Source of the DNA: a virus
Taxonomy: Duplodnaviria; Heunggongvirae; Uroviricota; Caudoviricetes
Reading direction: 5' to 3' (one strand)
Length of the DNA stretch: 15,512 nt
IMG/VR virus record: IMGVR_UViG_2617270964_000015
Shown: positions 1 through 15,512 of the stretch, one piece after another
Layout: each line of letters starts with the position of its first letter
How positions within the stretch are numbered: position 1 is the first letter of the stretch
Notes under the pieces: generated by a model
What the model was told of the DNA's origin: nothing
Database searches by the model: none
Seen by the model: only the letters and a program-made list of their open reading frames with translations
Program-made: the position numbers and the translations under genes

Positions 1-375
1 GACGAACAGTGGGGCTATGTCGGGGCTAAATCGCGCCAGCGCTGGCTGTTTTACGCGTATGACAGTCTCCGGAAGACGGTTGTTGCGCACGTATTCGGTG
101 AACGCACTATGGCGACGCTGGGGCGTCTTATGAGCCTGCTGTCACCCTTTGACGTGGTGATATGGATGACGGATGGCTGGCCGCTGTATGAATCCCGCCT
201 GAAGGGAAAGCTGCACGTAATCAGCAAGCGATATACGCAGCGAATTGAGCGGCATAACCTGAATCTGAGGCAGCACCTGGCACGGCTGGGACGGAAGTCG
301 CTGTCGTTCTCAAAATCGGTGGAGCTGCATGACAAAGTCATCGGGCATTATCTGAACATAAAACACTATCAATAA
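1..375 (+). CDS. insB: IS1 transposase InsB reading frame, 5'-truncated by the window edge
   Basis: Open frame from base 1 to TAA at 373-375; the ORF track reports the internal ATG at 109 (88 aa) but the frame is open from base 1 and matches InsB throughout. IS1 transposase is made as an InsA-InsB fusion by frameshifting, so an independent start is not expected. Confidence 0.85.
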
Positions 376-390
376 GTTGGAGTCATTACC
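1..390 (+). mobile_element. IS1: IS1 insertion sequence, 3' portion (element continues beyond the left window edge)
   Basis: Frame-1 translation from base 1 reads [44 protein letters not shown]...HYLNIKHYQ, which I recognise as the C-terminal part of IS1 InsB. Stop TAA at 373-375 is followed by the IS1 right terminal inverted repeat atcaataagttggagtcattacc at 368-390. Left end and any target-site duplication are outside the window. Confidence 0.9.
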
Positions 391-1257
391 GCCAGTTAGC
401 GCGCCATTTACACGTATTTCTATATTTTTCTCAGATTCAGAAAGCAGAGATATTATTCTTTTTGCACAGAGTTCGTCTATTTCATATAGATTCATTATTT
501 TCTTACCAAGAACAAACTCAATTTTTACAGGCAAGTCTTCAAAACTATTAATCATCTGATCGTCATTTTCATCATAAATCTCACTCTCGTTTTTTTTGAT
601 ATCAAAATCATCTGTTTCAAAATCTTCCTCGTACTCAAAATGATCAGCCATTTTTAACTCCTCTGGATAAATTAAATCAAAAATTTTTGTATTATAAATA
701 ACCGCATAAGCCAAATTATTTGAGATTAATAAAACATCACCAACTTCAATATCAACAAGACTTCTGTAACATGTTTTACTAAATCCAATTACAAAATGAA
801 TGGAGCAATATAACGATTTTTTGTCTAACGCTGGAGCGTTTCCGTATTGGCAGACTGTGACTTTATCTAACCAAAGATTCAATTCCCCTCTCCATATTCT
901 TATTAGTGGTTGAGCAGGGCTCAATACTCCATCAAATACTTTACCTACGCGCAAACGATTATATTTTAGTTCAGGATGCTTTAGATTTAACGGGGAACTG
1001 GATAAACTGAGCCATTCCCCTATTAACCTTTCCGTTTCTGGCATCAAAGCCATCCCAGCGAGCTCAGATGAAATTAAGGGAAATATTTCTCCAAGCAATA
1101 CCCATCCAGACCAGCTGCCACTCTCTTCTGCTATCGGTAGCCATTTAGCACTAAATTCGGGCATTAATAATGCAACATCTTCGCCATTTTCTTTCCAATT
1201 TTGAAAAGTGGTTTCAAACGTATGAGTGTTTCGATTTACTTTCCTCAGACCGAACAT
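391..1257 (-). pseudogene. Type III secretion SctQ/FliN-like protein with SpoA domains, 3' end cut by the IS1 insertion
   Basis: ATG at 1257-1255 with an AAGGA-like RBS upstream. The translation contains two SpoA-like segments, LVDIEVGDVLLISNN and DLPVKIEFVLGKKIMNLYEIDELCAKRIISLLSESEKNIEIRVNG, the second aligning closely to the FliN/SpaO C-terminal SpoA domain. The ORF-track frame (310..1257) continues into IS1 sequence, so the last ~27 codons are IS1-derived and the native C-terminus is lost. AT-rich by eye. Confidence 0.45.
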
Positions 1258-1388
1258 TAACTTTCATCCTTCTGATCGTTTTCGAATTTGCTTTCATTTT
1301 CTTGCTCCTCATAAGGCTGATGTCGTTGTCCTTGTCGTTCATCTTGCTCAGTCAATACCCAACGTTGTGCTGTAACTCATTATGAAAA

Positions 1389-2999
1389 CTATTTAATTCC
1401 CTCATCATTGATAAGATTGGACATCTCTTTCAACATGAGAGTCATTGAAGCTTTCGACCAATTTAGCGGAATGATAGGGCTTGGCGCTTCATGCAAAGTT
1501 CCCGACTTGTGGATATAGTTATAGCTTTCGGGAAGTGCCATTTCTGGTACGCTCCTGCCATTTGCACCAATCATATTCTCGCCTGTTATTTGGGCCAATG
1601 ATCTATTCATAAATTGCACTGAGTCATTCAAATACTCTTCTTTTCTTGATTCTTTATAAACAATTGCTGCTGATTTTGCATACCATGAGTCAAAAAACCA
1701 TTCTGCTTCTGTTGATGGAATGAAGCTCTTTTCTCTTTTCACATGTGAATTTTGATCGGTATCGGTTTTAATATCATTGAACCAAAAATTTGCCGACTGA
1801 TAATTATCCTTCTCGTATCTTTTTATACCATACGGACCTGCTAGTTTTTTAACTATTTTTAGAACCTGCTCTTTTCTTCTGGTGTTTATCTTTGCAAGAT
1901 TTGCAGGATAAATAACATTAAGTAAAGCCGCATCGGCTTCTCTGTAATGTTTATCTTTTTCCAGATAACCTGGGGATTCTCCCCCTAAATCAAGCTGTAA
2001 CGTTATTCTTTCATAACCTTTATCTATGAGGTGGTTCAACCTCGTTGTTGAAAGAGGTTCATCCAGTTCATTGGCTTTAGCTTCGCGTAGTAAATCAGAG
2101 ACAAAAACAGAGTCTTTCTTCGAGAGTAAGTTCGACAAACGTTCCAGTCCAGAGGTCACCAGTGCAACGGAAGATGTGTTTAATCGGGCATCTTCTTCCC
2201 ATGCTCCGGAATCTTCCATAACATAGAAATTGGCTTTATCCAGATAAGCAATCAGCAGCGCAACCGATTTTAATCGGTCACCTTTTTGCCAATCTTCAGC
2301 GTTAATTGTACCAGTGTCGATTGCTTGTATAAGGAGATCAAGATAAAGACCTAACGCATCATTTTGTTTATGGTTCCACAGCTGCGGCTTGCCTTCTTCC
2401 TGCACATCTGCCATCACGGGGAAGTTGCTGTCAAATCGGATATGCACAGCATTCATTTGCCCGGGAACTCCATCCAGTCGTTTGGGGTTGCTAATGACGT
2501 CCTGCATCCGCTTAATCTGGTCGGGCGTAGACATATAATCCCACAGGGTGAGCAGAACCTTTTTTGCGGCTACACTATTTCCCTGATCTGATACTAATGC
2601 CATATAGCCCCATAAACTATCCCTCAGCCAGACAGCATCATAGTGGGTTTCTGCCGCTGTTTTGTCATCTTCGAAAGTAGAAGCAAGAATAAATGTTCCC
2701 CAGGGTTTCTCCGTCAACGTTAACTTTCGTGTGTTTTCTGTTAATGTTAACAACCCTTGAATTTCGTCTTTGGTATAGTGGCTCTTTATTTCATTTTTTA
2801 ATTTGGCTGAGTGAATCAGAAGACGATAATTAGGGTACTTATCTGGATTTAACGATAAATAACTTTTATCTGTTGCTGCCCCCGTGGAATTAAGAATGTT
2901 AAATACAGATTCACTCGTCACTTCTGCCCCTGTCGCCTGGCATGTGCCGCACGAAAATATACCAGCGAGCAGAAGAGTTAATGCAGATTTCCCTTTCAT
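1389..2999 (-). CDS. Glycoside hydrolase family 15-like (glucoamylase-like) exported protein or lipoprotein
   Basis: Long ORF (track 1389..3041 begins at a GTG). The ATG at 2999-2997 gives MKGKSALTLLLAGIFSCGTCQA, a signal peptide with a possible lipobox cysteine. Internal DSGAWEED resembles the GH15 catalytic-region signature (S-G-x-W-E-E). AT-rich gene. Confidence 0.6.
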   Translation of the reverse strand: MKGKSALTLLLAGIFSCGTCQATGAEVTSESVFNILNSTGAATDKSYLSLNPDKYPNYRLLIHSAKLKNEIKSHYTKDEIQGLLTLTENTRKLTLTEKPWGTFILASTFEDDKTAAETHYDAVWLRDSLWGYMALVSDQGNSVAAKKVLLTLWDYMSTPDQIKRMQDVISNPKRLDGVPGQMNAVHIRFDSNFPVMADVQEEGKPQLWNHKQNDALGLYLDLLIQAIDTGTINAEDWQKGDRLKSVALLIAYLDKANFYVMEDSGAWEEDARLNTSSVALVTSGLERLSNLLSKKDSVFVSDLLREAKANELDEPLSTTRLNHLIDKGYERITLQLDLGGESPGYLEKDKHYREADAALLNVIYPANLAKINTRRKEQVLKIVKKLAGPYGIKRYEKDNYQSANFWFNDIKTDTDQNSHVKREKSFIPSTEAEWFFDSWYAKSAAIVYKESRKEEYLNDSVQFMNRSLAQITGENMIGANGRSVPEMALPESYNYIHKSGTLHEAPSPIIPLNWSKASMTLMLKEMSNLINDEGIK

Positions 3000-3306
3000 A
3001 AAATATTCCATCAATCGTTTGTTAAAAGCGTAGATAACCACTTATTTAACAACTTGAAAATAAGGTGTTTTACCTGGGTTGTTACAAAAGGATTGCATTG
3101 CGTAAACGCTTTTTATTTACAACAAAATGGGGAAATATTACGGCGATTGCGAAAAGTCTGAAGCGATTGAATTAAGATAATATAGAAAATCAGATACAGC
3201 AAAAATGGCAGATTGATGAGGCGAAGATAAATTGGAGCGGCGAAGGGAACAATACAACAAGCAACAAGACCAGTAATAAAGGCACATTCTCGAGTTCTAA
3301 AATAGA

Positions 3307-3328
3307 TTCTATACACATTTCTATACAC
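3307..3328. repeat. Near-tandem 10-bp direct repeat ttctatacac x2 (2-bp spacer) in the AT-rich upstream region of the GH15-like gene
   Basis: ttctatacac at 3307-3316 and again at 3319-3328. Confidence 0.5.
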
Positions 3329-3830
3329 GTTTATCACTCGCTTGGGGATTACACATCCCTGTTATCCGTGATCAAGCTGGTGGCGTTCCTGTTGCAGCAC
3401 AACGGAAACAGGTAGTGAACATCCGTTAAGTTTGCTTGCTGGTTACCGGGTTGAAATGGGTTAGTAGGGGGAGCGGTACGCATTCCACGTATCGGTTTCG
3501 TATCCGGTGGATGTTCTGCGTACTTTTTTGCACAAGACCAGTAATGGCGGTCTTTCCGCTGGTACGCACTTTTCTTTTTGCGTACCACTTTTGCGCACTT
3601 TTTCAAGGTCGGATCACAGATTCCCACCATTATGGGACCAGTTGAAGGGGCCGAACAAATCAATAGCTGTGGTGGTATCGTTTTGCATGTCAGGTTTTGA
3701 CAGGTTTTTATGGACTCCGAAAACTCACTGCACCAGATGCGCAATACATCGCGCTCATTTCGTTAACTAACGTCGCGCGCGTACTTGTCGCAAAATGTCG
3801 CAATTTTGCGTTATCGGGAATATCAGCAAG

Positions 3831-4115
3831 TTACCGCCGCAACCGTTCCGGCTTCTTCCAGTGGTAAGTAATTTTCTCCTTTTCCCGATGCATCTCCACG
3901 CGGCGACGGTATGCCAGCAACCCGAGAACTTTGGTGCGTATGTTGCGCATATCAACGCCGTTAAGCTCGATACCATCGCGGCGCATCACCTCAGCAACAA
4001 CACGCGCGTAATTTTCAGCGGTCACGCTGTCCGGCTGCGTGGCCTCCTGTGTGCCTGTAGCCTGGCTGATTCCGGTAATACTGCGGATTATCCCGAGCAC
4101 TTCGGCTTCAGTCAT
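3831..4115 (-). CDS. Hypothetical protein (~94 aa)
   Basis: Minus-strand ORF; ATG at 4115-4113 lies 8 nt downstream of a GGAGG Shine-Dalgarno (on the coding strand). A second in-frame ATG is at 4121-4119. The longer ORF-track start at 4364 would overlap the upstream lipoprotein gene. No recognisable motif. Confidence 0.35.
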   Translation of the reverse strand: MTEAEVLGIIRSITGISQATGTQEATQPDSVTAENYARVVAEVMRRDGIELNGVDMRNIRTKVLGLLAYRRRVEMHREKEKITYHWKKPERLRR

Positions 4116-4203
4116 TGTCATGGCCTCCGTAGTGATTAGGGGAGTGATGCTGTAATTGTGGCTGCTGGATCCTAGAAGGTGAAGCAGCCTACCAGCACAA
4201 TGT

Positions 4204-5256
4204 TTAGTACCCTCGAGCAGAGTAGACACGGGCCATTCCTGCCCAATGCGAAAACAGGATTTCATACTTGACTGGATTGTAATTAATGCTGCCATCCAGG
4301 GCGGCCGCATTCCATGCCCCGTCTGAAATAGTACGGTCGCTGGCTGTTTTCCCCCACTCGACAATGCTCCTCGCTATGCCCTGAACACATGCGCGATTTA
4401 ATGCCGTCTCACCAACATATGCCCCAGCGTCTGAACATGACTTCATACTCAGATCCAGGCTATTCCTGAAAAATTCCAGCCCGGCAATTGACATAAACCA
4501 GCGACCATTAGCGTATGCCACGCCATCGTTTCTTATTGTGAATTTAATAGTGTGCAGAGCATCAACAATCATCTGTTGCTCAGCTGTTGGATTCTGCCAT
4601 AACACGAGATCAATCGTTTTTTCAGAAGCCTTAGACTCTTCTTTCTCACGCTTGATGCGTTCGTCACGTTCAGCCCGGTATCGCTTTTGGTTTTCGTTAC
4701 GTAACTTCTGGTATTCAGAGGCGAGCTTATCCCGTTCCTGTGCAAAAGTAGCCAGACTCGTTTTAAAATCGCTTTCGTTGACTGTAACAAGCCCCATGCT
4801 CCAGCGATCATTTCCATAATCAGTATAGATAGCGTCAACTTTTGCCGGATTGCTCAATGCTATGGCTAGGTTAACCAGAATCTTCGAGGCTTCCTCACCA
4901 GTTTTGGAGCTATTGTCAAACCTGGATAGTTCCCCGACTCCATTGCCCCCATATTCATGGTAAGCAGCGTAAAACACAGGGATTGTCTGAGGTTTACTAT
5001 TAACCGCCTGGATAATACTTTTATCGTCGCACGTCAGCCCGTCCCACTTAAAGAGACTGCCACCACCGCTTTTGTATGCCTCACAATCATCGATACCCAG
5101 ACGAACCAACGCAGTCCAGCCGGGGCGCTTCTTATACTTGTCGCTTTTGGCGATATGCATTTGTGTTAACGCTTTTGCGGGATCGATCTTCCCCGCGGTG
5201 CAGCCTGTGAACATTAACGCCAAAGAGGTTAAAGCAATGCGATTGATTAAATTCAT
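4204..5256 (-). CDS. Putative lipoprotein with a central coiled-coil segment
   Basis: ORF 4204..5289; the internal ATG at 5256-5254 gives MNLINRIALTSLALMFTGCTAGK, an N-terminal signal with a lipobox-like cysteine. The middle is rich in charged residues (ERDKLASEYQKLRNENQKRYRAERDERIKREKEESKASEK), typical of coiled coil. Start at 5289 is also possible. Stop TAA at 4206-4204. Confidence 0.6.
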   Translation of the reverse strand: MNLINRIALTSLALMFTGCTAGKIDPAKALTQMHIAKSDKYKKRPGWTALVRLGIDDCEAYKSGGGSLFKWDGLTCDDKSIIQAVNSKPQTIPVFYAAYHEYGGNGVGELSRFDNSSKTGEEASKILVNLAIALSNPAKVDAIYTDYGNDRWSMGLVTVNESDFKTSLATFAQERDKLASEYQKLRNENQKRYRAERDERIKREKEESKASEKTIDLVLWQNPTAEQQMIVDALHTIKFTIRNDGVAYANGRWFMSIAGLEFFRNSLDLSMKSCSDAGAYVGETALNRACVQGIARSIVEWGKTASDRTISDGAWNAAALDGSINYNPVKYEILFSHWAGMARVYSARGY

Positions 5257-5335
5257 TATCCTTGTGTCCAGAGTTAGGTCGACCGGCATAGCTTACCCGT
5301 GGAGAAATGAATCGTCGAATGAGTTTGGTCGGGAG

Positions 5336-6007
5336 TTATTCCACCAGCAAAAATGGCGTTGCCCGGTCAATAACGTTGATGCCAATTAACGAGCTAACAT
5401 TGCGACCATTCACAATGCTATCCCGTTCAAGCAAATGCGCTATTTTTTCTACTTCATACCAGTATTGAGCCATGAGGGCTTTGGTCTTTTCAACGAGTTT
5501 AGAAAGCATTAACTCCCTGTTAATTCGCTTATCTGTAGCGCAGATTAAATCGAGCATGTCATTTACGTTAGCCATGTCATAGCGATGAGGCAGCGAATAC
5601 TTTTTGTTGAAAATATCGTTGTTTTCGTAAAGGGCTTCGCTTACTGGTCCGGCGAGGGATACAAAAGCGGCCTTTATTGCATCGCGCTTTATACCATCCG
5701 CATAGTAACGTATGAAAGGGATAACTTTACCATCCCGCCCAACTACACCAGATTTACTATCCCGCAAACGCCCGAGATCGTGGCTGTGAATTATGCTGTG
5801 TTTAACAACGCCCAAACACTTGGCCTCATGTACATGTTCGCCAGCAACGTAACCGTATTCATCCATAACGGCGATAACCTGTACATCTAAGCGAATAAGC
5901 CATGCAGCTACTGCATGGCCCGCTTCGTGGAATGCTACACATCGTTTACCATCGCCTATCCAGTTATAGAACATTTCCTGCTCATATATCTGGTGAATGG
6001 CGCCCAT
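5336..6007 (-). CDS. Stand-alone FtsH/peptidase-M41-like HExxH zinc metalloprotease domain protein (no AAA ATPase domain)
   Basis: ATG at 6007-6005 overlaps the upstream stop (TAATG). The translation carries CVAFHEAGHAVAAWL, with the HEAGH codons at about 5914-5928 on the minus strand, resembling the FtsH protease-domain zinc motif (HEAGHA). Downstream SLAGPVSEALYEN and NVNDMLDLICATDK resemble later FtsH protease-domain segments. At 223 aa it is too short to include an ATPase module. Confidence 0.6.
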   Translation of the reverse strand: MGAIHQIYEQEMFYNWIGDGKRCVAFHEAGHAVAAWLIRLDVQVIAVMDEYGYVAGEHVHEAKCLGVVKHSIIHSHDLGRLRDSKSGVVGRDGKVIPFIRYYADGIKRDAIKAAFVSLAGPVSEALYENNDIFNKKYSLPHRYDMANVNDMLDLICATDKRINRELMLSKLVEKTKALMAQYWYEVEKIAHLLERDSIVNGRNVSSLIGINVIDRATPFLLVE

Positions 6008-6183
6008 TACGCGCCCTCGCTTGCCAGTGAGGCCAGAGCCTTAGCCATGAGGCCGCGGGCAATCTGGTGAACGGTGGGAGCGACGCCGAGATTGGAGCGC
6101 TGGCGTTCACGTTCCTGAATGTTGCGTATGGCCTGCATCTGCTCGGCGGACAGCAGGACCGGCTTAACGTTTGGCTTTCTCAT
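6007..6183 (-). CDS. Small basic protein (~58 aa), translationally coupled to the protease-domain gene
   Basis: The ORF-track frame 6007..6276 begins at a TTG (6276-6274, shown as M). The ATG at 6183-6181 gives MRKPNVKPVLLSAEQMQAIRNIQERERQRSNLGVAPTVHQIARGLMAKALASLASEGA; an ATG at 6207-6205 is also in frame. Stop TAA (6009-6007) overlaps the downstream ATG. The true start is uncertain. Confidence 0.35.
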   Translation of the reverse strand: MRKPNVKPVLLSAEQMQAIRNIQERERQRSNLGVAPTVHQIARGLMAKALASLASEGA

Positions 6184-6358
6184 TCTGTTCACTCCAGAAC
6201 CGTGCATTTGATTCGTTGAGTTGCTGCAGGTTGCGACTCTGGCGATCGAAGTTATTGCGTGCCTTTGCCGCTTCAAGATCCTGACGGGTCAGCATCGGGC
6301 GGTGGGCGCGCTGTGGGTTGCCTGCGGCTAATTTCGGGTCATAGATAGGCATGCTCAT
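6164..6358 (-). CDS. Small hypothetical protein (64 aa)
   Basis: ATG at 6358-6356 sits 6 nt after the stop of the 183-aa gene and is preceded by AAAGAG. The 3' end overlaps the start region of the 58-aa ORF in another frame by about 20 nt. Confidence 0.4.
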   Translation of the reverse strand: MSMPIYDPKLAAGNPQRAHRPMLTRQDLEAAKARNNFDRQSRNLQQLNESNARFWSEQNEKAKR

Positions 6359-6364
6359 ATCTCT

Positions 6365-6916
6365 TTAGTGTTTTTTGCCCCAGAAGGTGGCGTTGTCAGC
6401 ATTGATGCTGCGGATTGCGTCTCCTGTAGAAATTATTTTCGGAGCGATATTGTTTGCTTTCATGTAGTCGCCAACCTGCTCGAGTATATCGATAGCCTGA
6501 TCCAGCTGGATTTCTGACATTGGGGTAGGGTGTACGGCGCTGAACGCCTCAGCAGGGGCGTAGCGCAGCACATCGAGCGCAACGATGCGCGGGTCGGCGT
6601 CGGGCAGTGCTGAATCGTATTTCGGCGCTACGGCACGTACCAGACGCATGAACTCAGCATTCATTGCTATCGGTGCCGTGGAAGTAGCAGACGTGCCATT
6701 CAAACCGCGGGAAATCATATCACTGTCGCGGGTGTACATGCGGCGCAGGCGGTCGCCGGTGGCGATGCGCATTTTGCGTTCTTTCTCGAGTGTCGTTGCA
6801 AGACTTGCAATGATGGTCGCAACGGTTCCGCTGCACTGGAACTCCTCTTTACTGCCGTCGGCATACGTCACCACGCCATCTTCGCCAGTCACGGCGATGT
6901 TTGTAATATCTTTCAT
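6365..6916 (-). CDS. Hypothetical protein (183 aa), first gene of a four-gene cassette
   Basis: ATG at 6916-6914 with GAGG 8 nt upstream on the coding strand. Stop TAA at 6367-6365. No motif I can assign. Confidence 0.6.
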   Translation of the reverse strand: MKDITNIAVTGEDGVVTYADGSKEEFQCSGTVATIIASLATTLEKERKMRIATGDRLRRMYTRDSDMISRGLNGTSATSTAPIAMNAEFMRLVRAVAPKYDSALPDADPRIVALDVLRYAPAEAFSAVHPTPMSEIQLDQAIDILEQVGDYMKANNIAPKIISTGDAIRSINADNATFWGKKH

Positions 6917-7030
6917 CGGTCAGACCTCAGTATGTTCTATCGGATATTTATGTTTCATTATACGCAATAATGATATTTATTGTTGCAATTATTGCAATGT
7001 GTTTTTCTTGTGATAACATGCAAATTGAGG
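6917..7030 (-). promoter_or_regulatory. Promoter/operator-like region upstream of the 183-aa gene
   Basis: AT-rich. A perfect TATAAT on the minus strand (plus-strand attata at 6957-6962). Two adjacent palindromes: caataa-tgatat-ttattg (6965-6982) and ttgcaat-t-attgcaa (6983-6997). The best -35 candidate, ttgcaa, lies 20 nt from the -10, which is too far, so exact promoter geometry is unresolved. Confidence 0.4.
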
Positions 7031-7087
7031 TCAGAACTCAATGAGTTGGTTCCAAACATGGTTACTGGTACACAAAAGCCCGTGCGT

Positions 7088-7115
7088 CTCCAGCGCGGGC
7101 TTTTTACTGGCACAA
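7088..7115 (+). terminator. Intrinsic terminator-like hairpin (plus strand), A-run before and T-run after
   Basis: gcccgtg / cgcgggc stem (7 bp with one G-U pair), 9-nt loop, followed by ttttt at 7111-7115 and preceded by aaaa. Confidence 0.45.
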
Positions 7116-7123
7116 AAAAGCCG

Positions 7124-7147
7124 GGAAAAATCCCGGCCTCCGTCACT
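7124..7147 (-). terminator. Rho-independent terminator of the ProQ-like/PerC-like operon
   Basis: Minus-strand reading: stop TGA of the PerC-like gene, then gccggga-tttt-tcccggc (perfect 7-bp GC-rich stem, 4-nt loop; plus coordinates 7130-7147), then tttttt (plus-strand a-run 7124-7129). Confidence 0.65.
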
Positions 7148-7430
7148 GACTGCAATTTTTCGATCCAGGGTATTTCCTGAATGCCTTACCATTGGGCTGA
7201 TGTAATCCCATCCCGGCATGTGCCCGGCTGATGGTTTCGCGCATCTCCCCGAAATTATCCTGCCTTGCTGGTGGGCGTGCTGCCTTGTGGATACATTCCG
7301 CACGACGCTTTGCCGCCTGTTCCCGTGCCTTGTCATCATTCGCCAGCATGATGACCTCAGCCCACCGCGCCGCCGCTCTCCGGTACAGGCCACGCGCTTC
7401 CAGTGCTTCCGCTTTGCTGTCGTGAATCAT
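7143..7430 (-). CDS. PerC-family-like small transcriptional regulator (95 aa)
   Basis: N-terminus MIHDSKAEALEARGLYRRAAARWAEVIM matches my recollection of the PerC-family N-terminal signature (AE-LE--G-YRRAA-RW-EV). ATG at 7430-7428 overlaps the upstream stop (ATGA, 7427-7430). Confidence 0.5.
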   Translation of the reverse strand: MIHDSKAEALEARGLYRRAAARWAEVIMLANDDKAREQAAKRRAECIHKAARPPARQDNFGEMRETISRAHAGMGLHQPNGKAFRKYPGSKNCSQ

Positions 7431-7969
7431 GCGCCTGTTTTCTCCCTGGCTGCCCGGCGCTGGCGTTTGCGCTTCTCATTCAGCGCCACCAGCCGCGTTT
7501 CTGCCTCCTGCTGTTCCTGTGGTGTCACTTCCCCACATGGCTGGCCTTTCAGGTCGTAGCGTCCCCCACCAGCCATTAAGGCGCGGTAATAGCGCGGACA
7601 CTGCGCATAAGATGCCAGCGTCGCACGTAATGCCCCTGGCCCGAATGCCAGCCCCCTGACGGCGAGATCCTGCATCAGGTCGTCGAATATCCCCACCTTA
7701 AGCGGCTTCGGTGCTTCCCGGCTGAATAATTCAGGCCACAGTTCGATAAGGCGGTTAACGCGTCTGCGGTTTTTGCGCTGGCGTTTGGTCATATGCCGCC
7801 ACGGTGTCGCCCCTGTGGGCTTCTGCTGCGCTTTCTGGTTATCGGGCATCACTTTATGCGCCGATGTGGTTTTATCCTGCTCCTGTGCCGCCTGCGTCGT
7901 TTTCTGCGGCGTGCCGTAAATGCCTTTAGGTTTTCTGTTAATGGTCAGCTTTGTCATGCTTTGCCCCAT
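7427..7969 (-). CDS. ProQ/FinO-family RNA-binding protein
   Basis: PLKVGIFDDLMQDLAVRGL...YRALMAGGGRYDLKGQPCGEVTPQEQQEAETRL parallels the ProQ N-terminal FinO-like domain as I recall it (PLKIGIF-DL, RYL, R-DL-G-PCGE) and is followed by a basic tail. ATG at 7969 or at 7957-7955; the latter has GGGG 6 nt upstream. Confidence 0.7.
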   Translation of the reverse strand: MGQSMTKLTINRKPKGIYGTPQKTTQAAQEQDKTTSAHKVMPDNQKAQQKPTGATPWRHMTKRQRKNRRRVNRLIELWPELFSREAPKPLKVGIFDDLMQDLAVRGLAFGPGALRATLASYAQCPRYYRALMAGGGRYDLKGQPCGEVTPQEQQEAETRLVALNEKRKRQRRAAREKTGA

Positions 7970-7974
7970 CGTTA

Positions 7975-8312
7975 CAACTGTCTACCAACTGTCTACTGAT
8001 ATAATTTATTGATTTATTTCATATTATTCACACATGAATAAAAAACAACCTATCAACTATCTACCAACTGTCTACCGCATTAATGCATTGATAATTAATG
8101 ATTTTTACTAAATGGTAGACAGAGTAGACAGTTAAAAGAGAAATTTTAAAAATGAACCCTTAACTATCTGTTTTTATATACCCCCCGTGGTTTAGGAATA
8201 TAGAAACAACTGTCTACTCTCTACCACATTTAAAAATATCTATACAATTCAATGTATTAATTGGTAGATAGTTGGTAGAGGGTTAAGTATTACTGTCTAC
8301 CAACAGTCTACC
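7975..8312. repeat. Iteron array: about 12 copies of a 10-11 bp motif CAACTGTCTAC(C) in six tandem pairs, both orientations; putative replication origin
   Basis: Direct pairs at 7975-7996 (caactgtctac x2), 8054-8075 (caactatctac + caactgtctac), 8207-8226 and 8292-8312. Inverted pairs at 8114-8133 (ggtagacagagtagacagtt) and 8262-8280 (ttggtagatagttggtagag). AT-rich stretches lie between pairs at about 8000-8050 and 8135-8200. The array sits directly 3' of the primase gene. Confidence 0.6.
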
Positions 8313-8339
8313 TTTACGTTTCAGCTTATAAATTTCGTA

Positions 8340-10145
8340 TTATGTTCTGTCGTTAATCCCTGTTGCTGCTGGCAACCAGCCATCAGCATCATCATCTAAC
8401 AGAACATTTGTTATCACTCGCCCTTTATCCGGGCCTTTAGTGCATTTAGCCCGCTTATACTCCTTTCCGTATTCCGCCATAGCACCCGGCATATCAGTGC
8501 CAAAGCGTTTCAGTGATACTGGTTTTCCCAGACCATGCGCTGACATATAGGCTAAATAAGCATGATACAGATATCGCCTCGGGCTAAATGGCACTATTCC
8601 CGCATTACCCACCATCATTCCTTCACATTTAACCAACGACATCAGATATCCGCAAAAGTCCACCAGTGAATCACCCTCACGTTTTATCACCAGAGCCTCT
8701 TCTGATTTCTGCTGCTCATATAACAGACGTCTGGCTTCATCCTGGTCAGAAAAACGAGTAAGCAGGTGGCGAATCACTACCGCCAGTTCGCCTTCTATTT
8801 TTTCCACCAGCATGGGATCGCGTTCGTTCTCCGGTACGACCTCAGAGAAATTAAATATCACCCTACGACGCGAGATCCCCCCGCTTCGGTCACTGAATGA
8901 CATGGCGTTATTGTTTACTGCCAGCACTACCGCCGGAATACGAGTGGAGTATGGGGCTTTATGTTTCGGGTCGATCGCCACCTTGTCACCACCAGTAATT
9001 GCCTTAATTCCTGCACCATCACCAGCGTAGCGGGTCATATCCGGCATGATAATCAGCGAAAAGCCAACGACTAACGCGCGTTCCCTTGCGTCTTCCAGCG
9101 CCTTCATGCTTGCCGATACTGTATTGGCCTTACCCGCCAGCATGGTACAAATCTCCGCCATCACACTTTTACCGCTTCCGCCCGGCCCCGTTACCTCAAG
9201 GAATAACTGCCAGTCGTACCGGTTCGCCAGTACCATGAATAATGCCGCCAGTACGCGATCTGCTTTACGATCGTTATTTGCCACCGAACGACGCAGCCAC
9301 TTCCAGAAATTCGGCGCATGTGTTGCCAGTGTTTCCCCCTCTGCTGGTGGGCTGAACGGTAATTCACTGGCATTTAACAACCAGTCATTTTTGTTATGCT
9401 CCCGAAAATTTCCTGTCCGGGTATCAAATACCCCGTTACTGAATCCAATAAGATTCCTGTCTGCCCCGCCCATAACAGGCAGGCTCAATTTCATTGTGTC
9501 TACGGCAAATTTAATGGCGTTTTGCGAATAACTGATTCCAGCATCAATAAAAATCTTCGCCATAGACCGCTGGAGTTCCTTATCAGATACAGGCTCCCAG
9601 ACAATTCCGTTGTAATGGTGAACTACATCAGAATCGTCATTTATAGCCAGTGCCCTTCCATAATATTCAAGCAATACTTCCCCTCTCTGGCTGGCTCCCA
9701 TCTGATTTAGTGCTGGCCTGGGTAGGTCACTATTTTTTGTGACTAATTTCATCGCTGAAACTTCCCCGCGCTCTGCCTGTTCGCGGATCCGTTGCAGGTA
9801 ATCGCGCCAGTTCTCCGGCTCCCGGTCGGTGATGCCTTTGTATAATTTCGCCTCCTGTACGCCAGCCAGTGCCAGTTTTTCAGCGATAGCATTGATCTGG
9901 ATTGGTTCGATCTCCCCCGCGAGATAGACACGCGCAAAGCGGCGTTCATCGTCGACAATGCGGATATTCGCCAGGTCTGCCAGTTGCTTTGGCCCCAAGT
10001 AAACAGGTGGTACGTTATCGCCGTGCTTCCGTCCTTCGCTTTCAATCCAGTGTTGAGCATGGGAGTAAGCATCCGTCCCGGCAAAAATGATTACCTCAGT
10101 GAATTTATCCTTCGGCTGATATTTCAAATTCGGTGCGTTTTTCAC
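8340..10145 (-). CDS. P4-family phage/plasmid primase-like replication protein with P-loop NTPase module
   Basis: 601-aa ORF with Walker A GPGGSGKS. Overall resemblance to satellite/PICI primase-replication proteins is from memory only. Start is GTG at 10145-10143 with GGAGG just upstream, overlapping the upstream gene's stop (GTGA). Stop TAA at 8342-8340. Confidence 0.8.
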   Translation of the reverse strand: MKNAPNLKYQPKDKFTEVIIFAGTDAYSHAQHWIESEGRKHGDNVPPVYLGPKQLADLANIRIVDDERRFARVYLAGEIEPIQINAIAEKLALAGVQEAKLYKGITDREPENWRDYLQRIREQAERGEVSAMKLVTKNSDLPRPALNQMGASQRGEVLLEYYGRALAINDDSDVVHHYNGIVWEPVSDKELQRSMAKIFIDAGISYSQNAIKFAVDTMKLSLPVMGGADRNLIGFSNGVFDTRTGNFREHNKNDWLLNASELPFSPPAEGETLATHAPNFWKWLRRSVANNDRKADRVLAALFMVLANRYDWQLFLEVTGPGGSGKSVMAEICTMLAGKANTVSASMKALEDARERALVVGFSLIIMPDMTRYAGDGAGIKAITGGDKVAIDPKHKAPYSTRIPAVVLAVNNNAMSFSDRSGGISRRRVIFNFSEVVPENERDPMLVEKIEGELAVVIRHLLTRFSDQDEARRLLYEQQKSEEALVIKREGDSLVDFCGYLMSLVKCEGMMVGNAGIVPFSPRRYLYHAYLAYMSAHGLGKPVSLKRFGTDMPGAMAEYGKEYKRAKCTKGPDKGRVITNVLLDDDADGWLPAATGINDRT

Positions 10146-10432
10146 TTCTTACCTCCCGCAACCAACATTGCCCGGATTTTTTTAATATTCGTGGCTGCAC
10201 GTCTCGCCACTGCCTGTTGTTTGTTTTCAAGCAGAATAAAATCACGCTCAAACTGACGGCGCGGCATTACGCAGTCATATTCGTAAGCCTCACGGCGGTA
10301 GGTGATATTGCCTGGCGTAACGTGACGAATAACCACTCGTCCCCCACGCCTGGTGTCGCGGTAAATATCTCCGTGTCTGATTTCAGGTCGAGAGAGGCCG
10401 CTGGCAGTAAAGCCAGAATTTTTCTTTTTCAT
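10142..10432 (-). CDS. Hypothetical basic protein (96 aa), translationally coupled to the primase gene
   Basis: ATG at 10432-10430; stop TGA overlaps the primase GTG start. Lys/Arg-rich, no motif assigned. Confidence 0.5.
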   Translation of the reverse strand: MKKKNSGFTASGLSRPEIRHGDIYRDTRRGGRVVIRHVTPGNITYRREAYEYDCVMPRRQFERDFILLENKQQAVARRAATNIKKIRAMLVAGGKK

Positions 10433-10485
10433 GGTTTTATTTTCCTGTCAGCAGTTCCGGTTTTATTTCCGCACGAATACAGAGT

Positions 10486-10638
10486 TCAGAAAAAAAATTC
10501 AGGAGAACCAACAATCTCATTACTTTTCAGTCGGCATTGTGATTTCACTTTCCCTTTATCCAAGTAAACCAGCACGCGTCCGGTGAAATCATCTGGCACA
10601 CTCAGGGTAATTGTCATTGTTGCTTGCTGATTATCCAT
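10486..10638 (-). CDS. Small ORF (50 aa) carrying the third copy of an FTG repeat unit; likely the out-of-frame 3' part of the upstream gene
   Basis: ATG at 10638-10636 lies immediately after the homopolymer. The translation MDNQQATMTITLSVPDDFTGRVLVYLDKGKV... repeats the FTG-x-LV unit found twice in the upstream ORF. Confidence 0.3.
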   Translation of the reverse strand: MDNQQATMTITLSVPDDFTGRVLVYLDKGKVKSQCRLKSNEIVGSPEFFF

Positions 10639-11000
10639 GATTCCCCCCCCCCCTGAATAACCTGATAACCGCAACTGGTCAGCAATTCGATAAATTCCGG
10701 CAATGTGCCGAAACAGCAATCATCACGCAGACGTTCGCGGGATACCTCAACGTCGTTTTCATAATGGCTCACCATGCGTCCGGTAAAATGCAAATCATCA
10801 TCGTGATGGCACGTTGACGGTTTAATCAGTCGCGCACGCTCTGCCAGTTCCAGCAATGCTTCAACACTTCCGGCAATTGCACCATCCGGCAGGTGGTAAT
10901 TACGCACTATGCGCCCGTTCTCCACATGGACCAGTAGCTGCCCGGTAAATTTCTCGTCAAACTGAATGCGGTTAAGGTCGGTAAGTGACAGGTTAATCAT
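10614..11000 (-). CDS. Hypothetical protein with two internal repeats (128 aa as read), ending just after a G11 tract
   Basis: ATG at 11000-10998 overlaps the upstream stop (ATGATTAA). Repeats DEKFTGQLLVHVENGRIV and DLHFTGRMVSHYENDVEV. C-terminus ...VIQGGGESWIISKQQ is encoded across the homopolymer. Confidence 0.5.
   Translation of the reverse strand: MINLSLTDLNRIQFDEKFTGQLLVHVENGRIVRNYHLPDGAIAGSVEALLELAERARLIKPSTCHHDDDLHFTGRMVSHYENDVEVSRERLRDDCCFGTLPEFIELLTSCGYQVIQGGGESWIISKQQ
10643..10653. repeat. Homopolymeric tract C11 (G11 on the coding minus strand) inside a coding region
   Basis: ttcccccccccccctg; eleven consecutive C at 10643-10653. Confidence 0.9.
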
Positions 11001-11358
11001 GGCGCACCTCCTGGCGAATACGGGCGGCGAATACCATCACGCAGCCATCAGGAGATTGCTGGCGTGCTTCCTGTTCGCTGGTGGCCTCGATGTGAATCAC
11101 GCGCGGTTGTGCCGTACTCAGGGCGATAAAACGCCAGATAGAATTGTTTTCGCATTTCTGAATAAACAGCGTGTTTTCTTCGCGCCCTTTCCATGTTGCC
11201 GAGATATAGCCCATGTCATTGAGCATCTCGCAGGCATCCACCAGCGTATCAGCGGCTACGTGTACAGTGTTTTTACCGTCAGCTATGCAATCACGGTGCA
11301 CCGCCAGGAAGGTGTATATAAATTTAGGGTGAGTTTGGGTATGCTGTGTTCCAGCCAT
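10993..11358 (-). CDS. Hypothetical protein (121 aa), first gene of the primase operon
   Basis: ATG at 11358-11356 with GAGG upstream on the coding strand. This is the 3' third of the 382-aa ORF-track entry 10993..12141, whose upstream part crosses the divergent regulatory region and a plus-strand gene. Stop overlaps the next start. Confidence 0.5.
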   Translation of the reverse strand: MAGTQHTQTHPKFIYTFLAVHRDCIADGKNTVHVAADTLVDACEMLNDMGYISATWKGREENTLFIQKCENNSIWRFIALSTAQPRVIHIEATSEQEARQQSPDGCVMVFAARIRQEVRHD

Positions 11359-11557
11359 AATCGTTACCTCGTTTAACGGTTTGGTTAGAAGCCCCGTTAC
11401 TGCTCCAACAGTGCGGGGCTTCGTTGTTTCAATTGCTGAATTGCATGTATCAGCCCTTGTGGTATTCAGATTACATTTTGGTGAATACCATTTCAAGTCT
11501 TTTTTGGTATTCACTTTTGTATTACACTGCATCCCGTTATTAATCGGAGGTGCAAAC
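11359..11557. promoter_or_regulatory. Divergent intergenic control region with hairpin and GGTATTCA operator-like repeats
   Basis: Stem-loop gaagccccg-(17 nt)-cggggcttc at about 11390-11425. Three copies of GGTATTCA / TGAATACC at about 11460-11516, one inverted. GGAGG at 11546-11550 precedes the ATG at 11558. Confidence 0.45.
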
Positions 11558-11863
11558 ATGTCCACGAGTTCTGTTAACAATAAGTCACAGCAACTGAATG
11601 CCAGATTTCCACATGAAGTAGTGAGTGGCATTGAGGCATCCCTACAGCCAGGGGAAACTAAAGCGAATTTTATAGTTACGGCTGTACGCGGTGAGATCGC
11701 CCGCCGCCAGGCAGAAGGAAGCGGAGAAAACCCCCTAGTTTCTTCGCTCGATGCGCTGGCGCAGGTGGAAAAAATCGGTGTCAAAGCTGCCGAGGAGATC
11801 GGGCAACTCGTCACCGTCGCGCGTGAAGAACTCCAGCGGCGCAAGGCCAAAGAACAGGAGTAG
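11558..11863 (+). CDS. Ribbon-helix-helix (Arc/MetJ-type) DNA-binding regulator, 101 aa
   Basis: ATG at 11558 seven nt after GGAGG; the ORF-track start at 11381 is unlikely because it crosses the control region. QQLNARFPHEVVSGIEA then ANFIVTAVRGEIARRQ fits the beta-strand-helix-helix pattern of Arc-like repressors. It is the only confident plus-strand gene inside the element. Confidence 0.55.
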   Translation: MSTSSVNNKSQQLNARFPHEVVSGIEASLQPGETKANFIVTAVRGEIARRQAEGSGENPLVSSLDALAQVEKIGVKAAEEIGQLVTVAREELQRRKAKEQE

Positions 11864-12087
11864 TTGATCAGCACCGGGCAACCAGAAAAAATCGTATCAG
11901 TTGCGCCACCAGCAAATTTTTTTGCTTTCCGGACGACGTTGCCAACGGCATTTTGCAGCAAAATATTCCGCATTTCTGGCGTACTGTAGTAACGGTGATC
12001 AGCGCCTTCACTCTGTGCGACCACAACGCTATAATCTGCCTCGTAGACAGTAAGCAATATAGCGCAGTAGAATATTCGTTCACAAAG

Positions 12088-12119
12088 GCGCTCCGGCAAC
12101 GGGGCGCTTTCTCTTTTTG
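12088..12119 (+). terminator. Intrinsic terminator-like hairpin, plus strand
   Basis: gcgctcc-ggcaac-ggggcgc (7-bp stem with one G-U pair, 12088-12107) followed by tttctctttttg (12108-12119). It lies about 225 nt past the stop of the plus-strand regulator gene and about 27 nt past the stop of the convergent minus-strand gene. Confidence 0.5.
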
Positions 12120-12133
12120 TAACGGTCAGAGCG

Positions 12134-12982
12134 TTACACATGGCTGTTTTCCTCCATGCGACGGGCTAACCAACGCTGCGAAAGACGAATTAATTCAGCT
12201 TTCCGCTGGTGGTAGTCCTGGCCTAACTCAATCAGCGTGATATTGCTCTGCTCAAGGTAAGAAAGGTGCTCAAGCTGCAACGTGCTCATGTGGTCGCGTG
12301 GTTCGCCTGTAATGCCGTTCGCCTGCGCCCACTGTTTTGCAGTCATGCCACCCAGCACGATACGCGCCAGCATATTGGCTTCCGTGGTGTAGTGGTGCTG
12401 GAGTGTGTTTTTACCCAGCTCAGCCCGGTATGCTTCCAGCGCGGCGCACATCGGCTTAAAGTAGCTGGCAACGGTGATACGGGCTTTCAGTTCCCGGCGT
12501 AACGCTGCGGAACGCACTGGCGCTACCTTGTGTAGCTCCTCCTCGCATTTGATGAAGTACTGACGAACGGCACGGCCCTGTTCGGTGCGTTCGACCATCG
12601 CCAGTTCTTTTGCCATGTTCGTGGAGATCAAATAGTCTTCACTGCGACGATCACCGCCGCGCTTTGTTGTCCAATCAGAATCAAACTGTTCAATATTTAC
12701 ACTTTGGTTCCCCCGTTTCGGGGAATCAAAGTACAAATTTTCTACAACTTTAAAATCCACGCCATTTTTAAATCCGTACTCATCAATACGTCCTTTAATC
12801 CAGGTAGTGAAATCACGGCCTCCCCCGAGCGCCTTATGCAACGCTCTGGCGCTAACAATATTGGTTTCACGCCCGCCAATAACGCCGGAAATAACCGGGA
12901 TAATTTCGCCGAAATTTTGCAGATTCTGGTTTTCAGGCCGAACTAAGCCCTGCCCCTGTACGGGCGTTTTTCGCTGTTTCAT
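12134..12982 (-). CDS. AntA/AntB-family phage antirepressor-like protein
   Basis: ATG at 12982-12980 with AGGAG 5 nt upstream. N-terminal region ARALHKALGGGRDFTTWIKGRIDEYGFKNGVDFKV ... MAKELAMVERTEQGRAVRQYFIKCEE matches the AntA-domain pattern I recall (DF-TWIK-RI--YGF, AKELAMVER--G---RQYFI-CE). Confidence 0.65.
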   Translation of the reverse strand: MKQRKTPVQGQGLVRPENQNLQNFGEIIPVISGVIGGRETNIVSARALHKALGGGRDFTTWIKGRIDEYGFKNGVDFKVVENLYFDSPKRGNQSVNIEQFDSDWTTKRGGDRRSEDYLISTNMAKELAMVERTEQGRAVRQYFIKCEEELHKVAPVRSAALRRELKARITVASYFKPMCAALEAYRAELGKNTLQHHYTTEANMLARIVLGGMTAKQWAQANGITGEPRDHMSTLQLEHLSYLEQSNITLIELGQDYHQRKAELIRLSQRWLARRMEENSHV

Positions 12983-13059
12983 AAAAACTCCTGCTAACGA
13001 ATTAAGTTACTTTTATTTGCTGGTGGATAGCTGGGGCTTCTGGCCCCGTAGCCATTTAA

Positions 13060-13260
13060 TCAGGTAGCTGTTCCGCGTGATTCCGCAATACGCTGATTAA
13101 TCCACTCGTCAATTTCACTCTCAACGAAAGCAATAGCTCGCGAGCCAATTTTTACAGGTTTAGGAAAACTCCCTTGGGCAATGAGTTTATAGATCCATGC
13201 CCTTCCATAGCCTGTACGGCGCATGGTTTCTGACATACGAATTAAATTTTGCTTATCCAT
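13060..13260 (-). CDS. alpA: AlpA-family transcriptional regulator / excisionase-like HTH protein
   Basis: MDKQNLIRMSETMRRTGYGRAWIYKLIAQGSFPKPVKIGSRAIAFVESEIDEWINQR matches the AlpA family (small HTH protein ending -EIDEWI-QR). ATG at 13260-13258 has AGGAG 6 nt upstream; the ORF-track start at 13305 is less likely. It lies downstream of int on the same strand, as in P4-like and PICI elements. Confidence 0.75.
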   Translation of the reverse strand: MDKQNLIRMSETMRRTGYGRAWIYKLIAQGSFPKPVKIGSRAIAFVESEIDEWINQRIAESRGTAT

Positions 13261-13317
13261 ACACTTCTCCTGATGCATATAAAAGTCTGTTTCTGGAATA
13301 TACACAAGAGAAGGATG

Positions 13318-13380
13318 TATTTTTTAAATTAAATATTAAAATTTAAATTAAATACAATTTAATTCAATTTAAATAATTTT
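13318..13380. repeat. AT-only low-complexity repeat (AATTTAAAT-type units) spanning the 3' end of the cargo gene and the alpA upstream region
   Basis: ttttttaaattaaatattaaaatttaaattaaatacaatttaattcaatttaaataatttt, with multiple overlapping direct and palindromic AAATT/AATTT units. Confidence 0.6.
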
Positions 13381-14267
13381 CTGTACTCCTCTGGGATAAC
13401 CAAGCGGAAATCATCTTTTGTTTCCACTCCTGTTTTGCCAATTCCTTCTGAACAAAGAATATTTCTAATTGTACCTACTTTAGGCGTATTAACAGCATCA
13501 ATAGAATAAAGCAAGGAGTGTATTTTATTGATAATTAATGTCGTATGGCTCCACGGATAAGAAATACGAGTAGCTTTCGCTACATCAACAATAACATTTC
13601 GATAGATATTTCTAGGCTTACCCACCATTTTGTTAATTGTTTCGCAACTACGTGAATTCACCCCATCCATTTTACTTTTAATAAAATCGGGATACTTTTC
13701 CATAGATGATTTGACTTGGTTTAATCTCCAATTTATTGTCACCCCACCATTTTTAAGCAAAAATAATTCACTTTTAGTTATAACTAAATCGCTTGTTTTA
13801 ATATTTATACCGCCATTAATTAAAATTACTCGTGGGTTATAATCCTCCAAGTTATAGTGCGTAAAAGATGGAAGCCTCACTGGATATAGCCTATCAACAA
13901 CAAATTCTTTTACGTTATCAAAATCAGCATCCATCTTAAAAAGATTGGATATTCGGACAGAAAAAAGACCACAGGCCTTAATGACTTTTCTATGTTTTAA
14001 CTTTCCATTAGATTCGCAACTAATAACTTCACTTATTTTTGCATAGTTAGAGCGATGTCTGAATTTTTTACTTCTTGTATTAGAAAATATTTCTTTATTA
14101 AATTTACCACGAACAGAGACCCTTCCTTCTTCAATAAGCTCTGACAAATCTATATTTATTGCTACATCAACCATTCCGATTGATATATAGTGAAATAAAT
14201 CATAAACATCTCTATTTATCTCAAAAGCTGCTTTATTCAGAGTGTAAAACAATCTTTCAGGAAGCAT
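13359..14267 (-). CDS. Hypothetical AT-rich cargo protein (302 aa) between int and alpA
   Basis: ATG at 14267-14265 with AGGTGA upstream, only about 30 bp after the integrase stop. Uninterrupted 302-codon ORF in clearly AT-rich DNA (by eye about one-third G+C, against about half in flanking int and alpA). Asn/Ile/Lys-rich; no catalytic motif I can name. Confidence 0.6.
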   Translation of the reverse strand: MLPERLFYTLNKAAFEINRDVYDLFHYISIGMVDVAINIDLSELIEEGRVSVRGKFNKEIFSNTRSKKFRHRSNYAKISEVISCESNGKLKHRKVIKACGLFSVRISNLFKMDADFDNVKEFVVDRLYPVRLPSFTHYNLEDYNPRVILINGGINIKTSDLVITKSELFLLKNGGVTINWRLNQVKSSMEKYPDFIKSKMDGVNSRSCETINKMVGKPRNIYRNVIVDVAKATRISYPWSHTTLIINKIHSLLYSIDAVNTPKVGTIRNILCSEGIGKTGVETKDDFRLVIPEEYRKLFKLN

Positions 14268-14297
14268 GATATCACCTATATAAGAATATCAATGTAA

Positions 14298-15512
14298 TCA
14301 ATCTAATTTTTCAGATTTTATGTAAACAACGTTTCCGCCATGCTCAAGCGAATCCATATAGTCGGCGTACCACTGGAGCATTTCCCGGCGACCATCCAGA
14401 TATTGCGCATGGTTGTATGTGCCACGAATTGAGTTTTTATCGGCGTGCGCAAGCTGTGTCTCTATCCACGCGGTGTTATAGCCCTGCTCATGCAAAATGG
14501 TGCTCATGGTGTGCCGGAATCCATGACCAGTAACGCGCCCGGCGTAGCCAATACGACGAATGAGCACATTCATTGCCATTTCACTCATTGGCTTACTGTG
14601 GTGAATACGACCGGGGAAAATAAACTGATACTGGCCTGTCATGTTTTTTAACTGCTCCAGTATTTTTATCGCCTGTTCTGGTAATGGCACACAATGCGGA
14701 CGGCGCATCTTCATTCGTTCTTTAGGCACTTCCCACAAACGATTATCAAAATCGATCTCCCGCCATTCTGCCTGCCGTAATTCCCCGGGTCTGACACCTG
14801 TCAGAATTAATAGCCGCATTGCCAGTTTGACGATCTGGCTTCCGGTGTACGTATTAAAAACGCGGAAAAATTCCGGCAGTTCGTCGGCCTTCAGATAGGC
14901 GTAATGCTCTTTTTTATGTGGAGCAAATGCGCTCACCAGGTCAGGGGCTGGATTATATTCGGCGCGTCCGGTGATGATTGCGTACCGGAACACCTCGCCA
15001 CATCGCTGGCGAACCTTACGCAATTTTTCAGTCGCACCACGGTCATTAAGACGGGAAAGAACCGCCAGCAATTCCATCGGCTTAATTTCTGCGATCGGCC
15101 TACCGCCAATGTACGGAAAAACATCTTTTTCAAACGTCTCGATCATTTCCTCGGCGTATGACGATGACCACCTGTCGATCCGCTTTTCGTACCATTCGCG
15201 AGCGATACCCTCAAAAGTATTGCCAAATTTGCTCGCCTGTTCTCGCTTTTGGGCTTTTCTGGCCTCACTTGGATTTATACCACCAGCAAGAAGCCTTTTA
15301 GCCTCATCCCTTGCCGCCCTGGCATCAGACAGAGACACATCAGGGTACACACCCAACGACAACATTTTGGGCTTTCCTGCAAACCTGTAGCGCAGTCGCC
15401 ACCCTTTCGAACCGTTCGGCTCAATGAGCAACGAAAGCCCGTTACCGTCATTGAGTGTATAAGCCTTTTCTTTCGGCTTCGCGCGCCTGATGGCAAGGTC
15501 TGAAAGCAGCAT
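14298..15512 (-). CDS. int: Tyrosine recombinase, P4-type phage integrase
   Basis: ATG occupies the last three bases of the window (15512-15510). N-terminus MLLSDLAIRRAKPKEKAYTLNDGNGLSLLIEPNGSKGWRLRYRF is the P4-integrase arm-binding signature. C-terminal catalytic region GHGFRHTMSTIL ... LAHADKNSIRGTYNHAQY carries the R/HxxR/Y residues. Upstream promoter and att site are outside the window. Confidence 0.85.
   Translation of the reverse strand: MLLSDLAIRRAKPKEKAYTLNDGNGLSLLIEPNGSKGWRLRYRFAGKPKMLSLGVYPDVSLSDARAARDEAKRLLAGGINPSEARKAQKREQASKFGNTFEGIAREWYEKRIDRWSSSYAEEMIETFEKDVFPYIGGRPIAEIKPMELLAVLSRLNDRGATEKLRKVRQRCGEVFRYAIITGRAEYNPAPDLVSAFAPHKKEHYAYLKADELPEFFRVFNTYTGSQIVKLAMRLLILTGVRPGELRQAEWREIDFDNRLWEVPKERMKMRRPHCVPLPEQAIKILEQLKNMTGQYQFIFPGRIHHSKPMSEMAMNVLIRRIGYAGRVTGHGFRHTMSTILHEQGYNTAWIETQLAHADKNSIRGTYNHAQYLDGRREMLQWYADYMDSLEHGGNVVYIKSEKLD

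Follow-up and report, generated by a model that had tools for sequence, protein, structure and literature searches.

An IS1A end at codon 289 of epaO in a degraded ETT2 locus of Escherichia coli

The window (the whole 15,512-nt stretch of DNA analysed here) opens inside an insertion sequence, and the program-made list of its open reading frames holds a minus-strand frame of 315 aa, 310..1257, that begins in a secretion-system gene and ends in that element. The locus raises the questions of which gene was hit, how much of it is left, how the element came to lie there and whether its arrival was what silenced the secretion system, as an earlier note made from the letters alone had proposed. The window almost certainly holds ETT2, the “second” type III secretion island of E. 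coli, in a common degraded form, further damaged by an IS1A that abuts codon 289 of epaO. This is ordinary, already-known biology, in which only the exact breakpoint is new. The features on which this reading is based are collected in Table 1.

Table 1. Features of the window discussed in the text, in order of position
Feature	Position	Strand	Basis or remark
IS1A 3' part (IS1 nt 379-768)	1..390	+	100% identity over 390 nt to annotated IS1A in L012
IS1-derived tail of the chimeric ORF, 26 codons + stop	310..390	-	artefact of read-through into IS1, non-native
IS1 right inverted repeat (IRR), terminal 23 nt, element end = 390	368..390	+	identical to IRR of complete IS1A copies in L011, L012
epaO (ETT2 SctQ), codons 1-289 of 315, 3' end gone	391..1257	-	NF006018; 289/289 residues identical to W5-6; 99.9% nt identity
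Truncated SPOA2 (FliMN_C, PF01052), residues 239-289	391..543	-	Pfam profile 3-51/73
Candidate internal start for short EpaO-C: GAGGAG (663-658), 6-nt spacer, ATG (651-649) = Met203	649..663	-	read from sequence
SPOA1-like segment, residues 144-192	682..828	-	best PDB match 4yx5_A; limits from PMC4443714
eivJ (SctP/SpaN family) 3' remnant, 39 codons + stop, 120 nt	1257..1376	-	stop overlaps epaO start (TAATG)
Ancestral ETT2 deletion junction (eivJ 5' part through eiv genes)	1376..1384		9 nt common to both sides
GH15 gene (full-length ygeQ-type), flanks ETT2 on glyU side	1389..2999	-	RefSeq annotation of identical locus
att-distal cargo ORFs (3349-6916)	3349-3744, 4204-5289, 5336-6007, 6365-6916	-	no convincing Pfam match

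The end of IS1 and the gene that it interrupts

The left part of the window was compared by BLAST and by direct sequence comparison with the complete 768-bp IS1A of E. coli OkiPb01684, whose nucleotides 379-768 equal window 1-390 at 100% identity; a second IS1A, from strain C3728, is 99.5% identical to the same part. The insB reading frame occupies 1-375 in frame 1, with its stop codon at 373-375. The matches to this part are underlain by IS1A/IS1B transposase annotations, and the partial gene product predicted on the source contig has PF03400 (DDE_Tnp_IS1) on record. In reverse complement, the segment 368-390 (ATCAATAAGTTGGAGTCATTACC) reads as the right inverted repeat of IS1, GGTAATGACTCCAACTTATTGAT. 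Two hallmarks of IS1, the coding sequence of its transposase (InsB, DDE_Tnp_IS1) and a terminal inverted repeat of ~23 bp, are present. In a four-way alignment that included the uninterrupted allele of strain W5-6 (L001), native epaO restarts at 391 with GCCAGTTAGCGCGCC, and everything to the left of 391 is IS1. The edge of the right inverted repeat, which the earlier note had put at 390/391, is exact to the base.

The interrupted gene belongs to the SctQ family, whose members are sorting-platform (“pod”) proteins, as had been suggested from its letters for the family. The truncated product matches NCBIfam NF006018 (YscQ/HrcQ) with E=7e-130 and 432 bits (cut-off 223) over profile positions 3-278 of 303, and TIGR02551 (SpaO_YscQ, SctQ) with E=2e-45 and 156 bits (cut-off 100.8), so that the assignment holds at the level of equivalog profiles for the whole protein. 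Nucleotides 391-1257 are 99.9% identical to a locus annotated YscQ/HrcQ in many E. coli genomes. The gene order agrees with this identity, since epaO lies between sctP and sctR, with the eivJ remnant upstream and, in uninterrupted alleles, epaP (EscR/YscR family, FliP domain) downstream, a place that is taken by IS1 in the window.

The intact W5-6 allele (L001:2920-3867, minus strand) encodes 315 aa and is identical to the window product over residues 1-289, that is, over every one of the 289 residues attributed earlier to the native part. It goes on for 81 nt beyond the break, its last 26 codons being YGELVEVDDKLGVEIHSWLSGHNNVK, after ...NGALTG, and these 81 nt are the missing 3' end that an alignment to intact homologues had been expected to recover. 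The native gene does not stop at the break, and, given the SctQ profile matches, neither of the findings that would have overturned the earlier reading was obtained. In the window, codon 289 (GGC) is the last native one and codon 290 (GGT) already the first triplet of the IS1 end; the frame then runs through 26 IS1-derived sense codons to a stop, which together make up the 27 codons of IS1 first counted there. The length of the chimeric ORF, 315 codons, equals that of the intact gene by chance. The tail consists of the IS1 end read in reverse complement and shows no resemblance to the strands that were lost.

The break lies inside the C-terminal SpoA domain, where it had been placed before. 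Pfam FliMN_C (PF01052) matches residues 239-287 of the truncated product from 3 to 51 of its 73 profile positions; in the intact W5-6 allele, which also spans NF006018 from 3 to 303 of 303, the match extends from 3 to 72. Residues 243-309 of the intact allele match the SPOA2 crystal chains of Salmonella SpaO (4yx1 and related entries) with E=1e-14, and the break maps after position 50 of the 70-residue SPOA2 chain in 4yx1. Two SpoA segments had been noticed in the frame. The second one is clear, and the first is weak when taken alone: residues 1-206 have as their best PDB match the SpaO(145-213) SPOA1 chain 4yx5_A (residues 144-192) with E=0.035, and this segment falls within the full-length family profile match. 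With FliMN_C cut and the last 20 of the 70 SPOA2 residues gone, the gene is classed here, on its sequence, as a truncated SctQ member, i.e. an IS1-truncated epaO pseudogene.

RefSeq (PGAP) labels epaO as “frameshifted” even in the absence of IS1, with a start 40 nt upstream and in another frame (1257-1297; L001 3867-3907). This frameshift was considered as a true lesion and rejected, because the ATG at 1257 opens an uninterrupted 315-codon ORF in the intact allele. The SctQ profile match of that ORF sets in at profile position 3, and the start codon shares bases with the stop of eivJ (TAATG); gene calls on other assemblies likewise give 315 aa for epaO. The label seems to be spurious and to stem from a reference protein with an extended N terminus.

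The ETT2 setting and an older deletion

Matches to the stretch 391-1400 occur in 3,212 E. coli chromosomes, of which 921 reach an identity of at least 99%, and at least 80% of the stretch is carried by 3,145 genomes. The matched loci are annotated as YscQ/HrcQ, a SpaN/EivJ remnant and a glycoside hydrolase of family 15 (GH15). In W5-6, homologues of epaP, epaQ, epaR and epaS (SctR, S, T, U) lie beyond epaO, and the GH15 gene, tRNA-Gly and actS lie on its other side; the position beside the tRNA-Gly gene glyU and the SPI-1-like epa/eiv order are those of ETT2. RefSeq annotates the stretch identical to the eivJ remnant in W5-6 and in strain L37 as “SpaN/EivJ ... incomplete, missing N-terminus”. 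For the GH15 product, an exact record exists for the 536-aa ATG form, with a weak PF00723 match, and the exact-product look-up returned no record for the GTG-extended 550-aa ORF.

The eivJ remnant is joined straight to the end of the GH15 gene. A BLAST comparison with strain 08-00022, which has a fuller ETT2, aligns 1151-1384 with L010 3761-3995 and 1376-1600 with L010 7729-7953. The span lost between these two blocks, as it stands in 08-00022, contains the remainder of eivJ, other T3SS genes, sctN (ATPase) and a fragment of FHIPEP (SctV), in addition to an AraC-family fragment and a GhoT/OrtT toxin gene. Judged from this comparison, the ancestral deletion would have taken the ATPase, export-gate and secretin genes. 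Of the 5,426 complete E. coli genomes, 1,939 (~36%) have the same eivJ/GH15 junction as one unbroken stretch, the best matches being 100% identical. The junction corresponds to the large “right-end” deletion isoforms of ETT2 (PMC11068852), a class in which 5-8.7 kb are deleted at the right end (PMC11068852).

Two events can be put in order by parsimony. The deletion is found in ~36% of genomes and the IS1 junction is private to one contig, which argues that the deletion came first. In this ancestral step, the stretch from the 5' part of eivJ to the GH15 gene would have been removed, leaving 120 nt of eivJ; with the loss of the eiv genes, among them those for the ATPase SctN and the export gate SctV, no injectisome could be built. 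Much later, and in this lineage only, IS1A would have reached epaO in its 3' part, whether by DDE transposition into the G+C-rich patch GCCAGTTAGCGCGCC or through a later IS1-mediated deletion. We infer that the IS1 event was recent and strain-specific, and that ETT2 was probably already non-functional before it, IS1 having truncated a gene that was left over. The earlier description of the locus as a secretion-system remnant inactivated by IS1 thus stands as to the remnant and fails as to the cause, since the older eiv deletion (1,939 of 5,426) preceded the element.

The remainder of the window, 3233-15512, consists of an integrative element that occupies tRNA-Gly (glyU) as its insertion site. 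The match to strains lacking the island stops at 3233-3249, where 17 nt repeat the tRNA 3' end imperfectly (TGGAGCGGCGAAGGGAA, with one G missing). ARAGORN finds no tRNA inside the window and the intact tRNA must therefore lie beyond it. A P4-type tyrosine integrase (Arm-DNA-bind_3, Phage_int_M and Phage_integrase) occupies 14298-15512 on the minus strand, the window ending at its start codon, and between the tRNA copy and the integrase Pfam recognises AntA, DUF4222, D5-type primase, ProQ/FinO and PerC genes. Related islands at the same site in other E. coli reach up to 87% coverage and 97% identity. The att-distal cargo ORFs lie in the kind of place that satellite-like islands use for accessory or defence genes. 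PADLOC returned no defence-system match among seven ORFs of the glyU island, and ORF 5336-6007 shows sub-threshold matches to HExxH-type peptidase motifs and is called “peptidase M41” in relatives by RefSeq. Rfam gave no match over the whole window, and promoter and terminator consensus matches in 1-3400 occur at the same level as in shuffled sequence.

The arrival of IS1 at epaO

The window is contained in the draft contig JHDG01000151.1 (GCA_000601135.1, 46.8 kb), with 100% identity over the 12,999 nt compared. To the left of window position 1 this contig has just two more bases (tg), so that it stops 392 nt inside IS1. The IS1/epaO junction is known from this one draft contig, which is reported in two samples. 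A search with a 121-nt junction probe did not detect the junction in any of the 5,426 complete E. coli genomes; where 80% or more of the probe was covered, the match either came in two pieces, with IS1 elsewhere, or belonged to another junction. The right IS1/epaO junction was likewise not found in the species-representative genome collection or in the metagenome collection, and the exact-product look-up gave no record of the chimeric 315-aa product. Because the contig stops within IS1, a simple insertion and an IS1-mediated deletion are not separable in this sequence.

A simple transposition, which would have placed a complete 768-bp IS1A in epaO between the copies of a 9-bp (or 8-bp) duplication starting GCCAGTTAG, has about an even chance of being the correct account. 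The junction is the exact terminal base of the IRR, and independent events of this kind are seen nearby with clean duplications. In OkiPb01684, an IS1A identical to the window copy lies inside epaO, flanked by the 9-bp duplication CTCCTCTGG (L012 1768-1776 and 2545-2553), and in C3728 an IS1A in the 5' part of epaP is flanked by the 9-bp duplication TAAACGGCA. A transposition of this type predicts another contig that reads ...CAAGTTCTCCATAGCCAGTTAG joined to GGTGATGCTGCCAACTTACTGAT, with the 81-nt 3' end of epaO and epaP-epaS behind it. The IS1 left end, however, is outside the visible sequence, the contig stopping in IS1, and the predicted left junction had no match in the two collections, a result that is uninformative given that the right junction is absent from them too.

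An IS1-mediated adjacent deletion, or a recombination between two IS1 copies, is given somewhat less than an even chance; it would have removed the epaO 3' end together with part or all of epa/epr. Nothing within the window speaks against it, and the L37/WCHEC050613 lineage, of ~15 complete genomes, underwent such a deletion 3 bp from here. In L37, WCHEC050613 and ~13 other complete genomes, an IS1 of another isoform lies in the opposite orientation, its IRL being joined to AGTTAGCGCGCC and its far end abutting the yqeH side without a duplication, which indicates that most of ETT2 is deleted there. WCHEC050613 has a second IS1 in epaO, likewise without a duplication. The two junctions are nevertheless distinct: native sequence restarts with AGTTAGCG in L37/WCHEC050613 and with GCCAGTTAGCG in the window, and the former is a demonstrable deletion junction in which the IRL of a 92.6% identical isoform faces epaO, whereas in the window it is the IRR that faces the gene.

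Hits of IS1 in this part of ETT2 are recurrent. In other genomes, same-orientation copies lie, by their record spans and assuming collinearity, ~128, 309, 378, 454, 529, 748, 975, 1019, 1050 and 1065 nt past the window site; at least 10 distinct IS1 positions within ~1.1 kb of the window site are represented among 23 complete genomes. The epaO stretch has a G+C content of 35%, with GCCAGTTAGCGCGCC as its only G+C-rich patch. IS1 reportedly favours A+T-rich DNA and duplicated targets bounded by G or C, and GCCAGTTAG would fit this pattern. That the GCCAGTTAGCGCGCC patch is a true IS1 target hot spot, and IS1 a main driver of the erosion of the left half of ETT2, nevertheless seems unlikely to us.

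The two IS1 isoforms at this site (92.6% identical) have their ends 3 bp apart in epaO, in opposite orientations and in unrelated lineages (391-394; L003 2514-2540; L002 2501-2530), which could reflect a local hot spot or a coincidence. On the glyU side, an IS1 left end is located 35 nt from the GH15 gene in L005 (331-353; GCA_000714135.1), so that IS1 landed between glyU and ETT2 in another lineage too. The identical GH15 protein is encoded on contigs of 10-20 kb (~30 index blocks; L005-L009 are siblings), and those examined begin beside GH15.

An assembly artefact, in which the contig end would have been misjoined to a collapsed IS1 repeat while the real epaO is intact, is very improbable. 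The IS1 part does sit at the extreme end of a short-read draft contig, but the break sits precisely where the IS1 terminal repeat ends, as transposition predicts and a random misjoin does not; the contig was reported in two samples, and a contig that runs into a repeat and then stops is the usual signature of a real IS copy. Weakest of all, and scarcely credible, is a native gene end near the break or a functional EpaO-IS1 chimera, for which the intact length of the 315-codon ORF might speak. The native end was rejected because the intact alleles examined add 26 codons that complete both the family profile (3-303/303) and FliMN_C (3-72/73), and the replacement tail, an IS1 end in reverse complement, is unlike the lost strands.

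Consequences for EpaO and comparison with known systems

In Salmonella, the N-terminal peptide of OrgB (SctL) is bound by a surface made up jointly of SPOA1 and SPOA2 of SpaO, and the SpaO-OrgB interaction is required for localisation and for secretion (PMC4443714). SpaO(1-219) gives no complementation of a spaO deletion, and a stop placed behind codon 219 of spaO abolishes secretion (PMC4443714). A short SpaO product also exists, given in PMC13059759 as the “C-terminal 101 residues”. In the window, Met203 of EpaO stands where SpaO has its internal Val203 GTG start and YscQ its Met218 (PMC4443714), and it is, by this analogy, a candidate internal start that would yield a short EpaO-C product. 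The 9-bp duplication in OkiPb01684, CTCCTCTGG, is the Shine-Dalgarno sequence of this candidate start.

The truncation would affect both forms of the protein. The full-length product, and any internally initiated EpaO-C, would lose the last 26 residues, which comprise the final ~20 of the SPOA2 fold and a short tail, and would gain 26 unrelated residues encoded by IS1. The loss of the end of SPOA2 and the unrelated tail should prevent the module from folding, in the long product as in any short one. The truncated EpaO is expected to be non-functional, because Salmonella SpaO needs its SPOA2, which pairs with SPOA1 and forms part of the OrgB docking site. With the eiv genes already gone, the truncation of epaO would have had no further effect on secretion.

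The locus leaves what is known of T3SS and of IS1 unchanged, being one more private lesion in a long-documented decay (PMC11068852). Its value lies in annotation: the 315-codon ORF at 310-1257 should be recorded as an IS1-truncated epaO pseudogene, not as a protein, and the ETT2 of the source strain should be scored as an eiv-deleted, non-secreting isoform.

Regarding its component parts, the locus is close to known systems in each. From IS1A (768 bp, IS1 family) it has the 3' end of insB and the 23-nt IRR, at 100% over 390 nt, and it differs from the complete 768-bp element in that window and contig hold the right half only. The SPOA2 domain of epaO and the weakly matched SPOA1-like segment before it are placed as in Salmonella SpaO. 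Compared with the intact EpaO allele, the window copy is the same over residues 1-289, but it is without the last 26 residues and has 26 IS1-derived codons instead. The eivJ-epaO-(epaP) synteny is kept, with epaP replaced by IS1 in the visible sequence. That ETT2 decays through deletions, frameshifts and IS elements is well documented (PMC11068852); in strain F2_18C, IS1F is reported to have inserted into eivG (PMC6985150), and Ren et al. 2004 are cited for widespread ETT2 attrition in PMC6985150. The window is of the same kind as these documented “mutational attrition” isoforms, with the same island and the same lesions, a right-end deletion and an IS insertion, and it differs from them in its IS1/epaO breakpoint, which is private to it when set against the 5,426 complete genomes (0 of 5,426).

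What the first reader, a model, noticed from the sequence alone, without database searches (positions are those of the whole stretch)
3831..15512. Element has integrase, alpA, primase and ori but no recognisable packaging or capsid-redirection genes in the window
Gene order int - cargo - alpA - antirepressor - regulator - primase - ori, all on one strand, matches PICI-type satellites rather than P4, where int lies downstream of alpha. The distal half carries RNA-binding, regulatory, protease and lipoprotein genes instead of the small-terminase or capsid-remodelling genes expected of a satellite. Either those functions are encoded by the unassigned proteins (183 aa, 121 aa, 96 aa) or the element is a degenerate or non-packaging island.
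Basis: inference. Interest (0 to 1): 0.4.

Follow-up and report, generated by a model that had tools for sequence, protein, structure and literature searches.

The report
PICI-type satellite lacking its packaging module
This is an 11.8-kb phage-satellite island (PICI family) inserted in an E. coli glycine tRNA gene. Its integration and replication genes are intact, but the usual phage-hijacking genes have been swapped for a mobile five-gene cargo cassette, a common and largely ordinary kind of element.

Summary
The element belongs to the E. coli PICI family. It shares Icd-like, YlcI/YnfO, DUF4222, Pri (44% identity), PerC and a conserved terminal gene (72%) with the archetype EcCICFT073.

The true boundary is the attR copy of the tRNA-Gly(CCC) 3' end at 3232-3249, not 3831. 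attL and the tRNA lie about 165 bp beyond the window end.

The element has no Rpp, no lambda or P2 cos site, and no capsid genes. Sister islands at the same site with the same core carry an Rpp-like TerS-domain protein and a DUF2213 head-protease-like gene. Here that region (3384-7094) is replaced.

Of the replacement, 4194-7105 is a five-gene cassette that also sits next to the integrase of unrelated P4-primase islands, so it is cargo rather than packaging.

Structure searches on the 183-aa and 96-aa proteins were uninformative.

Verdict: a "Type C" PICI, of modest interest.

The parts
3232..3249 (.). attR core: a copy of the 3' end of tRNA-Gly(CCC), TGGAGCGG-CGAAGGGAA, matching 17 of 18 bases with one G missing.
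   Evidence: The 18-bp direct repeat lies 11,814 bp apart in the near-identical locus L002. The same 1-bp deletion is present in strain cq9. Empty-site genomes join window 3200-3249 to tRNA-Gly. The tRNA anticodon is ccc.
3250..3383 (.). Distal att arm that travels with the glyU-type integrase module.
   Evidence: It is 96% identical to sister glyU islands L010 and L001, but absent from the ileY-site copy L005, whose homology stops at 3371.
3433..3650 (-). Frameshifted, 3'-truncated fragment of a terminase small-subunit gene, covering roughly aa 41-113 of 249-258.
   Evidence: It is 78-81% nt identical to Klebsiella phage terS and 84% to the E. coli prophage terS in L008. That gene lies upstream of a PBSX-type TerL and a DUF1073 portal. 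tblastn matches it in two frames. It hits the TerS family phrog_370 at E 5.5e-4; the intact L008 gene hits phrog_370 at E 9e-95.
3371..3830 (.). Element tail made of gene remnants: an h59-like piece at 3371-3442, the terS piece, and an ash-family piece at 3705-3782.
   Evidence: The same tail is present in the ileY-site copy L005 at 98.7% identity.
3831..4121 (-). Conserved terminal gene of 94-96 aa (phrog_1561), function unknown.
   Evidence: It is 72% aa and 82% nt identical to the last gene of EcCICFT073, which follows rppA. A homologue is also the last gene, after TerL, of cfPICI-like islands. The family has 989 protein clusters. dN/dS against the EcCICFT073 gene is 0.38. The AF2 model has pLDDT 59 and gave no fold match.
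4194..7105 (-). Mobile five-gene cargo cassette: 183 aa, 62 aa, 58 aa, M41-like protease and lipoprotein, plus about 190 bp upstream.
   Evidence: It is 93% identical as one block to a cassette lying directly next to the integrase of yicC-site P4-primase islands, L004 and L014. It is absent from the sister glyU islands.
4204..5289 (-). Putative lipoprotein of 350-361 aa.
   Evidence: The N-terminus carries a hydrophobic stretch followed by ..LMFTGC (translations). No family hit. dN/dS is 0.23.
5336..6007 (-). Stand-alone FtsH-like (M41) zinc metalloprotease domain of 223 aa with a HEAGH motif.
   Evidence: The protein itself scores only 21 bits on Peptidase_M41. Distant relatives found in the scan of 1.84 billion proteins pass the M41 cutoff, for example P0204 at 59.8 bits. 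dN/dS is 0.22-0.24. The pair with the 58-aa gene also sits after the primase in an island with EcCIMP1-like annotated gene content, L015.
6007..6183 (-). 58-aa protein. It is 54% identical to the first gene of the sister islands' distal module. A ribbon-helix-helix fold is my reading of the sequence only.
   Evidence: tblastn of L010 h57 against the window gave E 3e-16. No family hit.
6164..6358 (-). 62-64-aa protein of unknown function.
   Evidence: Annotated in relatives. Identical to the L004 copy.
6365..6916 (-). 183-aa protein of unknown function.
   Evidence: No Pfam, PHROG, PADLOC or PDB sequence hit, and one NCBIfam hit far below its cutoff. The family has 41 clusters, named by sources from Escherichia, Salmonella, Enterobacter, Klebsiella, Serratia, Raoultella and Rahnella. 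The AF2 model has pLDDT 66.8 and gave no fold match in the PDB or BFVD.
7143..7430 (-). PerC-family regulator.
   Evidence: PF06069, E 5e-32. It is 52% identical to EcCICFT073 PerC.
7427..7969 (-). ProQ/FinO-domain RNA-binding protein.
   Evidence: PF04352, E 3e-23. Also present in the sister islands. dN/dS is 0.08.
7976..8312 (.). Replication origin: 12 iterons (AACTGTCTACC) in two sets flanking an AT-rich core.
   Evidence: GC content is 0.30. The layout matches that described for E. coli PICI origins (PMC6092414).
8340..10145 (-). Pri-Rep: a D5-type primase-helicase of 601 aa.
   Evidence: D5_N, DUF5906 and Pox_D5 domains. It is 44% identical over its full length to EcCICFT073 Pri, E 5e-160. 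dN/dS is 0.12.
10142..10432 (-). DUF4222 protein of 96 aa, overlapping the pri start.
   Evidence: PF13973, E 2e-19. It is 51% identical to the EcCICFT073 gene in the same position.
10486..11000 (-). Two small early-module ORFs related to phrog_340: a 128-aa ORF and one of roughly 50-77 aa.
10993..11250 (-). Icd-like protein; the start codon is uncertain.
   Evidence: It is 74% identical to EcCICFT073 Icd-like. It hits phrog_6196 at E 6e-29.
11558..11863 (+). YlcI/YnfO-family gene, divergently transcribed.
   Evidence: NF041551, E 3e-16. It is 43% identical to the EcCICFT073 ylcI gene, which has the same divergent orientation.
12134..12982 (-). AntA/Ant-type antirepressor.
   Evidence: PF08346, E 2e-22, and phrog_5817, E 5e-36.
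13060..13305 (-). AlpA-family regulator, the likely master activator.
   Evidence: PF05930, E 4e-19. The role is inferred from EcCICFT073 and EcCIMP1 experiments (PMC6092414, PMC11773190).
13359..14267 (-). 302-aa low-GC orphan in the int-alpA accessory slot.
   Evidence: GC content is 0.316. No hit in four libraries. Sister islands carry a gene annotated at 265 aa in this slot, and window 13216-14325 has no DNA match to them.
14298..15512 (-). Tyrosine integrase of 404 aa, intact.
   Evidence: It is 98% identical to the integrases of sister glyU islands. The tRNA-Gly lies about 165 bp beyond in L001 and L002.

Best explanation
The window holds almost all of an ~11.8-kb member of the E. coli PICI family of phage satellites. 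It is integrated by a tyrosine integrase into the 3' end of tRNA-Gly(CCC), the glyU locus beside the ETT2 island.

By analogy with EcCICFT073 and EcCIMP1 (inferred, not shown here), a helper phage would switch on AlpA. AlpA would drive the leftward operon, the integrase would excise the element, and Pri-Rep would fire the iteron origin.

The difference from characterised relatives lies in the segment downstream of perC. Sister islands carry an Rpp-like TerS-domain protein and a DUF2213 head-protease-like gene there. EcCICFT073 carries capsid-like genes, Rpp and two cos sites. In this element that segment has been replaced by recombination.

The replacement consists of three things:
- a self-contained five-gene accessory cassette (183-aa protein, two small proteins, a stand-alone FtsH-like metalloprotease and a lipoprotein);
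- the conserved terminal gene;
- a tail of gene scars that includes a dead terS fragment.

The cassette is most likely cargo, such as phage exclusion or defence, or another host-benefit function, rather than packaging machinery. The element therefore has no dedicated means of redirecting a helper's terminase or capsid. Any transfer would depend on helper packaging of its replicated concatemers, either non-specifically or through a cis site.
For: Family placement:
- Synteny and homology with EcCICFT073 cover ylcI (43%), icd (74%), DUF4222 (51%), pri (44%, E 5e-160), perC (52%) and the terminal gene (72%).
- The origin has the PICI layout.
- Size is 11,814 bp between the att repeats in L002.

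Absence of a hijack module:
- tblastn with RppA, the capsid-like, decoration-like and SSB genes of EcCICFT073 finds nothing.
- As a positive control, RppA finds RppC (6HLK) at 5e-31, while the 183-aa and 96-aa proteins find nothing.
- The exact lambda cosN occurs twice in EcCICFT073 and never in the window at up to 2 mismatches. There is no P2 cos.

Replacement:
- Sister glyU islands share 7095-11863 (95%), int (98%) and the att arm, but not 3384-7094.
- Their own module includes h174, which hits phrog_57 TerS just as RppA does, and a DUF2213 gene that hits the head-protease family phrog_530.

Cargo nature of the cassette:
- The same block (93% identical) lies next to the integrase in yicC-site islands.
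- The protease pair lies beside pri in L015.
- Accessory immune genes in PICIs are reported at the 5' or 3' ends and in a further region beside pri (PMC11364771).

Not in general decay:
- dN/dS is 0.08-0.24 for int, pri, proQ, the protease and the lipoprotein.
- The same core and distal half (98-99.8% identical) is joined to a different integrase at tRNA-Ile in strain 47-1826.
Against: - No experiment shows induction, excision, replication or transfer of this element.
- The function of every cassette protein is unknown, and PADLOC finds no defence model.
- The structure models were too poor to exclude a novel terminase- or capsid-binding protein.
- The direction of the module swap, loss here versus gain in the sister islands, is inferred only from the terS and other scars.
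- EcCIMP1 shows that a PICI with no recognised packaging gene can still be transferred specifically (PMC11773190). 'No dedicated packaging' may therefore be wrong.
- The attR core has a 1-bp deletion, and one copy (L001) has a frameshifted integrase. Some copies may be immobile.
Confidence: 0.6

Rival explanations
1. The element is a working satellite that needs no packaging protein. The retained terS fragment at 3433-3650 carries the helper's pac site. A pac-type helper, such as a lambdoid prophage with a phrog_370 TerS, PBSX TerL and DUF1073 portal, would then start headful packaging on the satellite's concatemers. This would parallel cos-site carriage by SaPIbov5 or EcCICFT073.
For: - The fragment is 84% identical over 173 bp to the terS of an E. 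coli prophage family, full-length copies of which occur in at least 112 of 5,426 complete genomes.
- It is kept in all four copies of the element, including the one at a different att site.
- From general knowledge, pac sites of P22-type phages lie inside the terS gene.
- The element appears to have moved between strains and att sites.
Against: - The fragment sits among other obvious gene scars, the ash-like and h59-like pieces.
- It was not detected in the sister islands or in the other satellite loci compared with it.
- The copies are too similar (96-99%) to show selection on it.
- The pac site of this phage family is unmapped.
Confidence: 0.15
2. The cassette is itself a novel hijack or interference module. 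For example, the metalloprotease might cleave a helper scaffold, capsid or repressor protein, and the 183-aa protein might redirect the terminase. Under this reading the unassigned proteins do provide satellite functions.
For: - The cassette occupies the post-ori position where PICIs keep interference genes (PMC6739421).
- Its 58-aa gene is homologous to the first gene of the sister islands' hijack module.
- The protease pair replaces the phage ejection-protein genes at the same position in an island with EcCIMP1-like annotated gene content.
- The genes are under purifying selection.
Against: - The whole block also lies next to the integrase, upstream of alpA, in yicC-site islands. That position is an accessory slot rather than a late-operon slot.
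- There is no sequence or fold similarity to TerS, Rpp, scaffold, Sid or Psu.
- A lipoprotein is an odd component for packaging.
Confidence: 0.1
3. The element is a defective relic. Having lost its hijack module, the island is no longer mobilised and persists as a vertically inherited island kept for its regulators (PerC, ProQ) or its cargo.
For: - It has only a terS pseudogene and scarred tail.
- The attR core carries a 1-bp deletion.
- In L001 the integrase is frameshifted and no lipoprotein CDS is annotated.
- Elements with only three PICI core components are flagged in the literature as possibly defective (PMC10085698).
- It is rare: one place covers at least 80% of the whole window in only 1 of 5,426 genomes, and just three listed genomes (EC02, 47-1826, Z1323CEC0013) carry this core with this distal half.
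Against: - int, alpA, pri and the origin are intact here, with dN/dS 0.1-0.2.
- The same element is fused to another integrase at another tRNA in an unrelated strain, and occurs in hosts from three continents.
Confidence: 0.15

Closest known systems
EcCICFT073, the Rpp/cos-type E. coli PICI (Fillol-Salom 2018, 2019)
   Same: - The order is int, accessory gene, alpA, then a divergent ylcI, followed by icd, small ORFs, DUF4222, pri, iteron ori, perC and so on to the terminal 93-96-aa gene.
- Homologous proteins are 43-74% identical.
- Size class and tRNA- or gene-end integration are similar.
   Different: - EcCICFT073 has a major-capsid-E-like gene, a head-decoration-like gene, RppA (144 aa) and two exact lambda cosN sites flanking rppA.
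- The window has none of these. It carries ProQ/FinO, AntA and the five-gene cassette instead.
Sister glyU islands in strains cq9 and ETEC4077 (uncharacterised)
   Same: - Same integrase (98%) and att site.
- Same alpA/antA region (87-96% nt).
- Same pri, ori, proQ and perC (95% nt).
   Different: - Their distal module is h57, h194, DUF2213 (phrog_530 head-protease-like), h174 (phrog_57 TerS N-terminal domain, as in RppA) and h59.
- The window has the cassette, the full terminal gene and a terS scar there.
EcCIMP1 (Pick et al. 2025, PMC11773190)
   Same: - It has int, alpA, an AntA antirepressor, DUF4222, Icd-like, a primase and PerC.
- No recognised terS, Rpp or capsid-remodelling gene is present.
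- It was nonetheless shown to be induced and specifically transferred by a helper phage, Kapi1.
   Different: - It has a different primase type (TOPRIM-DUF927), is 20 kb long and integrates at a tRNA-Thr site.
- Its post-primase region carries genes annotated as phage DNA-ejection protein and lytic transglycosylase.
- DNA similarity to the window is only 68-85% in short patches.
SatelliteFinder 'Type C' PICI (de Sousa et al. 2023, PMC10085698)
   Same: It has three of the five PICI core components (integrase, AlpA, primase-replicase) and lacks the capsid-morphogenesis and terS components. More than 6,000 such elements were reported.
   Different: That class is heterogeneous and unvalidated. 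Here, homology to a validated PICI and to complete sister islands shows what was lost and what replaced it.
Satellite P4
   Same: It has an integrase, an AlpA/Vis-like regulator, a D5/alpha-type primase-helicase and an Icd-like gene.
   Different: - No P2/P4 cos site.
- None of the ORFs scanned matched a capsid or scaffold family. Sid, Psu and Delta were not searched for specifically.
- The integrase lies at the start of the co-oriented gene array, as in PICIs.

Membership tests
PICI (Gram-negative, E. coli type) | Integrase at one end, followed by an AlpA-family master regulator in the same orientation. | tested here: met
   int is at 14298-15512(-) and alpA at 13060-13305(-).
PICI (Gram-negative, E. 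coli type) | A Pri-Rep replicon followed by an origin with two iteron sets flanking an AT-rich region. | tested here: met
   Pri is 44% identical to EcCICFT073 Pri. Twelve iterons lie at 7976-8312, and 0 of 200 shuffles match the count. The layout criterion comes from PMC6092414.
PICI (Gram-negative, E. coli type) | Size around 10-15 kb with no phage structural or lysis genes. | tested here: met
   The att repeats are 11,814 bp apart in L002. No structural or lysis family appeared in any ORF tested.
PICI (Gram-negative, E. coli type) | A dedicated att site used by satellites rather than prophages. | tested here: inconclusive
   All glyU-site occupants inspected were satellite-like islands carrying D5-primase, DUF927 or RepA-helicase replicons. 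The site was not surveyed exhaustively.
PICI (Gram-negative, E. coli type) | A packaging or hijack function: terS, Rpp plus a cos site, and/or a capsid-morphogenesis gene. | tested here: not met
   There is no Rpp, capsid or decoration homologue and no cosN. The only related sequence is a frameshifted, truncated terS fragment.
PICI (Gram-negative, E. coli type) | Helper-phage-dependent induction, interference with the helper, and high-frequency transfer. | not testable with these tools
   This requires induction and transduction experiments.
Rpp/cos-type PICI (EcCICFT073 subgroup) | An Rpp protein with a TerS-like winged-helix domain. | tested here: not met
   RppA found RppC (6HLK) at 5e-31 as a control. 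tblastn of RppA against the window gave a best E of 0.036, outside the element. The 183-aa and 96-aa proteins have no PDB hits.
Rpp/cos-type PICI (EcCICFT073 subgroup) | A lambda-like cosN (GGGCGGCGACCT) in the element. | tested here: not met
   There are no matches at up to 2 mismatches, against two exact copies in EcCICFT073.
cfPICI | Its own capsid, portal, head-tail connector and adaptor, TerS and TerL genes. | tested here: not met
   None were found. Only the terminal 94-aa gene is shared with cfPICI-like islands L009 and L013.
P4-like satellite | A psu-delta-sid operon, epsilon, and a P2-type cos site. | tested here: not met
   There is no P2 cos at up to 3 mismatches. No capsid or scaffold family appeared in any ORF scanned. 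Sid, Psu and Delta profiles were not queried specifically.
Peptidase M41 (FtsH protease domain), for the 223-aa protein | A match to the M41 profile above the Pfam gathering score, including the HEXXH zinc site. | tested here: inconclusive
   The protein itself scores 21 bits against a 29.9-bit cutoff, covering only the HEAGH region. Distant relatives reach 59.8 bits. No FtsH protein was recovered directly.

The most novel reading that the evidence does not exclude
One of two unproven readings could be true.

(a) The dead terS fragment serves as a pac-site decoy, letting a protein-free 'minimal hijack' satellite ride pac-type lambdoid phages.

(b) The five-gene cassette (183-aa protein, two small proteins, a stand-alone FtsH-like protease and a lipoprotein) is a new anti-phage or helper-interference system that hops between the accessory slots of unrelated satellite families.
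Probability: 0.2. Interest if true: 0.55.

Novelty: new member of a known kind. Interest (0 to 1): 0.3.

Why it matters

This case shows how one such element arose. A complete PICI backbone swapped its hijack module for a mobile cargo cassette, and the backbone stayed under purifying selection. The same backbone and cassette are also found joined to a different integrase at another tRNA gene.

That history supports the view that satellites evolve by exchanging whole modules. It also points to an uncharacterised five-gene cassette, seen only in satellite-type islands in the contexts inspected, as a candidate for phage-defence screening.

Beyond that the element is an ordinary member of a well-described family.

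Tried and rejected
Sequence and family searches:
- Lambda cosN and P2/P4 cos pattern searches found nothing.
- PDB sequence searches with the 96-aa and 183-aa proteins gave only chance hits.
- PADLOC and NCBIfam scans of the orphan proteins gave nothing useful.
- PHROG scans of the overlapping + strand ORFs in the distal half gave nothing.

Structure-based tests:
- The AlphaFold models of the 183-aa protein (pLDDT 66.8) and the 96-aa protein (pLDDT 59.1) were too weak.
- Foldseek against the PDB and BFVD gave no match better than E = 0.017.

Other leads:
- The promoter and terminator scan of 3200-8400 was not above shuffled expectation for promoters.
- The scan of 1.84 billion proteins with the protease found only 22 relatives and no FtsH directly.
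- A lead that the first 40 nt of terS recur in unannotated DNA, possibly in satellite tails, turned out to be a module junction inside a prophage.
- The cfPICI preprint says nothing about the function of the terminal gene.
- The Tai defence system paper does not involve these proteins.

Rejected readings:
- P4-like satellite: no P2/P4 cos site, no capsid or scaffold family match, and the wrong gene order.
- cfPICI: no capsid or terminase genes.
- Conjugatively mobilised island: no relaxase-like domain appeared in any Pfam scan.

Full report
**Where the window comes from**

All long ORFs from 3831 to 15512 lie on the minus strand. Megablast against 5,426 complete E. coli genomes places the window in the chromosome between the ETT2 type III secretion remnant and the actS/xdhA region. 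The ETT2 side holds a YscQ/HrcQ-family gene at 310-1257 and a GH15 'YgeQ' gene at 1389-3041.

In the closest relatives (L002 from strain EC02, 98-99.8% identical; L001) a tRNA-Gly gene lies about 165 bp beyond the integrase start codon. Its anticodon is CCC. The window itself contains no tRNA, because it ends on the first base of the integrase ORF.

**Boundaries**

The 3' end of the tRNA, TGGAGCGGGCGAAGGGAA, is repeated 11,814 bp away in L002. In the window the distal copy is at 3232-3249 and lacks one G, as it does in strain cq9.

Genomes with an empty site join window 3200-3249 directly to tRNA-Gly (hits H117-H120). The element therefore runs from 3250 to about 185 bp past the window end, not from 3831.

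**Gene content**

Pfam confirms the following:
- an intact three-domain tyrosine integrase;
- AlpA;
- an AntA antirepressor;
- DUF4222;
- a D5_N/DUF5906/Pox_D5 primase-helicase;
- ProQ/FinO;
- PerC.

A YlcI/YnfO-family gene lies on the opposite strand at 11558-11863. An Icd-like gene ends at 10993.

The 370-bp gap between pri and proQ has a GC content of 0.30. It holds twelve copies of AACTGTCTACC in both orientations around an AT-rich core. The window has 15 matches against 2.5 expected, and no shuffle out of 200 reaches that number. This is the layout described for E. coli PICI origins (PMC6092414).

**Family placement**

I fetched the archetypal Gram-negative PICI, EcCICFT073, from the CFT073 genome (L003). 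It shows the same order:
- a divergent ylcI;
- then icd, small ORFs, DUF4222, pri and perC;
- and a terminal 93-aa gene.

Identities to the window are 43% (ylcI), 74% (icd), 51% (DUF4222), 44% over the full length of Pri (E 5e-160), 52% (PerC) and 72% (terminal gene, 82% at the DNA level).

The PICI-not-P4 reading is therefore supported by homology as well as gene order. The window has no P2/P4 cos site, and no capsid or scaffold family matched any ORF scanned.

**What is missing**

Downstream of perC, EcCICFT073 encodes:
- a major-capsid-E-like protein and a head-decoration-like protein;
- a 137-aa protein;
- RppA (144 aa), flanked by two exact lambda cosN sites (L003 7559-7570 on the + strand and 8298-8309 on the - strand).

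The window has no counterpart to any of these. It also has no cosN at up to 2 mismatches. As a positive control, RppA retrieves RppC (PDB 6HLK) at 5e-31, while the window's 183-aa and 96-aa proteins retrieve nothing meaningful.

PHROG, Pfam, NCBIfam and PADLOC scans covered the minus-strand genes and the overlapping plus-strand ORFs. They give a single 'head and packaging' hit, described in the next section.

Window 3433-3603 matches the terminase small-subunit gene of Klebsiella phages at 78-81% nucleotide identity.

It also matches, at 84%, a 249-aa gene of an E. coli prophage. That gene lies upstream of a PBSX-type TerL, a DUF1073 portal, a DUF2213 protein and a DUF2184 protein, and it is a clear TerS (phrog_370, E 9e-95).

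At the protein level the window retains only residues of roughly 41-113, split between two frames and cut off at 3433. The ORF fragment at 3349-3744 hits phrog_370 at 5.5e-4.

The scar sits among other remnants: an ash-family piece at 3705-3782 and a piece of a sister island's terminal gene at 3371-3442. Full-length terS genes of this type occur in at least 112 of the 5,426 genomes.

**Module replacement**

Sister islands at the same tRNA (L010 from cq9, L011 from ETEC4077) share several segments with the window:
- the chromosome flank, attR and att arm (1376-3383, 99%);
- perC, proQ, ori, pri and the early genes (7095-11863, 95%);
- the integrase (98%).

They do not share 3384-7094. In that position they carry:
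- a small protein homologous to the window's 58-aa protein;
- a 194-aa protein;
- a DUF2213 protein, which hits phrog_6216 and weakly the head maturation protease family phrog_530;
- a 174-aa protein whose N-terminus hits phrog_57 'terminase small subunit', exactly as RppA does;
- a shortened terminal gene.

The backbone therefore exists with a recognisable hijack module. In the window that module has been exchanged.

**The replacing cassette is mobile cargo**

Window 4194-7105 holds the 183-aa, 62-aa and 58-aa proteins, the 223-aa HEAGH protease, the lipoprotein and about 190 bp upstream.

The same block recurs as one piece, 93% identical, directly beside the integrase of islands at the yicC/dinD site in O55:H7 DEC5B and EPEC E2348/69. 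Those islands have a P4-family primase and are otherwise unrelated to the window.

The 58-aa and protease pair also lies just after the primase in an island with EcCIMP1-like annotated gene content (L015). Accessory immune genes in PICIs have been reported at the 5' or 3' ends, and in a further region beside pri (PMC11364771).

The genes are under purifying selection: dN/dS is 0.22-0.24 for the protease and 0.23 for the lipoprotein. PADLOC does not recognise them.

The M41 label on the protease rests on the zinc motif for this protein alone (21 bits). It is, however, supported through distant relatives that pass the Pfam cutoff.

**The 'unassigned' proteins**

- One 96-aa ORF (10142-10432) is DUF4222. 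It is conserved upstream of pri in EcCICFT073 and so belongs to the replication module.
- The other 96-aa ORF (3831-4121) is the conserved terminal gene (phrog_1561, 989 clusters). It also ends cfPICI-like islands after TerL.
- The 121/128-aa ORF (10614-11000) is an early-module gene of unknown function (phrog_340 and phrog_2512).
- The 183-aa protein belongs to the cassette. Its family is small (41 clusters), and the source names point to enterobacterial genera.

The models were weak (pLDDT 66.8 and 59.1). Foldseek found no terminase, scaffold, Sid or Psu fold, with no hit better than E = 0.017. This is inconclusive rather than negative.

**Is the element alive?**

- The core genes are intact here and constrained: dN/dS is 0.12 for int, 0.12 for pri, 0.08 for proQ and 0.07 for perC.
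- A copy with the same core and distal half (98-99.8% identical) is joined to a different, 473-aa integrase at a tRNA-Ile gene in a US broiler isolate (L005).
- Other copies come from Spain and South Korea. This argues for recent movement and module shuffling.
- Against this, the attR core is imperfect. One copy has a frameshifted integrase. The element is rare.

**Comparison with the literature**

SatelliteFinder defines five PICI core components: integrase, regulator, primase-replicase, capsid morphogenesis and terS. It reports more than 6,000 'Type C' elements that have only three, and treats them as possibly defective (PMC10085698). This element fits that class.

EcCIMP1 shows that an E. 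coli PICI with AlpA, an antirepressor, a primase and PerC, and no recognised packaging gene, can still be induced and specifically transferred by a helper (PMC11773190). Absence of annotation is therefore not proof of immobility.

**Conclusion**

The best-supported account is a PICI backbone whose hijack module was replaced by a mobile accessory cassette, leaving a terS scar.

Three questions need experiments:
- whether the element still transfers;
- whether the terS fragment acts as a pac decoy;
- what the cassette does.

This kind of element is already known in bulk, so interest is modest.

Noticed in passing
window 1-390 and 310-3041: An IS1 end (InsB C-terminal ORF at 109-375) abuts a YscQ/HrcQ-family ETT2 gene at 310-1257. 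A full-length 550-aa GH15 'YgeQ' ORF lies at 1389-3041. RefSeq annotates the corresponding region as shorter or truncated ygeQ CDSs in L001 and L002.
   Followed up: partly
window 13359-14267 (-): A 302-aa orphan gene with GC 0.316 sits in the int-alpA accessory slot. It has no hit in Pfam, PHROGs, NCBIfam or PADLOC. Sister islands carry a gene annotated at 265 aa in this slot, and this stretch of the window has no DNA match to them. It is a candidate defence or cargo gene.
   Followed up: partly
window 3232-3249: The attR core lacks one G relative to the tRNA copy, so it matches 17 of 18 bases. The same variant occurs in strain cq9 but not in EC02, Z1323CEC0013 or ETEC4077. It might lower excision efficiency.
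   Followed up: partly
window 4194-7105 versus L004 11001-13915: The cassette is itself mosaic. Its 183-aa, 62-aa and 58-aa proteins are 98-100% identical to the DEC5B copy. The protease and lipoprotein are only 90% and 86% identical, which points to recombination inside the cassette.
   Followed up: partly
window 3831-4121 (-); L003 8374-8655; L009/L013 9250-9531: A 93-96-aa gene (phrog_1561, 989 clusters) is the last gene before attR in three island types: the Rpp-type PICI EcCICFT073, cfPICI-like islands (where it follows TerL), and this element. Its function is unknown and none of the papers read mention it.
   Followed up: partly
L010 3325-3849 and 4020-4673; L011 1459-1986 and 4756-5439: Sister glyU islands encode a 174-aa protein with a TerS/Rpp-like N-terminal HTH (phrog_57) and a short DUF2213 protein. 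DUF2213 is also found in the head module of the prophage family whose terS fragment lies in the window. This suggests the lineage parasitises that pac-type phage family.
   Followed up: partly
L005 (strain 47-1826) 9749-21662: The same core and distal half is fused to a different, 473-aa integrase at a tRNA-Ile site beside the gab operon. This is a clean example of integrase-module swapping between satellites.
   Followed up: partly
L004 and L014 (yicC-dinD site; O55:H7 DEC5B and EPEC E2348/69): These islands run int, cassette, alpA-like HTH, Icd-like and a P4-family primase, then end right after the primase. They have no packaging genes and represent another 'Type C'-style satellite family.
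   Followed up: no
window 10486-11000 (-): Two adjacent ORFs both match phrog_340. This may be a tandem duplication or a frame-disrupted pair in the early module. This stretch is also the most variable part of the core among relatives.
   Followed up: no
L016 (strain LWY24) 8001-8040: The first 40 nt of the phrog_370-type terS survive as an unannotated remnant in a prophage where a differently annotated terS/TerL pair now follows. Terminase modules in these phages appear to be exchanged at this junction.
   Followed up: partly

Follow-up and report, generated by a model that had tools for sequence, protein, structure and literature searches.

The window analysed here is a stretch of 15,512 nucleotides (IMG/VR virus record IMGVR_UViG_2617270964_000015), in which positions 5336 to 6916 carry four co-directional genes on the minus strand, as the first-pass annotation had reported, encoding proteins of 183, 62 (64 from the first ATG), 58, and 223 amino acids. 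All four are annotated in RefSeq. The first gene, p183 (6365–6916), encodes a conserved satellite protein and always has p62 next to it. The product of p62 (6164–6352) is a small charged protein of family c9, which is 62 aa from the second ATG, as in RefSeq, and 64 aa when the ORF is read from the first start (6164–6358). The third gene, p58 (6007–6183), encodes a small basic protein that is a candidate operator-binding autoregulator. Its reading frame appears in the ORF list as an 89 aa version with a TTG start; the 58 aa ATG start is favoured by RefSeq and by the alignment of homologues (A5), which has 31 invariant columns. The last gene (5336–6007) encodes the 223 aa M41-like protein, a predicted zinc metalloprotease domain that has neither an AAA ATPase nor a membrane anchor. 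The small ORFs p62 and p58 do share 20 nt in different frames, and the TAATG junction by which the last gene had been said to be coupled to the small basic protein is the overlap of the p58 stop codon with the protease start codon.

The gene for a 361 aa lipoprotein (4204–5289, minus strand; lipobox LALMFTGC at the N-terminus) lies 46 nt 3' of the M41 gene. It had been taken as the boundary of the cassette and it is indeed downstream, but there is no terminator in the 46 nt gap to separate the two and they are probably co-transcribed. Since the lipoprotein gene also travels with the block in strain DEC5B, it may belong to the transcription unit as its fifth gene. Elsewhere in the satellite family it is conserved in varying positions, following an M41-like gene in one locus (L025) and lying near int in Klebsiella-type and several IMG/VR elements.

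Differences from homologues fall predominantly at third codon positions, with 38, 22, and 98 differences at positions 1, 2, and 3 of p183, 10, 3, and 28 in p58, and 23, 9, and 48 in the M41 gene; the bias is weaker in p62. As judged from these counts, the pattern indicates purifying selection on the cassette genes.

Upstream of p183, 3' of PerC, are tandem intrinsic terminators (7060–7145, minus strand), which consist of two GC-rich hairpins (inverted repeats I1 and I8 of the repeat scan), each followed by a U run. The folding energy is −37.7 kcal/mol (z = −3.7), with none of 200 shuffled sequences folding as well, which bears out the strong terminator pair that had been described here. They end the ProQ-PerC unit, and the second hairpin is kept upstream of p183 in seven related loci. 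No Rfam RNA family is present in the window.

Between the terminators and p183 is a region (6917–7059, minus strand) that would act as the promoter of the cassette. It contains the palindrome TTGCAAT-A-ATTGCAA (6983–6997), as had been claimed, together with the inverted repeat GCAA-N15-TTGC (6964–6986) and a further inverted repeat, GCAATAAT-N16-ATTATTGC. A candidate promoter is predicted on the minus strand as TTGCAA (6997–6992), a spacer of 16 nt, and TATCAT (6975–6970), and there is a TATAAT at 6962–6957 on the same strand. Matches to the σ70 consensus in this region are at the level of shuffled sequence, 6 being found against 6.5 expected. In every locus bearing p58, the GCAA-N15-TTGC repeat begins at a distance of exactly 70 nt upstream of the first start codon, including locus L033, where p58 is itself the first gene, and it is absent from every locus that lacks p58. 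Because p58 and the inverted repeat correlate perfectly, p58 is probably an autoregulator of the operon rather than a partner of the protease, although the loci compared are related in sequence and common descent could account for the correlation.

The first-pass annotation had recognised in the 223 aa protein an FtsH/M41-type HEAGH motif in a protein too short to include an AAA ATPase, and both points are upheld. HEAGH occupies residues 27–31, and the catalytic residues identified by alignment are H27, E28, H31, and D144, with E124 in the FtsH-type "G..AE" motif. All 16 close and all 12 distant homologues aligned keep H27-E28-A-G-H31-A unchanged; in the distant relatives G120 and E124 do not vary, and D144 hardly at all. 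A short relative (P0082) has "LGGPVAEDIV...GNEHDIRE" where Thermus thermophilus FtsH has "LAGRAAEEIV...GAENDFRQ", and alignment A2 places D144 in the column of the Asp of "GAENDF", a residue known from FtsH structures as the third zinc ligand. By this alignment, D144 would have that role in the 223 aa protein as well. D109, which a single-sequence phmmer comparison with AFG3L2 had suggested for this role, is not conserved, and D144 was preferred once the distant relatives had been aligned.

Searched against the PDB, the family profile gave 16 matches, all of them FtsH, AFG3L2, YME1, or FtsHi. The best is to Thermotoga maritima FtsH (E = 2.9e-12) over residues 17–204, the whole protease domain, in an alignment that is register-shifted across an insertion. 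The single 223 aa sequence scores 21.2 bits against Pfam M41, below the gathering threshold of 29.9, and 15 bits against the NCBIfam FtsH model TIGR01241, which has a cut-off of 600; no AAA domain was found with Pfam, nor any M78 (ImmA/IrrE) match at E ≤ 0.1. The AF2 model is of low confidence (pLDDT 62, pTM 0.62), and its nine best Foldseek matches in the PDB are FtsH-family protease domains with E values of 0.3–2 and TM scores of about 0.4, while the top match in BFVD is a 214 aa phage protein named "Peptidase M41 domain-containing protein". From profile and alignment, the 223 aa protein is a true stand-alone M41/FtsH-type protease domain, with its active-site residues intact and without the AAA module. 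With FtsH (T. maritima 2CE7, human AFG3L2 6NYY) it has in common the HEAGHA motif, the "G..AE" motif, and the Asp column; chains of the FtsH family are also the first matches of the helical fold predicted by the low-confidence model. It differs from FtsH in an insertion of about 35 residues after the active-site helix, in having neither the fused N-terminal transmembrane anchor nor the AAA+ unfoldase module of FtsH proper (TIGR01241), and in being encoded on a phage satellite, whereas FtsH is a housekeeping gene.

Among the other proteins of the cassette, p62 has a conserved pattern (...FD..S..LQ..N.SN..FW...) and no family, PDB, or phage match; neither p62 nor p58 matches any PDB sequence, and the p183 profile gave only spurious PDB matches (E ≥ 1). 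In some RefSeq records p183 is named "XRE family transcriptional regulator", and this was discarded as no helix-turn-helix is found by Pfam, NCBIfam, or structure search. By eye p58 resembles a ribbon-helix-helix protein, for which hhalign gave a probability of 0.3% against a hand-made Arc/Mnt/CopG alignment, and there is no such match in Pfam or the PDB either. The PICI packaging protein Rpp was sought as the identity of p183, p58, and p62, with no credible PDB match, a result that covers Rpp only if its chains are in the PDB copy searched.

The window as a whole is, from its gene content, a PICI-type phage satellite of Escherichia coli, resembling the helper-embedded satellites and integrated at tRNA-Gly. 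Its genes are in PICI order (int, AlpA, AntA, DUF4222, D5-type primase, 11 bp ori iterons, ProQ, PerC), the co-oriented int, AlpA, Bro/AntA, and primase with ori being accompanied by no phage structural or lysis genes. The locus in strain EC02 (L001) is 99.9% identical and has tRNA-Gly adjoining int. The order of four zones (integration, Bro/AntA, replication, late) is that of helper-embedded satellites and Gram-negative PICIs; unlike helper-embedded satellites, this element lies at a tRNA gene and not inside a prophage. The replication module is followed by the cassette as the next operon; downstream of that module no packaging or redirection gene (TerS, Rpp, capsid) was found in this window. 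Sister elements carry small-terminase-like genes (DUF2280, DUF5681, and a 171 aa helix-turn-helix protein). At its distal end the element is degraded by IS elements, adjoining IS1 and pseudogene debris. The debris and the lack of a recognisable small-terminase gene together suggest that the element may be decaying.

In this window the block is downstream of pri and ori. In strain E2348/69 it adjoins int, with no packaging gene nearby, and in both E2348/69 and DEC5B it occupies the end nearest int, where its neighbour is a convergent gene pair; in E2348/69 this pair scores as RosmerTA (RmrA, E = 3.5e-125; RmrT, E = 8e-16). These positions match the PICI 5' end, 3' end, and region downstream of pri, which are reported to carry immune and accessory genes (He et al. 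2024, PMC11364771). Among such genes are those of Tai, which have no DefenseFinder or PADLOC match (PMC11364771), and the cassette genes are likewise without a PADLOC match. Tai homologues are, however, mostly phage-borne (for example orf63 of phi80), whereas the cassette proteins match none of 50,697 phage genomes; by this phage-genome search, no sequence relationship to Tai was apparent. The late zone of satellites is described as capturing late genes of the helper (Tommasini et al. 2022, bioRxiv 10.1101/2022.07.18.500453), and the zone after the replication module in the sister elements is similarly dynamic and holds captured helper late genes.

That the four genes form a single system had been proposed, and this does not stand, as across the loci examined the parts dissociate in every combination. 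p183 has p62 as its neighbour in each of the 23 IMG/VR loci and wherever else p183 was found; 13 of the 23 loci lack the protease, and in at least 11 of these the slot is taken by tail-tip genes. In about half of the E. coli genomes (about 29 of 58) the protease is found with p58 only, without p183 and p62. The pairing of the protease with the small basic protein is not obligatory, since Klebsiella-type elements have the protease without p58 and at least six loci have p58 without M41; the constant association expected of a type II toxin-antitoxin pair is thus lacking. Depending on the locus, p58 is followed by M41, by a 197 aa gene, or by tail-tip genes, the latter two just as often as the protease, and in four loci (L020–22 and L034) p58 and M41 are separated by a homologue of a phage head-tail gene. 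Two different satellites nevertheless share the whole block, with a nucleotide identity of about 96%, so that co-occurrence holds for this movement of the block between elements but fails for the genes elsewhere, which are often separate. On this comparison of loci, the four genes are a modular operon and not one obligate system. The genes that follow p183 in Klebsiella were considered as variable defence cargo and proved to be captured tail-tip genes, homologous to genes of the surrounding prophages; in none of the 23 p183 loci did the slot contain a recognised defence system.

The M41 gene has relatives at two distances. Homologues of 45–99% identity are present in several genera, with catalytic residues kept and under purifying selection, and all recurrences of the gene among the loci found are in satellites. 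In other satellites the same slot is occupied by a second M41 clade that is very divergent, the two clades being 24–33% identical. The scan of genome contigs for relatives of the protease, which was dominated by HEAGHA matches of FtsH itself, gave at least six loci. Neither the protease (tblastn) nor p183, p62, and p58 (tblastn) have a match in the 50,697 phage genomes, and the protease has none among 72,556 plasmids. Beyond the satellites, short stand-alone M41 proteins of 150–280 aa have 171 representatives at E ≤ 1e-3 and form over 1,000 clusters; many of the short relatives carry a precomputed PF01434 match. These uncharacterised proteins of genomes, metagenomes, and uncultured phages have the protease-only architecture and the motifs in common with the 223 aa protease, at 21–30% identity. 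The few contexts of distant genes that were sampled are mixed (an IS element, an integrase, a BON-domain gene, small ORFs), and no described function was found for any of these relatives, which therefore do not account for how the satellite protease would act. The literature searched has no mention of these four proteins or of an M41 protease in satellites, and the main text of Tommasini et al. (2022, bioRxiv 10.1101/2022.07.18.500453) contains no M41, peptidase, or protease.

Comparison with known defence systems, which had been suggested for the cassette, gave no PADLOC match for any component: in PADLOC-DB 2.0 (2023) the four proteins and the lipoprotein have none at E ≤ 0.1, a p183 homologue and three further M41 variants have none at E ≤ 0.01, and the protease has none of the RmrA, ImmA, or CapP type. 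None of the four proteins matches PHROGs or a known toxin-antitoxin or ImmA family. In these searches no cassette gene matched a structural or replication family of phages, in agreement with the first description of the cassette. Defence systems that contain a protease do exist, such as Rosmer with the ImmA-type RmrA (PMC10440598). Like the M41 protein here, ImmA/IrrE and RmrA are HExxH zinc proteases of mobile elements encoded next to small regulatory proteins, but the protease family differs, M41 as against M78, and unlike in ImmA/IrrE there is no fused or adjacent helix-turn-helix protein by the M41 gene and the neighbours are not obligate.

The reading that best accommodates these observations, to which we give a probability of about one half, is of a modular satellite operon in which the protease is stand-alone cargo of an accessory slot, cleaving a phage (or host) protein and thereby interfering with phage. 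The tandem terminator insulates the operon from the primase/ProQ/PerC unit, and the operon consists of an inseparable p183-p62 pair, then p58, then a variable cargo slot, filled here by the soluble 223 aa M41 domain and in sister elements by the divergent M41 clade or tail-tip genes. p58 would bind the GCAA-N15-TTGC operator and autoregulate the operon, while the protease would work alone as an ATP-independent endopeptidase on a specific, accessible protein of a helper or competitor phage, or possibly of the host. Reproduction of the phage would thus be hindered to the gain of the satellite or the host, as with other PICI accessory genes. On sequence grounds the protease is a reasonable candidate for a phage-interference factor. 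Against this, the alternative cargo of the slot in the 23 p183 loci is tail-tip genes and not immunity genes, so that the content of the slot accords just as well with a role in forming satellite particles or in exploiting the helper. An M41 domain without an unfoldase may also have little activity on folded proteins, and the low confidence of the structure model, the relatedness of the loci behind the p58-operator correlation, and the possible decay of the element weigh against this reading as well.

Such a role in the life cycle of the satellite, with the protease processing or removing a virion, packaging, or assembly protein of the helper or the satellite to allow satellite particles to form, and p183/p62 as morphogenesis or packaging factors, is suggested by the place of the operon between the replication module and the small-terminase-like genes in sister elements, by the alternation of the slot with captured tail-tip genes, by the head-tail gene homologue between p58 and M41, and by the many sister elements embedded among helper late genes. 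It is nonetheless unlikely, given that no relative is encoded in the phage genomes searched, that this window and the CFS3292-type elements have no small-terminase-like gene by the protease, and that the E2348/69 block is far from packaging genes; to our knowledge, the known phage maturation proteases are of serine or other types and not M41. Somewhat less probable still is a self-contained anti-phage or toxin-antitoxin-like system, with the protease as effector or switch and p183 and the small proteins as sensor, inhibitor, or labile partner. The insulated promoter, tight packing, and TAATG junction would suit it, as would the movement of the whole block between two unrelated satellite backbones, the immune-gene regions of PICIs (PMC11364771), the RosmerTA neighbour in E2348/69, and the precedent of RmrA (PMC10440598), but the components dissociate, tail-tip genes follow p183, p62, and p58 just as often as the protease does, and neither the components nor the three M41 variants match PADLOC.

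That the protease would act as in an ImmA/ImmR-type switch, cleaving a repressor (p183 or p58) and so derepressing satellite or helper genes, might be supposed from the RefSeq name of p183 and from p58, which tracks the operator-like repeat and whose translation is coupled to that of the protease both here and in L033. This is very unlikely, as p183 has no helix-turn-helix, the protease is M41-like with no match to M78/ImmA or RmrA models, and p58 and the protease each occur without the other. Hardly more can be said for a protease directed at the host, through FtsH substrates or co-assembly with host FtsH, or for a drifting remnant without a current role. Homology to the FtsH protease domain, the other host-directed regulators of the island (PerC and ProQ), and the IS elements at its distal end would accord with one or other of these, and yet the catalytic residues are kept under purifying selection in homologues from several genera, and the gene recurs only in satellites.

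Phage satellites are major carriers of anti-phage and phage-hijacking genes, with accessory slots that gave Tai and Rpp, and an FtsH-family zinc protease without an unfoldase is not described as a satellite interference factor in the literature searched. Two divergent M41 clades recur at one position in enterobacterial satellites, with none in the sequenced phages and plasmids searched. It can tentatively be proposed, at odds well below even, that AAA-less M41 proteases are an unrecognised class of satellite-borne anti-phage or phage-hijacking effectors, which would act alone or docked on host FtsH or another unfoldase and cut one particular protein of the phage, for instance a terminase, a tail or scaffold protein, or a lysis-lysogeny factor. 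Stand-alone M41 domains from metagenomes, with their more than 1,000 clusters, might be open to the same interpretation. The unit of study is in any case the protease alone or with p58, and not only the block of four genes, and p58 with its operator is a concrete candidate regulatory element. Should the protease have no phage phenotype, the locus would be ordinary satellite cargo; if a phage protein is cleaved, proteolysis by an orphan M41 domain would join the known modes of phage interference, and this would be the first function for the large orphan M41 family.

The window is laid out like a Gram-negative phage-inducible chromosomal island (PICI) or helper-embedded-type satellite, and not like an ordinary stretch of chromosome. 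Read along the minus strand, it has, in order, a tyrosine integrase, a 302-aa ORF, AlpA, an AntA/AntB protein, an Icd-like region, a DUF4222 protein, a D5-type primase, 11-bp iterons (CAACTGTCTAC), ProQ/FinO, PerC, the cassette, and a lipoprotein gene, with debris, an IS1 fragment, and ygeQ/ETT2-region genes at the distal end. In the E. coli EC02 locus, 99.9% identical to the window, tRNA-Gly directly adjoins the integrase. Elements of this type are divided into an integration, a Bro, a replication, and a late zone (bioRxiv 10.1101/2022.07.18.500453; PMC11773190). The primase-ProQ gap (7970-8340; GC 0.35) carries many copies of the iteron on both strands and is probably the satellite replication origin; an analogous field (GTAGGGATA) occupies the equivalent position in the compared locus L033.

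The 302-aa ORF between int and alpA (13359-14267, minus strand; AT-rich, GC 0.32-0.36) has no match in Pfam, NCBIfam, or PADLOC. It is a candidate accessory or defence gene because it lies in the int-proximal slot, where strain E2348/69 has RosmerTA and strain DEC5B a similar convergent pair. The C-terminal part (residues 188-271) of the AntA/AntB-family protein (12134-12982, minus strand) weakly matches the PADLOC candidate system PDC-S22 (E = 6e-10). In the distal flank (1-3041), the IS1 transposase fragment (109-375, plus strand) adjoins a type III secretion gene of the FliN/SpaO family (310-1257; 315 aa) and a GH15-like gene that is full-length at 550 aa (1389-3041); the EC02 counterpart of the GH15-like gene is annotated in RefSeq as a ygeQ pseudogene split by IS3.

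The cassette is an insulated operon with a candidate operator, and it lies past the replication genes in the accessory or late region of this PICI-type satellite. The four minus-strand ORFs of the first-pass annotation are all present: p183 (6365-6916, 183 aa), p62 (6164-6352, 62 aa, or 64 aa with a start at 6358), p58 (6007-6183, 58 aa), and the M41 protease (5336-6007, 223 aa, with HEAGH at residues 27-31). The ATG start of p58 is backed by RefSeq and by homologue alignment; the ORF list also has an 89-aa version starting at TTG. As described in that annotation, p62 and p58 overlap in different frames, by 20 nt, the stop codon of p58 and the protease start codon overlap in TAATG, two hairpin and U-tract terminators follow PerC upstream of the cassette (joint folding -37.7 kcal/mol, z = -3.7), and the 140-bp AT-rich stretch 5' of p183 contains palindromes. 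Generic σ70 consensus matches in this stretch are no commoner than in shuffled sequence. Compared with homologues of 45-98% protein identity, third-position changes are in excess for p183, p58, and the protease, and less strongly for p62, so all four look like real genes.

The 361-aa lipoprotein gene (4204-5289, minus strand; lipobox LALMFTGC) starts 46 nt past the protease, with no terminator in the gap. Its product has no family match and keeps 57-73% identity across the satellite family (copies include L004 2311-3381). The position of the gene shifts: it follows the protease in the window, DEC5B, and locus L025 (8783-9802), and adjoins int in Klebsiella-type and several IMG/VR elements.

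Single-sequence searches place the protease only weakly, with a Pfam M41 score of 21.2 bits, below the 29.9 threshold, and a PDB match to AFG3L2 at E = 0.006; the sequence profile of the family and its distant relatives is decisive for the M41 assignment. Its PDB matches are exclusively FtsH, AFG3L2, YME1, and FtsHi chains, the best being T. maritima FtsH (E = 2.9e-12), with residues 17-204 aligned to the whole protease domain. The AAA domain is absent from the 223-aa protein, which scores 15 bits against the NCBIfam FtsH cut-off of 600, bearing out the proposed stand-alone FtsH-like protease domain. The RefSeq label is already "peptidase M41 family protein". The AlphaFold model is poor (pLDDT 62) but agrees with this: FtsH-family protease domains take the first nine places among its Foldseek matches in the PDB, and in BFVD it comes closest to an uncultured-phage protein of 214 aa named "Peptidase M41 domain-containing protein".

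Searching 1.84 billion representatives exhaustively with an HMM gave 171 relatives (49-402 aa among the best 150), one of them above the Pfam M41 threshold (59.8 bits). A word-indexed profile search added more than 1,000 clusters, those among the matches listed being 99-310 aa and mostly carrying precomputed PF01434. HEAGHA and G120/E124 ("LAGPVSE") are invariant across the relatives and D144 nearly so. The short relative P0082 ("LGGPVAEDIV...GNEHDIRE") aligns to T. thermophilus FtsH ("LAGRAAEEIV...GAENDFRQ"), which places E124 in the FtsH "AEE" motif and D144 opposite an FtsH Asp taken to be the third zinc ligand of FtsH structures. As judged from these residues, the predicted active site is intact. 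On the metagenome contig L030 (4505-5621), two small ORFs (60 and 76 aa) lie ahead of the gene for a distant stand-alone M41 protein of 206 aa and in the same orientation, a superficial likeness to the p62/p58 arrangement.

Something similar to the cassette is carried by 58 of 5,426 complete E. coli genomes. All four genes are together in 21 of these, and the components separate in others, so that a single four-gene system is not borne out. A further 26 plus 3 genomes have the protease with just the 3' portion of p58; CFS3292 reads primase, ori iterons, terminator, promoter, p58', M41, PerC, without p183 or p62. In another five, p183, p62, and p58 are present at about 75% identity with no DNA-level match to the protease, and in ECONIH5, the one examined, the protease region appears disrupted beside IS5. 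Among 23 IMG/VR loci on contigs picked through p183, p62 follows p183 in all 23, p58 is next in 13/13 of Escherichia/Salmonella type and 0/10 of Klebsiella type, and the protease is present in only 10. The operon is thus modular: p183 and p62 form a pair, p58 is optional, and the content of the cargo slot varies, here being the protease.

In the window, the slot is taken by an M41 protease that lacks an AAA domain, has an intact active site, and is under purifying selection. In 11 of the 12 examined among the 13 M41-less loci, tail-tip genes fill the interval from p62/p58 to a small-terminase-like gene (DUF2280, DUF5681, or an HTH 171-aa protein). They encode an approximately 355-aa protein, a secreted protein of approximately 114 aa, and an Apex-like spike, accompanied or not by Dit-like, Pam3_gp18, and tape-measure genes. 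The twelfth (L035) has one tape-measure-like and one Pam3_gp18-like gene. Captured tail-tip genes occupy the slot in many sister satellites, with examples at L003 8761-11944, L005 8790-11044, and among L036-L057. The tail genes share homology with genes of the prophages that enclose many of the satellites, and they were never found together with M41 in the 23 loci. A second M41 clade, 24-33% identical to the window's protein, is in the same slot after p58 in L042 and L045, and elsewhere follows an SSB or ProQ gene without p183, p62, or p58 (L009, L023-25). L009 (CACSKA010000004.1) is labelled Chryseobacterium sp., which may be contamination or mislabelling; it is an enterobacterial-looking satellite (int, AlpA, AntA, primase, SSB, M41), and its M41 is about 66% identical to the L025-type protein. 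In L020-L022 (8704-9297) and L034 (8410-9003), a 197-aa gene lies between p58 and the protease, coupled translationally to p58 as the protease is in the window, and homologous to a head-tail-region gene of the surrounding prophage.

An inverted repeat, G(C/A)AA-N15-TTGC, begins exactly 70 nt before the first start codon of the operon at every p58 locus (69 nt in L041): within 6964-6997 in the window and at the same position in L002, L015, L016, L020-22, L033-L047, and L058. This spacing is kept where p183 and p62 have been deleted and p58 comes first (CFS3292; L033); the repeat is absent from every p58-less locus compared. No other functional hint for the small proteins is as strong as this correlation. 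It makes p58 a candidate operator-binding autoregulator of the operon, rather than the basic partner of the protease that had been proposed, but among related sequences such a correlation is suggestive and no proof. No fold could be assigned to p58 from Pfam, PDB, and hhalign comparison.

The block has also been mobile. The promoter, p183, p62, p58, and M41 are found at about 96% nucleotide identity in a different satellite backbone at the yicC/dinD site, immediately after the integrase and before a convergent gene pair; DEC5B and the window share the lipoprotein gene as well. In E. coli E2348/69 the pair beside the cassette (L002 7014-8881; NC_011601.1 4068813-4070680) is RosmerTA by score (RmrT 8e-16, RmrA 3.5e-125); the DEC5B pair (L058 4882-6723) is in the same place and differs in size. 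PICI immune genes are reported to lie at the 5' end, the 3' end, and downstream of pri, and the Tai (tail assembly inhibition) genes discovered there had no DefenseFinder or PADLOC match (Penades laboratory, PMC11364771). The cassette is at two of the three positions, so a phage-directed accessory function is a priori more likely for it, an argument tempered by the other cargo seen in the slot, which is tail genes and not immunity genes.

Those tail genes would favour a role in forming or packaging particles of the satellite itself, which is nonetheless unlikely; neither the four cassette proteins nor three other M41 variants or a p183 homologue have a match in PHROGs or in 50,697 phage genomes, so the cassette does not correspond to known phage structural or replication genes. 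An integrated defence or toxin-antitoxin-like system of four genes, as the first-pass annotation had envisaged, is somewhat less likely still: the genes do travel together in some genomes and separately in others, and PADLOC had no match for the four proteins, three other M41 variants, or a p183 homologue. An ImmA-like regulatory switch is improbable, the protease being M41 by profile and not an ImmA/IrrE (M78) enzyme. Marginally more improbable is a host-directed or decaying gene, against which stands the selection on the protease. M41 had no match in 72,556 plasmids, Rfam no family in the window, and no paper was found naming these proteins or an M41 protease in satellites.

The favoured reading, at a probability of about 0.5, is of a lone M41 protease directed against a phage protein, autoregulation by p58, and a separate role for p183 and p62; its descriptive components deserve far more confidence than the target it proposes. 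The protease would work by itself, as an endopeptidase independent of ATP, and cut an accessible protein of the helper phage or of a competitor, a host protein being less likely; cleavage would interfere with phage reproduction. The p58 protein would regulate its own operon, and p183 and p62 may serve some satellite-specific function.

The finding is not categorically new, because the satellite type, the M41 family, and short M41-only proteins are already in databases. What is new is that an orphan M41 protease, absent from the sequenced phages and plasmids searched, recurs as two divergent clades in a defined satellite cargo slot, that the four-gene "system" splits into separable modules, and that p58 is paired with a conserved putative operator. 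The locus is a worthwhile candidate for experiments.

What the first reader, a model, noticed from the sequence alone, without database searches (positions are those of the whole stretch)
7085..7150. Tandem hairpins forming a bidirectional transcriptional insulator
Two GC-rich hairpins sit back to back, one with a T-run on the plus strand (7088-7115) and one a textbook terminator on the minus strand (7124-7147) whose stem begins right after the PerC-like stop codon. Together they isolate the ProQ/PerC unit from the cassette, supporting the cassette as an autonomous module.
Basis: seen in the sequence. Interest (0 to 1): 0.2.

Follow-up and report, generated by a model that had tools for sequence, protein, structure and literature searches.

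The report
Convergent terminators at satellite module junction
Two real transcription-terminator hairpins face each other where the replication/regulator genes of an E. coli phage satellite meet a swappable cargo cassette; this is ordinary gene punctuation, except that one hairpin appears to end a conserved, so far unannotated small RNA gene that travels with the cassette.

Summary
Hairpin 1 is 7074-7105 and hairpin 2 is 7114-7141. They are two of only four strong terminator-like sites in the window (0.45 expected by chance).

The window is an E. coli PICI-type phage satellite: int, alpA, primase, ProQ/FinO, PerC, then cargo.

Hairpin 2 is a textbook minus-strand intrinsic terminator 5 nt after the PerC stop codon. 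It travels with the early module. Elsewhere it follows an SSB gene, or is degraded.

Hairpin 1 belongs to the cargo cassette. In 18 other E. coli genomes the cassette sits in a different island slot, and homology ends exactly at the last T of hairpin 1.

Across 18 distinct homologues (adjacent protein 41-100% identical), hairpin 1 keeps its stem through compensatory changes. It always has 5-7 U on the plus strand. It always lies 40-66 nt downstream of a conserved extended -10 promoter that diverges from the first cassette gene.

Hairpin 1 is therefore most likely the terminator of an ~80-nt small RNA (about 7025-7105, plus strand) with no Rfam family.

The "insulator between autonomous modules" reading is broadly right. 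The units are convergent, not back to back, and expression was not measured. The terminators are ordinary. The small RNA family is a modest novelty.

The parts
7074..7105 (+). Hairpin 1: an intrinsic terminator with an A-tract (7074-7077), stem 7078-7085/7093-7100, loop 7086-7092 and U-tract 7101-7105. It is the right-hand end of the cargo cassette module. On the minus strand it reads as a weaker terminator (C.A mismatch, tail UUUUGUGU).
   Evidence: Fold: dG -20.9, z -4.1 on the plus strand; -17.1, z -2.3 on the minus strand. Across 18 distinct homologues, 92.6% of cells are paired and 4 pairs carry compensatory changes; 0-2 of 500 shuffles reach the observed values, and slid controls give 23-72%. 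A smaller set agrees. Homology with 18 other E. coli genomes ends exactly at 7105.
7114..7141 (-). Hairpin 2: the intrinsic terminator of the ProQ/FinO-PerC operon. Stem 7120-7126/7131-7137, loop 7127-7130. On the minus strand the U-tract is 7119-7114. There is an optional G.U/A-U stem extension up to 7141.
   Evidence: Fold: dG -19.2, z -4.3, 0 of 200 shuffles as good. The core stem alone is -13.7, followed by U6. It starts 5 nt after the PerC stop. The same stem and flanks follow PerC in about 24 of 46 related loci and follow an SSB gene in L089. The plus strand has no U-tract (CUCCGUC).
7025..7105 (+). Candidate ~80-nt small RNA. It has a 5' stem-loop (UUGAG-GUCAGAA-CUCAA, 7024-7040), a conserved unpaired core that includes CAUGGUU (7057-7063), and hairpin 1 as terminator. 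Expression is inferred, not shown.
   Evidence: The covariance model built from 18 homologues matches 7025-7105 at 68.7 bits; the window is a training sequence. The architecture is conserved upstream of every c183 homologue examined. No ORF is conserved: L007 reads ATGATGTAA. There is no Rfam family.
6992..7019 (+). Inferred sigma-70 promoter of the small RNA: -35 TTGCAA (6992-6997), 16-nt spacer, extended -10 TGaTAACAT (7011-7019).
   Evidence: In the closer homologues (adjacent protein 61-100% identical), the -35 (TTGCAA/TTGAAA), the TG and the TAnnAT are invariant or nearly so while the 16-nt spacer sequence varies. All 8 distant homologues also keep TGnTAnnnT 40-66 nt before the terminator. 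In the window the hexamers match only 8 of 12, so the site falls below the consensus scan's threshold.
7106..7113 (.). Module junction: 8 nt lie between the end of hairpin 1's U-tract and the A-run that encodes hairpin 2's U-tract. Recombination breakpoints in relatives fall at 7095, 7105, 7111/7112 and about 7119.
7143..7430 (-). PerC-family gene (95 aa). Its stop codon is at 7143-7145 and its start overlaps the ProQ/FinO gene by 4 nt.
   Evidence: Pfam PF06069, E 5e-32. ORF table. RefSeq annotation of the near-identical locus.
7427..7969 (-). ProQ/FinO-domain gene (180 aa). It is the first gene of the two-gene unit that hairpin 2 terminates.
   Evidence: Pfam PF04352, E 3e-23. NCBIfam FinO/ProQ matches fall below the curated cut-offs.
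6365..6916 (-). c183, the first gene of the cargo cassette. It is transcribed divergently from the small RNA. Function unknown.
   Evidence: No Pfam, PHROG, PADLOC or NCBIfam family. Homologues reach down to 41% identity across Enterobacterales. AlphaFold pLDDT is 66 and there is no fold match. In EPEC its 5'UTR (equivalent to window 6941-6961) is in Hfq RIL-seq chimeras with Spot 42 (PMC8550237 supplement).
6007..6358 (-). c64 (6164-6358) and c58 (6007-6183). With c183 and the small RNA they form the conserved core of the cassette.
   Evidence: tblastn shows c183-c64-c58 co-occurring in all fetched relatives of the close clades.
5348..7105 (.). Extent of the block shared at 96% identity with EPEC E2348/69 prophage region PP12: small RNA, c183, c64, c58 and most of the M41-like gene 5336-6007.
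   Evidence: blastn of the window against L002. L002 annotation.

Best explanation
The window is an E. coli PICI-type phage satellite, and 7074-7141 is the junction between two of its mosaic modules. Two convergent transcripts end there, 8 nt apart, each at its own Rho-independent terminator.

Hairpin 2 (minus strand) ends the ProQ/FinO-PerC operon. It belongs to the satellite's early/replication-side module.

Hairpin 1 (plus strand) belongs to the cargo cassette. It ends a short (~80 nt) non-coding transcript started at an extended -10 promoter (6992-7019). That promoter lies back to back with the promoter of the cassette's first gene, c183.

Hairpin 1 has an A-tract as well as a U-tract, so it can also act as a weaker second terminator for minus-strand read-through from PerC. 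The net effect is that transcription is blocked in both directions, and the cassette runs from its own promoter.

Shown here: the hairpins, their statistics, their module membership, and the covariation and conserved synteny of promoter and terminator.

Inferred: that termination occurs, that the small RNA is made, and what it does. My guess is a regulatory RNA of the cassette or of the satellite-helper interplay.
For: - Hairpin thermodynamics and shuffles.
- Two of the four strongest terminator-like sites in the window, against 0.45 expected.
- PICI identity: int, AlpA-type HTH, DUF4222, primase and PerC next to a tRNA-Gly gene. This matches published E. coli PICI descriptions (PMC6092414, PMC11773190).
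- Module membership. The cassette with hairpin 1 occurs in 21 of 5426 genomes. In 18 of them it lies outside the PerC context and homology ends at 7105. PerC-side homology starts at 7095 or 7111/7112.
- Hairpin 2 follows an SSB gene in L089.
- Hairpin 1 is conserved with compensatory changes: GCCCGUGC/GCGCGGGC, GCCCAGGC/GCUUGGGC, GCCCACAU/AUGUGGGC, GCCCGCG/CGCGGGC.
- The plus strand has 5-7 contiguous U in 16 of 16 sequences. The minus strand has 3-4.
- Seven G.U cells are standard pairs only on the plus strand.
- The extended -10 TGnTAnnnT lies 40-66 nt upstream of the terminator in all 18 distinct homologues. The -35 and its spacing are conserved in the closer clades.
- A conserved unpaired core, UUGCAcAAC(A/G)UG, lies between a clade-specific 5' stem and the terminator.
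- In L088 the nearest gene on that side is co-directional with the small RNA, not convergent. Hairpin 1 there cannot be the terminator of an incoming gene.
- In EPEC the c183 5'UTR is expressed, although the upstream int gene ends 315 nt beyond hairpin 1.
Against: - There are no expression or 3'-end data for the small RNA. It is not among the EPEC Hfq RIL-seq entries I could read, but those files are truncated and cover Hfq only.
- The window's own promoter hexamers match only 8 of 12 and were not picked up by the consensus scan.
- The stem-energy asymmetry favours the plus strand in only 8 of 16 sequences. In the fully paired clades the minus strand is slightly more stable.
- The small RNA shows no complementarity to the c183 translation-initiation region beyond shuffles (z -1.3 to +0.5), so no target is known.
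- The conserved TGnTAnnnT and core motif could instead be DNA sites for a regulator of the c183 promoter.
- The hairpin 2 stem does not vary among the loci that have it, so there is no covariation evidence for it.
Confidence: 0.65

Rival explanations
1. There is no small RNA. Hairpin 1 is simply a bidirectional or back-up terminator protecting the cassette promoter from read-through of whatever lies upstream. The conserved plus-strand 'promoter' and core motif are DNA operator sites for the c183 promoter.
For: - Hairpin 1 has an invariant A-tract and a minus-strand tail of 3-4 U, so it can terminate in the island's direction.
- In Klebsiella loci the primase stop codon lies about 10 nt from the hairpin.
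- TTGCAAT-like repeats cluster in the region.
- The window promoter matches only 8 of 12.
Against: - The U-tract is consistently longer on the plus strand (16 of 16 sequences).
- G.U pairs are tolerated only on the plus strand.
- The minus-strand tail degenerates to UUUGGGAAG in L080, exactly where a gene converges on it.
- In L088 no gene converges on it.
- In EPEC the upstream int ends 315 nt away.
- The invariant positions are exactly the -35, TG and TAnnnT positions, at fixed 16-nt spacing in the closer clades.
Confidence: 0.2
2. The hairpins are recombination structures, such as integron attC-like or other site-specific sites, that mobilise the cassette rather than transcription signals.
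For: Homology breakpoints coincide with the hairpins: 7095 lies inside hairpin 1, 7105 at its end, and 7111/7112 and about 7119 at the edge of hairpin 2.
Against: - The breakpoints are scattered over 25 nt and do not fall at one crossover point.
- L003 and the window share only an 11-nt GCGGGCTTTTT microhomology at the 7095 junction. That fits homologous or illegitimate exchange between similar terminators.
- There is no integron integrase and no attC R'/R'' GTTRRRY boxes in the sequence.
- The left end of the shared block (5348) lies inside a gene and has no matching hairpin.
- The hairpins have perfect U-tracts, which recombination sites do not need.
Confidence: 0.05
3. The short plus-strand transcript is a leader or attenuator, or encodes a micro-peptide, rather than a non-coding RNA.
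For: - Weak Rfam E-value matches to the Thr, Leu and Trp leaders (13-22 bits against gathering scores of 41-55).
- A GAGG lies 11 nt before an ATG at 7041.
- In L088 a co-directional antitermination-Q-like gene follows the terminator by about 100 nt.
Against: - The Rfam matches cover only or mainly the terminator and fall far below threshold.
- The ORFs are not conserved in frame, length or sequence: a read-through ORF in the window, MM* in L007, and 10-13 aa unrelated peptides that start inside the -10 element in other clades.
- In the window and most loci, no co-directional gene follows.
Confidence: 0.05

Closest known systems
Rho-independent (intrinsic) terminators at convergent gene ends, including bidirectional terminators
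   Same: Both have a GC-rich stem-loop immediately followed by a U-tract. Hairpin 2 sits 5 nt after a stop codon. Hairpin 1 has the A-tract/U-tract symmetry typical of bidirectional terminators. The two face each other at the end of convergent units.
   Different: Nothing unusual in the terminators themselves. The only particular point is that each belongs to a different horizontally exchanged module, so the pair was assembled by recombination.
Island- and prophage-encoded small RNAs of enterobacteria (for example the EPEC Pas sRNAs in PMC8550237; the Rfam int-alpA RNA RF02996 found in a related island)
   Same: A short transcript with its own promoter, a 5' stem-loop, a conserved unpaired stretch and an intrinsic terminator. 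It is encoded in an intergenic region of a mobile element, and it is conserved with covariation.
   Different: No sequence or covariance-model match to any Rfam family. It does not appear among the EPEC RIL-seq entries I could read. Expression, chaperone dependence and targets are all unknown. It is always linked to and divergent from the c183 gene.
Ligands of FinO-domain proteins (FinP/FinO, RocR/RocC, ProQ-bound sRNAs and 3'UTRs)
   Same: A FinO-domain gene lies two genes upstream of the hairpins. Published work (abstracts of PMC7367173, PMC9674577 and PMC12001967) says FinO domains bind intrinsic terminator hairpins and their flanking sequence. Both hairpins are such structures. Hairpin 1 has an invariant A-tract opposite its U-tail, a feature I recall as favouring ProQ over Hfq (my own knowledge, not tested).
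   Different: Binding was not tested. The small RNA family occurs mostly in islands without a FinO-domain gene. FinO/PerC modules occur with cargo that lacks the small RNA. There is no co-inheritance.
Accessory-gene slots of E. coli PICIs and other satellites
   Same: A conserved core (int, alpA, primase, PerC) is followed by a variable accessory region at the 3' end, as described for Gram-negative PICIs (PMC6092414). The junction studied here is the border of that slot.
   Different: The cargo here matches no known defence or virulence family. The border was mapped to the nucleotide and falls in or between the terminators.

Membership tests
Intrinsic (Rho-independent) terminator: hairpin 2, minus strand | GC-rich stem-loop followed directly by a U-tract | tested here: met
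   7-bp stem (6 G-C pairs), 4-nt loop, then UUUUUU. dG -13.7 for the core and -19.2 extended; z -4.3.
Intrinsic (Rho-independent) terminator: hairpin 2, minus strand | Located just downstream of the last gene of a transcription unit | tested here: met
   The stem starts 5 nt after the PerC stop codon at 7143-7145. The ProQ and PerC ORFs overlap by 4 nt.
Intrinsic (Rho-independent) terminator: hairpin 2, minus strand | Transcripts actually end there | not testable with these tools
   Needs Term-seq, 3'-RACE or Northern analysis.
Intrinsic terminator: hairpin 1, plus strand | GC-rich stem-loop followed directly by a U-tract, maintained by selection | tested here: met
   8-bp stem plus 4 A-U pairs, then U5. 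dG -20.9, z -4.1. 92.6% of cells paired with 4 compensatory pairs across 18 homologues. U5-U7 in 16 of 16 sequences.
Bidirectional terminator | A-tract 5' and U-tract 3' of one hairpin, so that both strands read as stem plus U-run | tested here: met
   Hairpin 1 meets this: AAAA...UUUUU. The minus strand has dG -11.9 with tail UUUUGUGU. Hairpin 2 does not: its plus-strand tail is CUCCGUC.
Small non-coding RNA gene | Own promoter and own terminator, conserved in position across homologues | tested here: met
   TGnTAnnnT lies 40-66 nt upstream of the terminator in all 18 distinct homologues. -35 TTGCAA/TTGAAA at a 16-nt spacing in the closer clades.
Small non-coding RNA gene | No conserved open reading frame | tested here: met
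   The ORFs differ in frame, length and sequence; L007 reads ATG ATG TAA.
Small non-coding RNA gene | The RNA is detectably expressed | not testable with these tools
   The only indirect datum is that the neighbouring c183 5'UTR appears in EPEC Hfq RIL-seq. No entry for the small RNA was seen in the truncated supplementary files.
Any Rfam family | Score at or above the family's gathering threshold | tested here: not met
   No hit in the window at gathering. The best E-value-mode hits reach 23 bits or less against thresholds of 41-111. Homologous loci give only int-alpA RNA, at a different place.
FinO-domain protein ligand | Terminator hairpin with a 3' U-tail (anatomy) | tested here: met
   Both hairpins have this anatomy. 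The anatomy is shared by most terminators, so it carries little information.
FinO-domain protein ligand | Physical binding to, or co-inheritance with, the FinO-domain gene | tested here: not met
   Co-inheritance fails. The small RNA occurs mostly without a neighbouring FinO-domain gene, and FinO/PerC modules occur without it. Binding cannot be tested here.
Integron attC / site-specific cassette site | Conserved R'/R'' core sites, an integron integrase nearby, and a single crossover point | tested here: not met
   No GTTRRRY boxes. The only recombinase is a phage-type tyrosine integrase at the island end. Breakpoints are scattered over 7095-7119.
E. coli PICI (phage-inducible chromosomal island) | int, an AlpA-type regulator and a primase/replication module in one orientation, with no phage structural or lysis genes, integrated at a specific site | tested here: met
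   RefSeq annotation of the 98-99.8% identical locus next to tRNA-Gly. Pfam hits. Agrees with the criteria in PMC6092414 and PMC11773190.
E. coli PICI (phage-inducible chromosomal island) | Induction and packaging by a helper phage | not testable with these tools
   Needs experiment.

The most novel reading that the evidence does not exclude
The ~80-nt plus-strand transcript ending at hairpin 1 is a functional regulatory RNA family of enterobacterial phage satellites. It is always paired divergently with the c183-c64-c58 operon. Through its conserved unpaired core (UUGCAcAAC(A/G)UG) and CUCC-rich terminator loop, it controls the satellite's late/cargo operon or a helper-phage target. It may act with a FinO-domain chaperone such as the one encoded two genes upstream. 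Satellites with sequence-unrelated cargo (type A, L089) carry analogous small transcription units at the same junction, which would make this a general control point of PICI late expression.
Probability: 0.3. Interest if true: 0.55.

Novelty: new member of a known kind. Interest (0 to 1): 0.3.

Why it matters
The terminators themselves are routine.

What is useful is the nucleotide-level map of a cargo-slot border in a PICI-type satellite. It shows that cassettes are swapped at or between terminator hairpins. One exchange appears to have crossed over within an 11-nt stretch shared by two different terminators. The cassette also brings its own promoter region and terminator, which explains how cargo can work in different islands and slots.

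The comparative evidence also points to an unannotated small RNA family conserved across Escherichia, Salmonella, Klebsiella, Enterobacter, Serratia and Rahnella satellites. It gives a concrete, cheap target for Northern or Term-seq work in a standard strain, EPEC E2348/69.

Tried and rejected
1. Base pairing between the small RNA and the c183 translation-initiation region. RNAduplex energies were no better than shuffles in 9 homologues (z -1.3 to +0.5). Local 6-7-nt matches seen by eye (AACCAUG in L008/L009, UCUGACC in the window) are not conserved between clades.
2. A known RNA family. Rfam gave nothing at gathering or E-value thresholds.
3. A small ORF or attenuator. Not conserved.
4. Function of c183. 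No hit in Pfam, PHROGs, PADLOC or NCBIfam. The AlphaFold model is only moderately confident (pLDDT 66) and Foldseek against the PDB found nothing below E 0.3. The 'XRE family' name in NCBI records is unsupported here.
5. TTGCAAT as an enriched motif. It is not enriched window-wide: 4 found against 5.65 expected. It is only locally clustered.
6. Phage and plasmid collections. No near match to 6300-8000.
7. The genome-contig scan with PerC gave only two loci.
8. Stem-energy strand asymmetry as a general argument. It holds only in clades with G.U pairs (8 of 16), so I rely on the U-tract and promoter instead.
9. A literature search for the hairpin sequence found no paper.
10. attC-like or REP-like element. 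Rejected on sequence features and distribution; at most 229 of 5426 genomes carry any part of it, and the matches examined lie in this kind of island.
Full report
OBSERVATION

The region reads (plus strand, 7070-7149) ACAC AAAA GCCCGTGC GTCTCCA GCGCGGGC TTTTT ACTGGCAC AAAAAA GCCGGGA AAAA TCCCGGC CTCCG TCA CTGA.

Hairpin 1:
- A-tract 7074-7077, stem 7078-7085/7093-7100 (8 bp with one U-G), loop 7086-7092, U-tract 7101-7105.
- As RNA it folds at -20.9 kcal/mol on the plus strand (z -4.1). On the minus strand it folds at -17.1 (z -2.3), because the U-G pair becomes a C.A mismatch.

Hairpin 2:
- Stem 7120-7126/7131-7137, loop 7127-7130.
- On the minus strand it is followed by UUUUUU (7119-7114) and folds at -19.2 (z -4.3, 0 of 200 shuffles as good).
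- On the plus strand its tail is CUCCGUC, so it is a one-way terminator.

The PerC-family ORF (7143-7430, minus; Pfam PF06069, E 5e-32) stops at 7143-7145, 5 nt before the stem. It overlaps the ProQ/FinO-domain ORF (7427-7969; PF04352, E 3e-23) by 4 nt.

The 5' arm of hairpin 1 lies outside the finding's start.

The tool's simple terminator scan caught only a sub-stem of hairpin 1 and missed hairpin 2. My reading is that G-U extension of the stem consumed the T-run. My own scan looked for hairpins of <= -14 kcal/mol abutting a U-rich tail. It finds four in the window, against 0.45 in shuffles, and two of the four are these hairpins on the stated strands.

CONTEXT

The stretch 6300-8000 has no near match in the phage or plasmid collections. 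It matches 340 E. coli chromosomes, three of them over its full length.

The best match (strain EC02, 99.8% over 6300-8000; 98-99.8% over the wider colinear blocks) places the window in an island next to a tRNA-Gly gene. All island genes are on one strand, in this order: integrase, a hypothetical gene, an AlpA-type HTH, an antirepressor, Icd-like, DUF4222, primase, ProQ/FinO, PerC. Five or six unannotated genes follow, reaching ETT2 remnants (ygeQ).

This gene set and order is what the literature calls an E. coli PICI, a phage-inducible chromosomal island. Such islands carry int, alpA and a primase/replication module, some carry PerC, and accessory genes sit at the 3' end (PMC6092414, PMC11773190). 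The hairpins sit at the border between the conserved part and the accessory part.

EACH HAIRPIN BELONGS TO A DIFFERENT MODULE

The cassette side:
- Window 5348-7105 recurs at 96% identity in EPEC E2348/69. There it lies in a different island (PP12, next to yicC) and a different slot, directly after the integrase gene, with no PerC or ProQ nearby.
- The cassette's 5' end occurs in 21 of 5426 E. coli genomes. In the 18 that lack the PerC context, homology ends at window 7105, the last T of hairpin 1.

The PerC side:
- Islands with other cargo match the window only from 7095 (L003) or from 7111/7112 (L004 and others) onward.
- The exact pair of hairpins occurs in just 3 genomes.

I classified 46 PerC-containing loci by what follows PerC (44 IMG/VR contigs plus two genomes, the window being a 47th sequence in that comparison):
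- Type A, about 18 loci: hairpin 2 plus a different plus-strand-facing hairpin (AAAGCCCGCA...TGCGGGCTTTTT).
- Type C, 5 loci: the hairpin 2 stem, but with a broken U-tract and no second hairpin.
- Type D, about 18 loci: only a weak stem (-4.7 kcal/mol) before U6.
- A few unrelated arrangements.

In STEC316 the same hairpin 2 with its flanks follows an SSB gene instead of PerC. It faces yet another plus-strand terminator (AAATCCCCCGG...CCGGGGGATTTTTTTT).

Hairpin 2 therefore marks the end of the early-side operon in a subset of these satellites. It is not tied to PerC, and it is not universal.

L003 and the window share only GCGGGCTTTTT at the 7095 junction. This suggests the cassette was exchanged by a crossover within the similar 3' halves of two terminators.

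HAIRPIN 1 IS A CONSERVED RNA ELEMENT OF THE CASSETTE

I collected relatives of the first cassette gene (c183, 6365-6916) in three ways:
- a protein-based search of viral contigs;
- a DNA pattern search (12 true hits among 25, the rest being unrelated terminators);
- look-ups of distant protein homologues at 41-64% identity from Klebsiella, Serratia, Rahnella, Enterobacter and metagenomes.

In every case a hairpin AAA(A)GCCCG...CGGGCUUUUU lies 110-190 nt upstream of c183, with its U-tract pointing away from the gene.

Over 18 distinct sequences:
- 92.6% of stem cells are standard pairs.
- The four upper pairs carry compensatory changes.
- 0-2 of 500 column shuffles reach the observed values.
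- Sliding the partner columns drops pairing to 23-72%.

The strand question:
- The plus strand always has 5-7 contiguous U after the stem. The minus strand has 3-4, and only UUUGGGAAG in L080.
- Seven cells are G.U or U.G and would be mismatches on the other strand.
- Stem energy favours the plus strand by 2-5 kcal/mol in the G.U-bearing clades. In the fully paired clades it is slightly reversed (8 against 8). That argument is therefore only partial.

A PROMOTER IS CONSERVED WITH THE HAIRPIN

All 18 sequences have TGnTAnnnT, an extended -10, 40-66 nt upstream of the terminator on the same strand. In the closer clades a TTGCAA/TTGAAA -35 lies exactly 16 nt before the hexamer, while the spacer sequence varies.

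In the window these elements are 6992-6997 and 7011-7019. This gives a transcript of about 80 nt (about 7025-7105).

The RNA would have three parts:
- a clade-specific 5' stem-loop, UUGAG/CUCAA in the window and GAGGG/CCCUC or GAGAG/CUCUC in distant clades;
- a conserved unpaired core, UUGCAcAAC(A/G)UG, whose window version contains CAUGGUU at 7057-7063;
- the terminator, whose loop is nearly always CUCC-rich.

No ORF is conserved. Rfam has no matching family.

A covariance model built from the 18 sequences scores the window at 68.7 bits, but the window was in the training set. It also finds the untrained type-A element of L003 and its relatives at 22-29 bits over its full length (E about 1e-4 to 0.02, rough). 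That is weak evidence that the type-A unit is a distant relative.

The small RNA promoter and the predicted c183 promoter (-35 6997-6992, -10 6975-6970) are back to back and share the palindromic TTGCAA.

Published Hfq RIL-seq data for EPEC contain a c183 5'UTR fragment, equivalent to window 6941-6961, in chimeras with Spot 42. The cassette mRNA is therefore made from a start upstream of 6961 (PMC8550237 supplement). I saw no entry for the small RNA, but the files held are truncated and report Hfq-bound RNAs only.

MECHANISM

The best-supported reading is two convergent transcription units ending 8 nt apart. The ProQ/FinO-PerC operon ends at hairpin 2. The cassette's small divergent transcript ends at hairpin 1.

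Hairpin 1's A-tract lets it act as a weaker second stop for minus-strand read-through (-11.9 kcal/mol, tail UUUUGUGU). Hairpin 2 cannot stop plus-strand transcription.

It does so as a by-product of joining two self-contained modules, not as a dedicated device.

What the small RNA does is unknown. Pairing with the c183 ribosome-binding region is not supported. A link to the neighbouring FinO-domain protein is attractive, because such proteins bind terminator hairpins. But the two genes are not co-inherited.

Rivals considered: no small RNA and DNA operators only; recombination sites; a leader or micro-peptide. They are set out with their evidence in the rival section.

NOVELTY AND VERDICT

Intrinsic terminators at convergent gene ends are textbook. 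The cassette's autonomy is confirmed.

The modest novelty has two parts. One is an apparently unannotated small RNA family, conserved with covariation across enterobacterial satellites and always divergent from the c183-c64-c58 operon. The other is the nucleotide-level picture of cargo exchange at terminators.

Expression and function remain to be shown. Interest is about 0.3.

Noticed in passing
window 12007-12118 (+): A second strong plus-strand terminator-like hairpin lies at 12085-12110 and runs into a U-rich tail ending about 12118 (dG -17.9). Two of the best sigma-70-like promoter matches in the window precede it (12007-12035 and 12044-12073, both 10 of 12). All called genes here are on the minus strand. 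This may be another small or antisense RNA in the island's ant/icd regulatory region.
   Followed up: no
window 6983-6998; L003 about 7865-7875; L004 about 7874-7882; L089 2360-2395: TTGCAAT/ATTGCAA motifs cluster upstream of the first cargo or late gene in islands with unrelated cargo (types A, C, D and the STEC316 capsid operon). The motif is not enriched window-wide (4 found against 5.65 expected). It may be a shared operator or promoter element of the satellites' late operons. In the window the palindromic TTGCAA would serve as the -35 for both divergent promoters.
   Followed up: partly
L002 4940-5007 (-): The related EPEC island carries the Rfam int-alpA RNA motif (RF02996, 39.4 bits against a gathering score of 35.8). 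The window itself has no hit to it.
   Followed up: no
window 3376-3444: A ~65-nt stretch is shared at about 90% identity with islands L003 and L004, which otherwise have different cargo. It lies inside a 131-aa ORF with a faint match to a small terminase subunit (phrog_370, E 5e-4). It may be a conserved packaging or end-of-island element marking the far border of the cargo slot.
   Followed up: no
window 6941-6961 (-), equivalent to NC_011601 4067079-4067099: In published EPEC Hfq RIL-seq data, the 5'UTR of the c183 homologue (E2348C_3895, region PP12) forms chimeras with the core sRNA Spot 42 (10 chimeric fragments, p about 2e-6). This hints that the cassette is wired into the host's catabolite-repression sRNA network.
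   Followed up: partly
window 6365-6916 (-) and homologues P0001-P0040: NCBI names this protein family 'XRE family transcriptional regulator'. No Pfam, NCBIfam or PHROG HTH model matches it, and an AlphaFold model (pLDDT 66) has no significant PDB neighbour. The C-terminal half (about residues 85-160) is very strongly conserved.
   Followed up: partly
L082 3680-3740; L083 3400-3720 (upstream of the small RNA terminator): Tandem iterons (GTCGGTTCA x3; AGGTCGGGTAAAT repeated many times) lie between the primase gene and the small RNA terminator in Rahnella and Serratia satellites. They look like the PICI replication origin, so the small RNA gene abuts the ori there.
   Followed up: no
window 10149-11832: The window is not colinear with its best E. 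coli match (EC02) here. Only short pieces align at 90-93% identity, and the window is about 630 bp longer between the primase and the antirepressor. This is a second mosaic patch inside the island's regulatory region.
   Followed up: no
window 310-3041 (-): The left end of the window is chromosomal ETT2 territory: a FliN-like C-ring protein (PF01052) and a ygeQ-like ORF. In strain EC02, ygeQ is truncated by an IS3 insertion.
   Followed up: no
L080 4761-7771; L083 4989-6010; L088 2464-3444: In Klebsiella, Serratia and other satellites, the c183 gene heads an operon with tail-related domains (Dit_like, Pam3_gp18, Gp53-like_C, Caudo_TAP, Phage_fiber_2). There, c183 plus the small RNA sit at the start of a tail or host-range module rather than a defence-type cargo.
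   Followed up: no

What the first reader, a model, noticed from the sequence alone, without database searches (positions are those of the whole stretch)
7143..7969. ProQ/FinO-family RNA chaperone coupled to a PerC-like regulator beside the putative origin
A FinO-domain protein and a PerC-like regulator share an ATGA overlap and begin immediately after the outermost iteron pair. FinO-family proteins on mobile elements usually act through a small antisense RNA, which implies an RNA-based control layer for replication or transfer that the ORF map does not show. The untranslated stretch at 11864-12087 is a candidate partner.
Basis: partly seen in the sequence, partly recalled or inferred. Interest (0 to 1): 0.45.

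Follow-up and report, generated by a model that had tools for sequence, protein, structure and literature searches.

The report
RNA-chaperone and PerC genes on satellite
Two overlapping genes beside the replication origin of a small phage-satellite island do encode a FinO/ProQ-type RNA-binding protein and a PerC-type regulator, but public genome records already annotate this pair in hundreds of E. coli genomes, it looks like an optional add-on rather than the replication control, and its RNA partner is still unknown.

Summary
7427-7957(-) is a FinO/ProQ-domain protein by HMM, by predicted fold and by the conserved RNA-contact Tyr and Arg. 7143-7430(-) is a full-length PerC-family protein. The two genes share an ATGA overlap. 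They start 15-19 nt after the last of 12 iterons of an AT-rich origin that follows a primase gene.

The host element is a ~12 kb EcCICFT073-like phage-inducible chromosomal island (PICI). A near-identical relative sits at tRNA-Gly.

RefSeq already annotates "ProQ/FINO | PerC | primase" in 346 of 5426 complete E. coli genomes. FinO-like genes occur in at least 1093 of them and never on plasmids.

The cassette is accessory: EcCICFT073, whose pri-ori module replicates a plasmid, has SSB-PerC and no FinO. The FinO gene also occurs in a second type of island. No known RNA family matches.

The proposed partner stretch (11864-12087) co-occurs with this FinO/PerC type: 52/52 loci against 0/55 others, with one exception in a shorter contig outside that set. 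Only its terminator hairpin is structurally conserved. The stretch also lies inside a minus-strand reading frame that is kept open from the antA stop into the icd-like gene in 43 of 44 variants.

Verdict: a new member of a known kind, of modest interest.

The parts
7427..7957 (-). FinO/ProQ-domain protein gene, 176 aa (an alternative upstream ATG at 7969 gives 180 aa). The N-terminal ~51 residues are predicted disordered, followed by a basic patch RKNRRRVNR. The FinO domain covers ~58-145. A long C-terminal helix ends in KRKRQRRAAREK.
   Evidence: Pfam PF04352 E 3.2e-23. PDB profile hits: ProQ 5nb9 E 3e-19, FinO 1dvo 1e-17, RocC 7rgt 5e-13. AlphaFold2 pLDDT is above 90 for residues ~60-165. 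Foldseek finds only FinO-domain structures at E<=1e-4, with target TM 0.6-0.84. Y123 and R133 are invariant in 14 homologues and align with ProQ Y70 and R80.
7143..7430 (-). PerC-family protein gene, 95 aa, translationally coupled to the FinO gene.
   Evidence: PF06069 E 5e-32 over the whole model; phrog_994 E 3e-35; 52% identical to the PerC-like protein of EcCICFT073.
7427..7430 (-). ATGA stop/start overlap between the two genes.
   Evidence: Read from the sequence. About 120 of 151 FinO-bearing loci (not de-duplicated) have an ATGA junction, nearly always into a PerC allele.
7976..8312 (.). Putative replication origin: 12 iterons (consensus AACTGTCTACC), mostly in pairs in both orientations, in 24-33% GC DNA directly 3' of the primase gene.
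   Evidence: The arrangement fits the description of Gram-negative PICI origins, with iteron sets flanking an AT-rich region 3' of the replication gene (PMC6092414).
8340..10145 (-). Primase/helicase gene (D5_N, DUF5906, Pox_D5; P4-family primase C-terminal domain). The DUF4222 (RgdR-like) gene at 10142-10432 lies upstream and overlaps it.
7113..7141 (-). Intrinsic terminator T2 directly after the perC stop: a GGAGGCCGGGA/UCCCGGCUUUU stem with a 4-nt UUUU loop, followed by a U-rich tail (UUGUG).
   Evidence: Fold. The 48 nt around it are conserved after perC in many relatives. The simple terminator scan did not list it.
7074..7104 (.). Second, bidirectional terminator-like hairpin T3 (AAAAGCCCGUGC...GCGCGGGCUUUU). 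It occurs only in relatives with the same cargo genes.
   Evidence: (I15).
11864..12133 (.). No gene is annotated here in relatives. It contains palindromes GCAAATTTTTTTGC (11912-11925) and ATTTTGCAGCAAAAT (11950-11964), a promoter-like TTCACT-17-TATAAT (12007-12035, +) and terminator T1 (12085-12120, +).
10993..12141 (-). 382-codon open frame. Its ATG overlaps the antA stop (ATGTGTAA) and has a GGAGGAA Shine-Dalgarno sequence 9 nt upstream. It runs through T1, the candidate stretch, the antisense of ylcI, the operator region and the leader hairpin, then continues in frame into the icd-like gene (10993-11358).
   Evidence: Only residues 331-381 match a protein family.
11558..11863 (+). YlcI/YnfO-family gene, 101 aa. 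It diverges from the icd-like/primase operon. A repeat TGGTATTCA(C) occurs three times in the shared control region (11462-11512). My reading of it as the island's repressor, with a ribbon-helix-helix-like motif, is an inference only.
   Evidence: phrog_6522 E 1e-46 over its full length. RefSeq names the homologue in L020 'YlcI/YnfO family protein'. Sequence.
11388..11422 (-). Conserved leader hairpin ~30 nt upstream of the first start codon of the early operon. It is also present in FinO-less islands.

Best explanation
The segment is a two-gene accessory cassette at the distal end of the early (replication) operon of an EcCICFT073-like phage-inducible chromosomal island.

Shown: the first gene encodes a FinO-domain protein with an intact RNA-binding surface and basic, disordered extensions, an architecture like FinO and FopA. 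The second gene encodes a PerC-family protein and is translationally coupled to the first. No terminator-like site is predicted between the primase gene and the cassette, and two terminator hairpins follow it. The cassette is optional for this family of islands.

Inferred: the pair is made mainly by read-through from the primase operon across the origin when the island is induced. The FinO-like protein binds terminator-type hairpins with U-rich 3' tails and stabilises or matches RNAs. It fine-tunes island regulation, or helper or host RNAs, rather than acting as the replication switch.

The best in-cis candidates are the RNAs that end at T1 (12085-12120, +). These are the ylcI-like mRNA with a ~220-nt 3' UTR, or a ~75-nt RNA from the promoter-like site at 12007-12035. 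The cassette's own T2-terminated mRNA is a further candidate. The actual ligand is not identified.
For: Identity of the two proteins.

Operon layout: no minus-strand terminator-like site between 8340 and 7957, and tandem hairpins after perC.

Same backbone as EcCICFT073: int, alpA, ylcI on the opposite strand, icd-like, DUF4222, primase, origin.

Accessory nature: EcCICFT073 and 81 loci of its type have SSB-PerC but no FinO. The slot after the origin holds varying sets of the 85-aa gene, SSB, PerC and FinO in either order. The FinO gene also stands alone in another island type. The cassette has 57-66% GC next to an origin of 24-33%.

T1-linked candidate: in 107 de-duplicated informative loci, 11864-12041 is present in 52/52 with FinO plus a PerC at least 70% identical to this one. 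It is present in 0/20 FinO loci with another PerC or none, and in 0/35 without FinO. The 52 span about 20 combinations of integrase, primase, AntA and DUF4222 identity classes. The -35 TTCAC and the -10 TAnAAT are kept while the spacer and the transcribed 5' part vary.

Published FinO-family ligands are mostly terminator hairpins (PMC9977716).
Against: There are no expression data of any kind.

The promoter of the cassette is not defined, and an own promoter inside the AT-rich origin cannot be excluded.

The co-occurrence may reflect shared descent. The two modules flank the exchangeable replication module, so double crossovers would keep both. L119 carries a 79%-identical copy of the stretch with no FinO or PerC.

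Only the T1 hairpin is conserved as structure, with 0 compensatory pairs. T1 itself also occurs in FinO-less EcCICFT073.

Many FinO-bearing islands lack the stretch.

The stretch lies in a conserved open frame on the other strand. That gives a different reason for its conservation.
Confidence: 0.55

Rival explanations
1. The FinO-like protein works with a dedicated island-encoded antisense RNA to set replication or copy number, as FopA does with Inc/repZ or FinO with FinP/traJ. The stretch 11864-12087 encodes that RNA.
For: The gene sits next to the origin and inside the replication operon. Mobile-element FinO proteins studied so far do act on element-encoded antisense RNAs (PMC7491321, PMC9977716). 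The stretch co-occurs 52/52 against 0/55 with this FinO/PerC type. It has promoter-like and terminator elements.
Against: A PICI replication module works without any FinO gene (PMC6092414). The stretch is not antisense to the primase or DUF4222 start regions; it lies ~1.7 kb upstream of them, between ylcI and antA. There is no conserved structure apart from the terminator and no Rfam match. At least 20 de-duplicated FinO loci lack it. The iteron-like 9-mer inside it (12042-12052) does not co-vary with the origin: L013 has the same origin but a different allele of the stretch.
Confidence: 0.15
2. The pair is host-directed cargo. PerC and the FinO-like protein reprogramme host gene expression (virulence, motility, stress), the latter by binding or competing for ProQ-type host RNAs. 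They have no role in the island's own life cycle.
For: [quoted passage not shown] The cassette is accessory, has a distinct GC content and is found in several island types. FinO-like genes are in at least 1093 of 5426 genomes, with up to 9 places per genome.
Against: The cassette has no predicted promoter or terminator separating it from the primase gene, so it would be expressed mainly on induction. The PerC homologues of EcCICFT073 and EcCIEDL933 were reported to have no effect on LEE1 (as cited in PMC11773190). The 52/52 co-occurrence with an island-internal stretch would be unexplained.
Confidence: 0.2
3. The FinO-like protein targets RNAs of other mobile elements: helper-phage regulatory RNAs, or FinP-like RNAs of F-type plasmids (fertility inhibition in trans).
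For: The domain is 30-37% identical to plasmid FinO proteins. The review reports a case of RNA mimicry across plasmids, in which the RepX sRNA imitates FinP to engage FinO from a different plasmid (PMC9977716). Interference with the helper phage is a described feature of PICIs (PMC6092414).
Against: There is no specific evidence. The curated FinO model is not met (61.8 against 136 bits). The family is nearly absent from bona fide phages (7 distant hits).
Confidence: 0.07
4. The cassette is a decaying passenger without function in this element.
For: Some copies are frameshifted or split (L019; O157 strain 86-24). PerC is a 40-aa remnant in the L004/L087 group.
Against: Both genes are intact here, and the RNA-contact residues are invariant across 58-91% identical homologues. 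The family is widely retained.
Confidence: 0.03

Closest known systems
FopA (YafB) of IncI plasmid pCol1B9 with Inc antisense RNA and repZ mRNA
   Same: A small FinO-domain protein on a mobile element, with basic N-terminal stretches, no ProQ C-terminal domain, and the conserved Tyr/Arg pair. It is tied to a replication module (PMC7491321).
   Different: The best plasmid matches are at most ~37% identical over the domain, apart from two higher-identity hits, at least one in a chromosome-sized record. No Inc-like antisense RNA opposite a rep leader was found here. This family is on chromosomal islands only: 0 plasmid places in 1562. It is coupled to PerC.
FinO of F-like plasmids with FinP and traJ
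   Same: FinO fold: 1dvo, TM 0.61, rmsd 2.0 A over 102 columns. A basic extension precedes the domain.
   Different: The NCBIfam FinO model scores 61.8 bits against a cut-off of 136. There is no tra system, no FinP match and a different genomic setting.
ProQ (E. coli chromosome) and RocC (Legionella)
   Same: The same domain and RNA-contact residues. The expected ligand type is a terminator hairpin with a U tail (PMC9977716).
   Different: There is no ProQ linker or Tudor-like C-terminal domain. The ProQ equivalog model is not met (56 against 127 bits). This gene is element-borne and present in only about a fifth of E. coli genomes.
EcCICFT073, the validated E. coli phage-inducible chromosomal island
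   Same: Same gene order: int, alpA, ylcI on the opposite strand, icd-like, small genes, DUF4222/RgdR, primase, origin, then an accessory slot with PerC. DUF4222 is 51% identical and PerC 52%.
   Different: EcCICFT073 has 85aa-SSB-PerC, no FinO gene, capsid-type cargo and a truncated antA. It lacks 11864-12041 and keeps only T1.
PerC of the EPEC EAF plasmid, Pch proteins of EHEC, and EcCIMP1_025
   Same: PF06069 family over the full length.
   Different: At most 57% identical to any plasmid-borne PerC found. Published PICI homologues activate, ignore or repress LEE1 (PMC11773190, PMC6092414), so the function of this allele cannot be transferred from them.
Phage P1 immI operon (c4 RNA, icd, ant)
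   Same: An Icd-like gene heads the operon, next to an antirepressor-family gene. From my own recollection of Biere et al. 1992, which I did not check here, icd translation in P1 prevents Rho-dependent termination. That resembles the open-frame bridge seen here.
   Different: No C4 RNA match. The gene order differs: antA lies upstream. The 290-690-codon open frame has no described counterpart that I know of.

Membership tests
FinO/ProQ family (PF04352) | FinO domain recognised above the curated threshold | tested here: met
   82.2 bits against a cut-off of 27, E 3.2e-23. Profile hits to ProQ, FinO, RocC and NMB1681 chains.
FinO/ProQ family (PF04352) | FinO-domain fold | tested here: met
   AlphaFold2 pLDDT above 90 over ~60-165. 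The 26 Foldseek PDB hits with E<=1e-3 are all FinO-domain structures.
FinO/ProQ family (PF04352) | Conserved RNA-contact Tyr and Arg (ProQ Y70/R80; FopA Y146/R157) | tested here: met
   Y123 and R133 are invariant in 14 homologues and aligned to ProQ RY...TRVD. The role of these residues is taken from PMC7491321.
FinO/ProQ family (PF04352) | Binds structured RNA and promotes RNA stability or pairing | not testable with these tools
   Needs EMSA, CLIP or RIP.
FinO/ProQ family (PF04352) | Identifiable cognate RNA (antisense RNA and target pair) on the element | tested here: inconclusive
   No Rfam match. The candidate stretch co-occurs 52/52 against 0/55, but only its terminator is structurally conserved, and there is one exception, L119.
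FinO proper / ProQ proper (NCBIfam NF010317, NF003434) | Score above the curated subfamily or equivalog cut-off | tested here: not met
   61.8 against 136 bits and 56.1 against 127 bits. This is a separate branch, not an orthologue of either.
PerC family (PF06069) | Full-length match above the curated threshold | tested here: met
   110.5 bits against 22.6, positions 1-89 of 90.
PerC family (PF06069) | Activates the LEE1/ler promoter | not testable with these tools
   Published PICI homologues differ: some activate, some have no effect, one represses (PMC11773190, PMC6092414).
Gram-negative PICI (EcCICFT073 type) | int, alpA, and a pri/rep gene followed directly by an iteron origin around AT-rich DNA | tested here: met
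   Synteny with EcCICFT073.
Gram-negative PICI (EcCICFT073 type) | Small size, no phage structural or lysis genes | tested here: met
   About 12 kb, from ~3371 to beyond 15512. The island ORFs scanned gave no structural or lysis family hit.
Gram-negative PICI (EcCICFT073 type) | Site-specific insertion with att repeats | tested here: inconclusive
   The right end is outside the window. The near-identical L013 lies next to tRNA-Gly. No tRNA gene is found in the window.
Gram-negative PICI (EcCICFT073 type) | Induction, replication and packaging by a helper phage | not testable with these tools
   Indirect support only: a related 12,152-bp element is assembled as a circular 'plasmid' in strain Z1323CEC0013.
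P4-like satellites | psu, delta and sid genes, and the CI (C4-type) immunity RNA | tested here: not met
   No such families among the scanned ORFs. No C4 match.

The most novel reading that the evidence does not exclude
The FinO-like protein, this PerC allele and the 11864-12120 stretch form one regulatory module of a PICI subfamily. The chaperone acts on RNAs ending at hairpin T1. T1 sits exactly where a conserved 'ribosome-transit' open frame carries transcription and translation from the alpA-antA operon, across the repressor gene, into the replication operon. The chaperone would thereby set whether the satellite commits to replication. This would be the first RNA-chaperone-dependent switch described in a phage satellite.
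Probability: 0.1. Interest if true: 0.7.

Novelty: new member of a known kind. Interest (0 to 1): 0.35.

Why it matters
FinO-domain proteins are one of the main families of bacterial RNA chaperones. Every studied mobile-element member (FinO, FopA) led to a defined antisense-RNA circuit.

This branch is borne on chromosomal islands and is present in about a fifth of complete E. coli genomes, sometimes in several copies. I found no experimental study of it in the searched library.

If it has a specific ligand, it would add an RNA layer to phage-satellite biology, or to host regulation by satellites. As it stands, the finding is a correct annotation plus a reasonable but unproven inference.

Tried and rejected
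- **Rfam.** I scanned the whole window and, more permissively, 11250-12150 and 6900-8400. Nothing came near any gathering score. The weak sar, ctRNA, OrzO-P, RsaJ and leader-peptide hits are generic hairpins. Relatives carry only tRNA and the int-alpA RNA.
- **Coding test of 11864-12133.** There is no third-position excess in any frame (25/36/27), and non-synonymous differences far outnumber synonymous ones. It is not an ordinary protein gene, although one minus frame is kept open.
- **Covariation in the ~85-nt candidate sRNA.** There are 0 compensatory pairs, and only T1 is in the consensus structure. A CACC/GGUG versus UGCC/GGCG pairing that I saw by eye was not recovered.
- **Iteron-like 9-mer at 12042-12052 as a link to the origin.** Rejected. 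It is at chance level (3 matches outside the origin against 2.5 expected for the whole window), and it is absent from alleles that share the same origin.
- **Leader hairpin 11388-11422 as a FinO-specific element.** Rejected, because it is present in many FinO-less loci.
- **T3 and the + strand RNA 7015-7104.** These travel with the cargo genes, not with FinO.
- **Genome-contig scan.** It gave only 2 loci.
- **Phage collection.** No match to the stretch, and only 7 distant FinO hits.
- **PADLOC on the cargo and on the cassette.** No hit.
- **Porter et al. 2005.** The paper on PerC-like proteins is not held in the library.
- **Promoter for the cassette.** No convincing promoter was found inside the origin (eye inspection was inconclusive).

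Full report
**1. What is there.**
The window carries, on the minus strand, a chain of genes typical of a small integrative satellite:

- integrase, 14298-15512, cut by the window end
- a 302-aa ORF
- an AlpA-family gene, 13060-13305
- an AntA-family gene, 12134-12982
- an Icd-like gene, 10993-11358
- small genes
- a DUF4222 gene, 10142-10432
- a D5_N/DUF5906 primase-helicase gene, 8340-10145
- an AT-rich repeat region
- the two genes of the finding
- two terminator hairpins
- cargo of unknown function, 6916 down to about 3400

One gene points the other way: a 101-aa YlcI/YnfO-family gene at 11558-11863 (phrog_6522, E 1e-46).

**2.
- The 7427-7957/7969 product has a FinO/ProQ domain (PF04352, E 3.2e-23).
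- A profile of 14 homologues hits the solved ProQ, FinO, RocC and NMB1681 chains.
- The AlphaFold2 model is confident over residues ~60-165 and disordered over 1-51. All 26 of its Foldseek PDB matches with E<=1e-3 are FinO-domain structures.
- Y123 and R133 are invariant. They align with ProQ Y70 and R80, the pair reported as essential for RNA binding (PMC7491321).
- The 7143-7430 product matches PerC over the whole model (E 5e-32).
- The ATGA overlap is real.
- Twelve iterons (AACTGTCTACC) lie in 7976-8312. The whole window has 15 matches against 2.5 expected by chance. GC there is 24-33%.
- The family-conserved start is the ATG at 7957.

**3. What the element is.**
The closest complete-genome relatives are 97-98% identical, and RefSeq annotates the same genes in them. 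In strain Z1323CEC0013 the element lies between tRNA-Gly and remnants of a type III secretion gene cluster. The window's left flank shows the same kind of genes: a FliN/YscQ-like ORF, a glycoside hydrolase 15 ORF and an IS1 fragment.

The gene order equals that of EcCICFT073, the experimentally validated E. coli phage-inducible chromosomal island. The origin also fits the published description of Gram-negative PICI origins: iteron sets around an AT-rich region directly 3' of the replication gene (PMC6092414). A related 12,152-bp element is assembled as a circular 'plasmid' in the same chicken isolate.

The literature already notes PerC genes as common PICI cargo (PMC6092414, PMC11773190). A ProQ/FinO gene in one PICI is listed, without study, in a 2026 Enterobacter survey (PMC13612085). 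I found no functional work on this FinO branch.

**4. How common it is, and in what company.**
- The 1.3-kb FinO-PerC-origin segment is found in 346 of 5426 complete E. coli genomes.
- FinO-like genes are in at least 1093 of them, with up to 9 places per genome and none on plasmids.
- Plasmid FinO and ProQ-family genes are at most ~37% identical. Bona fide phages almost lack the family.
- The curated FinO and ProQ models are not met. This is therefore a separate, island-borne branch.
- The slot after the origin is variable: 85aa-SSB-PerC (EcCICFT073), SSB-FinO-PerC, SSB-PerC-FinO, FinO-PerC, FinO plus an unrelated 80-aa protein, or FinO plus a PerC remnant.
- The same FinO branch also stands alone in islands with inovirus-Gp2/YfjJ-like genes. 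One is a split copy in O157:H7 strain 86-24, the only FinO-like place found in that genome.
- The ATGA junction into PerC is the dominant arrangement.

**5. Does it control replication?**
The pri-ori segment of EcCICFT073 drives plasmid replication (PMC6092414), and that island has no FinO gene. None of 81 loci of that type has one. The FinO-like protein therefore cannot be a core part of the replicon. No terminator-like site is predicted between the primase gene and the cassette. Two hairpins follow perC. The simplest reading is expression by read-through on induction. This is an inference, because no promoter could be assigned in the AT-rich origin.

**6. The proposed RNA partner, 11864-12087.**

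*For it.*
- Nothing is annotated there in the relatives listed, and 170 genomes carry the stretch at full length.
- No frame shows a coding-type substitution pattern.
- A -35 TTCAC and a -10 TAnAAT are conserved, while the spacer and the following ~40 nt vary between alleles.
- A strong terminator follows: T1, an 11-bp stem with tail CUCUUUUUGU.
- In 107 de-duplicated informative loci the stretch is present in 52/52 with FinO plus this PerC type and in 0/55 others. The 52 span many combinations of integrase and primase classes.
- Two islands have the stretch without antA (L020, L022). Several have antA and FinO but a dead PerC and no stretch.

*Against it.*
- The co-occurrence can be linkage, since both modules flank the exchangeable replication module.
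- L119 has a 79%-identical copy without FinO or PerC.
- T1 alone is also present in EcCICFT073.
- Only T1 is conserved as structure, with no compensatory change.
- There is no Rfam match.
- At least 20 FinO-bearing island types lack the stretch.

I rate a functional link at roughly one in four or five.

**7. An unexpected feature bearing on 'untranslated'.**
The stretch lies inside a 382-codon minus-strand frame (12141 to 10993).

- Its ATG overlaps the antA stop (ATGTGTAA) and has GGAGGAA 9 nt upstream.
- It runs through T1, the stretch, the antisense of ylcI, the operator region and the leader hairpin, then continues in frame into the icd-like gene.
- 44 distinct variants have spans of 689 to 1709 nt (23 length classes) between that ATG and the conserved Icd C-terminus. 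43 have no stop, and 22 of the 23 length classes keep the frame.
- Over the 300 codons upstream of the Icd C-terminus, the main cluster of variants averages about 1 stop in this frame against about 17 in each of the other two. 61 of the 87 distinct sequences have none, and EcCICFT073 itself has a 433-codon open frame.
- Only the last ~50 residues match any protein family, and the amino-acid sequence is not conserved by selection.

The frame is open but unconstrained. That fits a frame that must be translated through rather than a protein that must be made. It could couple the alpA-antA operon to the replication operon by suppressing T1 or Rho-dependent termination. This resembles what I recall for icd in phage P1, which I did not check here.

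**8. Verdict.**
The annotation part of the finding is correct and already public. The mechanistic part is a fair hypothesis that the comparative data weaken for replication control and leave open for an RNA partner. The cassette is best filed as a new, unstudied member of the FinO/ProQ family, coupled to a PerC-family protein, and carried as optional cargo by EcCICFT073-like satellites.

Noticed in passing
window 10993-12141 (-); also L209 (EcCICFT073) and about 90 distinct relatives: A reading frame in phase with the Icd-like gene is kept open for 290-690 codons in most variants. It starts at an ATG overlapping the antA stop and runs through terminator T1, the antisense of the ylcI gene, the operator region and the leader hairpin. 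43 of 44 variants with spans of 689-1709 nt have no stop, and 22 of 23 length classes keep the frame. The main cluster averages ~1 stop per 300 codons against ~17 in each other frame. The amino-acid sequence is unconstrained. It may be a translation-coupling ('ribosome transit') frame linking the antA and replication operons.
   Followed up: partly
window 10142-10432 (-): The DUF4222 gene upstream of the primase is 51% identical to the 99-aa DUF4222 protein of EcCICFT073. That protein carries RGD at residues 20-22, as published for the RgdR orthologue c1493, so I take it to be c1493. RgdR is a published regulator of type III secretion and motility. Here residue 20 is His (HGD); the paper found residue 20 to be functionally important.
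   Followed up: partly
window 6983-6997: A perfect 15-bp palindrome TTGCAATTATTGCAA overlaps the -35 of the predicted promoter of the cargo operon, just downstream of the perC terminators. It is a possible operator or activator site; whether PerC acts there is unknown.
   Followed up: no
window 11462-11512: Three copies of TGGTATTCA(C), two direct and one inverted, lie in the control region between the ylcI-like gene and the icd-like operon. Two copies flank a TTGAAA -35-like hexamer. They are likely operators of a protein repressor.
   Followed up: no
window 11912-11964: The most conserved core of the candidate stretch holds two palindromes built from GCAAAA/TTTTGC (11912-11925 and 11950-11964) around GTTGCCAAC. 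Back-to-back promoter-like hexamers point both ways. It looks like a DNA-level regulatory site.
   Followed up: no
L012 (NZ_CP148430.1, 12,152 bp circular): A 'plasmid' of strain Z1323CEC0013 is really a PICI-like element: integrase, alpA-like HTH, antA, DUF4222, ash, TOPRIM/DUF927 primase and PerC, without FinO. It was probably captured as an excised or replicating episome. The same strain's chromosome carries a near-identical copy of the window's island.
   Followed up: partly
window 7143-7969 against 7950-8350: The FinO/PerC cassette has 57-66% GC. It sits directly beside an origin of 24-33% GC.
   Followed up: no
window 10641-10651: A run of eleven C (G on the coding strand) lies at the junction of the 128-aa gene and a 50-aa gene. 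It could be a slippage or phase-variation site, or a sequencing-error hot spot.
   Followed up: no
window 3371-6916 (-): The cargo genes (183 aa, 89 aa, a 223-aa protein with a weak M41/FtsH-like metalloprotease motif match, 361 aa) match no Pfam family above threshold and no PADLOC defence model, although they occupy the slot downstream of the PerC gene. In EcCICFT073 that slot holds capsid-type genes.
   Followed up: partly
window 13383-13661 (-): There is a weak match to the HOLDH RNA model (28 bits against a gathering score of 319, E 1e-3) inside the 302-aa ORF between int and alpA. It is not a member. Relatives carry the int-alpA RNA motif in the equivalent gap instead.
   Followed up: no
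window 1-3384: The left flank is chromosomal: an IS1 InsB fragment (109-375), a YscQ/FliN-like ORF (310-1257) and a glycoside hydrolase 15 ORF (1389-3041). Similarity to islands inserted at other sites starts at 3371, and flank similarity ends at 3383/3384. This suggests a ~13-nt att core.
   Followed up: partly

What the first reader, a model, noticed from the sequence alone, without database searches (positions are those of the whole stretch)
10486..11000. C11 homopolymer splits a triple-repeat gene: phase-variation candidate or homopolymer error
Eleven consecutive C (10643-10653) lie inside the coding sequence. As read, the upstream ORF stops 9 codons after the tract and a new ATG follows it. 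With one extra C the two would fuse into a single protein of about 170 aa with three copies of the same repeat unit. Tracts of this length are prone to slipped-strand mispairing, so this is either an ON/OFF switch, a recent frameshift pseudogene, or a sequencing error.
Basis: seen in the sequence. Interest (0 to 1): 0.6.

Follow-up and report, generated by a model that had tools for sequence, protein, structure and literature searches.

The report
Slippery G-run at a gene junction
The run of eleven C's is a slippage-prone stretch in the last few codons of one small prophage-island gene, lying on the ribosome-binding site of the next gene. It does not split a gene: relatives show the two genes are normally separate, and one base of the run is probably a sequencing miscall.

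Summary
It does not split a three-repeat gene. In more than 30 related loci the site reads GGGGGTG. There it separates a conserved two-repeat gene of 121 aa from a one-repeat gene of 66 aa, with an 8-nt stop/start overlap (ATGGATAA). No fused 121+66 protein was found in three database searches. The G-run is the Shine-Dalgarno motif of the downstream gene, and it starts right after the upstream protein's last conserved residues. In the window's own lineage (99-100% identical elements) the site reads G9-T-G in about 19 of 23 contigs, G10-T-G in 3 and G11-T-G in 1; a G8 form is inferred from one exact protein match. Slippage polymorphism is therefore real, but it only changes a 3-12 residue non-conserved tail and the stop position. 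With the T present, no frame gives a fusion. Only this assembly (GCA_000601135.1) shows a pure G11. A near-identical independent assembly keeps the T, and T-to-G after GG is the classic Illumina systematic error. A second homopolymer (A8, 10490-10497) truncates the downstream gene. The finding is ordinary to mildly interesting.

The parts
10643..10653 (-). G11 run as assembled. Sister assemblies read G9 (10653-10645), T (10644), G (10643). It encodes the Gly codons of the upstream gene's tail and is the Shine-Dalgarno motif of the downstream gene.
   Evidence: Predicted pairing with the anti-SD sequence is -10.7 to -11.7 kcal/mol, like the GGAGGTG junctions of the same operon.
10614..11000 (-). 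Upstream gene, 128 aa as read. It has two phrog_340 units with the conserved core ending at ...GYQVIQ, followed by a frameshifted tail GGGESWIISKQQ. The canonical form is 121 aa and ends QGVNHG*.
   Evidence: The exact protein occurs on 23 contigs. Median dN/dS of the core is 0.20.
10631..10638 (-). ATGGATAA: start codon of the downstream gene (10638-10636) overlapping the ancestral TAA stop of the upstream gene (10633-10631). This stop is used when the tract region is 7, 10 or 13 nt long.
10614..10617 (-). ATGA: the TGA stop actually used by the upstream ORF in this frame, overlapping the in-frame Met8 codon of the downstream gene.
10486..10638 (-). Downstream gene, one phrog_340 unit, truncated to 50 aa. 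The canonical form is 66 aa and would end at 10437.
10490..10497 (-). T8 run on the coding strand (A8 on +). One T more than the usual T7, which frameshifts the downstream gene to ...EFFF*.
10993..11358 (-). Icd-like gene immediately upstream. Its stop overlaps the two-unit gene's start by 8 nt (ATGATTAA), preceded by the SD AGGAGGTG.
10142..10432 (-). DUF4222 gene, next in the operon.
8340..10145 (-). DNA primase (D5_N/DUF5906) gene, the end of the early operon.

Best explanation
The run is a hypermutable poly-G that grew out of the Shine-Dalgarno motif at the junction of two separate, overlapping small genes. These genes lie in the early (replication) operon of an integrase/AlpA/primase satellite-type island. 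The inferred history is GGAGGTG-like, then GGGGGTG, then G9TG. The tract begins just after the last conserved residues of the upstream two-repeat protein. Replication slippage therefore only swaps a short non-conserved tail: ..VNHG*, ..ESWIISKQQ* or an immediate stop. It also moves the upstream stop relative to the downstream start: an 8-nt overlap, a 25-nt read-past ending in ATGA on Met8, or a stop 3 nt before the ATG. In every frame the stop stays within about 25 nt of a start codon, so re-initiation remains possible and the length changes are tolerated; this is near-neutral slippage noise rather than a switch. The window's lineage carries the +1 state (G9TG, 128-aa protein). The pure G11 of this assembly is most likely a T-to-G consensus miscall after the G9 run. 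Shown here: the separate-gene ancestry, the length polymorphism, the position relative to conserved residues, and that the pure G11 is private to this assembly. Inferred: SD function, coupling, neutrality, and the miscall.
For: 1. Separate genes. All 18 class A loci in the survey other than the window read GGGGGTG, with genes of 366 and 201 bp overlapping by 8 nt; nine further loci fetched later read the same. The two-unit architecture of 114-121 aa is conserved down to 21-25% identity and always ends at GYQV plus 2-8 variable residues. No fused 121+66 protein was found.
2. Real polymorphism. Sampling by the neighbouring DUF4222 protein, which is blind to tract length, gave roughly 19 contigs with G9TG, 3 with G10TG and 1 with G11TG; the DNA was read in representative loci, and the tallies rest on the tool's grouping of similar places. 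Exact protein look-up found tails matching G8TG, G9TG, G10TG and G11TG on the lineage-specific core.
3. The same site in the sister junction class. Here the two-unit gene is followed by a different, 77-aa gene. G6, G7, G8, G9 and G10 are seen directly in DNA, a G5 state is inferred from the fused proteins, and G6 to G8 occur in closed genomes.
4. All 21 G/C runs of 9 or more in 849 kb of related loci are at this junction.
5. SD role. The run sits in the same register as AGGAGGTG at the neighbouring junctions, and predicted anti-SD pairing is equally strong.
6. The gene is under purifying selection: median dN/dS is 0.20.
7. Private base. The window is 100% identical to GCA_000601135.1. All other assemblies read T at position 10 of the run, including L091 (SRR1186660), which shares the T8 and differs from the window by that one base in 1941 nt. 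GGT read as GGG is the strongest Illumina systematic-error motif (PMC3295828).
Against: Neutrality is inferred, not measured. The +1 allele dominates its lineage, which could reflect selection rather than founder effect. All class A long-tract evidence comes from short-read draft or Logan assemblies; none of the 5,426 closed E. coli genomes searched shows a full-length match with a long tract at this junction type. Part of the 8-11 spread could therefore be assembly error at a G9 run. The sequencing platform of GCA_000601135.1 is unknown to me, and I could not confirm that SRR1186660 is the same isolate. The contig is listed for 2 samples, which could mean the G11 was reproduced.
Confidence: 0.65

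Rival explanations
1. The tract is a true contingency (phase-variation) tract. Its length is selected to toggle the junction between coupled, read-past and stop-before-start states, and in the sister junction type a real two-gene fusion. This would tune how much of each paralogous small protein the island makes.
For: All three frames occur among near-identical elements. In the sister junction type, states inferred as G5 and G8 give 196/197-aa fusions annotated in dozens of assemblies, including E. albertii. Runs of 9 or more occur nowhere else in 849 kb of related DNA. Each frame leaves a stop codon within about 25 nt of a start codon.
Against: Most relatives have an interrupted, short run (GGGGGTG or G6), so the long tract is derived and not conserved. 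The tract is at the 3' end, whereas inactivating homopolymers cluster at 5' ends (PMC2831843). Length is uniform within sampled lineages: nine listed closed genomes, six of them O157:H7, give the alignment pattern of the G8 locus L013, and four others that of the G9 locus L012. No functional difference between the states is known.
Confidence: 0.12
2. The small genes are decaying in a degenerating island. Selection on them is relaxed, so homopolymer frameshifts accumulate: a G-run expansion in one gene and T8 in the next. Both genes are becoming pseudogenes.
For: There are two homopolymer frameshifts within 160 nt in this window. T8 removes the predicted C-terminal helix of the 66-aa protein. 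The O157/O121 clade combines G8-G10 with T6, and in L013 one module gene carries an internal stop; RefSeq annotates these as pseudogenes. Some islands lack the two-unit gene altogether.
Against: The G-run frameshift leaves all conserved residues of the upstream protein intact. Median dN/dS of the core is 0.20. The rest of the island (integrase, primase and others) shows no window-specific frameshifts.
Confidence: 0.15
3. This is a split pseudogene or ON/OFF switch of a single three-repeat gene of about 170-187 aa.
For: A pure G12 would fuse the frames. The three units are homologous.
Against: No fused homologue appeared among 43 and 88 hits, nor in exact look-ups of the predicted fusions, nor among the 25 representative clusters. 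Relatives encode two genes with their own SD, ATG and an overlapping stop. With the T retained, as in every sister assembly, the +2 frame hits TGA at once.
Confidence: 0.02
4. The whole frameshift is an assembly artefact. The strain really carries the canonical short GGGGGTG or an in-frame run.
For: Homopolymers are error-prone, and this assembly has two homopolymer-associated peculiarities.
Against: The same 11-nt length (G9TG) and 128-aa product are present on 23 contigs from independent NCBI and Logan assemblies. T8 is reproduced in L091 and in 24 or more contigs of other backgrounds. Other homopolymers and long genes of the window agree with relatives.
Confidence: 0.03
5. This is recoding at the RNA level. 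RNA polymerase or the ribosome slips on the G9-G11 run, so one allele yields a mixture of tails, and a fusion if the run is a pure G11.
For: The long run lies in a transcribed and translated region. The tolerance of all frames is compatible with this reading.
Against: The run is not conserved among homologues, unlike programmed slippage sites. From my own knowledge, bacterial transcriptional slippage is documented mainly for A/T runs. No second conserved frame follows the site.
Confidence: 0.05

Closest known systems
Homopolymeric-tract contingency loci. Examples are the poly-G/C tracts of Neisseria, Haemophilus and Campylobacter genes, and the poly-A tract in Listeria inlA (PMC2831843).
   Same: A long mononucleotide run inside coding sequence, with length polymorphism among near-identical strains that puts all three frames into the population.
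   Different: Here the run lies in the last codons, after all conserved residues, so frameshifts do not inactivate the protein. The run is not conserved in the family. Switching rate and phenotype are unknown. E. coli is not a species known for this kind of switching (own knowledge).
Translationally coupled, overlapping small genes of phage and satellite early operons, where the SD lies inside the upstream gene and the stop overlaps the start.
   Same: Every junction of this operon has an SD-like GGAGGTG motif 4 nt before an ATG, and a stop 5 nt into the next gene (8-nt overlap). The G-run is that SD with A replaced by G.
   Different: In the window the upstream stop has moved to 25 nt past the start, where it overlaps Met8 as ATGA. 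Coupling itself was not measured.
Illumina systematic GGT-to-GGG miscall (Meacham et al. 2011, PMC3295828).
   Same: The single base that distinguishes this assembly from all its sisters is a T read as G directly after a run of G.
   Different: The platform of this assembly is unknown to me and reads were not available. A real T-to-G mutation cannot be excluded.
Programmed transcriptional or ribosomal slippage sites (dnaX, IS transposases).
   Same: A homopolymer at a point where two frames meet.
   Different: There is no conservation of the slippery run, no conserved extended frame, and the run is G rather than A/T.
PHROG family phrog_340 (unknown function).
   Same: Both proteins match it (E=9e-28 with two stretches; E=2.5e-17 with one stretch).
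   Different: The family has no known function or structure. There is no homologue in 50,697 deposited phage genomes by tblastn.

Membership tests
Homopolymer-based phase-variable (contingency) gene | Long mononucleotide tract (about 8 or more) in an ORF or promoter | tested here: met
   G11 as assembled and G9 in sister assemblies.
Homopolymer-based phase-variable (contingency) gene | Tract length differs among otherwise near-identical strains | tested here: met
   G9 to G11 (+TG) read in DNA in elements 99.4-99.9% identical, and G8 inferred from an exact protein match.
Homopolymer-based phase-variable (contingency) gene | A frame change switches a functional product ON/OFF by truncating conserved domains | tested here: not met
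   The tract follows the last conserved residues (alignment A4). The three frames give tails of 3 to 12 residues.
Homopolymer-based phase-variable (contingency) gene | Reversible high-frequency switching within a clonal population | not testable with these tools
   This needs raw reads or single-colony amplicons.
Frameshift-split pseudogene of a single three-repeat gene | Intact single-ORF orthologues exist | tested here: not met
   No 121+66 fusion. Orthologues are two genes.
Translationally coupled overlapping gene pair | SD inside the upstream gene at proper spacing from the downstream ATG | tested here: met
   GGGGGTG, G9TG and G11 lie 4 nt before the ATG, with duplex energies of -10.7 to -11.7 kcal/mol, like the GGAGGTG junctions.
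Translationally coupled overlapping gene pair | Upstream stop overlaps or abuts the downstream start | tested here: met
   There is an 8-nt overlap ATGGATAA in relatives. In the window the stop is 25 nt past ATG1 and overlaps Met8 as ATGA.
Translationally coupled overlapping gene pair | Downstream translation depends on upstream translation | not testable with these tools
   This needs reporter constructs.
Programmed slippage / recoding site | Slippery run conserved across homologues, with a conserved second frame | tested here: not met
   Most homologues have GGGGGTG or G6, and the tail after the run is not conserved.
phrog_340 | Significant match to the family profile | tested here: met
   E=9.4e-28 (two stretches) and 2.5e-17.
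P4-like / PICI-like phage satellite island | Tyrosine integrase at a tRNA, AlpA, Icd-like gene and a D5/DUF5906 primase in one element | tested here: met
   ORFs and RefSeq annotation of relatives, with tRNA-Gly next to int.
P4-like / PICI-like phage satellite island | Capsid-redirecting or helper-exploitation genes (P4 sid/delta/psu or PICI rpp), and induction by a helper phage | not tested
   None is annotated in relatives. No Rfam hit, including the P4 immunity RNA. Not pursued further.

The most novel reading that the evidence does not exclude
The poly-G at this junction may be a selected contingency tract in E. coli. By slipping, it would switch a pair of paralogous small genes in a phage-satellite early operon between overlap-coupled, read-past and stop-before-start configurations. 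In the sister junction type it would also produce a genuine two-gene fusion of 196/197 aa. This would change the dose or architecture of proteins that deal with a helper phage. It would be a homopolymer-driven gene fusion/fission switch in a species where repeat-mediated phase variation is not established.
Probability: 0.1. Interest if true: 0.55.

Novelty: new member of a known kind. Interest (0 to 1): 0.25.

Why it matters
The practical value is for annotation. The 128-aa and 50-aa ORFs are frameshift variants of a 121-aa and a 66-aa gene. They should not be merged into one gene, and not necessarily called pseudogenes. The case also shows how a Shine-Dalgarno motif embedded in coding sequence (GGAGGTG to GGGGGTG) can seed a runaway homopolymer. 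Overlapping-gene junctions tolerate this because all three frames terminate near the next start. If the length variation turned out to be functional, it would be a rare example of repeat-mediated switching in E. coli mobile elements. The present evidence favours tolerated mutational noise plus a one-base miscall.

Tried and rejected
- Pfam gave no family for either small protein. The label PF27490.1, precomputed on relatives, is not in the local Pfam copy.
- AlphaFold2 with a 15-sequence alignment gave pLDDT 42.6. With 21 more diverse sequences it gave 61.4 and a beta-beta-beta-alpha pattern per unit.
- tblastn of both proteins against 50,697 phage genomes found nothing.
- Rfam found nothing in the window.
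- The first genome-contig scan found nothing. The second hit only two unrelated Bacillaceae loci, L016 and L017.
- P0084 (1558 aa, 16 stretches) is a Cys-rich low-complexity repeat, not a homologue.
I replaced it by sampling through the neighbouring DUF4222 protein.
- A literature search for the assembly accession found nothing, and a search for DUF4222 listed five papers, none opened or followed up.
- I considered general assembly-wide homopolymer error and rejected it. Against relatives 97-99.8% identical over about 11 kb, the only window-specific coding indels are the G-run and the T8.

Full report
**Observation**

The + strand carries eleven C at 10643-10653. It is the only G/C run of that length in the window, and none appeared in 200 dinucleotide-preserving shuffles. 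The genes here are on the minus strand.

- ORF 11000..10614 (128 aa) ends ...GYQVIQGGGESWIISKQQ*.
- An ATG at 10638 opens a 50-aa ORF ending at 10486.

The three repeat units are real. phrog_340 matches the upstream protein twice (E=9e-28) and the downstream protein once (E=2.5e-17). BLASTP of the 66-aa form against the 121-aa form gives E=3e-8 for unit 1 and 1e-3 for unit 2.

**What relatives show**

The region belongs to an island of the integrase/AlpA/AntA/Icd-like/DUF4222/primase type. In relatives it sits at a tRNA-Gly next to the ETT2 secretion-system remnant. Parts of it are present in more than 1,000 closed E. coli genomes.

In every relative with the same downstream gene the site reads CA-GGGGGTG-AATYATGGRTAA. 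That covers the 18 such loci in the survey of E. coli genomes, metagenomes and IMG/VR contigs, and nine more loci fetched later.

RefSeq annotates two genes there, of 366 bp (121 aa) and 201 bp (66 aa), overlapping by 8 nt (ATGGATAA). The other overlapping junctions of the small-gene chain have the same design. A GGAGGTG-like motif lies 4 nt before an ATG, and the previous gene's stop lies 5 nt inside the next gene. Predicted pairing of these motifs with the 16S anti-SD sequence is -9.5 to -11.7 kcal/mol, including GGGGGTG, G9TG and G11. The G-run is therefore the Shine-Dalgarno motif of the downstream gene with its A replaced by G.

**The upstream gene is a complete two-unit gene**

- A scan of 1.84 billion representative proteins found only 25 related clusters. 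They are single-unit or two-unit proteins, with no three-unit protein.
- A profile search found 88 relatives. Two-unit proteins of 114-121 aa reach Salmonella and Hafnia at 21-48% identity.
- In the alignment the conserved part ends at GYQV, followed by 2-8 unconserved residues.
- A query built as the hypothetical 187-aa fusion retrieved no protein covering both parts.
- Exact look-ups of the predicted fusions (187 and 171 aa) found nothing among about 15 billion sequences.
- The core is under purifying selection, with median dN/dS 0.20 over 647 allele pairs.

The tract therefore does not split a gene. It lies in a junction-encoded tail.

**The tract is nevertheless a real slippage hotspot**

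The window is 100% identical to contig JHDG01000151.1 of GCA_000601135.1. Its exact 128-aa protein occurs on 23 contigs.

I sampled by the adjacent DUF4222 protein, which does not depend on tract length. By the tool's grouping of similar places, of 24 contigs read about 19 carry G9-T-G, 3 carry G10-T-G, 1 carries G11-T-G and 1 lacks the two-unit gene. I read the DNA in representative loci that are 99.4-99.9% identical to the window. Exact look-ups with the lineage-specific core (Asp83) found these tails:

| Tail | Inferred tract |
|---|---|
| QGGVNHG | G8TG |
| QGGGESWIISKQQ | G9TG |
| QGGG | G10TG |
| QGGGVNHG | G11TG |

The G5, G6 and G7 forms on this core were not found.

At the sister junction type the two-unit gene is followed by a different, 77-aa gene. 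There I counted G6 in 35 loci, G7 in 10, G8 in 4, G9 in 1 and G10 in 2. A G5 state is inferred from protein records. The inferred G5 and G8 states there give in-frame fusions of 196/197 aa, present in dozens of assemblies. Closed genomes show spans matching G6, G7 and G8. Length looks uniform within sampled lineages: nine listed closed genomes (six of them O157:H7) give the alignment pattern of the G8 locus L013, and four others that of the G9 locus L012. All 21 G/C runs of 9 or more in 849 kb of related DNA are at this one junction.

**Consequences of each frame (read from the sequences)**

With the T present:
- n = 5, 8 or 11 ends at the ancestral TAA, giving the 8-nt overlap.
- n = 6 or 9 reads ESWIISKQQ and stops at a TGA that overlaps the in-frame Met8 of the downstream gene as ATGA.
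- n = 7 or 10 stops at the TGA formed by the T itself, 3 nt before the ATG.

No frame fuses the genes. Only a pure G-run of 12 could do so.

**The pure G11 is private to this assembly**

Thirteen fetched loci from other assemblies of the lineage read G9-T-G, and two more read G10-T-G and G11-T-G; some loci are the same contigs fetched twice. L080 and L099 differ from the window over 2-4 kb only at that base and at the T7/T8 run. L091, a Logan assembly of SRR1186660, shares the T8 yet reads G9-T-G, with one mismatch in 1941 nt.

A T read as G after GG is the most characteristic Illumina systematic error (PMC3295828). I infer a consensus miscall, but I could not see reads, and I know neither the platform nor whether SRR1186660 is the same isolate. 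The assembly is not generally homopolymer-poor. Against relatives 97-99.8% identical, the only window-specific coding indels are these two.

**Second homopolymer**

The coding-strand T8 (A8 at 10490-10497) truncates the 66-aa gene to 50 aa. This removes the predicted C-terminal helix. T8 recurs on 24 or more contigs in several backgrounds, and T6 marks the G8-G10 (O157/O121) clade.

**Function of the proteins**

This remains unknown. There is no Pfam family, no deposited-phage homologue, only a moderate-confidence model, and no fold match.

**Verdict**

The split-gene and ON/OFF readings are not supported. The slippage-prone reading is supported, and the sequencing-error reading probably applies to a single base. 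The most likely account is tolerated slippage at an SD-derived G-run in a non-conserved tail at an overlapping gene junction. Homopolymers used for reversible inactivation sit near 5' ends (PMC2831843), and this one does not. A regulatory role through translational coupling, or through fusion in the sister junction, is not excluded; I put its probability at about 0.1.

Noticed in passing
window 10490-10497 (A8 on +, T8 on the coding strand): A second homopolymer frameshift truncates the downstream 66-aa gene to 50 aa. The T8 allele recurs on 24 or more contigs in several backgrounds. T6 marks the G8-G10 (O157/O121) clade, where RefSeq calls the gene frameshifted.
   Followed up: yes
L012/L013 1229-1260; proteins P0004, P0060, P0065, P0071: At the sister junction (two-unit gene followed by a 77-aa gene), tract states inferred as G5 and G8 fuse the two genes in frame into 196/197-aa proteins. 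These are annotated in dozens of E. coli assemblies and in E. albertii. G6/G9 keep the genes separate, and G7T/G10 stop at TAA right after the run.
   Followed up: partly
L004 1405-2897; L014 4155-5038; window 10142-11358: The module between the Icd-like gene and DUF4222 is mosaic, with one, two or four small genes. The genes in the chain are linked by an SD-like motif and an 8-nt stop/start overlap. PHROG 2512 looks like a fusion of two of these genes.
   Followed up: partly
window 10993-12141 (-) and 11558-11863 (+): The 382-aa ORF is an artefactually long open frame. Only its 3' end (at most 10993-11358) is the Icd-like gene. A YlcI/YnfO-family gene lies on the opposite strand at 11558-11863.
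   Followed up: partly
window 7143-7969 (-): A ProQ/FinO-family gene (7427-7969) overlaps a PerC-family regulator gene (7143-7430) by 4 nt. PerC-type regulators control virulence loci in pathogenic E. coli (own knowledge).
   Followed up: no
window 51-375, 310-1257, 1389-3041: The island's far end abuts an IS1 fragment, a YscQ/HrcQ-type ETT2 type III secretion remnant and a glycoside hydrolase family 15 gene. In relatives the integrase end lies next to tRNA-Gly.
   Followed up: no
related loci (contexts listed): Several G7-G8 runs elsewhere in related islands also lie just upstream of an ATG, for example CAACGGGGGGGATTAGATG. This suggests that G-rich ribosome-binding sites in general seed homopolymers in these elements.
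   Followed up: no
   Followed up: no

Follow-up and report, generated by a model that had tools for sequence, protein, structure and literature searches.

What do three copies of an FTG-containing unit, lying upstream of a P4-family primase gene, encode, and do they make up one protein? The question arises at positions 10486–11000 of a 15,512-nucleotide stretch of a Caudoviricetes record (IMGVR_UViG_2617270964_000015), the whole of which we call the window. The original prediction had read this interval as a single protein of the primase operon, internally triplicated, whose repeat unit of 16–18 residues fitted no family; it proposed profile searches, structure prediction and a survey of synteny upstream of primase genes as checks.

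The interval 10486–11000 is coding on the minus strand, with no single ORF covering the whole of it. Two ORFs read in different frames are present instead. ORF-A (10614–11000, minus strand; taken from the ORF list) encodes 128 aa, or 121 aa in relatives, and ORF-B (10486–10638, minus strand), which runs from an ATG at 10638 to a stop at 10486, encodes 50 aa, or 66 aa in relatives. They overlap by 25 nt directly after a run of eleven G (G11), and ORF-A shares 8 nt with the Icd-like gene upstream of it, its ATG overlapping the stop of that gene (ATGATTAA). The peptides DEKFTGQLLVHVENGRIV and DLHFTGRMVSHYENDVEV are both located in ORF-A, and the peptide DDFTGRVLVYLDKGKV in ORF-B. Unit 1 (10818–11000, minus strand) corresponds to residues 1–61 of ORF-A and comprises an N-terminal strand, the FTGQLLVHVENGRIV hairpin and the helix VEALLELAERARLIKP; unit 2 (10650–10817, minus strand) corresponds to residues ~62–117, with the FTGRMVSHYENDVEV hairpin, the helix LPEFIELLTSCG and the strand YQVIQ. 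Unit 3 lies on the same strand within ORF-B (10486–10638), where it is cut short after its hairpin by a frameshift at a T8 run, and the rest of it, helix and C-terminus, follows out of frame at 10437–10489 (minus strand) as SELCIRAEIKPELLTGK*, a segment that is intact in relatives (DNA alignment with L001 and L002). The single three-repeat protein is thus replaced by two proteins, and what stands of the internal triplication is a tandem duplication inside ORF-A, the third unit belonging to a separate paralogous gene.

The same arrangement is found outside the window. Its DNA is 95–96% identical to a locus present in many E. coli chromosomes; of 5426 complete E. coli genomes, 419 have DNA that matches the locus. 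In the RefSeq records of these E. coli relatives, one gene of 121 aa and one of 66 aa are annotated, each as a “hypothetical protein”, and start and stop overlap by 8 nt. Orthologs of ORF-A (P0001–P0026) and 66-aa orthologs of ORF-B (P0067–P0091) were recovered. The 66-aa paralog aligns end to end with residues 1–61 of ORF-A, and the locus therefore consists of a gene with two units and, behind it, a paralog with a single unit.

The kinship of the three units was assessed by pairwise and profile comparisons. Pairwise BLASTP among units gave E-values of 3e-8, 9e-4 and 5e-6 (unit 2 against unit 1: 5e-6), with similarity over 38–45 residues. A family HMM, built from 34 single-unit relatives, detected exactly three domains among the 781 ORFs of the window and three loci, two of them in ORF-A (iE 7e-20 for unit 1 and 5e-11 for unit 2) and one in ORF-B (iE 1e-22 for unit 3). 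We then removed the close relatives from this HMM and compared each unit with 300 shuffles of itself. With this distant-only HMM, unit 1 scored 53 bits against at most 3.6 for its shuffles, unit 2 scored 40.5 bits against at most 5.7, and unit 3 scored 68 bits, the best shuffle of any unit reaching at most 6 bits. That three copies of one FTG unit are encoded, all on the minus strand, is therefore confirmed, with 40–68 bits against no more than 6 for shuffled sequences.

Alignment, consensus and AlphaFold2 concur in placing the true extent of the unit at ~45–60 aa rather than 16–18, in the order FTG, beta-hairpin, helix and short strand. The family consensus reads strand, P.DFTGR, hhhxhExG, xhxxxxxL, xxxEhh, helix (F.ELA..AG) and h.V.P, and in our best reading of the fold the helix is amphipathic. 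The structure prediction succeeded for a single unit (pLDDT 87.7; hairpin at residues 21–37, helix at residues 46–55); for the two-unit protein it gave a weak model (pLDDT 63) in which the same elements appear twice and which, being too uncertain, was not used in the fold searches. Foldseek returned no structural neighbour in BFVD or PDB (E > 0.8 throughout), and a profile search of PDB sequences yielded only insignificant matches, to RNF4 and a phototropin LOV domain (E 0.07–1).

Two homopolymer runs distinguish the window from its relatives. The first, C11 on the plus strand and G11 on the coding strand (10643–10653), forms the ORF-A/ORF-B junction and doubles as the Shine–Dalgarno region of ORF-B; relatives carry GGGGGTG or G6 at this position, and G11 was found in 0 of 89 matching E. 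coli genomes. The second, A8 on the plus strand and T8 on the coding strand (10490–10497), is one base longer than the T7 of relatives and frameshifts ORF-B. Of the 176 matching complete E. coli genomes, 175 have T7 and a single one, STEC379, has T8. Because T8 replaces T7, ORF-B loses the helix of unit 3 and ends in ...SPEFFF*, the T7 form ending in ...SPEFFSELCIRAEIKPELLTGK*. Both runs may be artefacts of homopolymer sequencing or assembly, the true locus being the standard pair of 121 and 66 aa, an explanation that we hold to be possible though doubtful. In its favor, both differences from the relatives are changes of homopolymer length, both are rare (G11 has no counterpart in the 89 genomes and T8 a single one in 176), and database proteins fused across the same junctions come from read-assembly sources. 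However, the change from GGGGGTG to G11 involves four bases and a substitution, which exceeds the typical one-base homopolymer error, and STEC379, which also has T8, is a complete genome. Note that an artefact here would touch only the intactness of ORF-B, not the identity of the genes. Read from the sequence, a G10 run would bring back the ATGGATAA stop/start overlap and a G12 run would join ORF-A and ORF-B in frame; a hypermutable G-run at this junction could toggle between separate products (G10/G11) and a fused three-unit product (G12).

To which family do these proteins belong? Scans of ORF-A and ORF-B with NCBIfam and with a Pfam set that did not include PF27490 returned only a sub-threshold match to DUF7330. 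With PHROGs, ORF-A matched phrog_340 at 8e-28, in two stretches, and phrog_2512 at 2.5e-24, and ORF-B matched phrog_340 at 2.4e-14. These are direct profile matches, but PHROGs gives no function for either, and phrog_340 is an 85-aa single-unit profile whereas ORF-A carries two units. Precomputed Pfam assignments place two orthologs of ORF-A, P0022 (84% identical to ORF-A) and P0024, in family PF27490, “Rem”, and the distant family members P0151 and P0166 likewise. Run against 3469 ORFs, the family HMM matched Rem of E. coli K-12 (b1561, Qin prophage, 83 aa) at E 6.5e-7, a Rac-type rem product annotated “prophage antirepressor” at E 4.9e-9 and the PPompW rem product at E 3.3e-6, and hhalign of the family against the Rem alignment gave 96.9% probability (E 1.7e-10, 46 columns). 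A Rem homolog, P0148, was also retrieved when 1.84 billion proteins were searched with the profile. Compared directly by BLASTP, Rem and ORF-A show no match, so that the kinship is one of profiles only, and the similarity to Rem is limited to about 40–46 residues. Judged from these profiles, ORF-A and ORF-B belong to the Rem family (PF27490), and the view that the unit fits no family gives way to this assignment. The stand-alone proteins of this family measure ~60–90 aa and reside in Enterobacterales mobile elements, as found here, ORF-A being a two-unit version of 121–128 aa.

Rem is the best described member of this group. Its ectopic expression derepresses the DicA-controlled dicBp 165-fold, and the filamentation that it induces depends on dicB/dicF; Rem is an antirepressor of DicA, the repressor of its own Qin prophage, and was discovered through iterated PSI-BLAST from the Gifsy-1/Fels-1 antirepressors GfoA and FsoA (Ragunathan et al., J Bacteriol 2023, PMC10448788). 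The repeats thus turn out to be largely what the original prediction said would refute it, a known domain with an established role, since this founding member is a published DicA antirepressor. Rem and the window units have in common a predicted domain, in which a hairpin that closes with ...VENG.. precedes another hairpin, a helix and a short strand (...E.....AG.), and Rem, ORF-A and ORF-B are all small proteins of Enterobacterales mobile elements. They differ in that Rem is composed of one extra hairpin and one full unit, without the FTG motif, whereas ORF-A has two full units and ORF-B one, and in their genomic place: rem belongs to a lambdoid prophage, where hokD and ydfU/Q flank it, and the window genes belong to a satellite operon that runs from the Icd-like gene to the primase. 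Identity between Rem and the window proteins is low, and antirepressor activity is demonstrated for Rem alone.

The antirepressors from which Rem was discovered offer a further comparison. GfoA, GftA, GfhA and FsoA bind short repressors without an autocleavage domain, in apparent A2B2 complexes, and these small Gifsy/Fels-1 antirepressors release the bound repressor from DNA (Lemire et al., PLoS Genet 2011, PMC3121763). At ~70–80 aa they are similar to the window units in size and in predicted hairpin-helix pattern. After rem, as after gfoA, the next gene is irsA/DUF1367; fsoA is located in the Fels-1 left operon (PMC3121763), and some members of the window family are likewise located in prophage early-left operons. 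Homology of the window proteins to GfoA/GftA was considered and is unsupported, and the link between Rem and GfoA/GftA was not reproduced with the few homologs at hand: hhalign of the family (A3) against GftA and a Klebsiella homolog gave a probability of 2% (E 0.023), and Rem against GftA a probability of 0.1%, both being comparisons of low sensitivity with few homologs. The HMM gave E 0.0027 against a Gifsy-type antirepressor, in a single targeted comparison only. The two systems also differ in their control, the Gifsy antirepressor genes being LexA-controlled whereas no LexA box was found near the window operon; the window has two one-mismatch matches at other places, where chance alone would give 4.2.

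We next asked how the unit is distributed. Searched with the profile, 1.84 billion representative proteins yielded only 71 clusters at E ≤ 1e-3, most of them 56–90 aa long with one unit, two-unit forms being present in several independent lineages (P0103–P0105, P0124, P0125 and P0127). The sources include Escherichia, Salmonella, Serratia, Dickeya, Cronobacter and a Klebsiella phage. Two long matches, P0120 and P0128, were discarded as zinc-knuckle/low-complexity noise. The E. coli locus is a mosaic: the forms of 83–91 aa are deletions between both units with differing junctions, and those of 181–222 aa are read-through fusions with neighboring small genes across the same G-rich junctions. The unit is also found fused to Bro-N (P0140), to AntA (P0049) and, as a weak case, to ORF6N in Gifsy-1 STM2616, all three of which are N-terminal modules typical of phage antirepressors; one further fusion joins it to the CHC2 zinc finger of a DnaG-type primase (P0155). 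In our assessment of function, the fusions to Bro-N, AntA and ORF6N were counted for an antirepressor and the CHC2 fusion against it. By tblastn, ORF-A had no match in 50,697 phage records and ORF-B had weak matches only in the phage collection, among them Klebsiella phage ST16-OXA48phi5.3, later confirmed by HMM as carrying a family member. In this phage and in a Serratia prophage, the family member is located downstream of CI in the early-left operon, and other homologs lie beside hok/irsA/Q with no primase nearby.

The genomic setting is that of a PICI-type phage satellite, integrated at glyU. On the minus strand, the order of genes is int, a 302-aa unknown, AlpA, AntA, Icd-like, ORF-A, ORF-B, DUF4222, primase, ProQ/FinO, PerC and uncharacterised cargo. 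The tyrosine integrase occupies 14298–15512 (minus strand), with the tRNA-Gly attachment site just beyond it in the relative EC02. AlpA, a hallmark of PICI satellites, is encoded at 13060–13305 (minus strand; Pfam Phage_AlpA, 4.3e-19), and an AntA/AntB-type antirepressor gene is located upstream of the operon in the same element (12134–12982, minus strand; Pfam AntA, 1.9e-22). A YlcI/YnfO-family protein is encoded on the plus strand (11381–11863), divergently transcribed from the operon. The latter includes, upstream of ORF-A, the gene of an Icd-like host cell division inhibitor (10993–11214, minus strand), named after the RefSeq annotation of L001 and L002, and, downstream of ORF-B, the 96-aa DUF4222 gene (10142–10432, minus strand; Pfam PF13973, 1.9e-19), whose stop is overlapped by 4 nt by the start of the P4-family primase/helicase gene (D5_N, DUF5906 and Pox_D5; 8340–10145, minus strand). 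In relatives, the island sits between tRNA-Gly and the ETT2 locus (ygeQ/GH15, YscQ-like). The element showed no capsid or terminase family, and PADLOC detected no defence system among the cargo genes. This gene order matches the published layout of Gram-negative PICIs (PMC13612085, PMC11773190). The synteny survey recovered the same layout, with family members in the same place upstream of the primase, in Dickeya and Serratia satellites, while other members lie away from primases. Among relatives of the island, gene content varies between the Icd-like gene and DUF4222, and the closest of them, EC02 (98.5% identity), has no ORF-A; given this absence and the truncation of ORF-B in the window, the genes are dispensable for the element.

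The position of the genes recalls that of epsilon in satellite P4. Epsilon is the helper derepression protein of P4 and binds the P2 repressor. Both the P4 cI-epsilon-orf151-orf106-alpha region and the window operon place small satellite genes between an immunity/kil-type region and the primase, and, as for epsilon, the small genes of the early operon upstream of the primase have overlapping starts and stops, the 8-nt overlaps of P4 cI/epsilon/orf151 recurring in the operon family of the window. The window element differs from P4 in being of the AlpA/PICI type, without P4’s sid, delta and psu. As for homology to epsilon or orf151, it was examined and rejected: in P4 ORFs of ≥30 aa, the family HMM had no match (E ≤ 10) other than noise inside the alpha gene.

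On the strength of the Rem kinship, we propose, with the chances about evenly balanced, that ORF-A and ORF-B are tandem Rem-type antirepressor modules that would inactivate the repressors of helper prophages, as functional analogs of P4 epsilon. The fusions to antirepressor modules, the satellite setting, the homologs downstream of CI in prophages and the P4-like placement with its 8-nt overlaps also speak for it; against it count the profile-level nature of the kinship with Rem, the unsupported homology to the Gifsy antirepressors, the negative LexA-box search, the lack of a structural neighbor in the fold searches and the dispensability of the genes. When the early/replication operon of the satellite switches on, ORF-A and ORF-B would be made from small, translationally coupled genes with overlapping starts and stops. 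Their products would bind short CI-type repressors without an autocleavage domain, of the DicA/GfoR class, carried by resident lambdoid prophages; this class is proposed as the target because of the homology with Rem, antirepressor of DicA. The bound repressors would come off their operators, so that a helper prophage would be derepressed or an incoming helper kept lytic. Several divergent units may let the satellite act on a broader set of repressors, and the two-unit ORF-A may mimic a dimer. A bolder form of the proposal, to which we assign a small chance, is that the satellite, unrelated to P4 in these genes, carries a battery of modular, fast-shuffling Rem-type units, among them a covalently duplicated “pseudo-dimer”, that would derepress the heteroimmune prophages of the DicA/GfoR class it needs as helpers, convergently with epsilon, and whose products could be switched by the hypermutable G-run at the junction.

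Other roles for the two proteins have to be weighed against this one. As antirepressors, they might act on the satellite’s own control circuit, for instance on the YlcI/YnfO-family protein, and thereby lock the island in its induced state. Membership in the Rem family fits such a role equally, Rem targets the repressor of its own Qin prophage (PMC10448788), and the operon faces a divergently transcribed small gene that is conserved in relatives. However, DicA, the target of Rem, is a CI-type HTH repressor, of which none adjoins the operon in the window, the YlcI/YnfO protein is only a putative ribbon-helix-helix protein as interpreted from its sequence, and some prophages carry a family member downstream of a CI repressor gene of the conventional kind; we regard an action on the own circuit as improbable. 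Somewhat less so, though still unlikely, is a role of these small proteins in the takeover of host or phage through another target, in cell division, anti-defence or helper interference, with only the fold in common with Rem. The adjoining Icd-like division inhibitor, the small size, fast evolution and mosaicism of the family, and the outcome of the structural comparisons with BFVD and PDB, where Foldseek and the profile search yielded no analog, are compatible with a takeover function. Against it, positive evidence for another target is nil, the sole characterised member of the family is an antirepressor, and the unit occurs fused to the Bro-N, AntA and ORF6N modules.

The placement in a replication operon, as originally predicted, suggests yet another function, that of accessory proteins of the P4-type primase/helicase, such as origin-binding or loading factors. 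It stands that the genes run in the same direction as the primase gene and that overlapping start and stop codons couple their translation to that of their neighbors; the recurrence of this placement before the primase in satellites of Dickeya and Serratia and the CHC2 finger of P0155, a DnaG-type primase module fused to the unit, point the same way. The link to replication itself is weak, because the genes are dispensable and variable in the island family, the stretch from the Icd-like gene to DUF4222 changing in content and ORF-A being missing from EC02, and because homologs reside far from primases, in prophage early-left operons or beside hok/irsA/Q. Moreover, the demonstrated phenotype of Rem is regulatory and unrelated to replication. 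A replication function thus appears very unlikely to us.

ORF-A and ORF-B are new, uncharacterised members of the Rem family, including a two-unit variant, and literature searches turned up no description of them in PICIs; the novelty is modest. Were they active antirepressors acting on helper prophages, as we propose, Gram-negative PICI satellites would be able to trigger resident prophages, beyond waiting for a helper to be induced, as P4 does with P2, which would bear on the induction and spread of prophage-borne toxin and virulence genes in E. coli. For a family labelled “hypothetical proteins”, the result also suggests a function that can be put to the test. Finally, the locus illustrates how tandem small genes with ATGnnTAA overlaps and homopolymer runs can pass for one repeat protein.

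The cassette lying between the Icd-like gene and the DUF4222 gene differs among islands (3531-3764 and 4115-4339 in the E. coli locus L002; 8504-9068 in locus L014). It is reduced to one gene, ORF-B with its single FTG unit, in strain EC02, comprises two genes in the window and in cq9, and reaches four in FDAARGOS_1301, including unrelated genes of 74 and 77 aa. The cassette genes are all connected through 8-nt start/stop overlaps.

The junction between ORF-A, the two-unit gene, and ORF-B carries a C11/G11 homopolymer at 10643-10653. No such G11 tract occurs in any of the 89 matching E. coli genomes (they display GGGGGTG or G6 instead), and it could correspond either to a hypermutable tract or to an assembly error. 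With G10, the ATGGATAA overlap of the two genes would return, and with G12, they would join in frame as a three-unit protein. Within ORF-B, an A8/T8 run (10490-10497) cuts the protein from 66 to 50 aa. Of the 176 matching E. coli genomes, 175 have a run one base shorter, and strain STEC379, whose genome is complete, shares the T8 allele.

Two kinds of variants were observed among the E. coli relatives of ORF-A. P0033, P0038, P0041 and P0043 are shortened to 83-91 aa, unit 1 passing into unit 2 at differing points, a pattern that fits independent deletions in which the two repeats would have recombined with each other. In P0004, P0011, P0012 and P0062, read-through at the same G-rich junctions has fused the protein to the products of the adjacent 74- and 77-aa genes.

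Beyond these relatives, the C-terminus (LLIKIRDGNVKDIRQVGLDMFVGKVEQILSGLRDSGWIVIK) of the Gifsy-1 ORF6N-domain protein STM2616 (33513-34076 in L009) weakly matches the FTG unit (E 0.018, among 2041 ORFs), and STM2616 may represent a distant fusion of the FTG-unit domain to an antirepressor-type N-terminus. The DUF4222 protein (10142-10432, minus strand) gave no match with the family HMM of the unit. It contains a hairpin-like segment, GGRVVIRHVTPGNITYRRE, that recalls the unit.

A YlcI/YnfO-family gene (11381-11863, plus strand; phrog_6522, 5.6e-46) is divergently transcribed. The N-terminal part of its product looks like a ribbon-helix-helix DNA-binding motif, and the protein may thus act as the island's own repressor. 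Antisense to this gene, a 382-aa open frame (10993-12141, minus strand) spans the Icd-like gene; since the Icd-like annotation in relatives covers only its last 73-121 codons, the bulk of the frame is probably non-coding.

Downstream of PerC, the cargo genes (3349-6916, minus strand) encode ORFs of 183, 361 and 223 aa without family assignment, among which PADLOC detected no defence system. The 223-aa ORF, labelled 'peptidase M41' in relatives, displays sub-threshold Pfam matches to Peptidase_M41 and Peptidase_M50B. These cargo genes could be accessory or defence genes. A chromosomal ETT2 type III secretion remnant (310-3041, minus strand) makes up the left end of the window, which puts the island boundary near 3100-3350. 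Two proteins are encoded in the remnant: one of 315 aa, whose C-terminal domain is of the FliN/YscQ type, and one of 550 aa, ygeQ-like and of the GH15 family.

What the first reader, a model, noticed from the sequence alone, without database searches (positions are those of the whole stretch)
11359..11863. Divergent RHH regulator with three GGTATTCA operator-like sites: candidate master repressor
The only confident plus-strand gene in the element encodes an Arc-type ribbon-helix-helix protein. Its upstream region, shared divergently with the primase operon, has three copies of GGTATTCA/TGAATACC (one inverted) and a 9-bp-stem hairpin. This layout fits an autoregulated repressor controlling the replication operon.
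Basis: partly seen in the sequence, partly recalled or inferred. Interest (0 to 1): 0.45.

Follow-up and report, generated by a model that had tools for sequence, protein, structure and literature searches.

The report
Satellite island repressor and its operators
A small DNA-binding protein gene in an E. coli phage-satellite island sits beside four copies of its probable binding site, placed over the promoter of the island's replication genes and over its own promoter, so it most likely keeps the island silent; related islands keep the same layout but use different site sequences.

Summary
GGTATTCA occurs at 11461, 11482 (inverted) and 11506, against 0.42 copies expected in the whole window. 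The 9-bp hairpin (11388-11422) and the 101-aa plus-strand gene (11558-11863) are also there.

- **Protein:** it belongs to the uncharacterised YlcI/YnfO family. Its N-terminal domain aligns in register with Arc/Mnt (profile-profile P=4e-5). A long C-terminal helix follows, as in Mnt.
- **Sites:** 28 related loci from nine genera keep four sites about 22 bp apart. These flank the -10 of a leftward promoter (Icd/Kil-like to primase operon) and of the gene's own promoter. The site word changes with the protein's beta-strand residues, but not with AlpA or the replicase. The true replication iterons lie elsewhere (7975-8330).
- **Best reading:** an autoregulated immunity repressor of the early/replication operon of a Gram-negative PICI.
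the gene lies antisense inside a 382-codon minus-strand frame (10993-12141). That frame is stop-free in 22 of 28 loci and in frame with the Icd/Kil-like gene. This matches the nested kil/eta arrangement of phage P4, so an upstream promoter could bypass the repressor.

Nothing has been tested experimentally. I rate it a new variant of a known kind, of moderate interest.

The parts
11558..11863 (+). Gene for a 101-aa YlcI/YnfO-family protein. It has an N-terminal Arc/Mnt-like ribbon-helix-helix domain (residues ~9-53) and a conserved C-terminal long helix (59-100).
   Evidence: NCBIfam NF041551 E=1.3e-16. phrog_6522 E=1e-46. hhalign against an Arc/Mnt profile P=4e-5. AF2 helices at 19-28, 35-53 and 59-100. 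Substitution rates at codon positions 1/2/3 are 0.255/0.202/0.559.
11546..11550 (+). Shine-Dalgarno GGAGG of the RHH gene.
   Evidence: Read from the sequence. GGAG/GAGG sits at the same distance in all relatives.
11460..11468 (.). Operator O1, TGGTATTCA. It overlaps the end of the leftward -10 and the predicted leftward transcription start.
11482..11490 (.). Operator O2, TGAATACCA (inverted). It lies in the spacer of the leftward promoter and abuts its -35.
11505..11513 (.). Operator O3, TGGTATTCA, upstream of the rightward -10.
11527..11536 (.). Degenerate operator O4, CTGCATCCCG, just after the rightward -10. Relatives carry a good fourth copy at this position.
   Evidence: Register alignment of 21 loci.
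11468..11496 (-). Predicted leftward promoter of the Icd/Kil-like to primase operon: -35 TTGAAA (11496-11491), a 17-nt spacer, -10 TAATCT (11473-11468).
   Evidence: In the window it scores 8/12 and falls below the scan threshold. The same position scores 9-10/12 in L004, L002 and L013 (TTGACG/TTGACA, 17 nt, TAATAT/TAAAGT/TAACAT).
11523..11528 (+). Candidate -10 (TACACT) of the RHH gene's own promoter. No good -35 was found.
   Evidence: It aligns with TATAAT/TATACT/TATATT in relatives. Inferred.
11388..11422 (-). Conserved GC-rich hairpin in the 5' leader of the Icd/Kil-like mRNA. On the plus strand it is followed by a T-rich run.
   Evidence: Compensatory changes occur in relatives: 6 of 11 consensus pairs show double changes.
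11362..11378 (-). Small hairpin CGUUA/UAACG with the Icd/Kil-like Shine-Dalgarno (GAGG) in its loop.
10993..11358 (-). Icd-like / P4 Kil-like gene (121 aa), the first gene of the leftward operon.
   Evidence: NCBIfam NF033153, 78 bits against a cut-off of 25. phrog_6196/1743. Its N-terminus resembles the P4 Kil start, E=4e-5.
10993..12141 (-). Eta-like stop-free frame of 382 codons, in frame with the Icd/Kil-like gene. It covers the operators, the whole RHH gene (antisense) and the 3' flank. Its ATG (12141-12139) lies 2 nt upstream of the antA stop codon (ATGTGTAA).
   Evidence: The P4 kil/eta parallel is taken from PMC10111431.
12085..12110 (+). Terminator-like hairpin with a T run on the plus strand, a candidate end of the RHH transcript.

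Best explanation
The window is a Gram-negative phage-inducible chromosomal island (PICI). Its gene order is int, hypothetical, alpA, antA, then the plus-strand gene, then Icd/Kil-like, several small genes, DUF4222, primase, ori, ProQ, PerC and cargo.

The plus-strand gene encodes a ribbon-helix-helix repressor built like P22 Mnt: an N-terminal RHH DNA-reading domain and a C-terminal helix that probably joins dimers. I propose that dimers bind four ~10-bp sites of consensus (G/C)TGAAYNNCA, seen here as TGAATACCA, spaced 22-23 bp apart and so on one face of the DNA.

O1 and O2 bracket the -10 of the leftward promoter that drives the Icd/Kil-like gene and the primase operon, and so shut it off. 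O3 and O4 bracket the -10 of the repressor's own promoter, giving negative autoregulation. The RHH would then be the immunity repressor of the island's internal early promoter, the equivalent of PLE in phage P4. It occupies the slot where P4 and some PICIs carry the CI/C4 immunity RNA inside eta/ash.

The whole cassette lies antisense inside a stop-free Eta-like frame that starts at the end of antA. Transcripts from the upstream alpA/antA promoters, once the helper phage switches these on, could be translated through the cassette. That would let them escape Rho termination, reach the replication genes despite the repressor, and interfere with repressor expression by convergent transcription.

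Shown by computation: the sequence layout, its conservation, and the class-specific words. Inferred: DNA binding, repression, autoregulation and the bypass route.
For: Family and fold:
- NF041551 match, 60.3 bits against a cut-off of 30.
- The profile of the N-terminal domain against an Arc/Mnt profile gives probability 70%, P=4e-5, over 35 columns covering strand, helix A, the GxS/T turn and helix B.
- In that alignment Q12, N14 and R16 fall where Arc has Q9, N11 and R13.
- 22 of 32 homologues give sub-threshold hits to the RHH antitoxin family PSK_trans_fac.
- AF2 places helices at 19-28, 35-53 and 59-100.

Sites:
- Three exact 9-mers lie within 54 bp.
- In 28 loci from E. coli, Yersinia, Enterobacter, Klebsiella, Serratia, Erwinia, Raoultella, Photorhabdus and Xenorhabdus, four sites sit at about -98, -76, -53 and -30 from the ATG.
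- 15 of 24 distinct upstream regions have at least 3 copies of a 7-mer, each with shuffle p<=0.01.
- The word differs by class: GTGAAY..CA, GTGTAAG, GTGTGTTTC, TGTGATTC, GTGTGTAT, and in L017 two different words, GTGAAAACA and TGTTGCACAC. It tracks residues 11-15 of the beta strand. R16 and the leading GTG stay constant in all but the second L017 word.
- Operator columns are 83% identical within a class and 48% between classes. Other columns are 76% and 58%.

Controls:
- L012 and L013 have 98%-identical AlpA but different words. L012 and L016 have the same word but unrelated excisionases.
- The same words occur with D5_N, DUF927, RepA-helicase and P4-family replicases.
- The window's real iterons are AACTGTCTACC at 7975-8330.

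Promoter: an independent consensus scan finds the leftward promoter at the homologous position in L004, L002 and L013.

Eta-like frame:
- It averages 0.76, 0.05 and 0.90 stops in the upstream, gene and downstream segments. The two other minus frames average 4-7.
- It is fully open into gene 1 in 22 of 28 loci. In four more it ends 10-20 nt before gene 1's ATG.
- PGAP annotates part of it as an 'icd-like protein' fragment overlapping the RHH gene in Nissle 1917 and JB2.

P4 precedent: Kil is the truncated end of Eta. Eta is translated only from the upstream late promoter, is coupled to the alpA homologue, and its translation prevents termination (PMC10111431, citing Forti et al. 1999).

Slot equivalence:
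- EcCIMP1 and P4 carry a Phage_ASH gene there, and the window's frame has no Pfam hit.
- L008 has isrK and C4 RNAs downstream of the RHH-controlled promoter. The window has none.
Against: - There is no experimental evidence for binding or repression.
- The RHH fold is supported only at profile level. No Pfam RHH model passes its threshold. No PDB sequence hit to an RHH protein was found. The AF2 monomer models residues 4-16 as a low-confidence helix rather than a strand, and Foldseek finds nothing.
- Word-protein covariation is confounded by physical linkage. The operators lie under 100 bp from the codons for the beta strand, and non-operator columns correlate with the beta strand almost as well (r=0.63 against 0.64).
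- The window's own leftward promoter is weak by consensus (8/12) and was not called by the scan.
- The rightward promoter lacks a recognisable -35.
- O4 is degenerate in this element.
- The bypass and interference steps are pure inference by analogy with P4.
Confidence: 0.68

Rival explanations
1. The RHH is chiefly an antitoxin-like partner of the Icd/Kil-like cell-division inhibitor. The N-terminal RHH would repress the toxin promoter. The conserved C-terminal domain would bind and neutralise Kil, or sense it, as in RHH antitoxins with conditional cooperativity. On this view it is not a life-cycle repressor.
For: The weak Pfam hits are to an RHH antitoxin family, PSK_trans_fac/VapB-like, in 22 of 32 members. 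The first controlled gene is a predicted cell-division inhibitor. The C-terminal half is highly conserved across all operator classes, as expected for a protein-binding module.
Against: The arrangement is divergent, not the co-transcribed one usual for toxin-antitoxin pairs. The controlled operon runs on to the primase. Gene 1 varies from 62 to 140 aa while the RHH C-terminus stays constant. This rival is compatible with the best explanation rather than exclusive of it.
Confidence: 0.1
2. The repeats are bound by some other factor, such as AlpA, the replicase (as iterons), PerC or a host protein. On this view the RHH protein has an unrelated role.
For: The window's O2, GGTGAATACC, superficially resembles the P4 ori type-1 iterons GGTGAAYA/TGTTCACC. 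Word-protein covariation could be linkage alone.
Against: The words do not follow AlpA. They do not follow the replicase family either: the window (D5_N) and L001 (DUF927) share identical words, and class B words occur with three different replicases. The window's iteron array has a different word and lies next to the primase gene. A host factor would not need seven or more different words.
Confidence: 0.07
3. The RHH binds the sites but for a non-repressive purpose, for example as an activator or architectural factor, or as a packaging (cosB-like) or partition site adaptor.
For: Short YlcI/YnfO homologues in K-12 cryptic prophages lie next to terminase small-subunit genes (from my own knowledge of the DLP12 and Qin maps, not tested here). 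Three sites with one inverted recall lambda cosB. The rightward promoter lacks a -35 and might need activation.
Against: The sites overlap the -10, the spacer and +1 of a consensus-grade leftward promoter at fixed register in all loci. That is a repressor geometry. Packaging sites would have to match the helper terminase and should not diversify into many classes.
Confidence: 0.08
4. The plus-strand ORF is not a real gene. The real product would be the long minus-strand protein, and the repeats would be incidental.
For: The minus frame is open over 382 codons and is conserved as open. Some pipelines call it as a gene.
Against: The plus frame has a curated family model, a conserved SD and ATG, and short stand-alone homologues of 50-65 aa elsewhere. 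Plus-frame codon position 2 is the most conserved, and amino-acid identity is higher in the plus frame (0.645) than in the minus frame (0.583). The minus-frame peptide across this stretch is Cys/Ser-rich, is not conserved between classes and has no Pfam hit.
Confidence: 0.03

Closest known systems
Phage P22 Mnt (and Arc) of the immI region
   Same: A small RHH repressor with an N-terminal strand-helix-helix domain followed by a C-terminal helical oligomerisation segment. It is transcribed divergently from the operon it represses, and its operator overlaps that promoter. The motif xNxRxPxEV and the GxS turn align with Arc/Mnt.
   Different: No Pfam Arc (PF03869) hit. There are four sites ~22 bp apart instead of one 17-21-bp operator. 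The controlled operon is Icd/Kil to primase, not ant. The C-terminal domain is unrelated in sequence. The host element is a satellite.
Phage P4 immunity region (PLE, CI RNA, nested kil/eta; Forti et al. 1999, as summarised in PMC10111431)
   Same: A Kil/Icd-like first gene is the in-frame end of a much longer ORF. That ORF starts upstream of an internal early promoter, next to the stop codon of the upstream co-directional gene. The primase operon lies downstream. Gene order is int, alpA/vis, bro/eta, kil, primase.
   Different: The window has no C4/CI or isrK/seqA RNA and no Ash domain. Instead, a protein repressor gene and its operators are embedded antisense in the long frame. One relative, L008, has both systems.
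SaPI Stl / Gram-positive PICI Rpr master repressors
   Same: A functional analogue: a repressor gene lying between the integration and replication modules, divergent from the replication operon of a phage satellite (PMC6092414).
   Different: Stl and Rpr are larger HTH proteins transcribed with int. The protein here is a 101-aa RHH transcribed towards, and opposite to, int/alpA. Derepression by a helper protein is unknown here. For Gram-negative PICIs the literature names AlpA as activator and calls a global repressor 'unclear' (PMC6092414).
CopG of plasmid pMV158
   Same: An RHH repressor of a replication-initiator operon that acts by occluding the promoter. It is sometimes paired with an antisense RNA (PMC2724298). 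Compare L008, which has the RHH plus a C4 RNA.
   Different: CopG is 45 aa, is co-transcribed with repB and binds one pseudo-symmetric element. There is no sequence-level match here.
E. coli K-12 YlcI / YnfO (DLP12 and Qin prophages)
   Same: The same NCBIfam N-terminal domain, NF041551. Short 50-65-aa homologues dominate the family.
   Different: The K-12 proteins lack the C-terminal helix domain and sit in a different gene context. No function has been reported for them; they are only listed in PMC13612085 and similar papers.

Membership tests
YlcI/YnfO family (NCBIfam NF041551) | Score above the curated cut-off of the N-terminal domain model. | tested here: met
   60.3 bits against a cut-off of 30, E=1.3e-16, residues 9-50. 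PGAP names the 99%-identical protein in this way.
Ribbon-helix-helix (MetJ/Arc) superfamily | Sequence or profile similarity to established RHH families across strand, helix A, the GxS/T/N turn and helix B. | tested here: inconclusive
   hhalign of profile A4 against Arc/Mnt profile A5 gives probability 69.7%, P=4.2e-5, in register. No Pfam RHH model reaches its gathering score: PSK_trans_fac best E=0.0015, and Arc gives no hit. No PDB RHH hit by sequence.
Ribbon-helix-helix (MetJ/Arc) superfamily | An intertwined dimer in which the paired N-terminal strands form the DNA-reading sheet. | not testable with these tools
   Only a monomer could be modelled. AF2 gives helices 19-28 and 35-53 in the right places, but residues 4-16 come out as a low-confidence helix (pLDDT 54-57). 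Foldseek gives no match.
Autoregulated repressor-operator (immunity) module | Repeated binding sites that overlap the core elements of the target promoter and of the regulator's own promoter. | tested here: met
   O1 and O2 bracket the leftward -10, and O3 and O4 bracket the rightward -10, at fixed register in 28 loci. The leftward promoter is called independently in three relatives.
Autoregulated repressor-operator (immunity) module | The protein binds the sites and lowers transcription. | not testable with these tools
   This needs EMSA or footprinting and reporter assays.
Autoregulated repressor-operator (immunity) module | Specificity co-variation between the DNA-reading residues and the site sequence. 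| tested here: inconclusive
   There are seven or more word classes with no mismatched combination in 28 loci. The Mantel correlation is r=0.64, exceeded by 0 of 5000 permutations. However, linked non-operator columns give r=0.63.
P4-type nested kil/eta organisation | The first gene of the early operon is Kil/Icd-like. | tested here: met
   NF033153, 78.1 bits against a cut-off of 25. The N-terminus resembles the P4 Kil start, E=4e-5. phrog_6196/1743, E about 1e-27 to 1e-29.
P4-type nested kil/eta organisation | A longer in-frame ORF that begins upstream of the internal promoter and next to the upstream gene's stop codon. | tested here: met
   The 382-codon frame runs 10993-12141, and its ATG lies 2 nt upstream of the antA stop. 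The frame is open in 22 of 28 loci, against 4-7 stops in the other frames. Start-stop overlaps or near-abutments occur in L014, L017, L018 and L010.
P4-type nested kil/eta organisation | CI/C4 immunity RNA with a seqA/isrK target inside eta, and an Ash domain. | tested here: not met
   Rfam finds no C4 or isrK in the window at the gathering threshold, or at E<=5. Both are found in P4 and in L008. Phage_ASH is found in P4 and EcCIMP1 but not in the window's frame.
Gram-negative PICI (Fillol-Salom et al. 2018; zones of PMC10111431) | The order int, alpA, Bro-network gene, primase with adjacent iteron ori, no structural or lysis genes, size about 10-20 kb. | tested here: met
   Pfam finds integrase, Phage_AlpA, AntA and D5_N/DUF5906/Pox_D5. 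ProQ and PerC are present. Iterons lie at 7975-8330. The att sites and helper dependence were not tested.

The most novel reading that the evidence does not exclude
The RHH gene and its operators form a protein-based immunity cassette that can replace the CI-RNA/Ash cassette of P4-type satellites. It comes in at least seven specificity classes, which would act as 'immunity types' of Gram-negative PICIs. The cassette is housed antisense inside a frame whose openness, not its amino-acid sequence, is under selection. Helper-induced, AlpA-driven transcripts would then be translated straight through the repressor gene. This would both bypass repression, by preventing Rho termination, and silence the repressor by convergent transcription, giving a built-in toggle switch.
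Probability: 0.3. Interest if true: 0.75.

Novelty: new variant of a known kind. Interest (0 to 1): 0.55.

Why it matters
For Gram-negative PICIs the only established regulator is the activator AlpA. [quoted passage not shown] This RHH-operator module recurs in at least 490 of 5,426 complete E. coli genomes, including the probiotic strain Nissle 1917, and in eight other genera. It therefore offers a concrete, testable candidate for how a large subset of these islands keep their replication operon and a cell-division inhibitor silent.

The class-specific operator words would also predict which islands are mutually immune. In addition they offer a natural set of orthogonal small repressor/operator pairs.

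The stop-free antisense frame extends the P4 kil/eta logic, in which translation acts as an anti-termination device, to a case where a whole gene lies on the other strand. That is unusual and easy to test.

Tried and rejected
- **Rfam on the whole window, then the region at E<=5.** No family was found. The only hits were chance-level matches of the hairpin to RsaJ and to the P22 sar terminator (E=0.049 and 2.7, far below gathering). I reject these as generic GC hairpin resemblance.
- **PDB by sequence and by profile.** No RHH hit. There was a weak helix-hairpin-helix-like match of residues 45-86 to Hef (E=0.007) and to Pol beta. The invariant G74 is suggestive, but AF2 models one continuous helix, so this stays open.
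- **AF2 monomer with Foldseek against the PDB.** Uninformative for a fold that exists only as a dimer.
- **Exhaustive profile search of 1.84 billion representatives.** The family is small (78 hits) and does not bridge to named RHH families.
- **Iteron hypothesis.** Rejected. The replicase families do not track the words, and the true iterons are at 7975-8330.
- **AlpA-site hypothesis.** Rejected.
- **Minus-strand ORF as the only real gene.** Rejected on the codon-position pattern and the family evidence.
- **A plus-strand antisense sRNA ending at the hairpin (FinP-like, given the island's ProQ/FinO gene).** I found no convincing plus-strand promoter by eye or by the scan. It is left as an idea.
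- **Mantel test.** It could not separate function from linkage.
- **Literature.** No paper in the searchable library assigns a function to YlcI/YnfO or describes an RHH repressor in PICIs. Forti et al. 1999 (PMC94026) was not held, so its content is cited through PMC10111431.
Full report
**1. The observation**

GGTATTCA occurs at 11461 (+), 11482 (-) and 11506 (+), with one more copy at 4710. The whole 15.5-kb window is expected to hold 0.42 copies, and none of 200 shuffles reached four.

The copies extend to the 9-10-mers TGGTATTCA, TGAATACCA and TGGTATTCA(C). These form two overlapping inverted repeats with 13- and 14-nt spacers. The hairpin has 9-bp arms at 11388-11396 and 11414-11422.

The plus-strand gene starts at ATG 11558, preceded by GGAGG at 11546-11550, and stops at 11861-11863, giving 101 aa.

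**2. Context**

Every other recognisable gene is on the minus strand:
- integrase, 14298-15512
- a 302-aa hypothetical protein
- AlpA, 13060-13305
- an AntA/AntB protein, 12134-12982
- then, beyond the plus-strand gene, an Icd-like gene (10993-11358), a 128-aa protein, DUF4222 and a D5/P4-type primase (8340-10145)
- a ProQ/FinO protein, PerC and cargo

An array of at least 12 copies of AACTGTCTACC at 7975-8330, next to the primase gene, is the probable origin. This is the organisation of a Gram-negative PICI as laid out in PMC6092414 and PMC10111431.

Some part of 10900-12300 matches 1,399 of 5,426 complete E. coli genomes. The RHH gene itself matches 490 of them, and 57 carry this particular N-terminus and operator class. 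In a 95%-identical island PGAP annotates the gene as 'YlcI/YnfO family protein', and it is the only plus-strand gene there.

**3. The protein**

It passes the NCBIfam YlcI/YnfO N-terminal model (60.3 bits against a cut-off of 30) and phrog_6522. It has no Pfam hit above threshold.

An exhaustive profile search found only 78 representative relatives. Most are 50-65-aa proteins consisting of the N-terminal domain alone.

A profile of this domain aligns with an Arc/Mnt profile over 35 columns, in register from the beta strand through helix A and the GxS/T turn into helix B (probability 70%, P=4e-5). Single-sequence comparisons gave P=6e-4 to 9e-3. In that alignment Q12, N14 and R16 fall where Arc has Q9, N11 and R13. 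From my own knowledge, those three are Arc's base-contacting residues.

Twenty-two of 32 homologues give sub-threshold hits to an RHH antitoxin family. AF2 places helices at 19-28 and 35-53 and a confident long helix at 59-100. This matches the domain plan of P22 Mnt. The monomer model cannot show the dimeric ribbon, and Foldseek found nothing.

I therefore treat the RHH fold as well supported but not proven.

**4. Comparative test of the repeats**

I collected 27 further loci from E. coli, Yersinia, Enterobacter, Klebsiella, Serratia, Erwinia, Raoultella, Photorhabdus and Xenorhabdus. An almost ungapped register alignment of the 112 bp upstream of the ATG shows one architecture in all of them. 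Reading towards the ATG:
- a site at about -98
- a site at about -76
- a conserved GTCAAG/GTCAAT/GTCAAC
- a T tract
- a site at about -53
- a T tract
- GTGTATAMTG
- a site at about -30
- the Shine-Dalgarno

The word at the four sites differs between groups of loci and goes with residues 11-15 of the protein:

| Beta-strand residues | Site word |
|---|---|
| QQ(L/I)(N/G)A | GTGAAYNNCA |
| QSLTA | GTGTAAG |
| QLTTV | GTGTGTTTC |
| KQISI | TGTGATTC |
| Q(M/V/L/I)KN(I/V) | GTGTGTAT |
| QALAA | two different words |

The leading GTG of nearly all the words, and R16, are constant. Fifteen of 24 distinct upstream regions carry at least 3 exact copies of a 7-mer (p<=0.01 each). The rest carry pairs of longer inverted repeats.

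The Yersinia locus has the same beta strand as the window. It uses GTGAATCGCA at O1/O2 and GAATACCAC at O3/O4, which defines the common core. Under that core the window has a fourth, weaker site, CTGCATCCCG, at 11527-11536.

Operator columns are 83% identical within classes and 48% between classes. Other columns are 76% and 58%.

The correlation with the beta strand is strong (Mantel r=0.64, 0 of 5000 permutations). But linked non-operator columns give r=0.63, so covariation alone cannot exclude simple linkage.

What linkage does not explain is a class-specific word repeated three or four times at fixed positions.

**5. Controls for other binders**

- L012 and L013 have 98%-identical AlpA but different words.
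- L012 and L016 share words but have unrelated excisionases.
- The window and L001 share identical words but have D5_N and DUF927 replicases respectively.
- Class B words occur with a P4-family primase, a RepA helicase and another primase family.
- The window's iterons are a different word elsewhere.
- The resemblance of GGTGAATACC to the P4 type-1 iterons is therefore judged coincidental.

**6. Promoters**

The conserved GTCAAG is the reverse complement of a -35. In the window the minus strand reads TTGAAA (11496-11491), then 17 nt, then TAATCT (11473-11468).

This scores 8/12 and was not called by the scan. The homologous position is called independently in L004 (TTGACG-17-TAATAT), L002 (TTGACA-17-TAAAGT) and L013 (TTGACG-17-TAACAT).

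O2 fills the spacer next to the -35, and O1 covers the end of the -10 and the start site. On the plus strand a -10 lies between O3 and O4. It is TATAAT, TATACT or TATATT in relatives and TACACT (11523-11528) in the window. No good -35 is visible.

Both promoters are therefore bracketed by site pairs. This is the geometry of repression and autorepression.

**7. The leader**

The 103-nt leader of the Icd/Kil-like mRNA folds into the GC hairpin plus a small hairpin. The small hairpin carries the Shine-Dalgarno in its loop (z=-3.83).

Both hairpins recur in relatives. Six of 11 consensus pairs show compensatory changes. Their role is unknown.

On the plus strand the big hairpin is followed by a T-rich run and is scored terminator-like.

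**8.

The ORF listing shows a 382-aa minus-strand ORF at 10993-12141. It contains the Icd-like gene in frame and runs antisense through the leader, the operators, the entire RHH gene and the 270-bp 3' flank. Its ATG lies 2 nt upstream of the antA stop codon (ATGTGTAA).

In the first 21 loci this frame averages 0.76, 0.05 and 0.90 stops in the upstream, gene and downstream segments. The two other minus frames average 4-7. All seven additional E. coli loci also have it open over 264-530 codons.

Overall:
- it is open into gene 1 in 22 of 28 loci
- it ends 10-20 nt before gene 1's ATG in four
- it is lost in two

The encoded peptide is Cys/Ser-rich. It differs between classes, even in a replaced patch between the window and L001, and it has no Pfam hit. 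Openness rather than sequence seems to be what is kept.

The plus frame is still the constrained protein. Substitution rates at codon positions 1/2/3 are 0.255/0.202/0.559. Amino-acid identity is 0.645 in the plus frame and 0.583 in the minus frame.

**9. The P4 parallel**

PMC10111431 summarises Forti et al. 1999 as follows:
- Kil is a truncated form of Eta.
- Full-length Eta is translated only from an upstream late promoter.
- Its translation prevents termination.

The window's Icd-like protein resembles the P4 Kil N-terminus (E=4e-5). It also hits the phrogs that include the old P4 'cI' ORF.

P4 and the characterised PICI EcCIMP1 have a Phage_ASH gene in this slot and no YlcI/YnfO gene. P4 carries C4 and isrK RNAs there. 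The window has neither RNA. One relative, L008, has the RHH cassette followed by isrK and C4.

The RHH-operator cassette thus occupies the immunity slot of a P4-type early operon.

**10. Mechanism proposed**

RHH dimers, probably joined by the C-terminal helix, occupy O1-O4. This would silence the internal early promoter (Icd/Kil-like to primase) and limit their own synthesis.

When the helper phage turns on alpA (PMC6092414, PMC11773190), transcripts from upstream could be translated through the Eta-like frame. They would then avoid Rho, reach the replication genes and collide with RHH transcription. The conserved C-terminal domain could alternatively receive a helper or island anti-repressor.

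Only the layout and its conservation are shown. Binding, repression and bypass are inferred.

**11. Novelty and score**

RHH repressors with promoter-overlapping operators are a known kind. The family here is named but uncharacterised. I found no paper giving it a function or describing an RHH repressor in PICIs. The founding paper calls a global repressor in Gram-negative PICIs 'unclear'.

Three things make this a new variant of a known kind:
- a protein immunity cassette in place of the P4 RNA cassette
- at least seven specificity classes
- a nested antisense position inside a frame kept open

Interest: 0.55.

Noticed in passing
window 7975-8330: At least 12 copies of the 11-bp iteron AACTGTCTACC / GGTAGACAGTT, in both orientations, surround an AT-rich core just downstream of the primase gene. 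This is the probable replication origin of the island.
   Followed up: partly
window 10993-12141 (minus strand): A 382-codon stop-free frame is in frame with the Icd-like gene and runs antisense across the whole RHH gene and both flanks. It is kept open in 22 of 28 related loci, while the two other frames carry 4-7 stops per segment. PGAP annotates a fragment of it as an 'icd-like protein' pseudogene overlapping the YlcI/YnfO gene in Nissle 1917 and JB2.
   Followed up: yes
L008 1518-2184 (E. coli GCA_002797055.1): A relative with an RHH cassette also carries an isrK-like element and two C4/CI-type RNAs between the operator region and a second Kil-like start. Protein and RNA immunity systems therefore sit in series.
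   Followed up: partly
window 11558-11863, compared with P0013 and others: The protein is modular. The C-terminal half (residues ~52-101) is nearly identical across classes. The N-terminal DNA-reading half is only about 50% identical. Operator similarity correlates with residues 8-20 (r=0.64) but hardly with residues 56-95 (r=0.19). This suggests recombination between the two halves.
   Followed up: partly
window 11690-11815 (protein residues 45-86): The conserved segment LDALAQVEKIGVKAAEEIGQLV, with invariant G74, gives a weak helix-hairpin-helix-like match to the Hef (HhH)2 domain (profile E=0.007) and to DNA polymerase beta. AF2 models it as one continuous helix.
   Followed up: no
window 7143-7969: The island encodes a ProQ/FinO-family RNA chaperone and a PerC-family regulator downstream of the origin. 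The Icd/Kil leader has two conserved stem-loops, and its large hairpin is followed by a T run on the opposite strand. A FinP-like antisense RNA is therefore conceivable, but no plus-strand promoter was found.
   Followed up: partly
window 4709-4717; 11594-11603 and 11626-11635: A fourth exact TGAATACCA lies alone inside cargo ORF 4204-5289. A one-mismatch copy (CTGAATGCCA) and an imperfect inverted partner lie inside the RHH coding region, over the codons for the beta strand itself. One-mismatch copies are expected by chance (3.9 per window).
   Followed up: no
window 11916-12085: The AT-rich 3' flank of the RHH gene holds five promoter-like matches on both strands against 1.1 expected, and a 14-nt direct repeat (11955 and 12064). 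Part of this stretch is replaced by unrelated sequence in the 95%-identical relative L001, yet the minus frame stays open there.
   Followed up: no
L001 17213-25293 (E. coli ZF8-1): In this relative the island lies directly beside a P22-like prophage (tailspike, Arc-family protein, ejection proteins). The characterised relative EcCIMP1 is mobilised by the P22-like phage Kapi1 (PMC11773190). This hints at the helper type.
   Followed up: no

What the first reader, a model, noticed from the sequence alone, without database searches (positions are those of the whole stretch)
11864..12133. About 225 nt of untranslated sequence between the RHH gene and a plus-strand terminator: possible small RNA or long 3' UTR
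The regulator gene stops at 11863 but the first convincing plus-strand terminator is at 12088-12119. The interval has no credible ORF (the track ORFs there are short, lack ribosome-binding sites, or run through the terminator) and holds several short gcaa/ttgc inverted repeats. The terminator also sits just after the stop of the convergent AntA-like gene, so convergent transcripts could interact.
Basis: inference. Interest (0 to 1): 0.4.

Follow-up and report, generated by a model that had tools for sequence, protein, structure and literature searches.

The report
Candidate antisense small RNA in PICI
The "empty" stretch after the regulator gene of this E. coli phage satellite ends in a conserved mini-gene (promoter plus terminator) for a roughly 76-base RNA, which lies antisense to the start of a long read-through frame leading into the satellite's replication genes, so it is a plausible but unproven control element rather than plain spacer.

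Summary
The YlcI/YnfO-type regulator gene stops at 11863. A strong plus-strand intrinsic terminator lies at 12085-12119. No plus-strand protein is encoded between them.

The interval has two parts.
- **11864-12006** is a variable, unstructured spacer that holds one Chi site. In this allele it would be the ylcI 3' UTR.
- **12007-12119** looks like a self-contained unit: TTCACT-17-TATAAT, about 76 transcribed bases, then the terminator. Its 57-nt core recurs in about 400 of 5426 E. coli genomes and 102 IMG/VR contigs, always between ylcI and alpA/ant/BRO genes of EcCICFT073-type PICIs.

Other alleles give ylcI its own upstream terminator, followed by an invariant TGATATAAT. Hairpin variants keep pairing only on the plus strand, with four compensatory positions.

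On the minus strand the whole interval lies inside a 382-codon stop-free frame. That frame starts at the antA stop and ends in an Icd/Kil-like domain, like P4 eta/kil. It shows no amino-acid constraint.

No Rfam family matches. Expression and function are untested.

Best reading: a cis-antisense sRNA in a P4-like immunity scaffold, a new variant of a known kind.

The parts
11558..11863 (+). ylcI/ynfO-family gene (101 aa), the 'RHH gene' of the finding. It is the only plus-strand gene of the element and is embedded antisense in the long minus-strand frame.
   Evidence: NCBIfam NF041551, E 1.3e-16. PHROG 6522, E 1e-46. Homologues of 59 or 101 aa align with conservative changes.
11864..12006 (+). 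Spacer. In this allele it is the presumed ylcI 3' UTR. It is variable between copies and has no significant structure.
   Evidence: z-score +0.67 against shuffles. Absent from CFT073-type alleles. The junction with different ylcI alleles falls exactly at 11864.
11906..11913 (-). Chi site (GCTGGTGG on the minus strand), one of 13 in the window.
   Evidence: 13 matches against 0.35 expected. The motif TTGCCCACCAGC recurs at the same place in other alleles.
12007..12035 (+). Sigma-70 promoter-like site: TTCACT, 17 nt, TATAAT.
   Evidence: 10 of 12 matches. The equivalent position reads TGATATAAT, invariant in 42 unique CFT073-type sequences, and TTCACA-17-TAAAAT in the L001 type. Promoter score is 11.1, against 6.5 for shuffles.
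12043..12119 (+). Predicted ~76-nt small RNA. Its parts are a variable 5' part (12043-12061), a conserved single-stranded core (12062-12084, GCGCAGTAGAATATTCGTTCACA) and the terminator.
   Evidence: The start is inferred from the -10 position. The 57-nt core 12062-12118 is found alone in many PICIs. Model R1 finds the unit in 39 of 80 ylcI loci, always on the plus strand. No Rfam match.
12085..12119 (+). Intrinsic terminator: 11-pair stem, GNRA loop (GCAA), U-rich tail.
   Evidence: 99.8% of cells are paired in 38 variants. Over 17 distinct hairpins of two classes, 98.4% pair on the plus strand against 74.9% on the minus strand, with 4 positions showing two-sided compensatory changes.
12118..12138 (-). 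Small 7-bp hairpin (TGTAACG..CGTTACA) covering codons 2-8 of the long frame, directly after its ATG.
   Evidence: -6.1 kcal/mol, not significant on its own.
10993..12141 (-). Eta-like long frame (382 codons). Its ATG overlaps the antA stop (cATGTGTAA). It runs antisense through the sRNA unit and ylcI and ends in an Icd/Kil-like domain. A nested short icd-like gene starts at 11358.
   Evidence: - 0 stops, against 20 and 23 in the other minus frames.
- Open for 301-819 codons in 84 unique alleles.
- NF033153 matches only residues 335-377.
- pN/pS is about 1 outside overlapped genes.
- AlphaFold pLDDT is 22-28 for residues 1-260.
- P4 eta shows the same domain at its C-terminus.
12134..12982 (-). 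antA/antB-type antirepressor gene, convergent with the sRNA unit.
   Evidence: Pfam PF08346, E 1.9e-22. PHROG anti-repressor Ant.
11460..11514 (.). Three copies of TGGTATTCA(C) arranged as inverted repeats between ylcI and icd. Operator-like (inference).
7427..7969 (-). ProQ/FinO-family RNA chaperone gene of the same element, a possible partner of the sRNA.
   Evidence: Pfam PF04352, E 3.2e-23. It co-occurs with the sRNA unit: 12/35 against 1/26 loci, Fisher p 0.004, uncorrected for relatedness.

Best explanation
The window is an E. coli phage-inducible chromosomal island (PICI) of the EcCICFT073 type. The interval has two parts.

**First part (11864-12006).** This is dispensable spacer. In this allele it is simply carried on the ylcI mRNA as a 3' UTR.

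**Last part (12007-12119).** This is a small self-contained transcription unit: a sigma-70 promoter, about 76 transcribed bases, and a strong intrinsic terminator. It would make a small RNA, and the same terminator also ends the ylcI mRNA.

**What the RNA would pair with.** It is perfectly antisense to the first ~30 codons of a long minus-strand frame. That frame:
- starts at the stop codon of the upstream alpA-operon gene (here antA);
- is kept free of stop codons without any amino-acid constraint;
- ends in an Icd/Kil-like domain.
This is the architecture of phage P4 eta/kil, where translation of eta lets late transcripts escape Rho-dependent termination.

**Proposed mechanism (inferred, not shown).** In the quiescent island the antisense RNA pairs with leaky alpA/antA read-through transcripts. 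This blocks or uncouples translation of the eta-like frame, or triggers RNase III cleavage, so transcription does not reach icd, the primase gene and the rest. The ProQ/FinO-family protein of the element may assist. Strong AlpA-driven transcription after helper-phage induction would overcome this.

**Shown by sequence:** terminator, promoter-like site, conservation, strand specificity, the open frame.
**Inferred:** that the RNA is made and what it does.
For: **Context.** int, alpA, antA, ylcI, icd-like, DUF4222 and a D5-type primase are present.

**Terminator.** Found at 12085-12119.
- Across 38 variants 99.8% of cells are paired.
- Across 17 distinct hairpins of two sequence classes, four stem positions change on both sides and stay paired.
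- G.U pairs make it a plus-strand structure: 98.4% paired against 74.9% on the minus strand.
- Loops are GCAA, GUAA or GGAA.

**Promoter.**
- This allele has TTCACT-17-TATAAT.
- TGATATAAT is invariant in 42 unique CFT073-type sequences while its flanks vary.
- The L001 type has TTCACA-17-TAAAAT.
- Scores are far above shuffles.

**Independence of the unit.** In most alleles a separate terminator (GGCCACC..GGUGGCC plus U-run) ends the ylcI operon about 35 nt before the -10.

**Distribution.** The core is in about 400 of 5426 E. coli genomes and 102 IMG/VR contigs. The covariance model R1 finds it in 39 of 80 ylcI loci, always in the same place and on the same strand.

**Open frame.**
- Searches show it open across alleles.
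- No amino-acid constraint.
- No confident fold.
- The ATG overlaps the antA stop, or lies 4-19 nt after the alpA stop in ant-less alleles, where the sRNA tail reaches the start codon.

**P4 parallel.** P4 eta carries the same NF033153 domain at its C-terminus. Its regulatory logic is summarised in PMC10111431.

**ProQ/FinO.** The gene is present and associated with the unit.
Against: - There are no expression data of any kind, and no paper mentions this sequence.
- Covariation supports only the terminator, which would also be conserved if it served the ylcI mRNA alone.
- In this very allele no terminator separates ylcI from the unit, so the unit is not needed to explain the hairpin.
- In the window the RNA would pair from about +21 of the eta-like frame, outside the usual window for blocking initiation.
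- About half of related PICIs lack the unit. In those the ylcI terminator itself abuts the eta-like start.
- Diversity is low and confined to Escherichia. The conserved core also acts as a recombination joint between modules (L092), which by itself could keep it uniform.
- The ProQ association is not corrected for relatedness, and most unit-bearing islands lack ProQ.
Confidence: 0.5

Rival explanations
1. It is only the 3' UTR and terminator of the ylcI mRNA. The promoter-like hexamers are not used, no separate small RNA is made, and the hairpin merely stops plus-strand transcription from running antisense into antA, alpA and int.
For: - In the window no terminator lies between 11864 and 12084, so ylcI transcripts must end at 12119.
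- All structural covariation is in the terminator.
- Alleles without the unit simply place the ylcI terminator against alpA.
Against: - Most alleles already have a good terminator upstream, which would make the second one redundant.
- The 9-nt TGATATAAT, including positions that would be synonymous in the minus frame, is invariant in 42 unique sequences while its neighbours vary.
- Three to four unrelated upstream alleles each keep a good promoter 44-50 nt before the hairpin.
- The 25 nt before the hairpin are conserved as well.
Confidence: 0.28
2. The small RNA is real but acts in trans. With Hfq or the island's ProQ/FinO protein it would target host or helper-phage mRNAs or sRNAs, like the prophage anti-sRNAs AgvB and AsxR, which also have conserved 3' and variable 5' parts.
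For: - The unit has a variable 5' part, a conserved core and a terminator with a U tail.
- The element encodes a ProQ/FinO protein.
- Precedent for prophage sRNAs with this layout is in PMC4104026.
Against: - No complementarity above the shuffled background was found elsewhere in the window.
- There is no match in phage genomes and no Rfam match to known prophage sRNAs.
- Host targets could not be searched here.
Confidence: 0.12
3. The interval is ordinary coding sequence of a functional ~380-aa minus-strand protein (a long 'Icd-like' or 'Ash family' protein), and the plus-strand features are incidental.
For: - The frame is open in nearly all alleles.
- Gene callers predict it, with 723 database proteins.
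- Its ATG overlaps the antA stop.
Against: - pN/pS is about 1 in the unit and 0.8-1.9 between ylcI and the Icd domain, against 0.13-0.2 in the Icd domain.
- The long-frame omega of 0.63 is no different from the other five frames.
- Lengths range from 301 to 819 codons, with cassettes swapped in and out.
- AlphaFold pLDDT is 22-28 over residues 1-260.
- The hairpin is selected on the plus strand.
Confidence: 0.05
4. A small plus-strand protein is encoded in the interval (for example the 41-, 50- or 95-codon TTG ORFs).
For: One plus-strand frame has no stop in the 270 nt.
Against: - There is no ATG start or ribosome-binding site.
- The 95-codon ORF runs through the terminator.
- There are no family hits.
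- It is never annotated.
- There is no codon periodicity.
- The frame is not kept in other alleles.
Confidence: 0.02

Closest known systems
Phage P4 immunity region (vis/alpA, then eta with nested kil, CI RNA, seqA/seqC, Rho-dependent timm)
   Same: - A long frame starts at the end of the alpA-type gene and ends in the same Icd/Kil-like domain (NF033153: window E 3.8e-21, P4 eta E 1.4e-20).
- Regulatory RNA elements sit inside that frame.
- The N-terminal part is not a conserved protein.
- The logic that translation of the long frame allows read-through comes from PMC10111431, which cites Forti et al. 1999.
   Different: - P4's CI RNA and its targets are on the sense strand and belong to Rfam C4, isrK and c4-a1b1. 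These were found in P4 but not in the window at E up to 1.
- Here the RNA unit is on the opposite strand with its own promoter and terminator.
- A protein regulator gene (ylcI) is also embedded antisense.
- The Kil and Icd parts do not align by BLASTP.
Phage lambda OOP RNA
   Same: A short (77 nt) antisense RNA with its own promoter and a strong terminator, convergent with and complementary to a regulatory mRNA of the same element (own knowledge).
   Different: OOP overlaps the 3' end of cII. This unit overlaps the 5' part of the long frame. There is no sequence relation.
Phage P22 immI (arc, mnt, ant, sar RNA) and P1/P7 immI (c4, icd, ant)
   Same: The same cast appears: a ribbon-helix-helix-type small regulator, an antirepressor, an Icd-like division inhibitor and a small antisense RNA. 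In P1 a block of icd translation leads to Rho termination before ant (own knowledge).
   Different: - Gene order differs.
- sar covers the ant ribosome-binding site, whereas here the RNA lies downstream of antA.
- There is no C4 family match.
- YlcI is not Arc or Mnt by any test run here.
FinP/FinO of F-like plasmids and other FinO-domain protein/antisense RNA pairs
   Same: A mobile element encodes both a FinO/ProQ-domain protein and a short cis-antisense RNA ending in a terminator hairpin. The two co-occur.
   Different: Binding has not been tested. Most islands with the unit have no ProQ gene.
Prophage anti-sRNAs AgvB and AsxR
   Same: Short RNAs with a conserved 3' part and a variable 5' part, encoded convergently at module borders of mobile elements (PMC4104026).
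   Different: They sit in lambdoid prophages at the PR' moron site. There is no Rfam or sequence match here. Esr41 was also excluded by sequence.

Membership tests
Rho-independent (intrinsic) terminator | G+C-rich stem-loop followed directly by a U-run on the transcribed strand | tested here: met
   11-pair stem 12085-12110, GCAA loop, TTTCTCTTTTT tail. Pairing is kept on the plus strand only.
Independent sRNA gene | Own promoter upstream of the terminator | tested here: inconclusive
   There are consensus matches in every allele type and an invariant TGATATAAT. Promoter activity was not measured.
Independent sRNA gene | A discrete transcript of the predicted size | not testable with these tools
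   No transcript data are available. No paper mentions the sequence.
Rfam C4 / isrK / c4-a1b1 (P1, P7 and P4 immunity RNAs and their targets) | Match to the covariance models | tested here: not met
   No hit at E up to 1 anywhere in the window. The positive control, P4, gave C4 at 74.9 bits, isrK at 60.8 bits and c4-a1b1 at 44.1 bits.
P4 eta/kil-type nested frame | The long frame begins at or overlaps the stop of the upstream alpA-operon gene | tested here: met
   The ATG at 12141-12139 overlaps the antA TAA at 12136-12134. In ant-less alleles the ATG lies 4-19 nt after the alpA stop.
P4 eta/kil-type nested frame | C-terminal Icd/Kil-like domain with an internal start for the short form | tested here: met
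   NF033153 matches residues 335-377. The same model matches P4 eta residues 161-208. An internal ATG at 11358 has a GAGG 8 nt upstream.
P4 eta/kil-type nested frame | Translation of the long frame suppresses Rho-dependent termination | not testable with these tools
   The evidence is indirect only: the frame is kept open without amino-acid constraint.
Protein-coding gene in the interval (either strand) | Purifying selection on the amino-acid sequence, or a family match | tested here: not met
   Omega is 0.5-1.0 in all six frames. There is no periodicity, no Pfam, NCBIfam or PHROG hit, and pLDDT is below 30.
FinO/ProQ-dependent antisense RNA | Cognate FinO-domain protein in the same element | tested here: met
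   PF04352, E 3.2e-23, at 7427-7969. Co-occurrence p 0.004.
FinO/ProQ-dependent antisense RNA | Physical binding of the RNA by the protein | not testable with these tools
   Requires CLIP, RIL-seq or a gel-shift assay.

The most novel reading that the evidence does not exclude
Gram-negative PICIs of the EcCICFT073 type are held quiescent by an undescribed immunity cassette nested antisense inside a P4-eta-like read-through frame. The cassette consists of a YlcI-type repressor plus a ~76-nt cis-antisense RNA, helped in some islands by their own FinO/ProQ chaperone. The RNA would uncouple translation of the frame, so that Rho stops leaky alpA-operon transcripts before the replication genes. The variable 5' alleles of the RNA would set island-specific immunity.
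Probability: 0.2. Interest if true: 0.7.

Novelty: new variant of a known kind. Interest (0 to 1): 0.45.

Why it matters
How Gram-negative PICIs stay silent is an open question. [quoted passage not shown]

This locus offers concrete candidates in the right place:
- a divergently transcribed small DNA-binding protein;
- a conserved antisense RNA unit;
- a long frame that is kept open but not conserved, pointing to control by translation-coupled read-through as in P4.

The model island EcCICFT073 itself carries the unit (NZ_CP051263.1 1388253-1388309). The idea can therefore be tested directly with existing strains and reporters.

If the RNA is not made, the region is just a 3' UTR with a shared terminator, and the finding is ordinary.

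Tried and rejected
- **Rfam scan of the whole window at E up to 1.** Nothing in or near the interval. The only hits were far-below-threshold HOLDH, mir-9261, RsaJ and H19 matches elsewhere.
- **Esr41, an EHEC island sRNA of similar size.** The sequence from the supplement of PMC5286369 is unrelated.
- **Pas sRNAs.** Their paper does not mention PICIs, satellites, AlpA, YlcI or antirepressors.
- **Literature search for the hairpin sequence.** No paper.
- **A conserved 5' stem-loop in the RNA.** It is predicted for CFT073 alone, is not kept in other alleles by eye, and is absent from the consensus fold.
- **Trans targets inside the island.** The best duplexes (-31 to -33.5 kcal/mol) equal the shuffled background of -25 to -31.
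- **Phage database.** No match to the unit. The Icd part hits only one satellite-like record.
- **Species-wide scan.** Only Escherichia ruysiae, plus about 20 chance hits, so no deep covariation is available.
- **A minus-strand promoter in the conserved core (TTGTGA-18-TATATT).** Its -10 is not kept in other alleles.
- **A C-rich Rho-loading region in the minus-strand RNA of the interval.** No clear skew.
- **The 8-nt complement between 12001-12008 and the 5' arm of the terminator.** This could be an anti-terminator in the long ylcI transcript. It is not above chance and was not pursued.
- **The primary P4 paper (PMC94026).** It is not held, so the P4 logic rests on the summary in PMC10111431 and on my own knowledge.

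Full report
**1. Context**

The window is a phage satellite of E. coli of the EcCICFT073 (PICI) type. On the minus strand it carries:
- an integrase (15512..14298);
- an unknown gene;
- alpA (13305..13060);
- an antA/antB antirepressor (12982..12134);
- an icd-like gene;
- a DUF4222 gene;
- a D5-type primase (10145..8340);
- further on, ProQ/FinO and PerC genes.

Related E. coli genomes show the same order.

**2. The observation**

- The gene ends at 11863.
- The single plus-strand terminator-like site before antA is the 11-pair stem 12085-12110 with a GCAA loop and a U-rich tail to 12119.
- The antA stop is at 12134-12136.
- Nothing in Rfam matches the interval, even at E up to 1.
- No plus-strand protein is credible. 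The interval is never annotated in 170 full-length copies and has no family hits. Substitutions fall equally on the three phases (21/24/26). Plus-strand open frames are not kept in other alleles.
- The short gcaa/ttgc repeats mean nothing. The first 177 nt fold no better than shuffles.

**3. The interval is a mosaic of two parts**

Megablast shows that 11864-12300 travels with the antA module. It joins different ylcI alleles exactly at 11864.

A 57-nt core (12062-12118) occurs on its own in many islands that lack antA, including EcCICFT073 itself. In every case it lies at the point where the plus-strand ylcI unit meets the minus-strand alpA, ant or BRO gene.

The part 11864-12006 is absent from those alleles. 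It is variable and has no structure. It holds one of 13 Chi sites in the window.

**4. The last ~110 nt look like a small gene**

*Promoter.* In the window, TTCACT-17-TATAAT (12007-12035) precedes the hairpin by 50 nt. In CFT073-type alleles three things stand out:
- The ylcI operon has its own terminator (GGCCACC..GGUGGCC plus a U-run).
- About 35 nt later comes TGATATAAT. It is invariant in 42 unique sequences while its flanks vary.
- Then follow about 47 nt and the hairpin.

A third allele has TTCACA-17-TAAAAT, and a fourth has TTGCCC-17-TATCAT (read by eye). Promoter scores of 49 unique upstream regions average 11.1, against 6.5 for shuffles.

*Layout of the predicted RNA.* It is about 73-85 nt long. 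It has a variable 5' part, a conserved single-stranded core (GCGCAG.AGG..A.T.GTTCA.AAA) and the terminator.

*Structure.* The only consensus structure is the terminator. Its pairing is very well kept: 99.8% of cells in 38 variants.

A covariance model built from these variants finds the unit in 39 of 80 ylcI-bearing viral contigs, always on the ylcI strand. That search revealed a second hairpin class (GGCGGCUCC-AUUUC-GGGGCCGC). Over 17 distinct hairpins:
- four of eleven stem positions change on both sides and stay paired;
- several G.U pairs make the structure valid only on the plus strand (98.4% against 74.9% paired);
- loops in the first class are always GNRA.

The hairpin is therefore a plus-strand RNA structure under selection. 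The promoter is well supported by sequence, but it is unproven.

**5. The opposite strand**

*The frame is open.* One minus-strand frame is free of stops from 12141 to 10993 (382 codons). The other two frames carry 20 and 23 stops. The same holds in 84 unique alleles, whose open frames range from 301 to 819 codons despite large cassette differences.

*Where it starts and ends.*
- In the window its ATG overlaps the antA stop (cATGTGTAA).
- In ant-less alleles the ATG lies a few bases after the alpA stop. There the U-tail of the sRNA terminator reaches the start codon.
- In CFT073 a remnant of the ant N-terminus is fused in frame.
- Only the last 48 residues match a family, the Icd-like domain NF033153.

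*It does not look like a functional protein outside the Icd domain.*

| Measure | Region | Value |
|---|---|---|
| pN/pS | Icd domain | 0.13-0.2 |
| pN/pS | where ylcI or a 66-aa plus-strand gene overlaps (third codon positions coincide) | 0.2-0.5 |
| pN/pS | sRNA unit | about 1.1-1.3 |
| pN/pS | between ylcI and the Icd domain | 0.8-1.9 |
| omega | long frame within the interval | 0.63 |
| omega | other five frames within the interval | 0.54-1.0 |
| AlphaFold pLDDT | residues 1-260 | 22-28 |
| AlphaFold pLDDT | Icd part | 50-59 |

The frame is kept open, but its sequence is free to change.

*P4 precedent.* Phage P4 is the known case. Its eta frame starts at the end of the alpA homologue. It ends in the same NF033153 domain, where Kil is the short nested form. 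It contains the immunity RNA. Its translation lets late transcripts read through (PMC10111431). P4's CI RNA and seqA are found by Rfam inside eta. The window has neither.

**6. Mechanism proposed**

The plus-strand RNA is perfectly complementary to the first ~30 codons of the eta-like frame. It could be the small unit, the ylcI 3' UTR that shares its end, or both.

I propose that it limits translation of that frame on leaky alpA-operon transcripts. Transcription would then stop before icd and the replication genes. Strong AlpA-driven expression after helper induction would overcome this.

The island's ProQ/FinO-family protein is a natural candidate partner. Among non-redundant loci, 12 of 35 with the unit have the gene, against 1 of 26 without it (Fisher p 0.004). 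This test is not corrected for relatedness.

All of this is inference. Points against it:
- The window's pairing starts at about +21, outside the usual initiation window.
- Half of related islands lack the unit.
- The conserved core is also a recombination joint (L092).

**7. Rivals**

- A plain 3' UTR and terminator remains a serious alternative (about 0.28).
- A trans-acting sRNA is possible and not exclusive with the main reading.
- A functional long minus-strand protein and a small plus-strand protein are both unlikely. The evidence is in sections 2 and 5.

**8. Known relatives and novelty**

The scaffold is P4-like. The cast (small DNA-binding regulator, antirepressor, Icd-like inhibitor, antisense RNA) recalls P22 immI and P1 immI. 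The unit's size and layout recall lambda OOP and FinP.

No family membership could be shown for the RNA. The sequence is confined to Escherichia. I found no description of it in the literature searched.

I rate it a new variant of a known kind. Interest is moderate because expression is untested, but the model island EcCICFT073 carries the unit, so it is directly testable.

Noticed in passing
whole window; e.g. 11906-11913 (-), 11238-11245 (-), 12205-12212 (+), 13019-13026 (+): There are thirteen Chi sites (GCTGGTGG) in 15.5 kb, on both strands, against 0.35 expected from composition. From my own knowledge of the E. coli chromosomal Chi density, that would predict about 3. This suggests protection of the island's linear or rolling-circle DNA from RecBCD.
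   Followed up: partly
window 7427-7969 (-) and 7143-7430 (-): The island encodes a ProQ/FinO-family RNA chaperone (PF04352, E 3e-23) and a PerC-type regulator. The ProQ gene is found almost only in islands that also have the sRNA unit.
   Followed up: partly
window 11460-11514 and 11388-11422: Three copies of TGGTATTCA(C) sit as inverted repeats between ylcI and icd and look like operators. A 9-bp G+C-rich hairpin (GAAGCCCCG..CGGGGCTTC) lies in the icd leader.
   Followed up: no
window 10993-12141 (-); loci L001-L110: A minus-strand frame is kept stop-free for 300-800 codons in 84 unique alleles without amino-acid constraint. It overlaps ylcI antisense with coinciding third codon positions. 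Databases name its products 'Icd-like' or 'Ash family' proteins of 270-450 aa.
   Followed up: yes
L002 3613-3813, L003 2611-2811, L007 1095-1322 (+): Many alleles carry a second small plus-strand gene (60-75 aa, 'hypothetical') right after ylcI. The low pN/pS of the overlapping minus frame there (0.2-0.3) suggests it is a real gene. It is absent from the window.
   Followed up: no
window 12012-12073 versus L001 4710-4770 and L005: The promoter and 5' part of the RNA form a hypervariable cassette flanked by near-identical sequence: about 45% different over 60 nt, with a 3-nt indel. At least four such alleles exist, which would fit allele-specific recognition.
   Followed up: partly
window 13383-13661 (-): There is a weak match to Rfam HOLDH RNA (28 bits against a gathering score of 319, E 0.001) inside the unknown 302-aa gene next to the integrase. 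It is most likely chance.
   Followed up: no
window 12001-12008 and 12085-12092: An 8-nt stretch (AGCGCCTT) upstream of the sRNA start is perfectly complementary to the 5' arm of the terminator. It could compete with the terminator only in the long ylcI transcript. It is not above chance.
   Followed up: no
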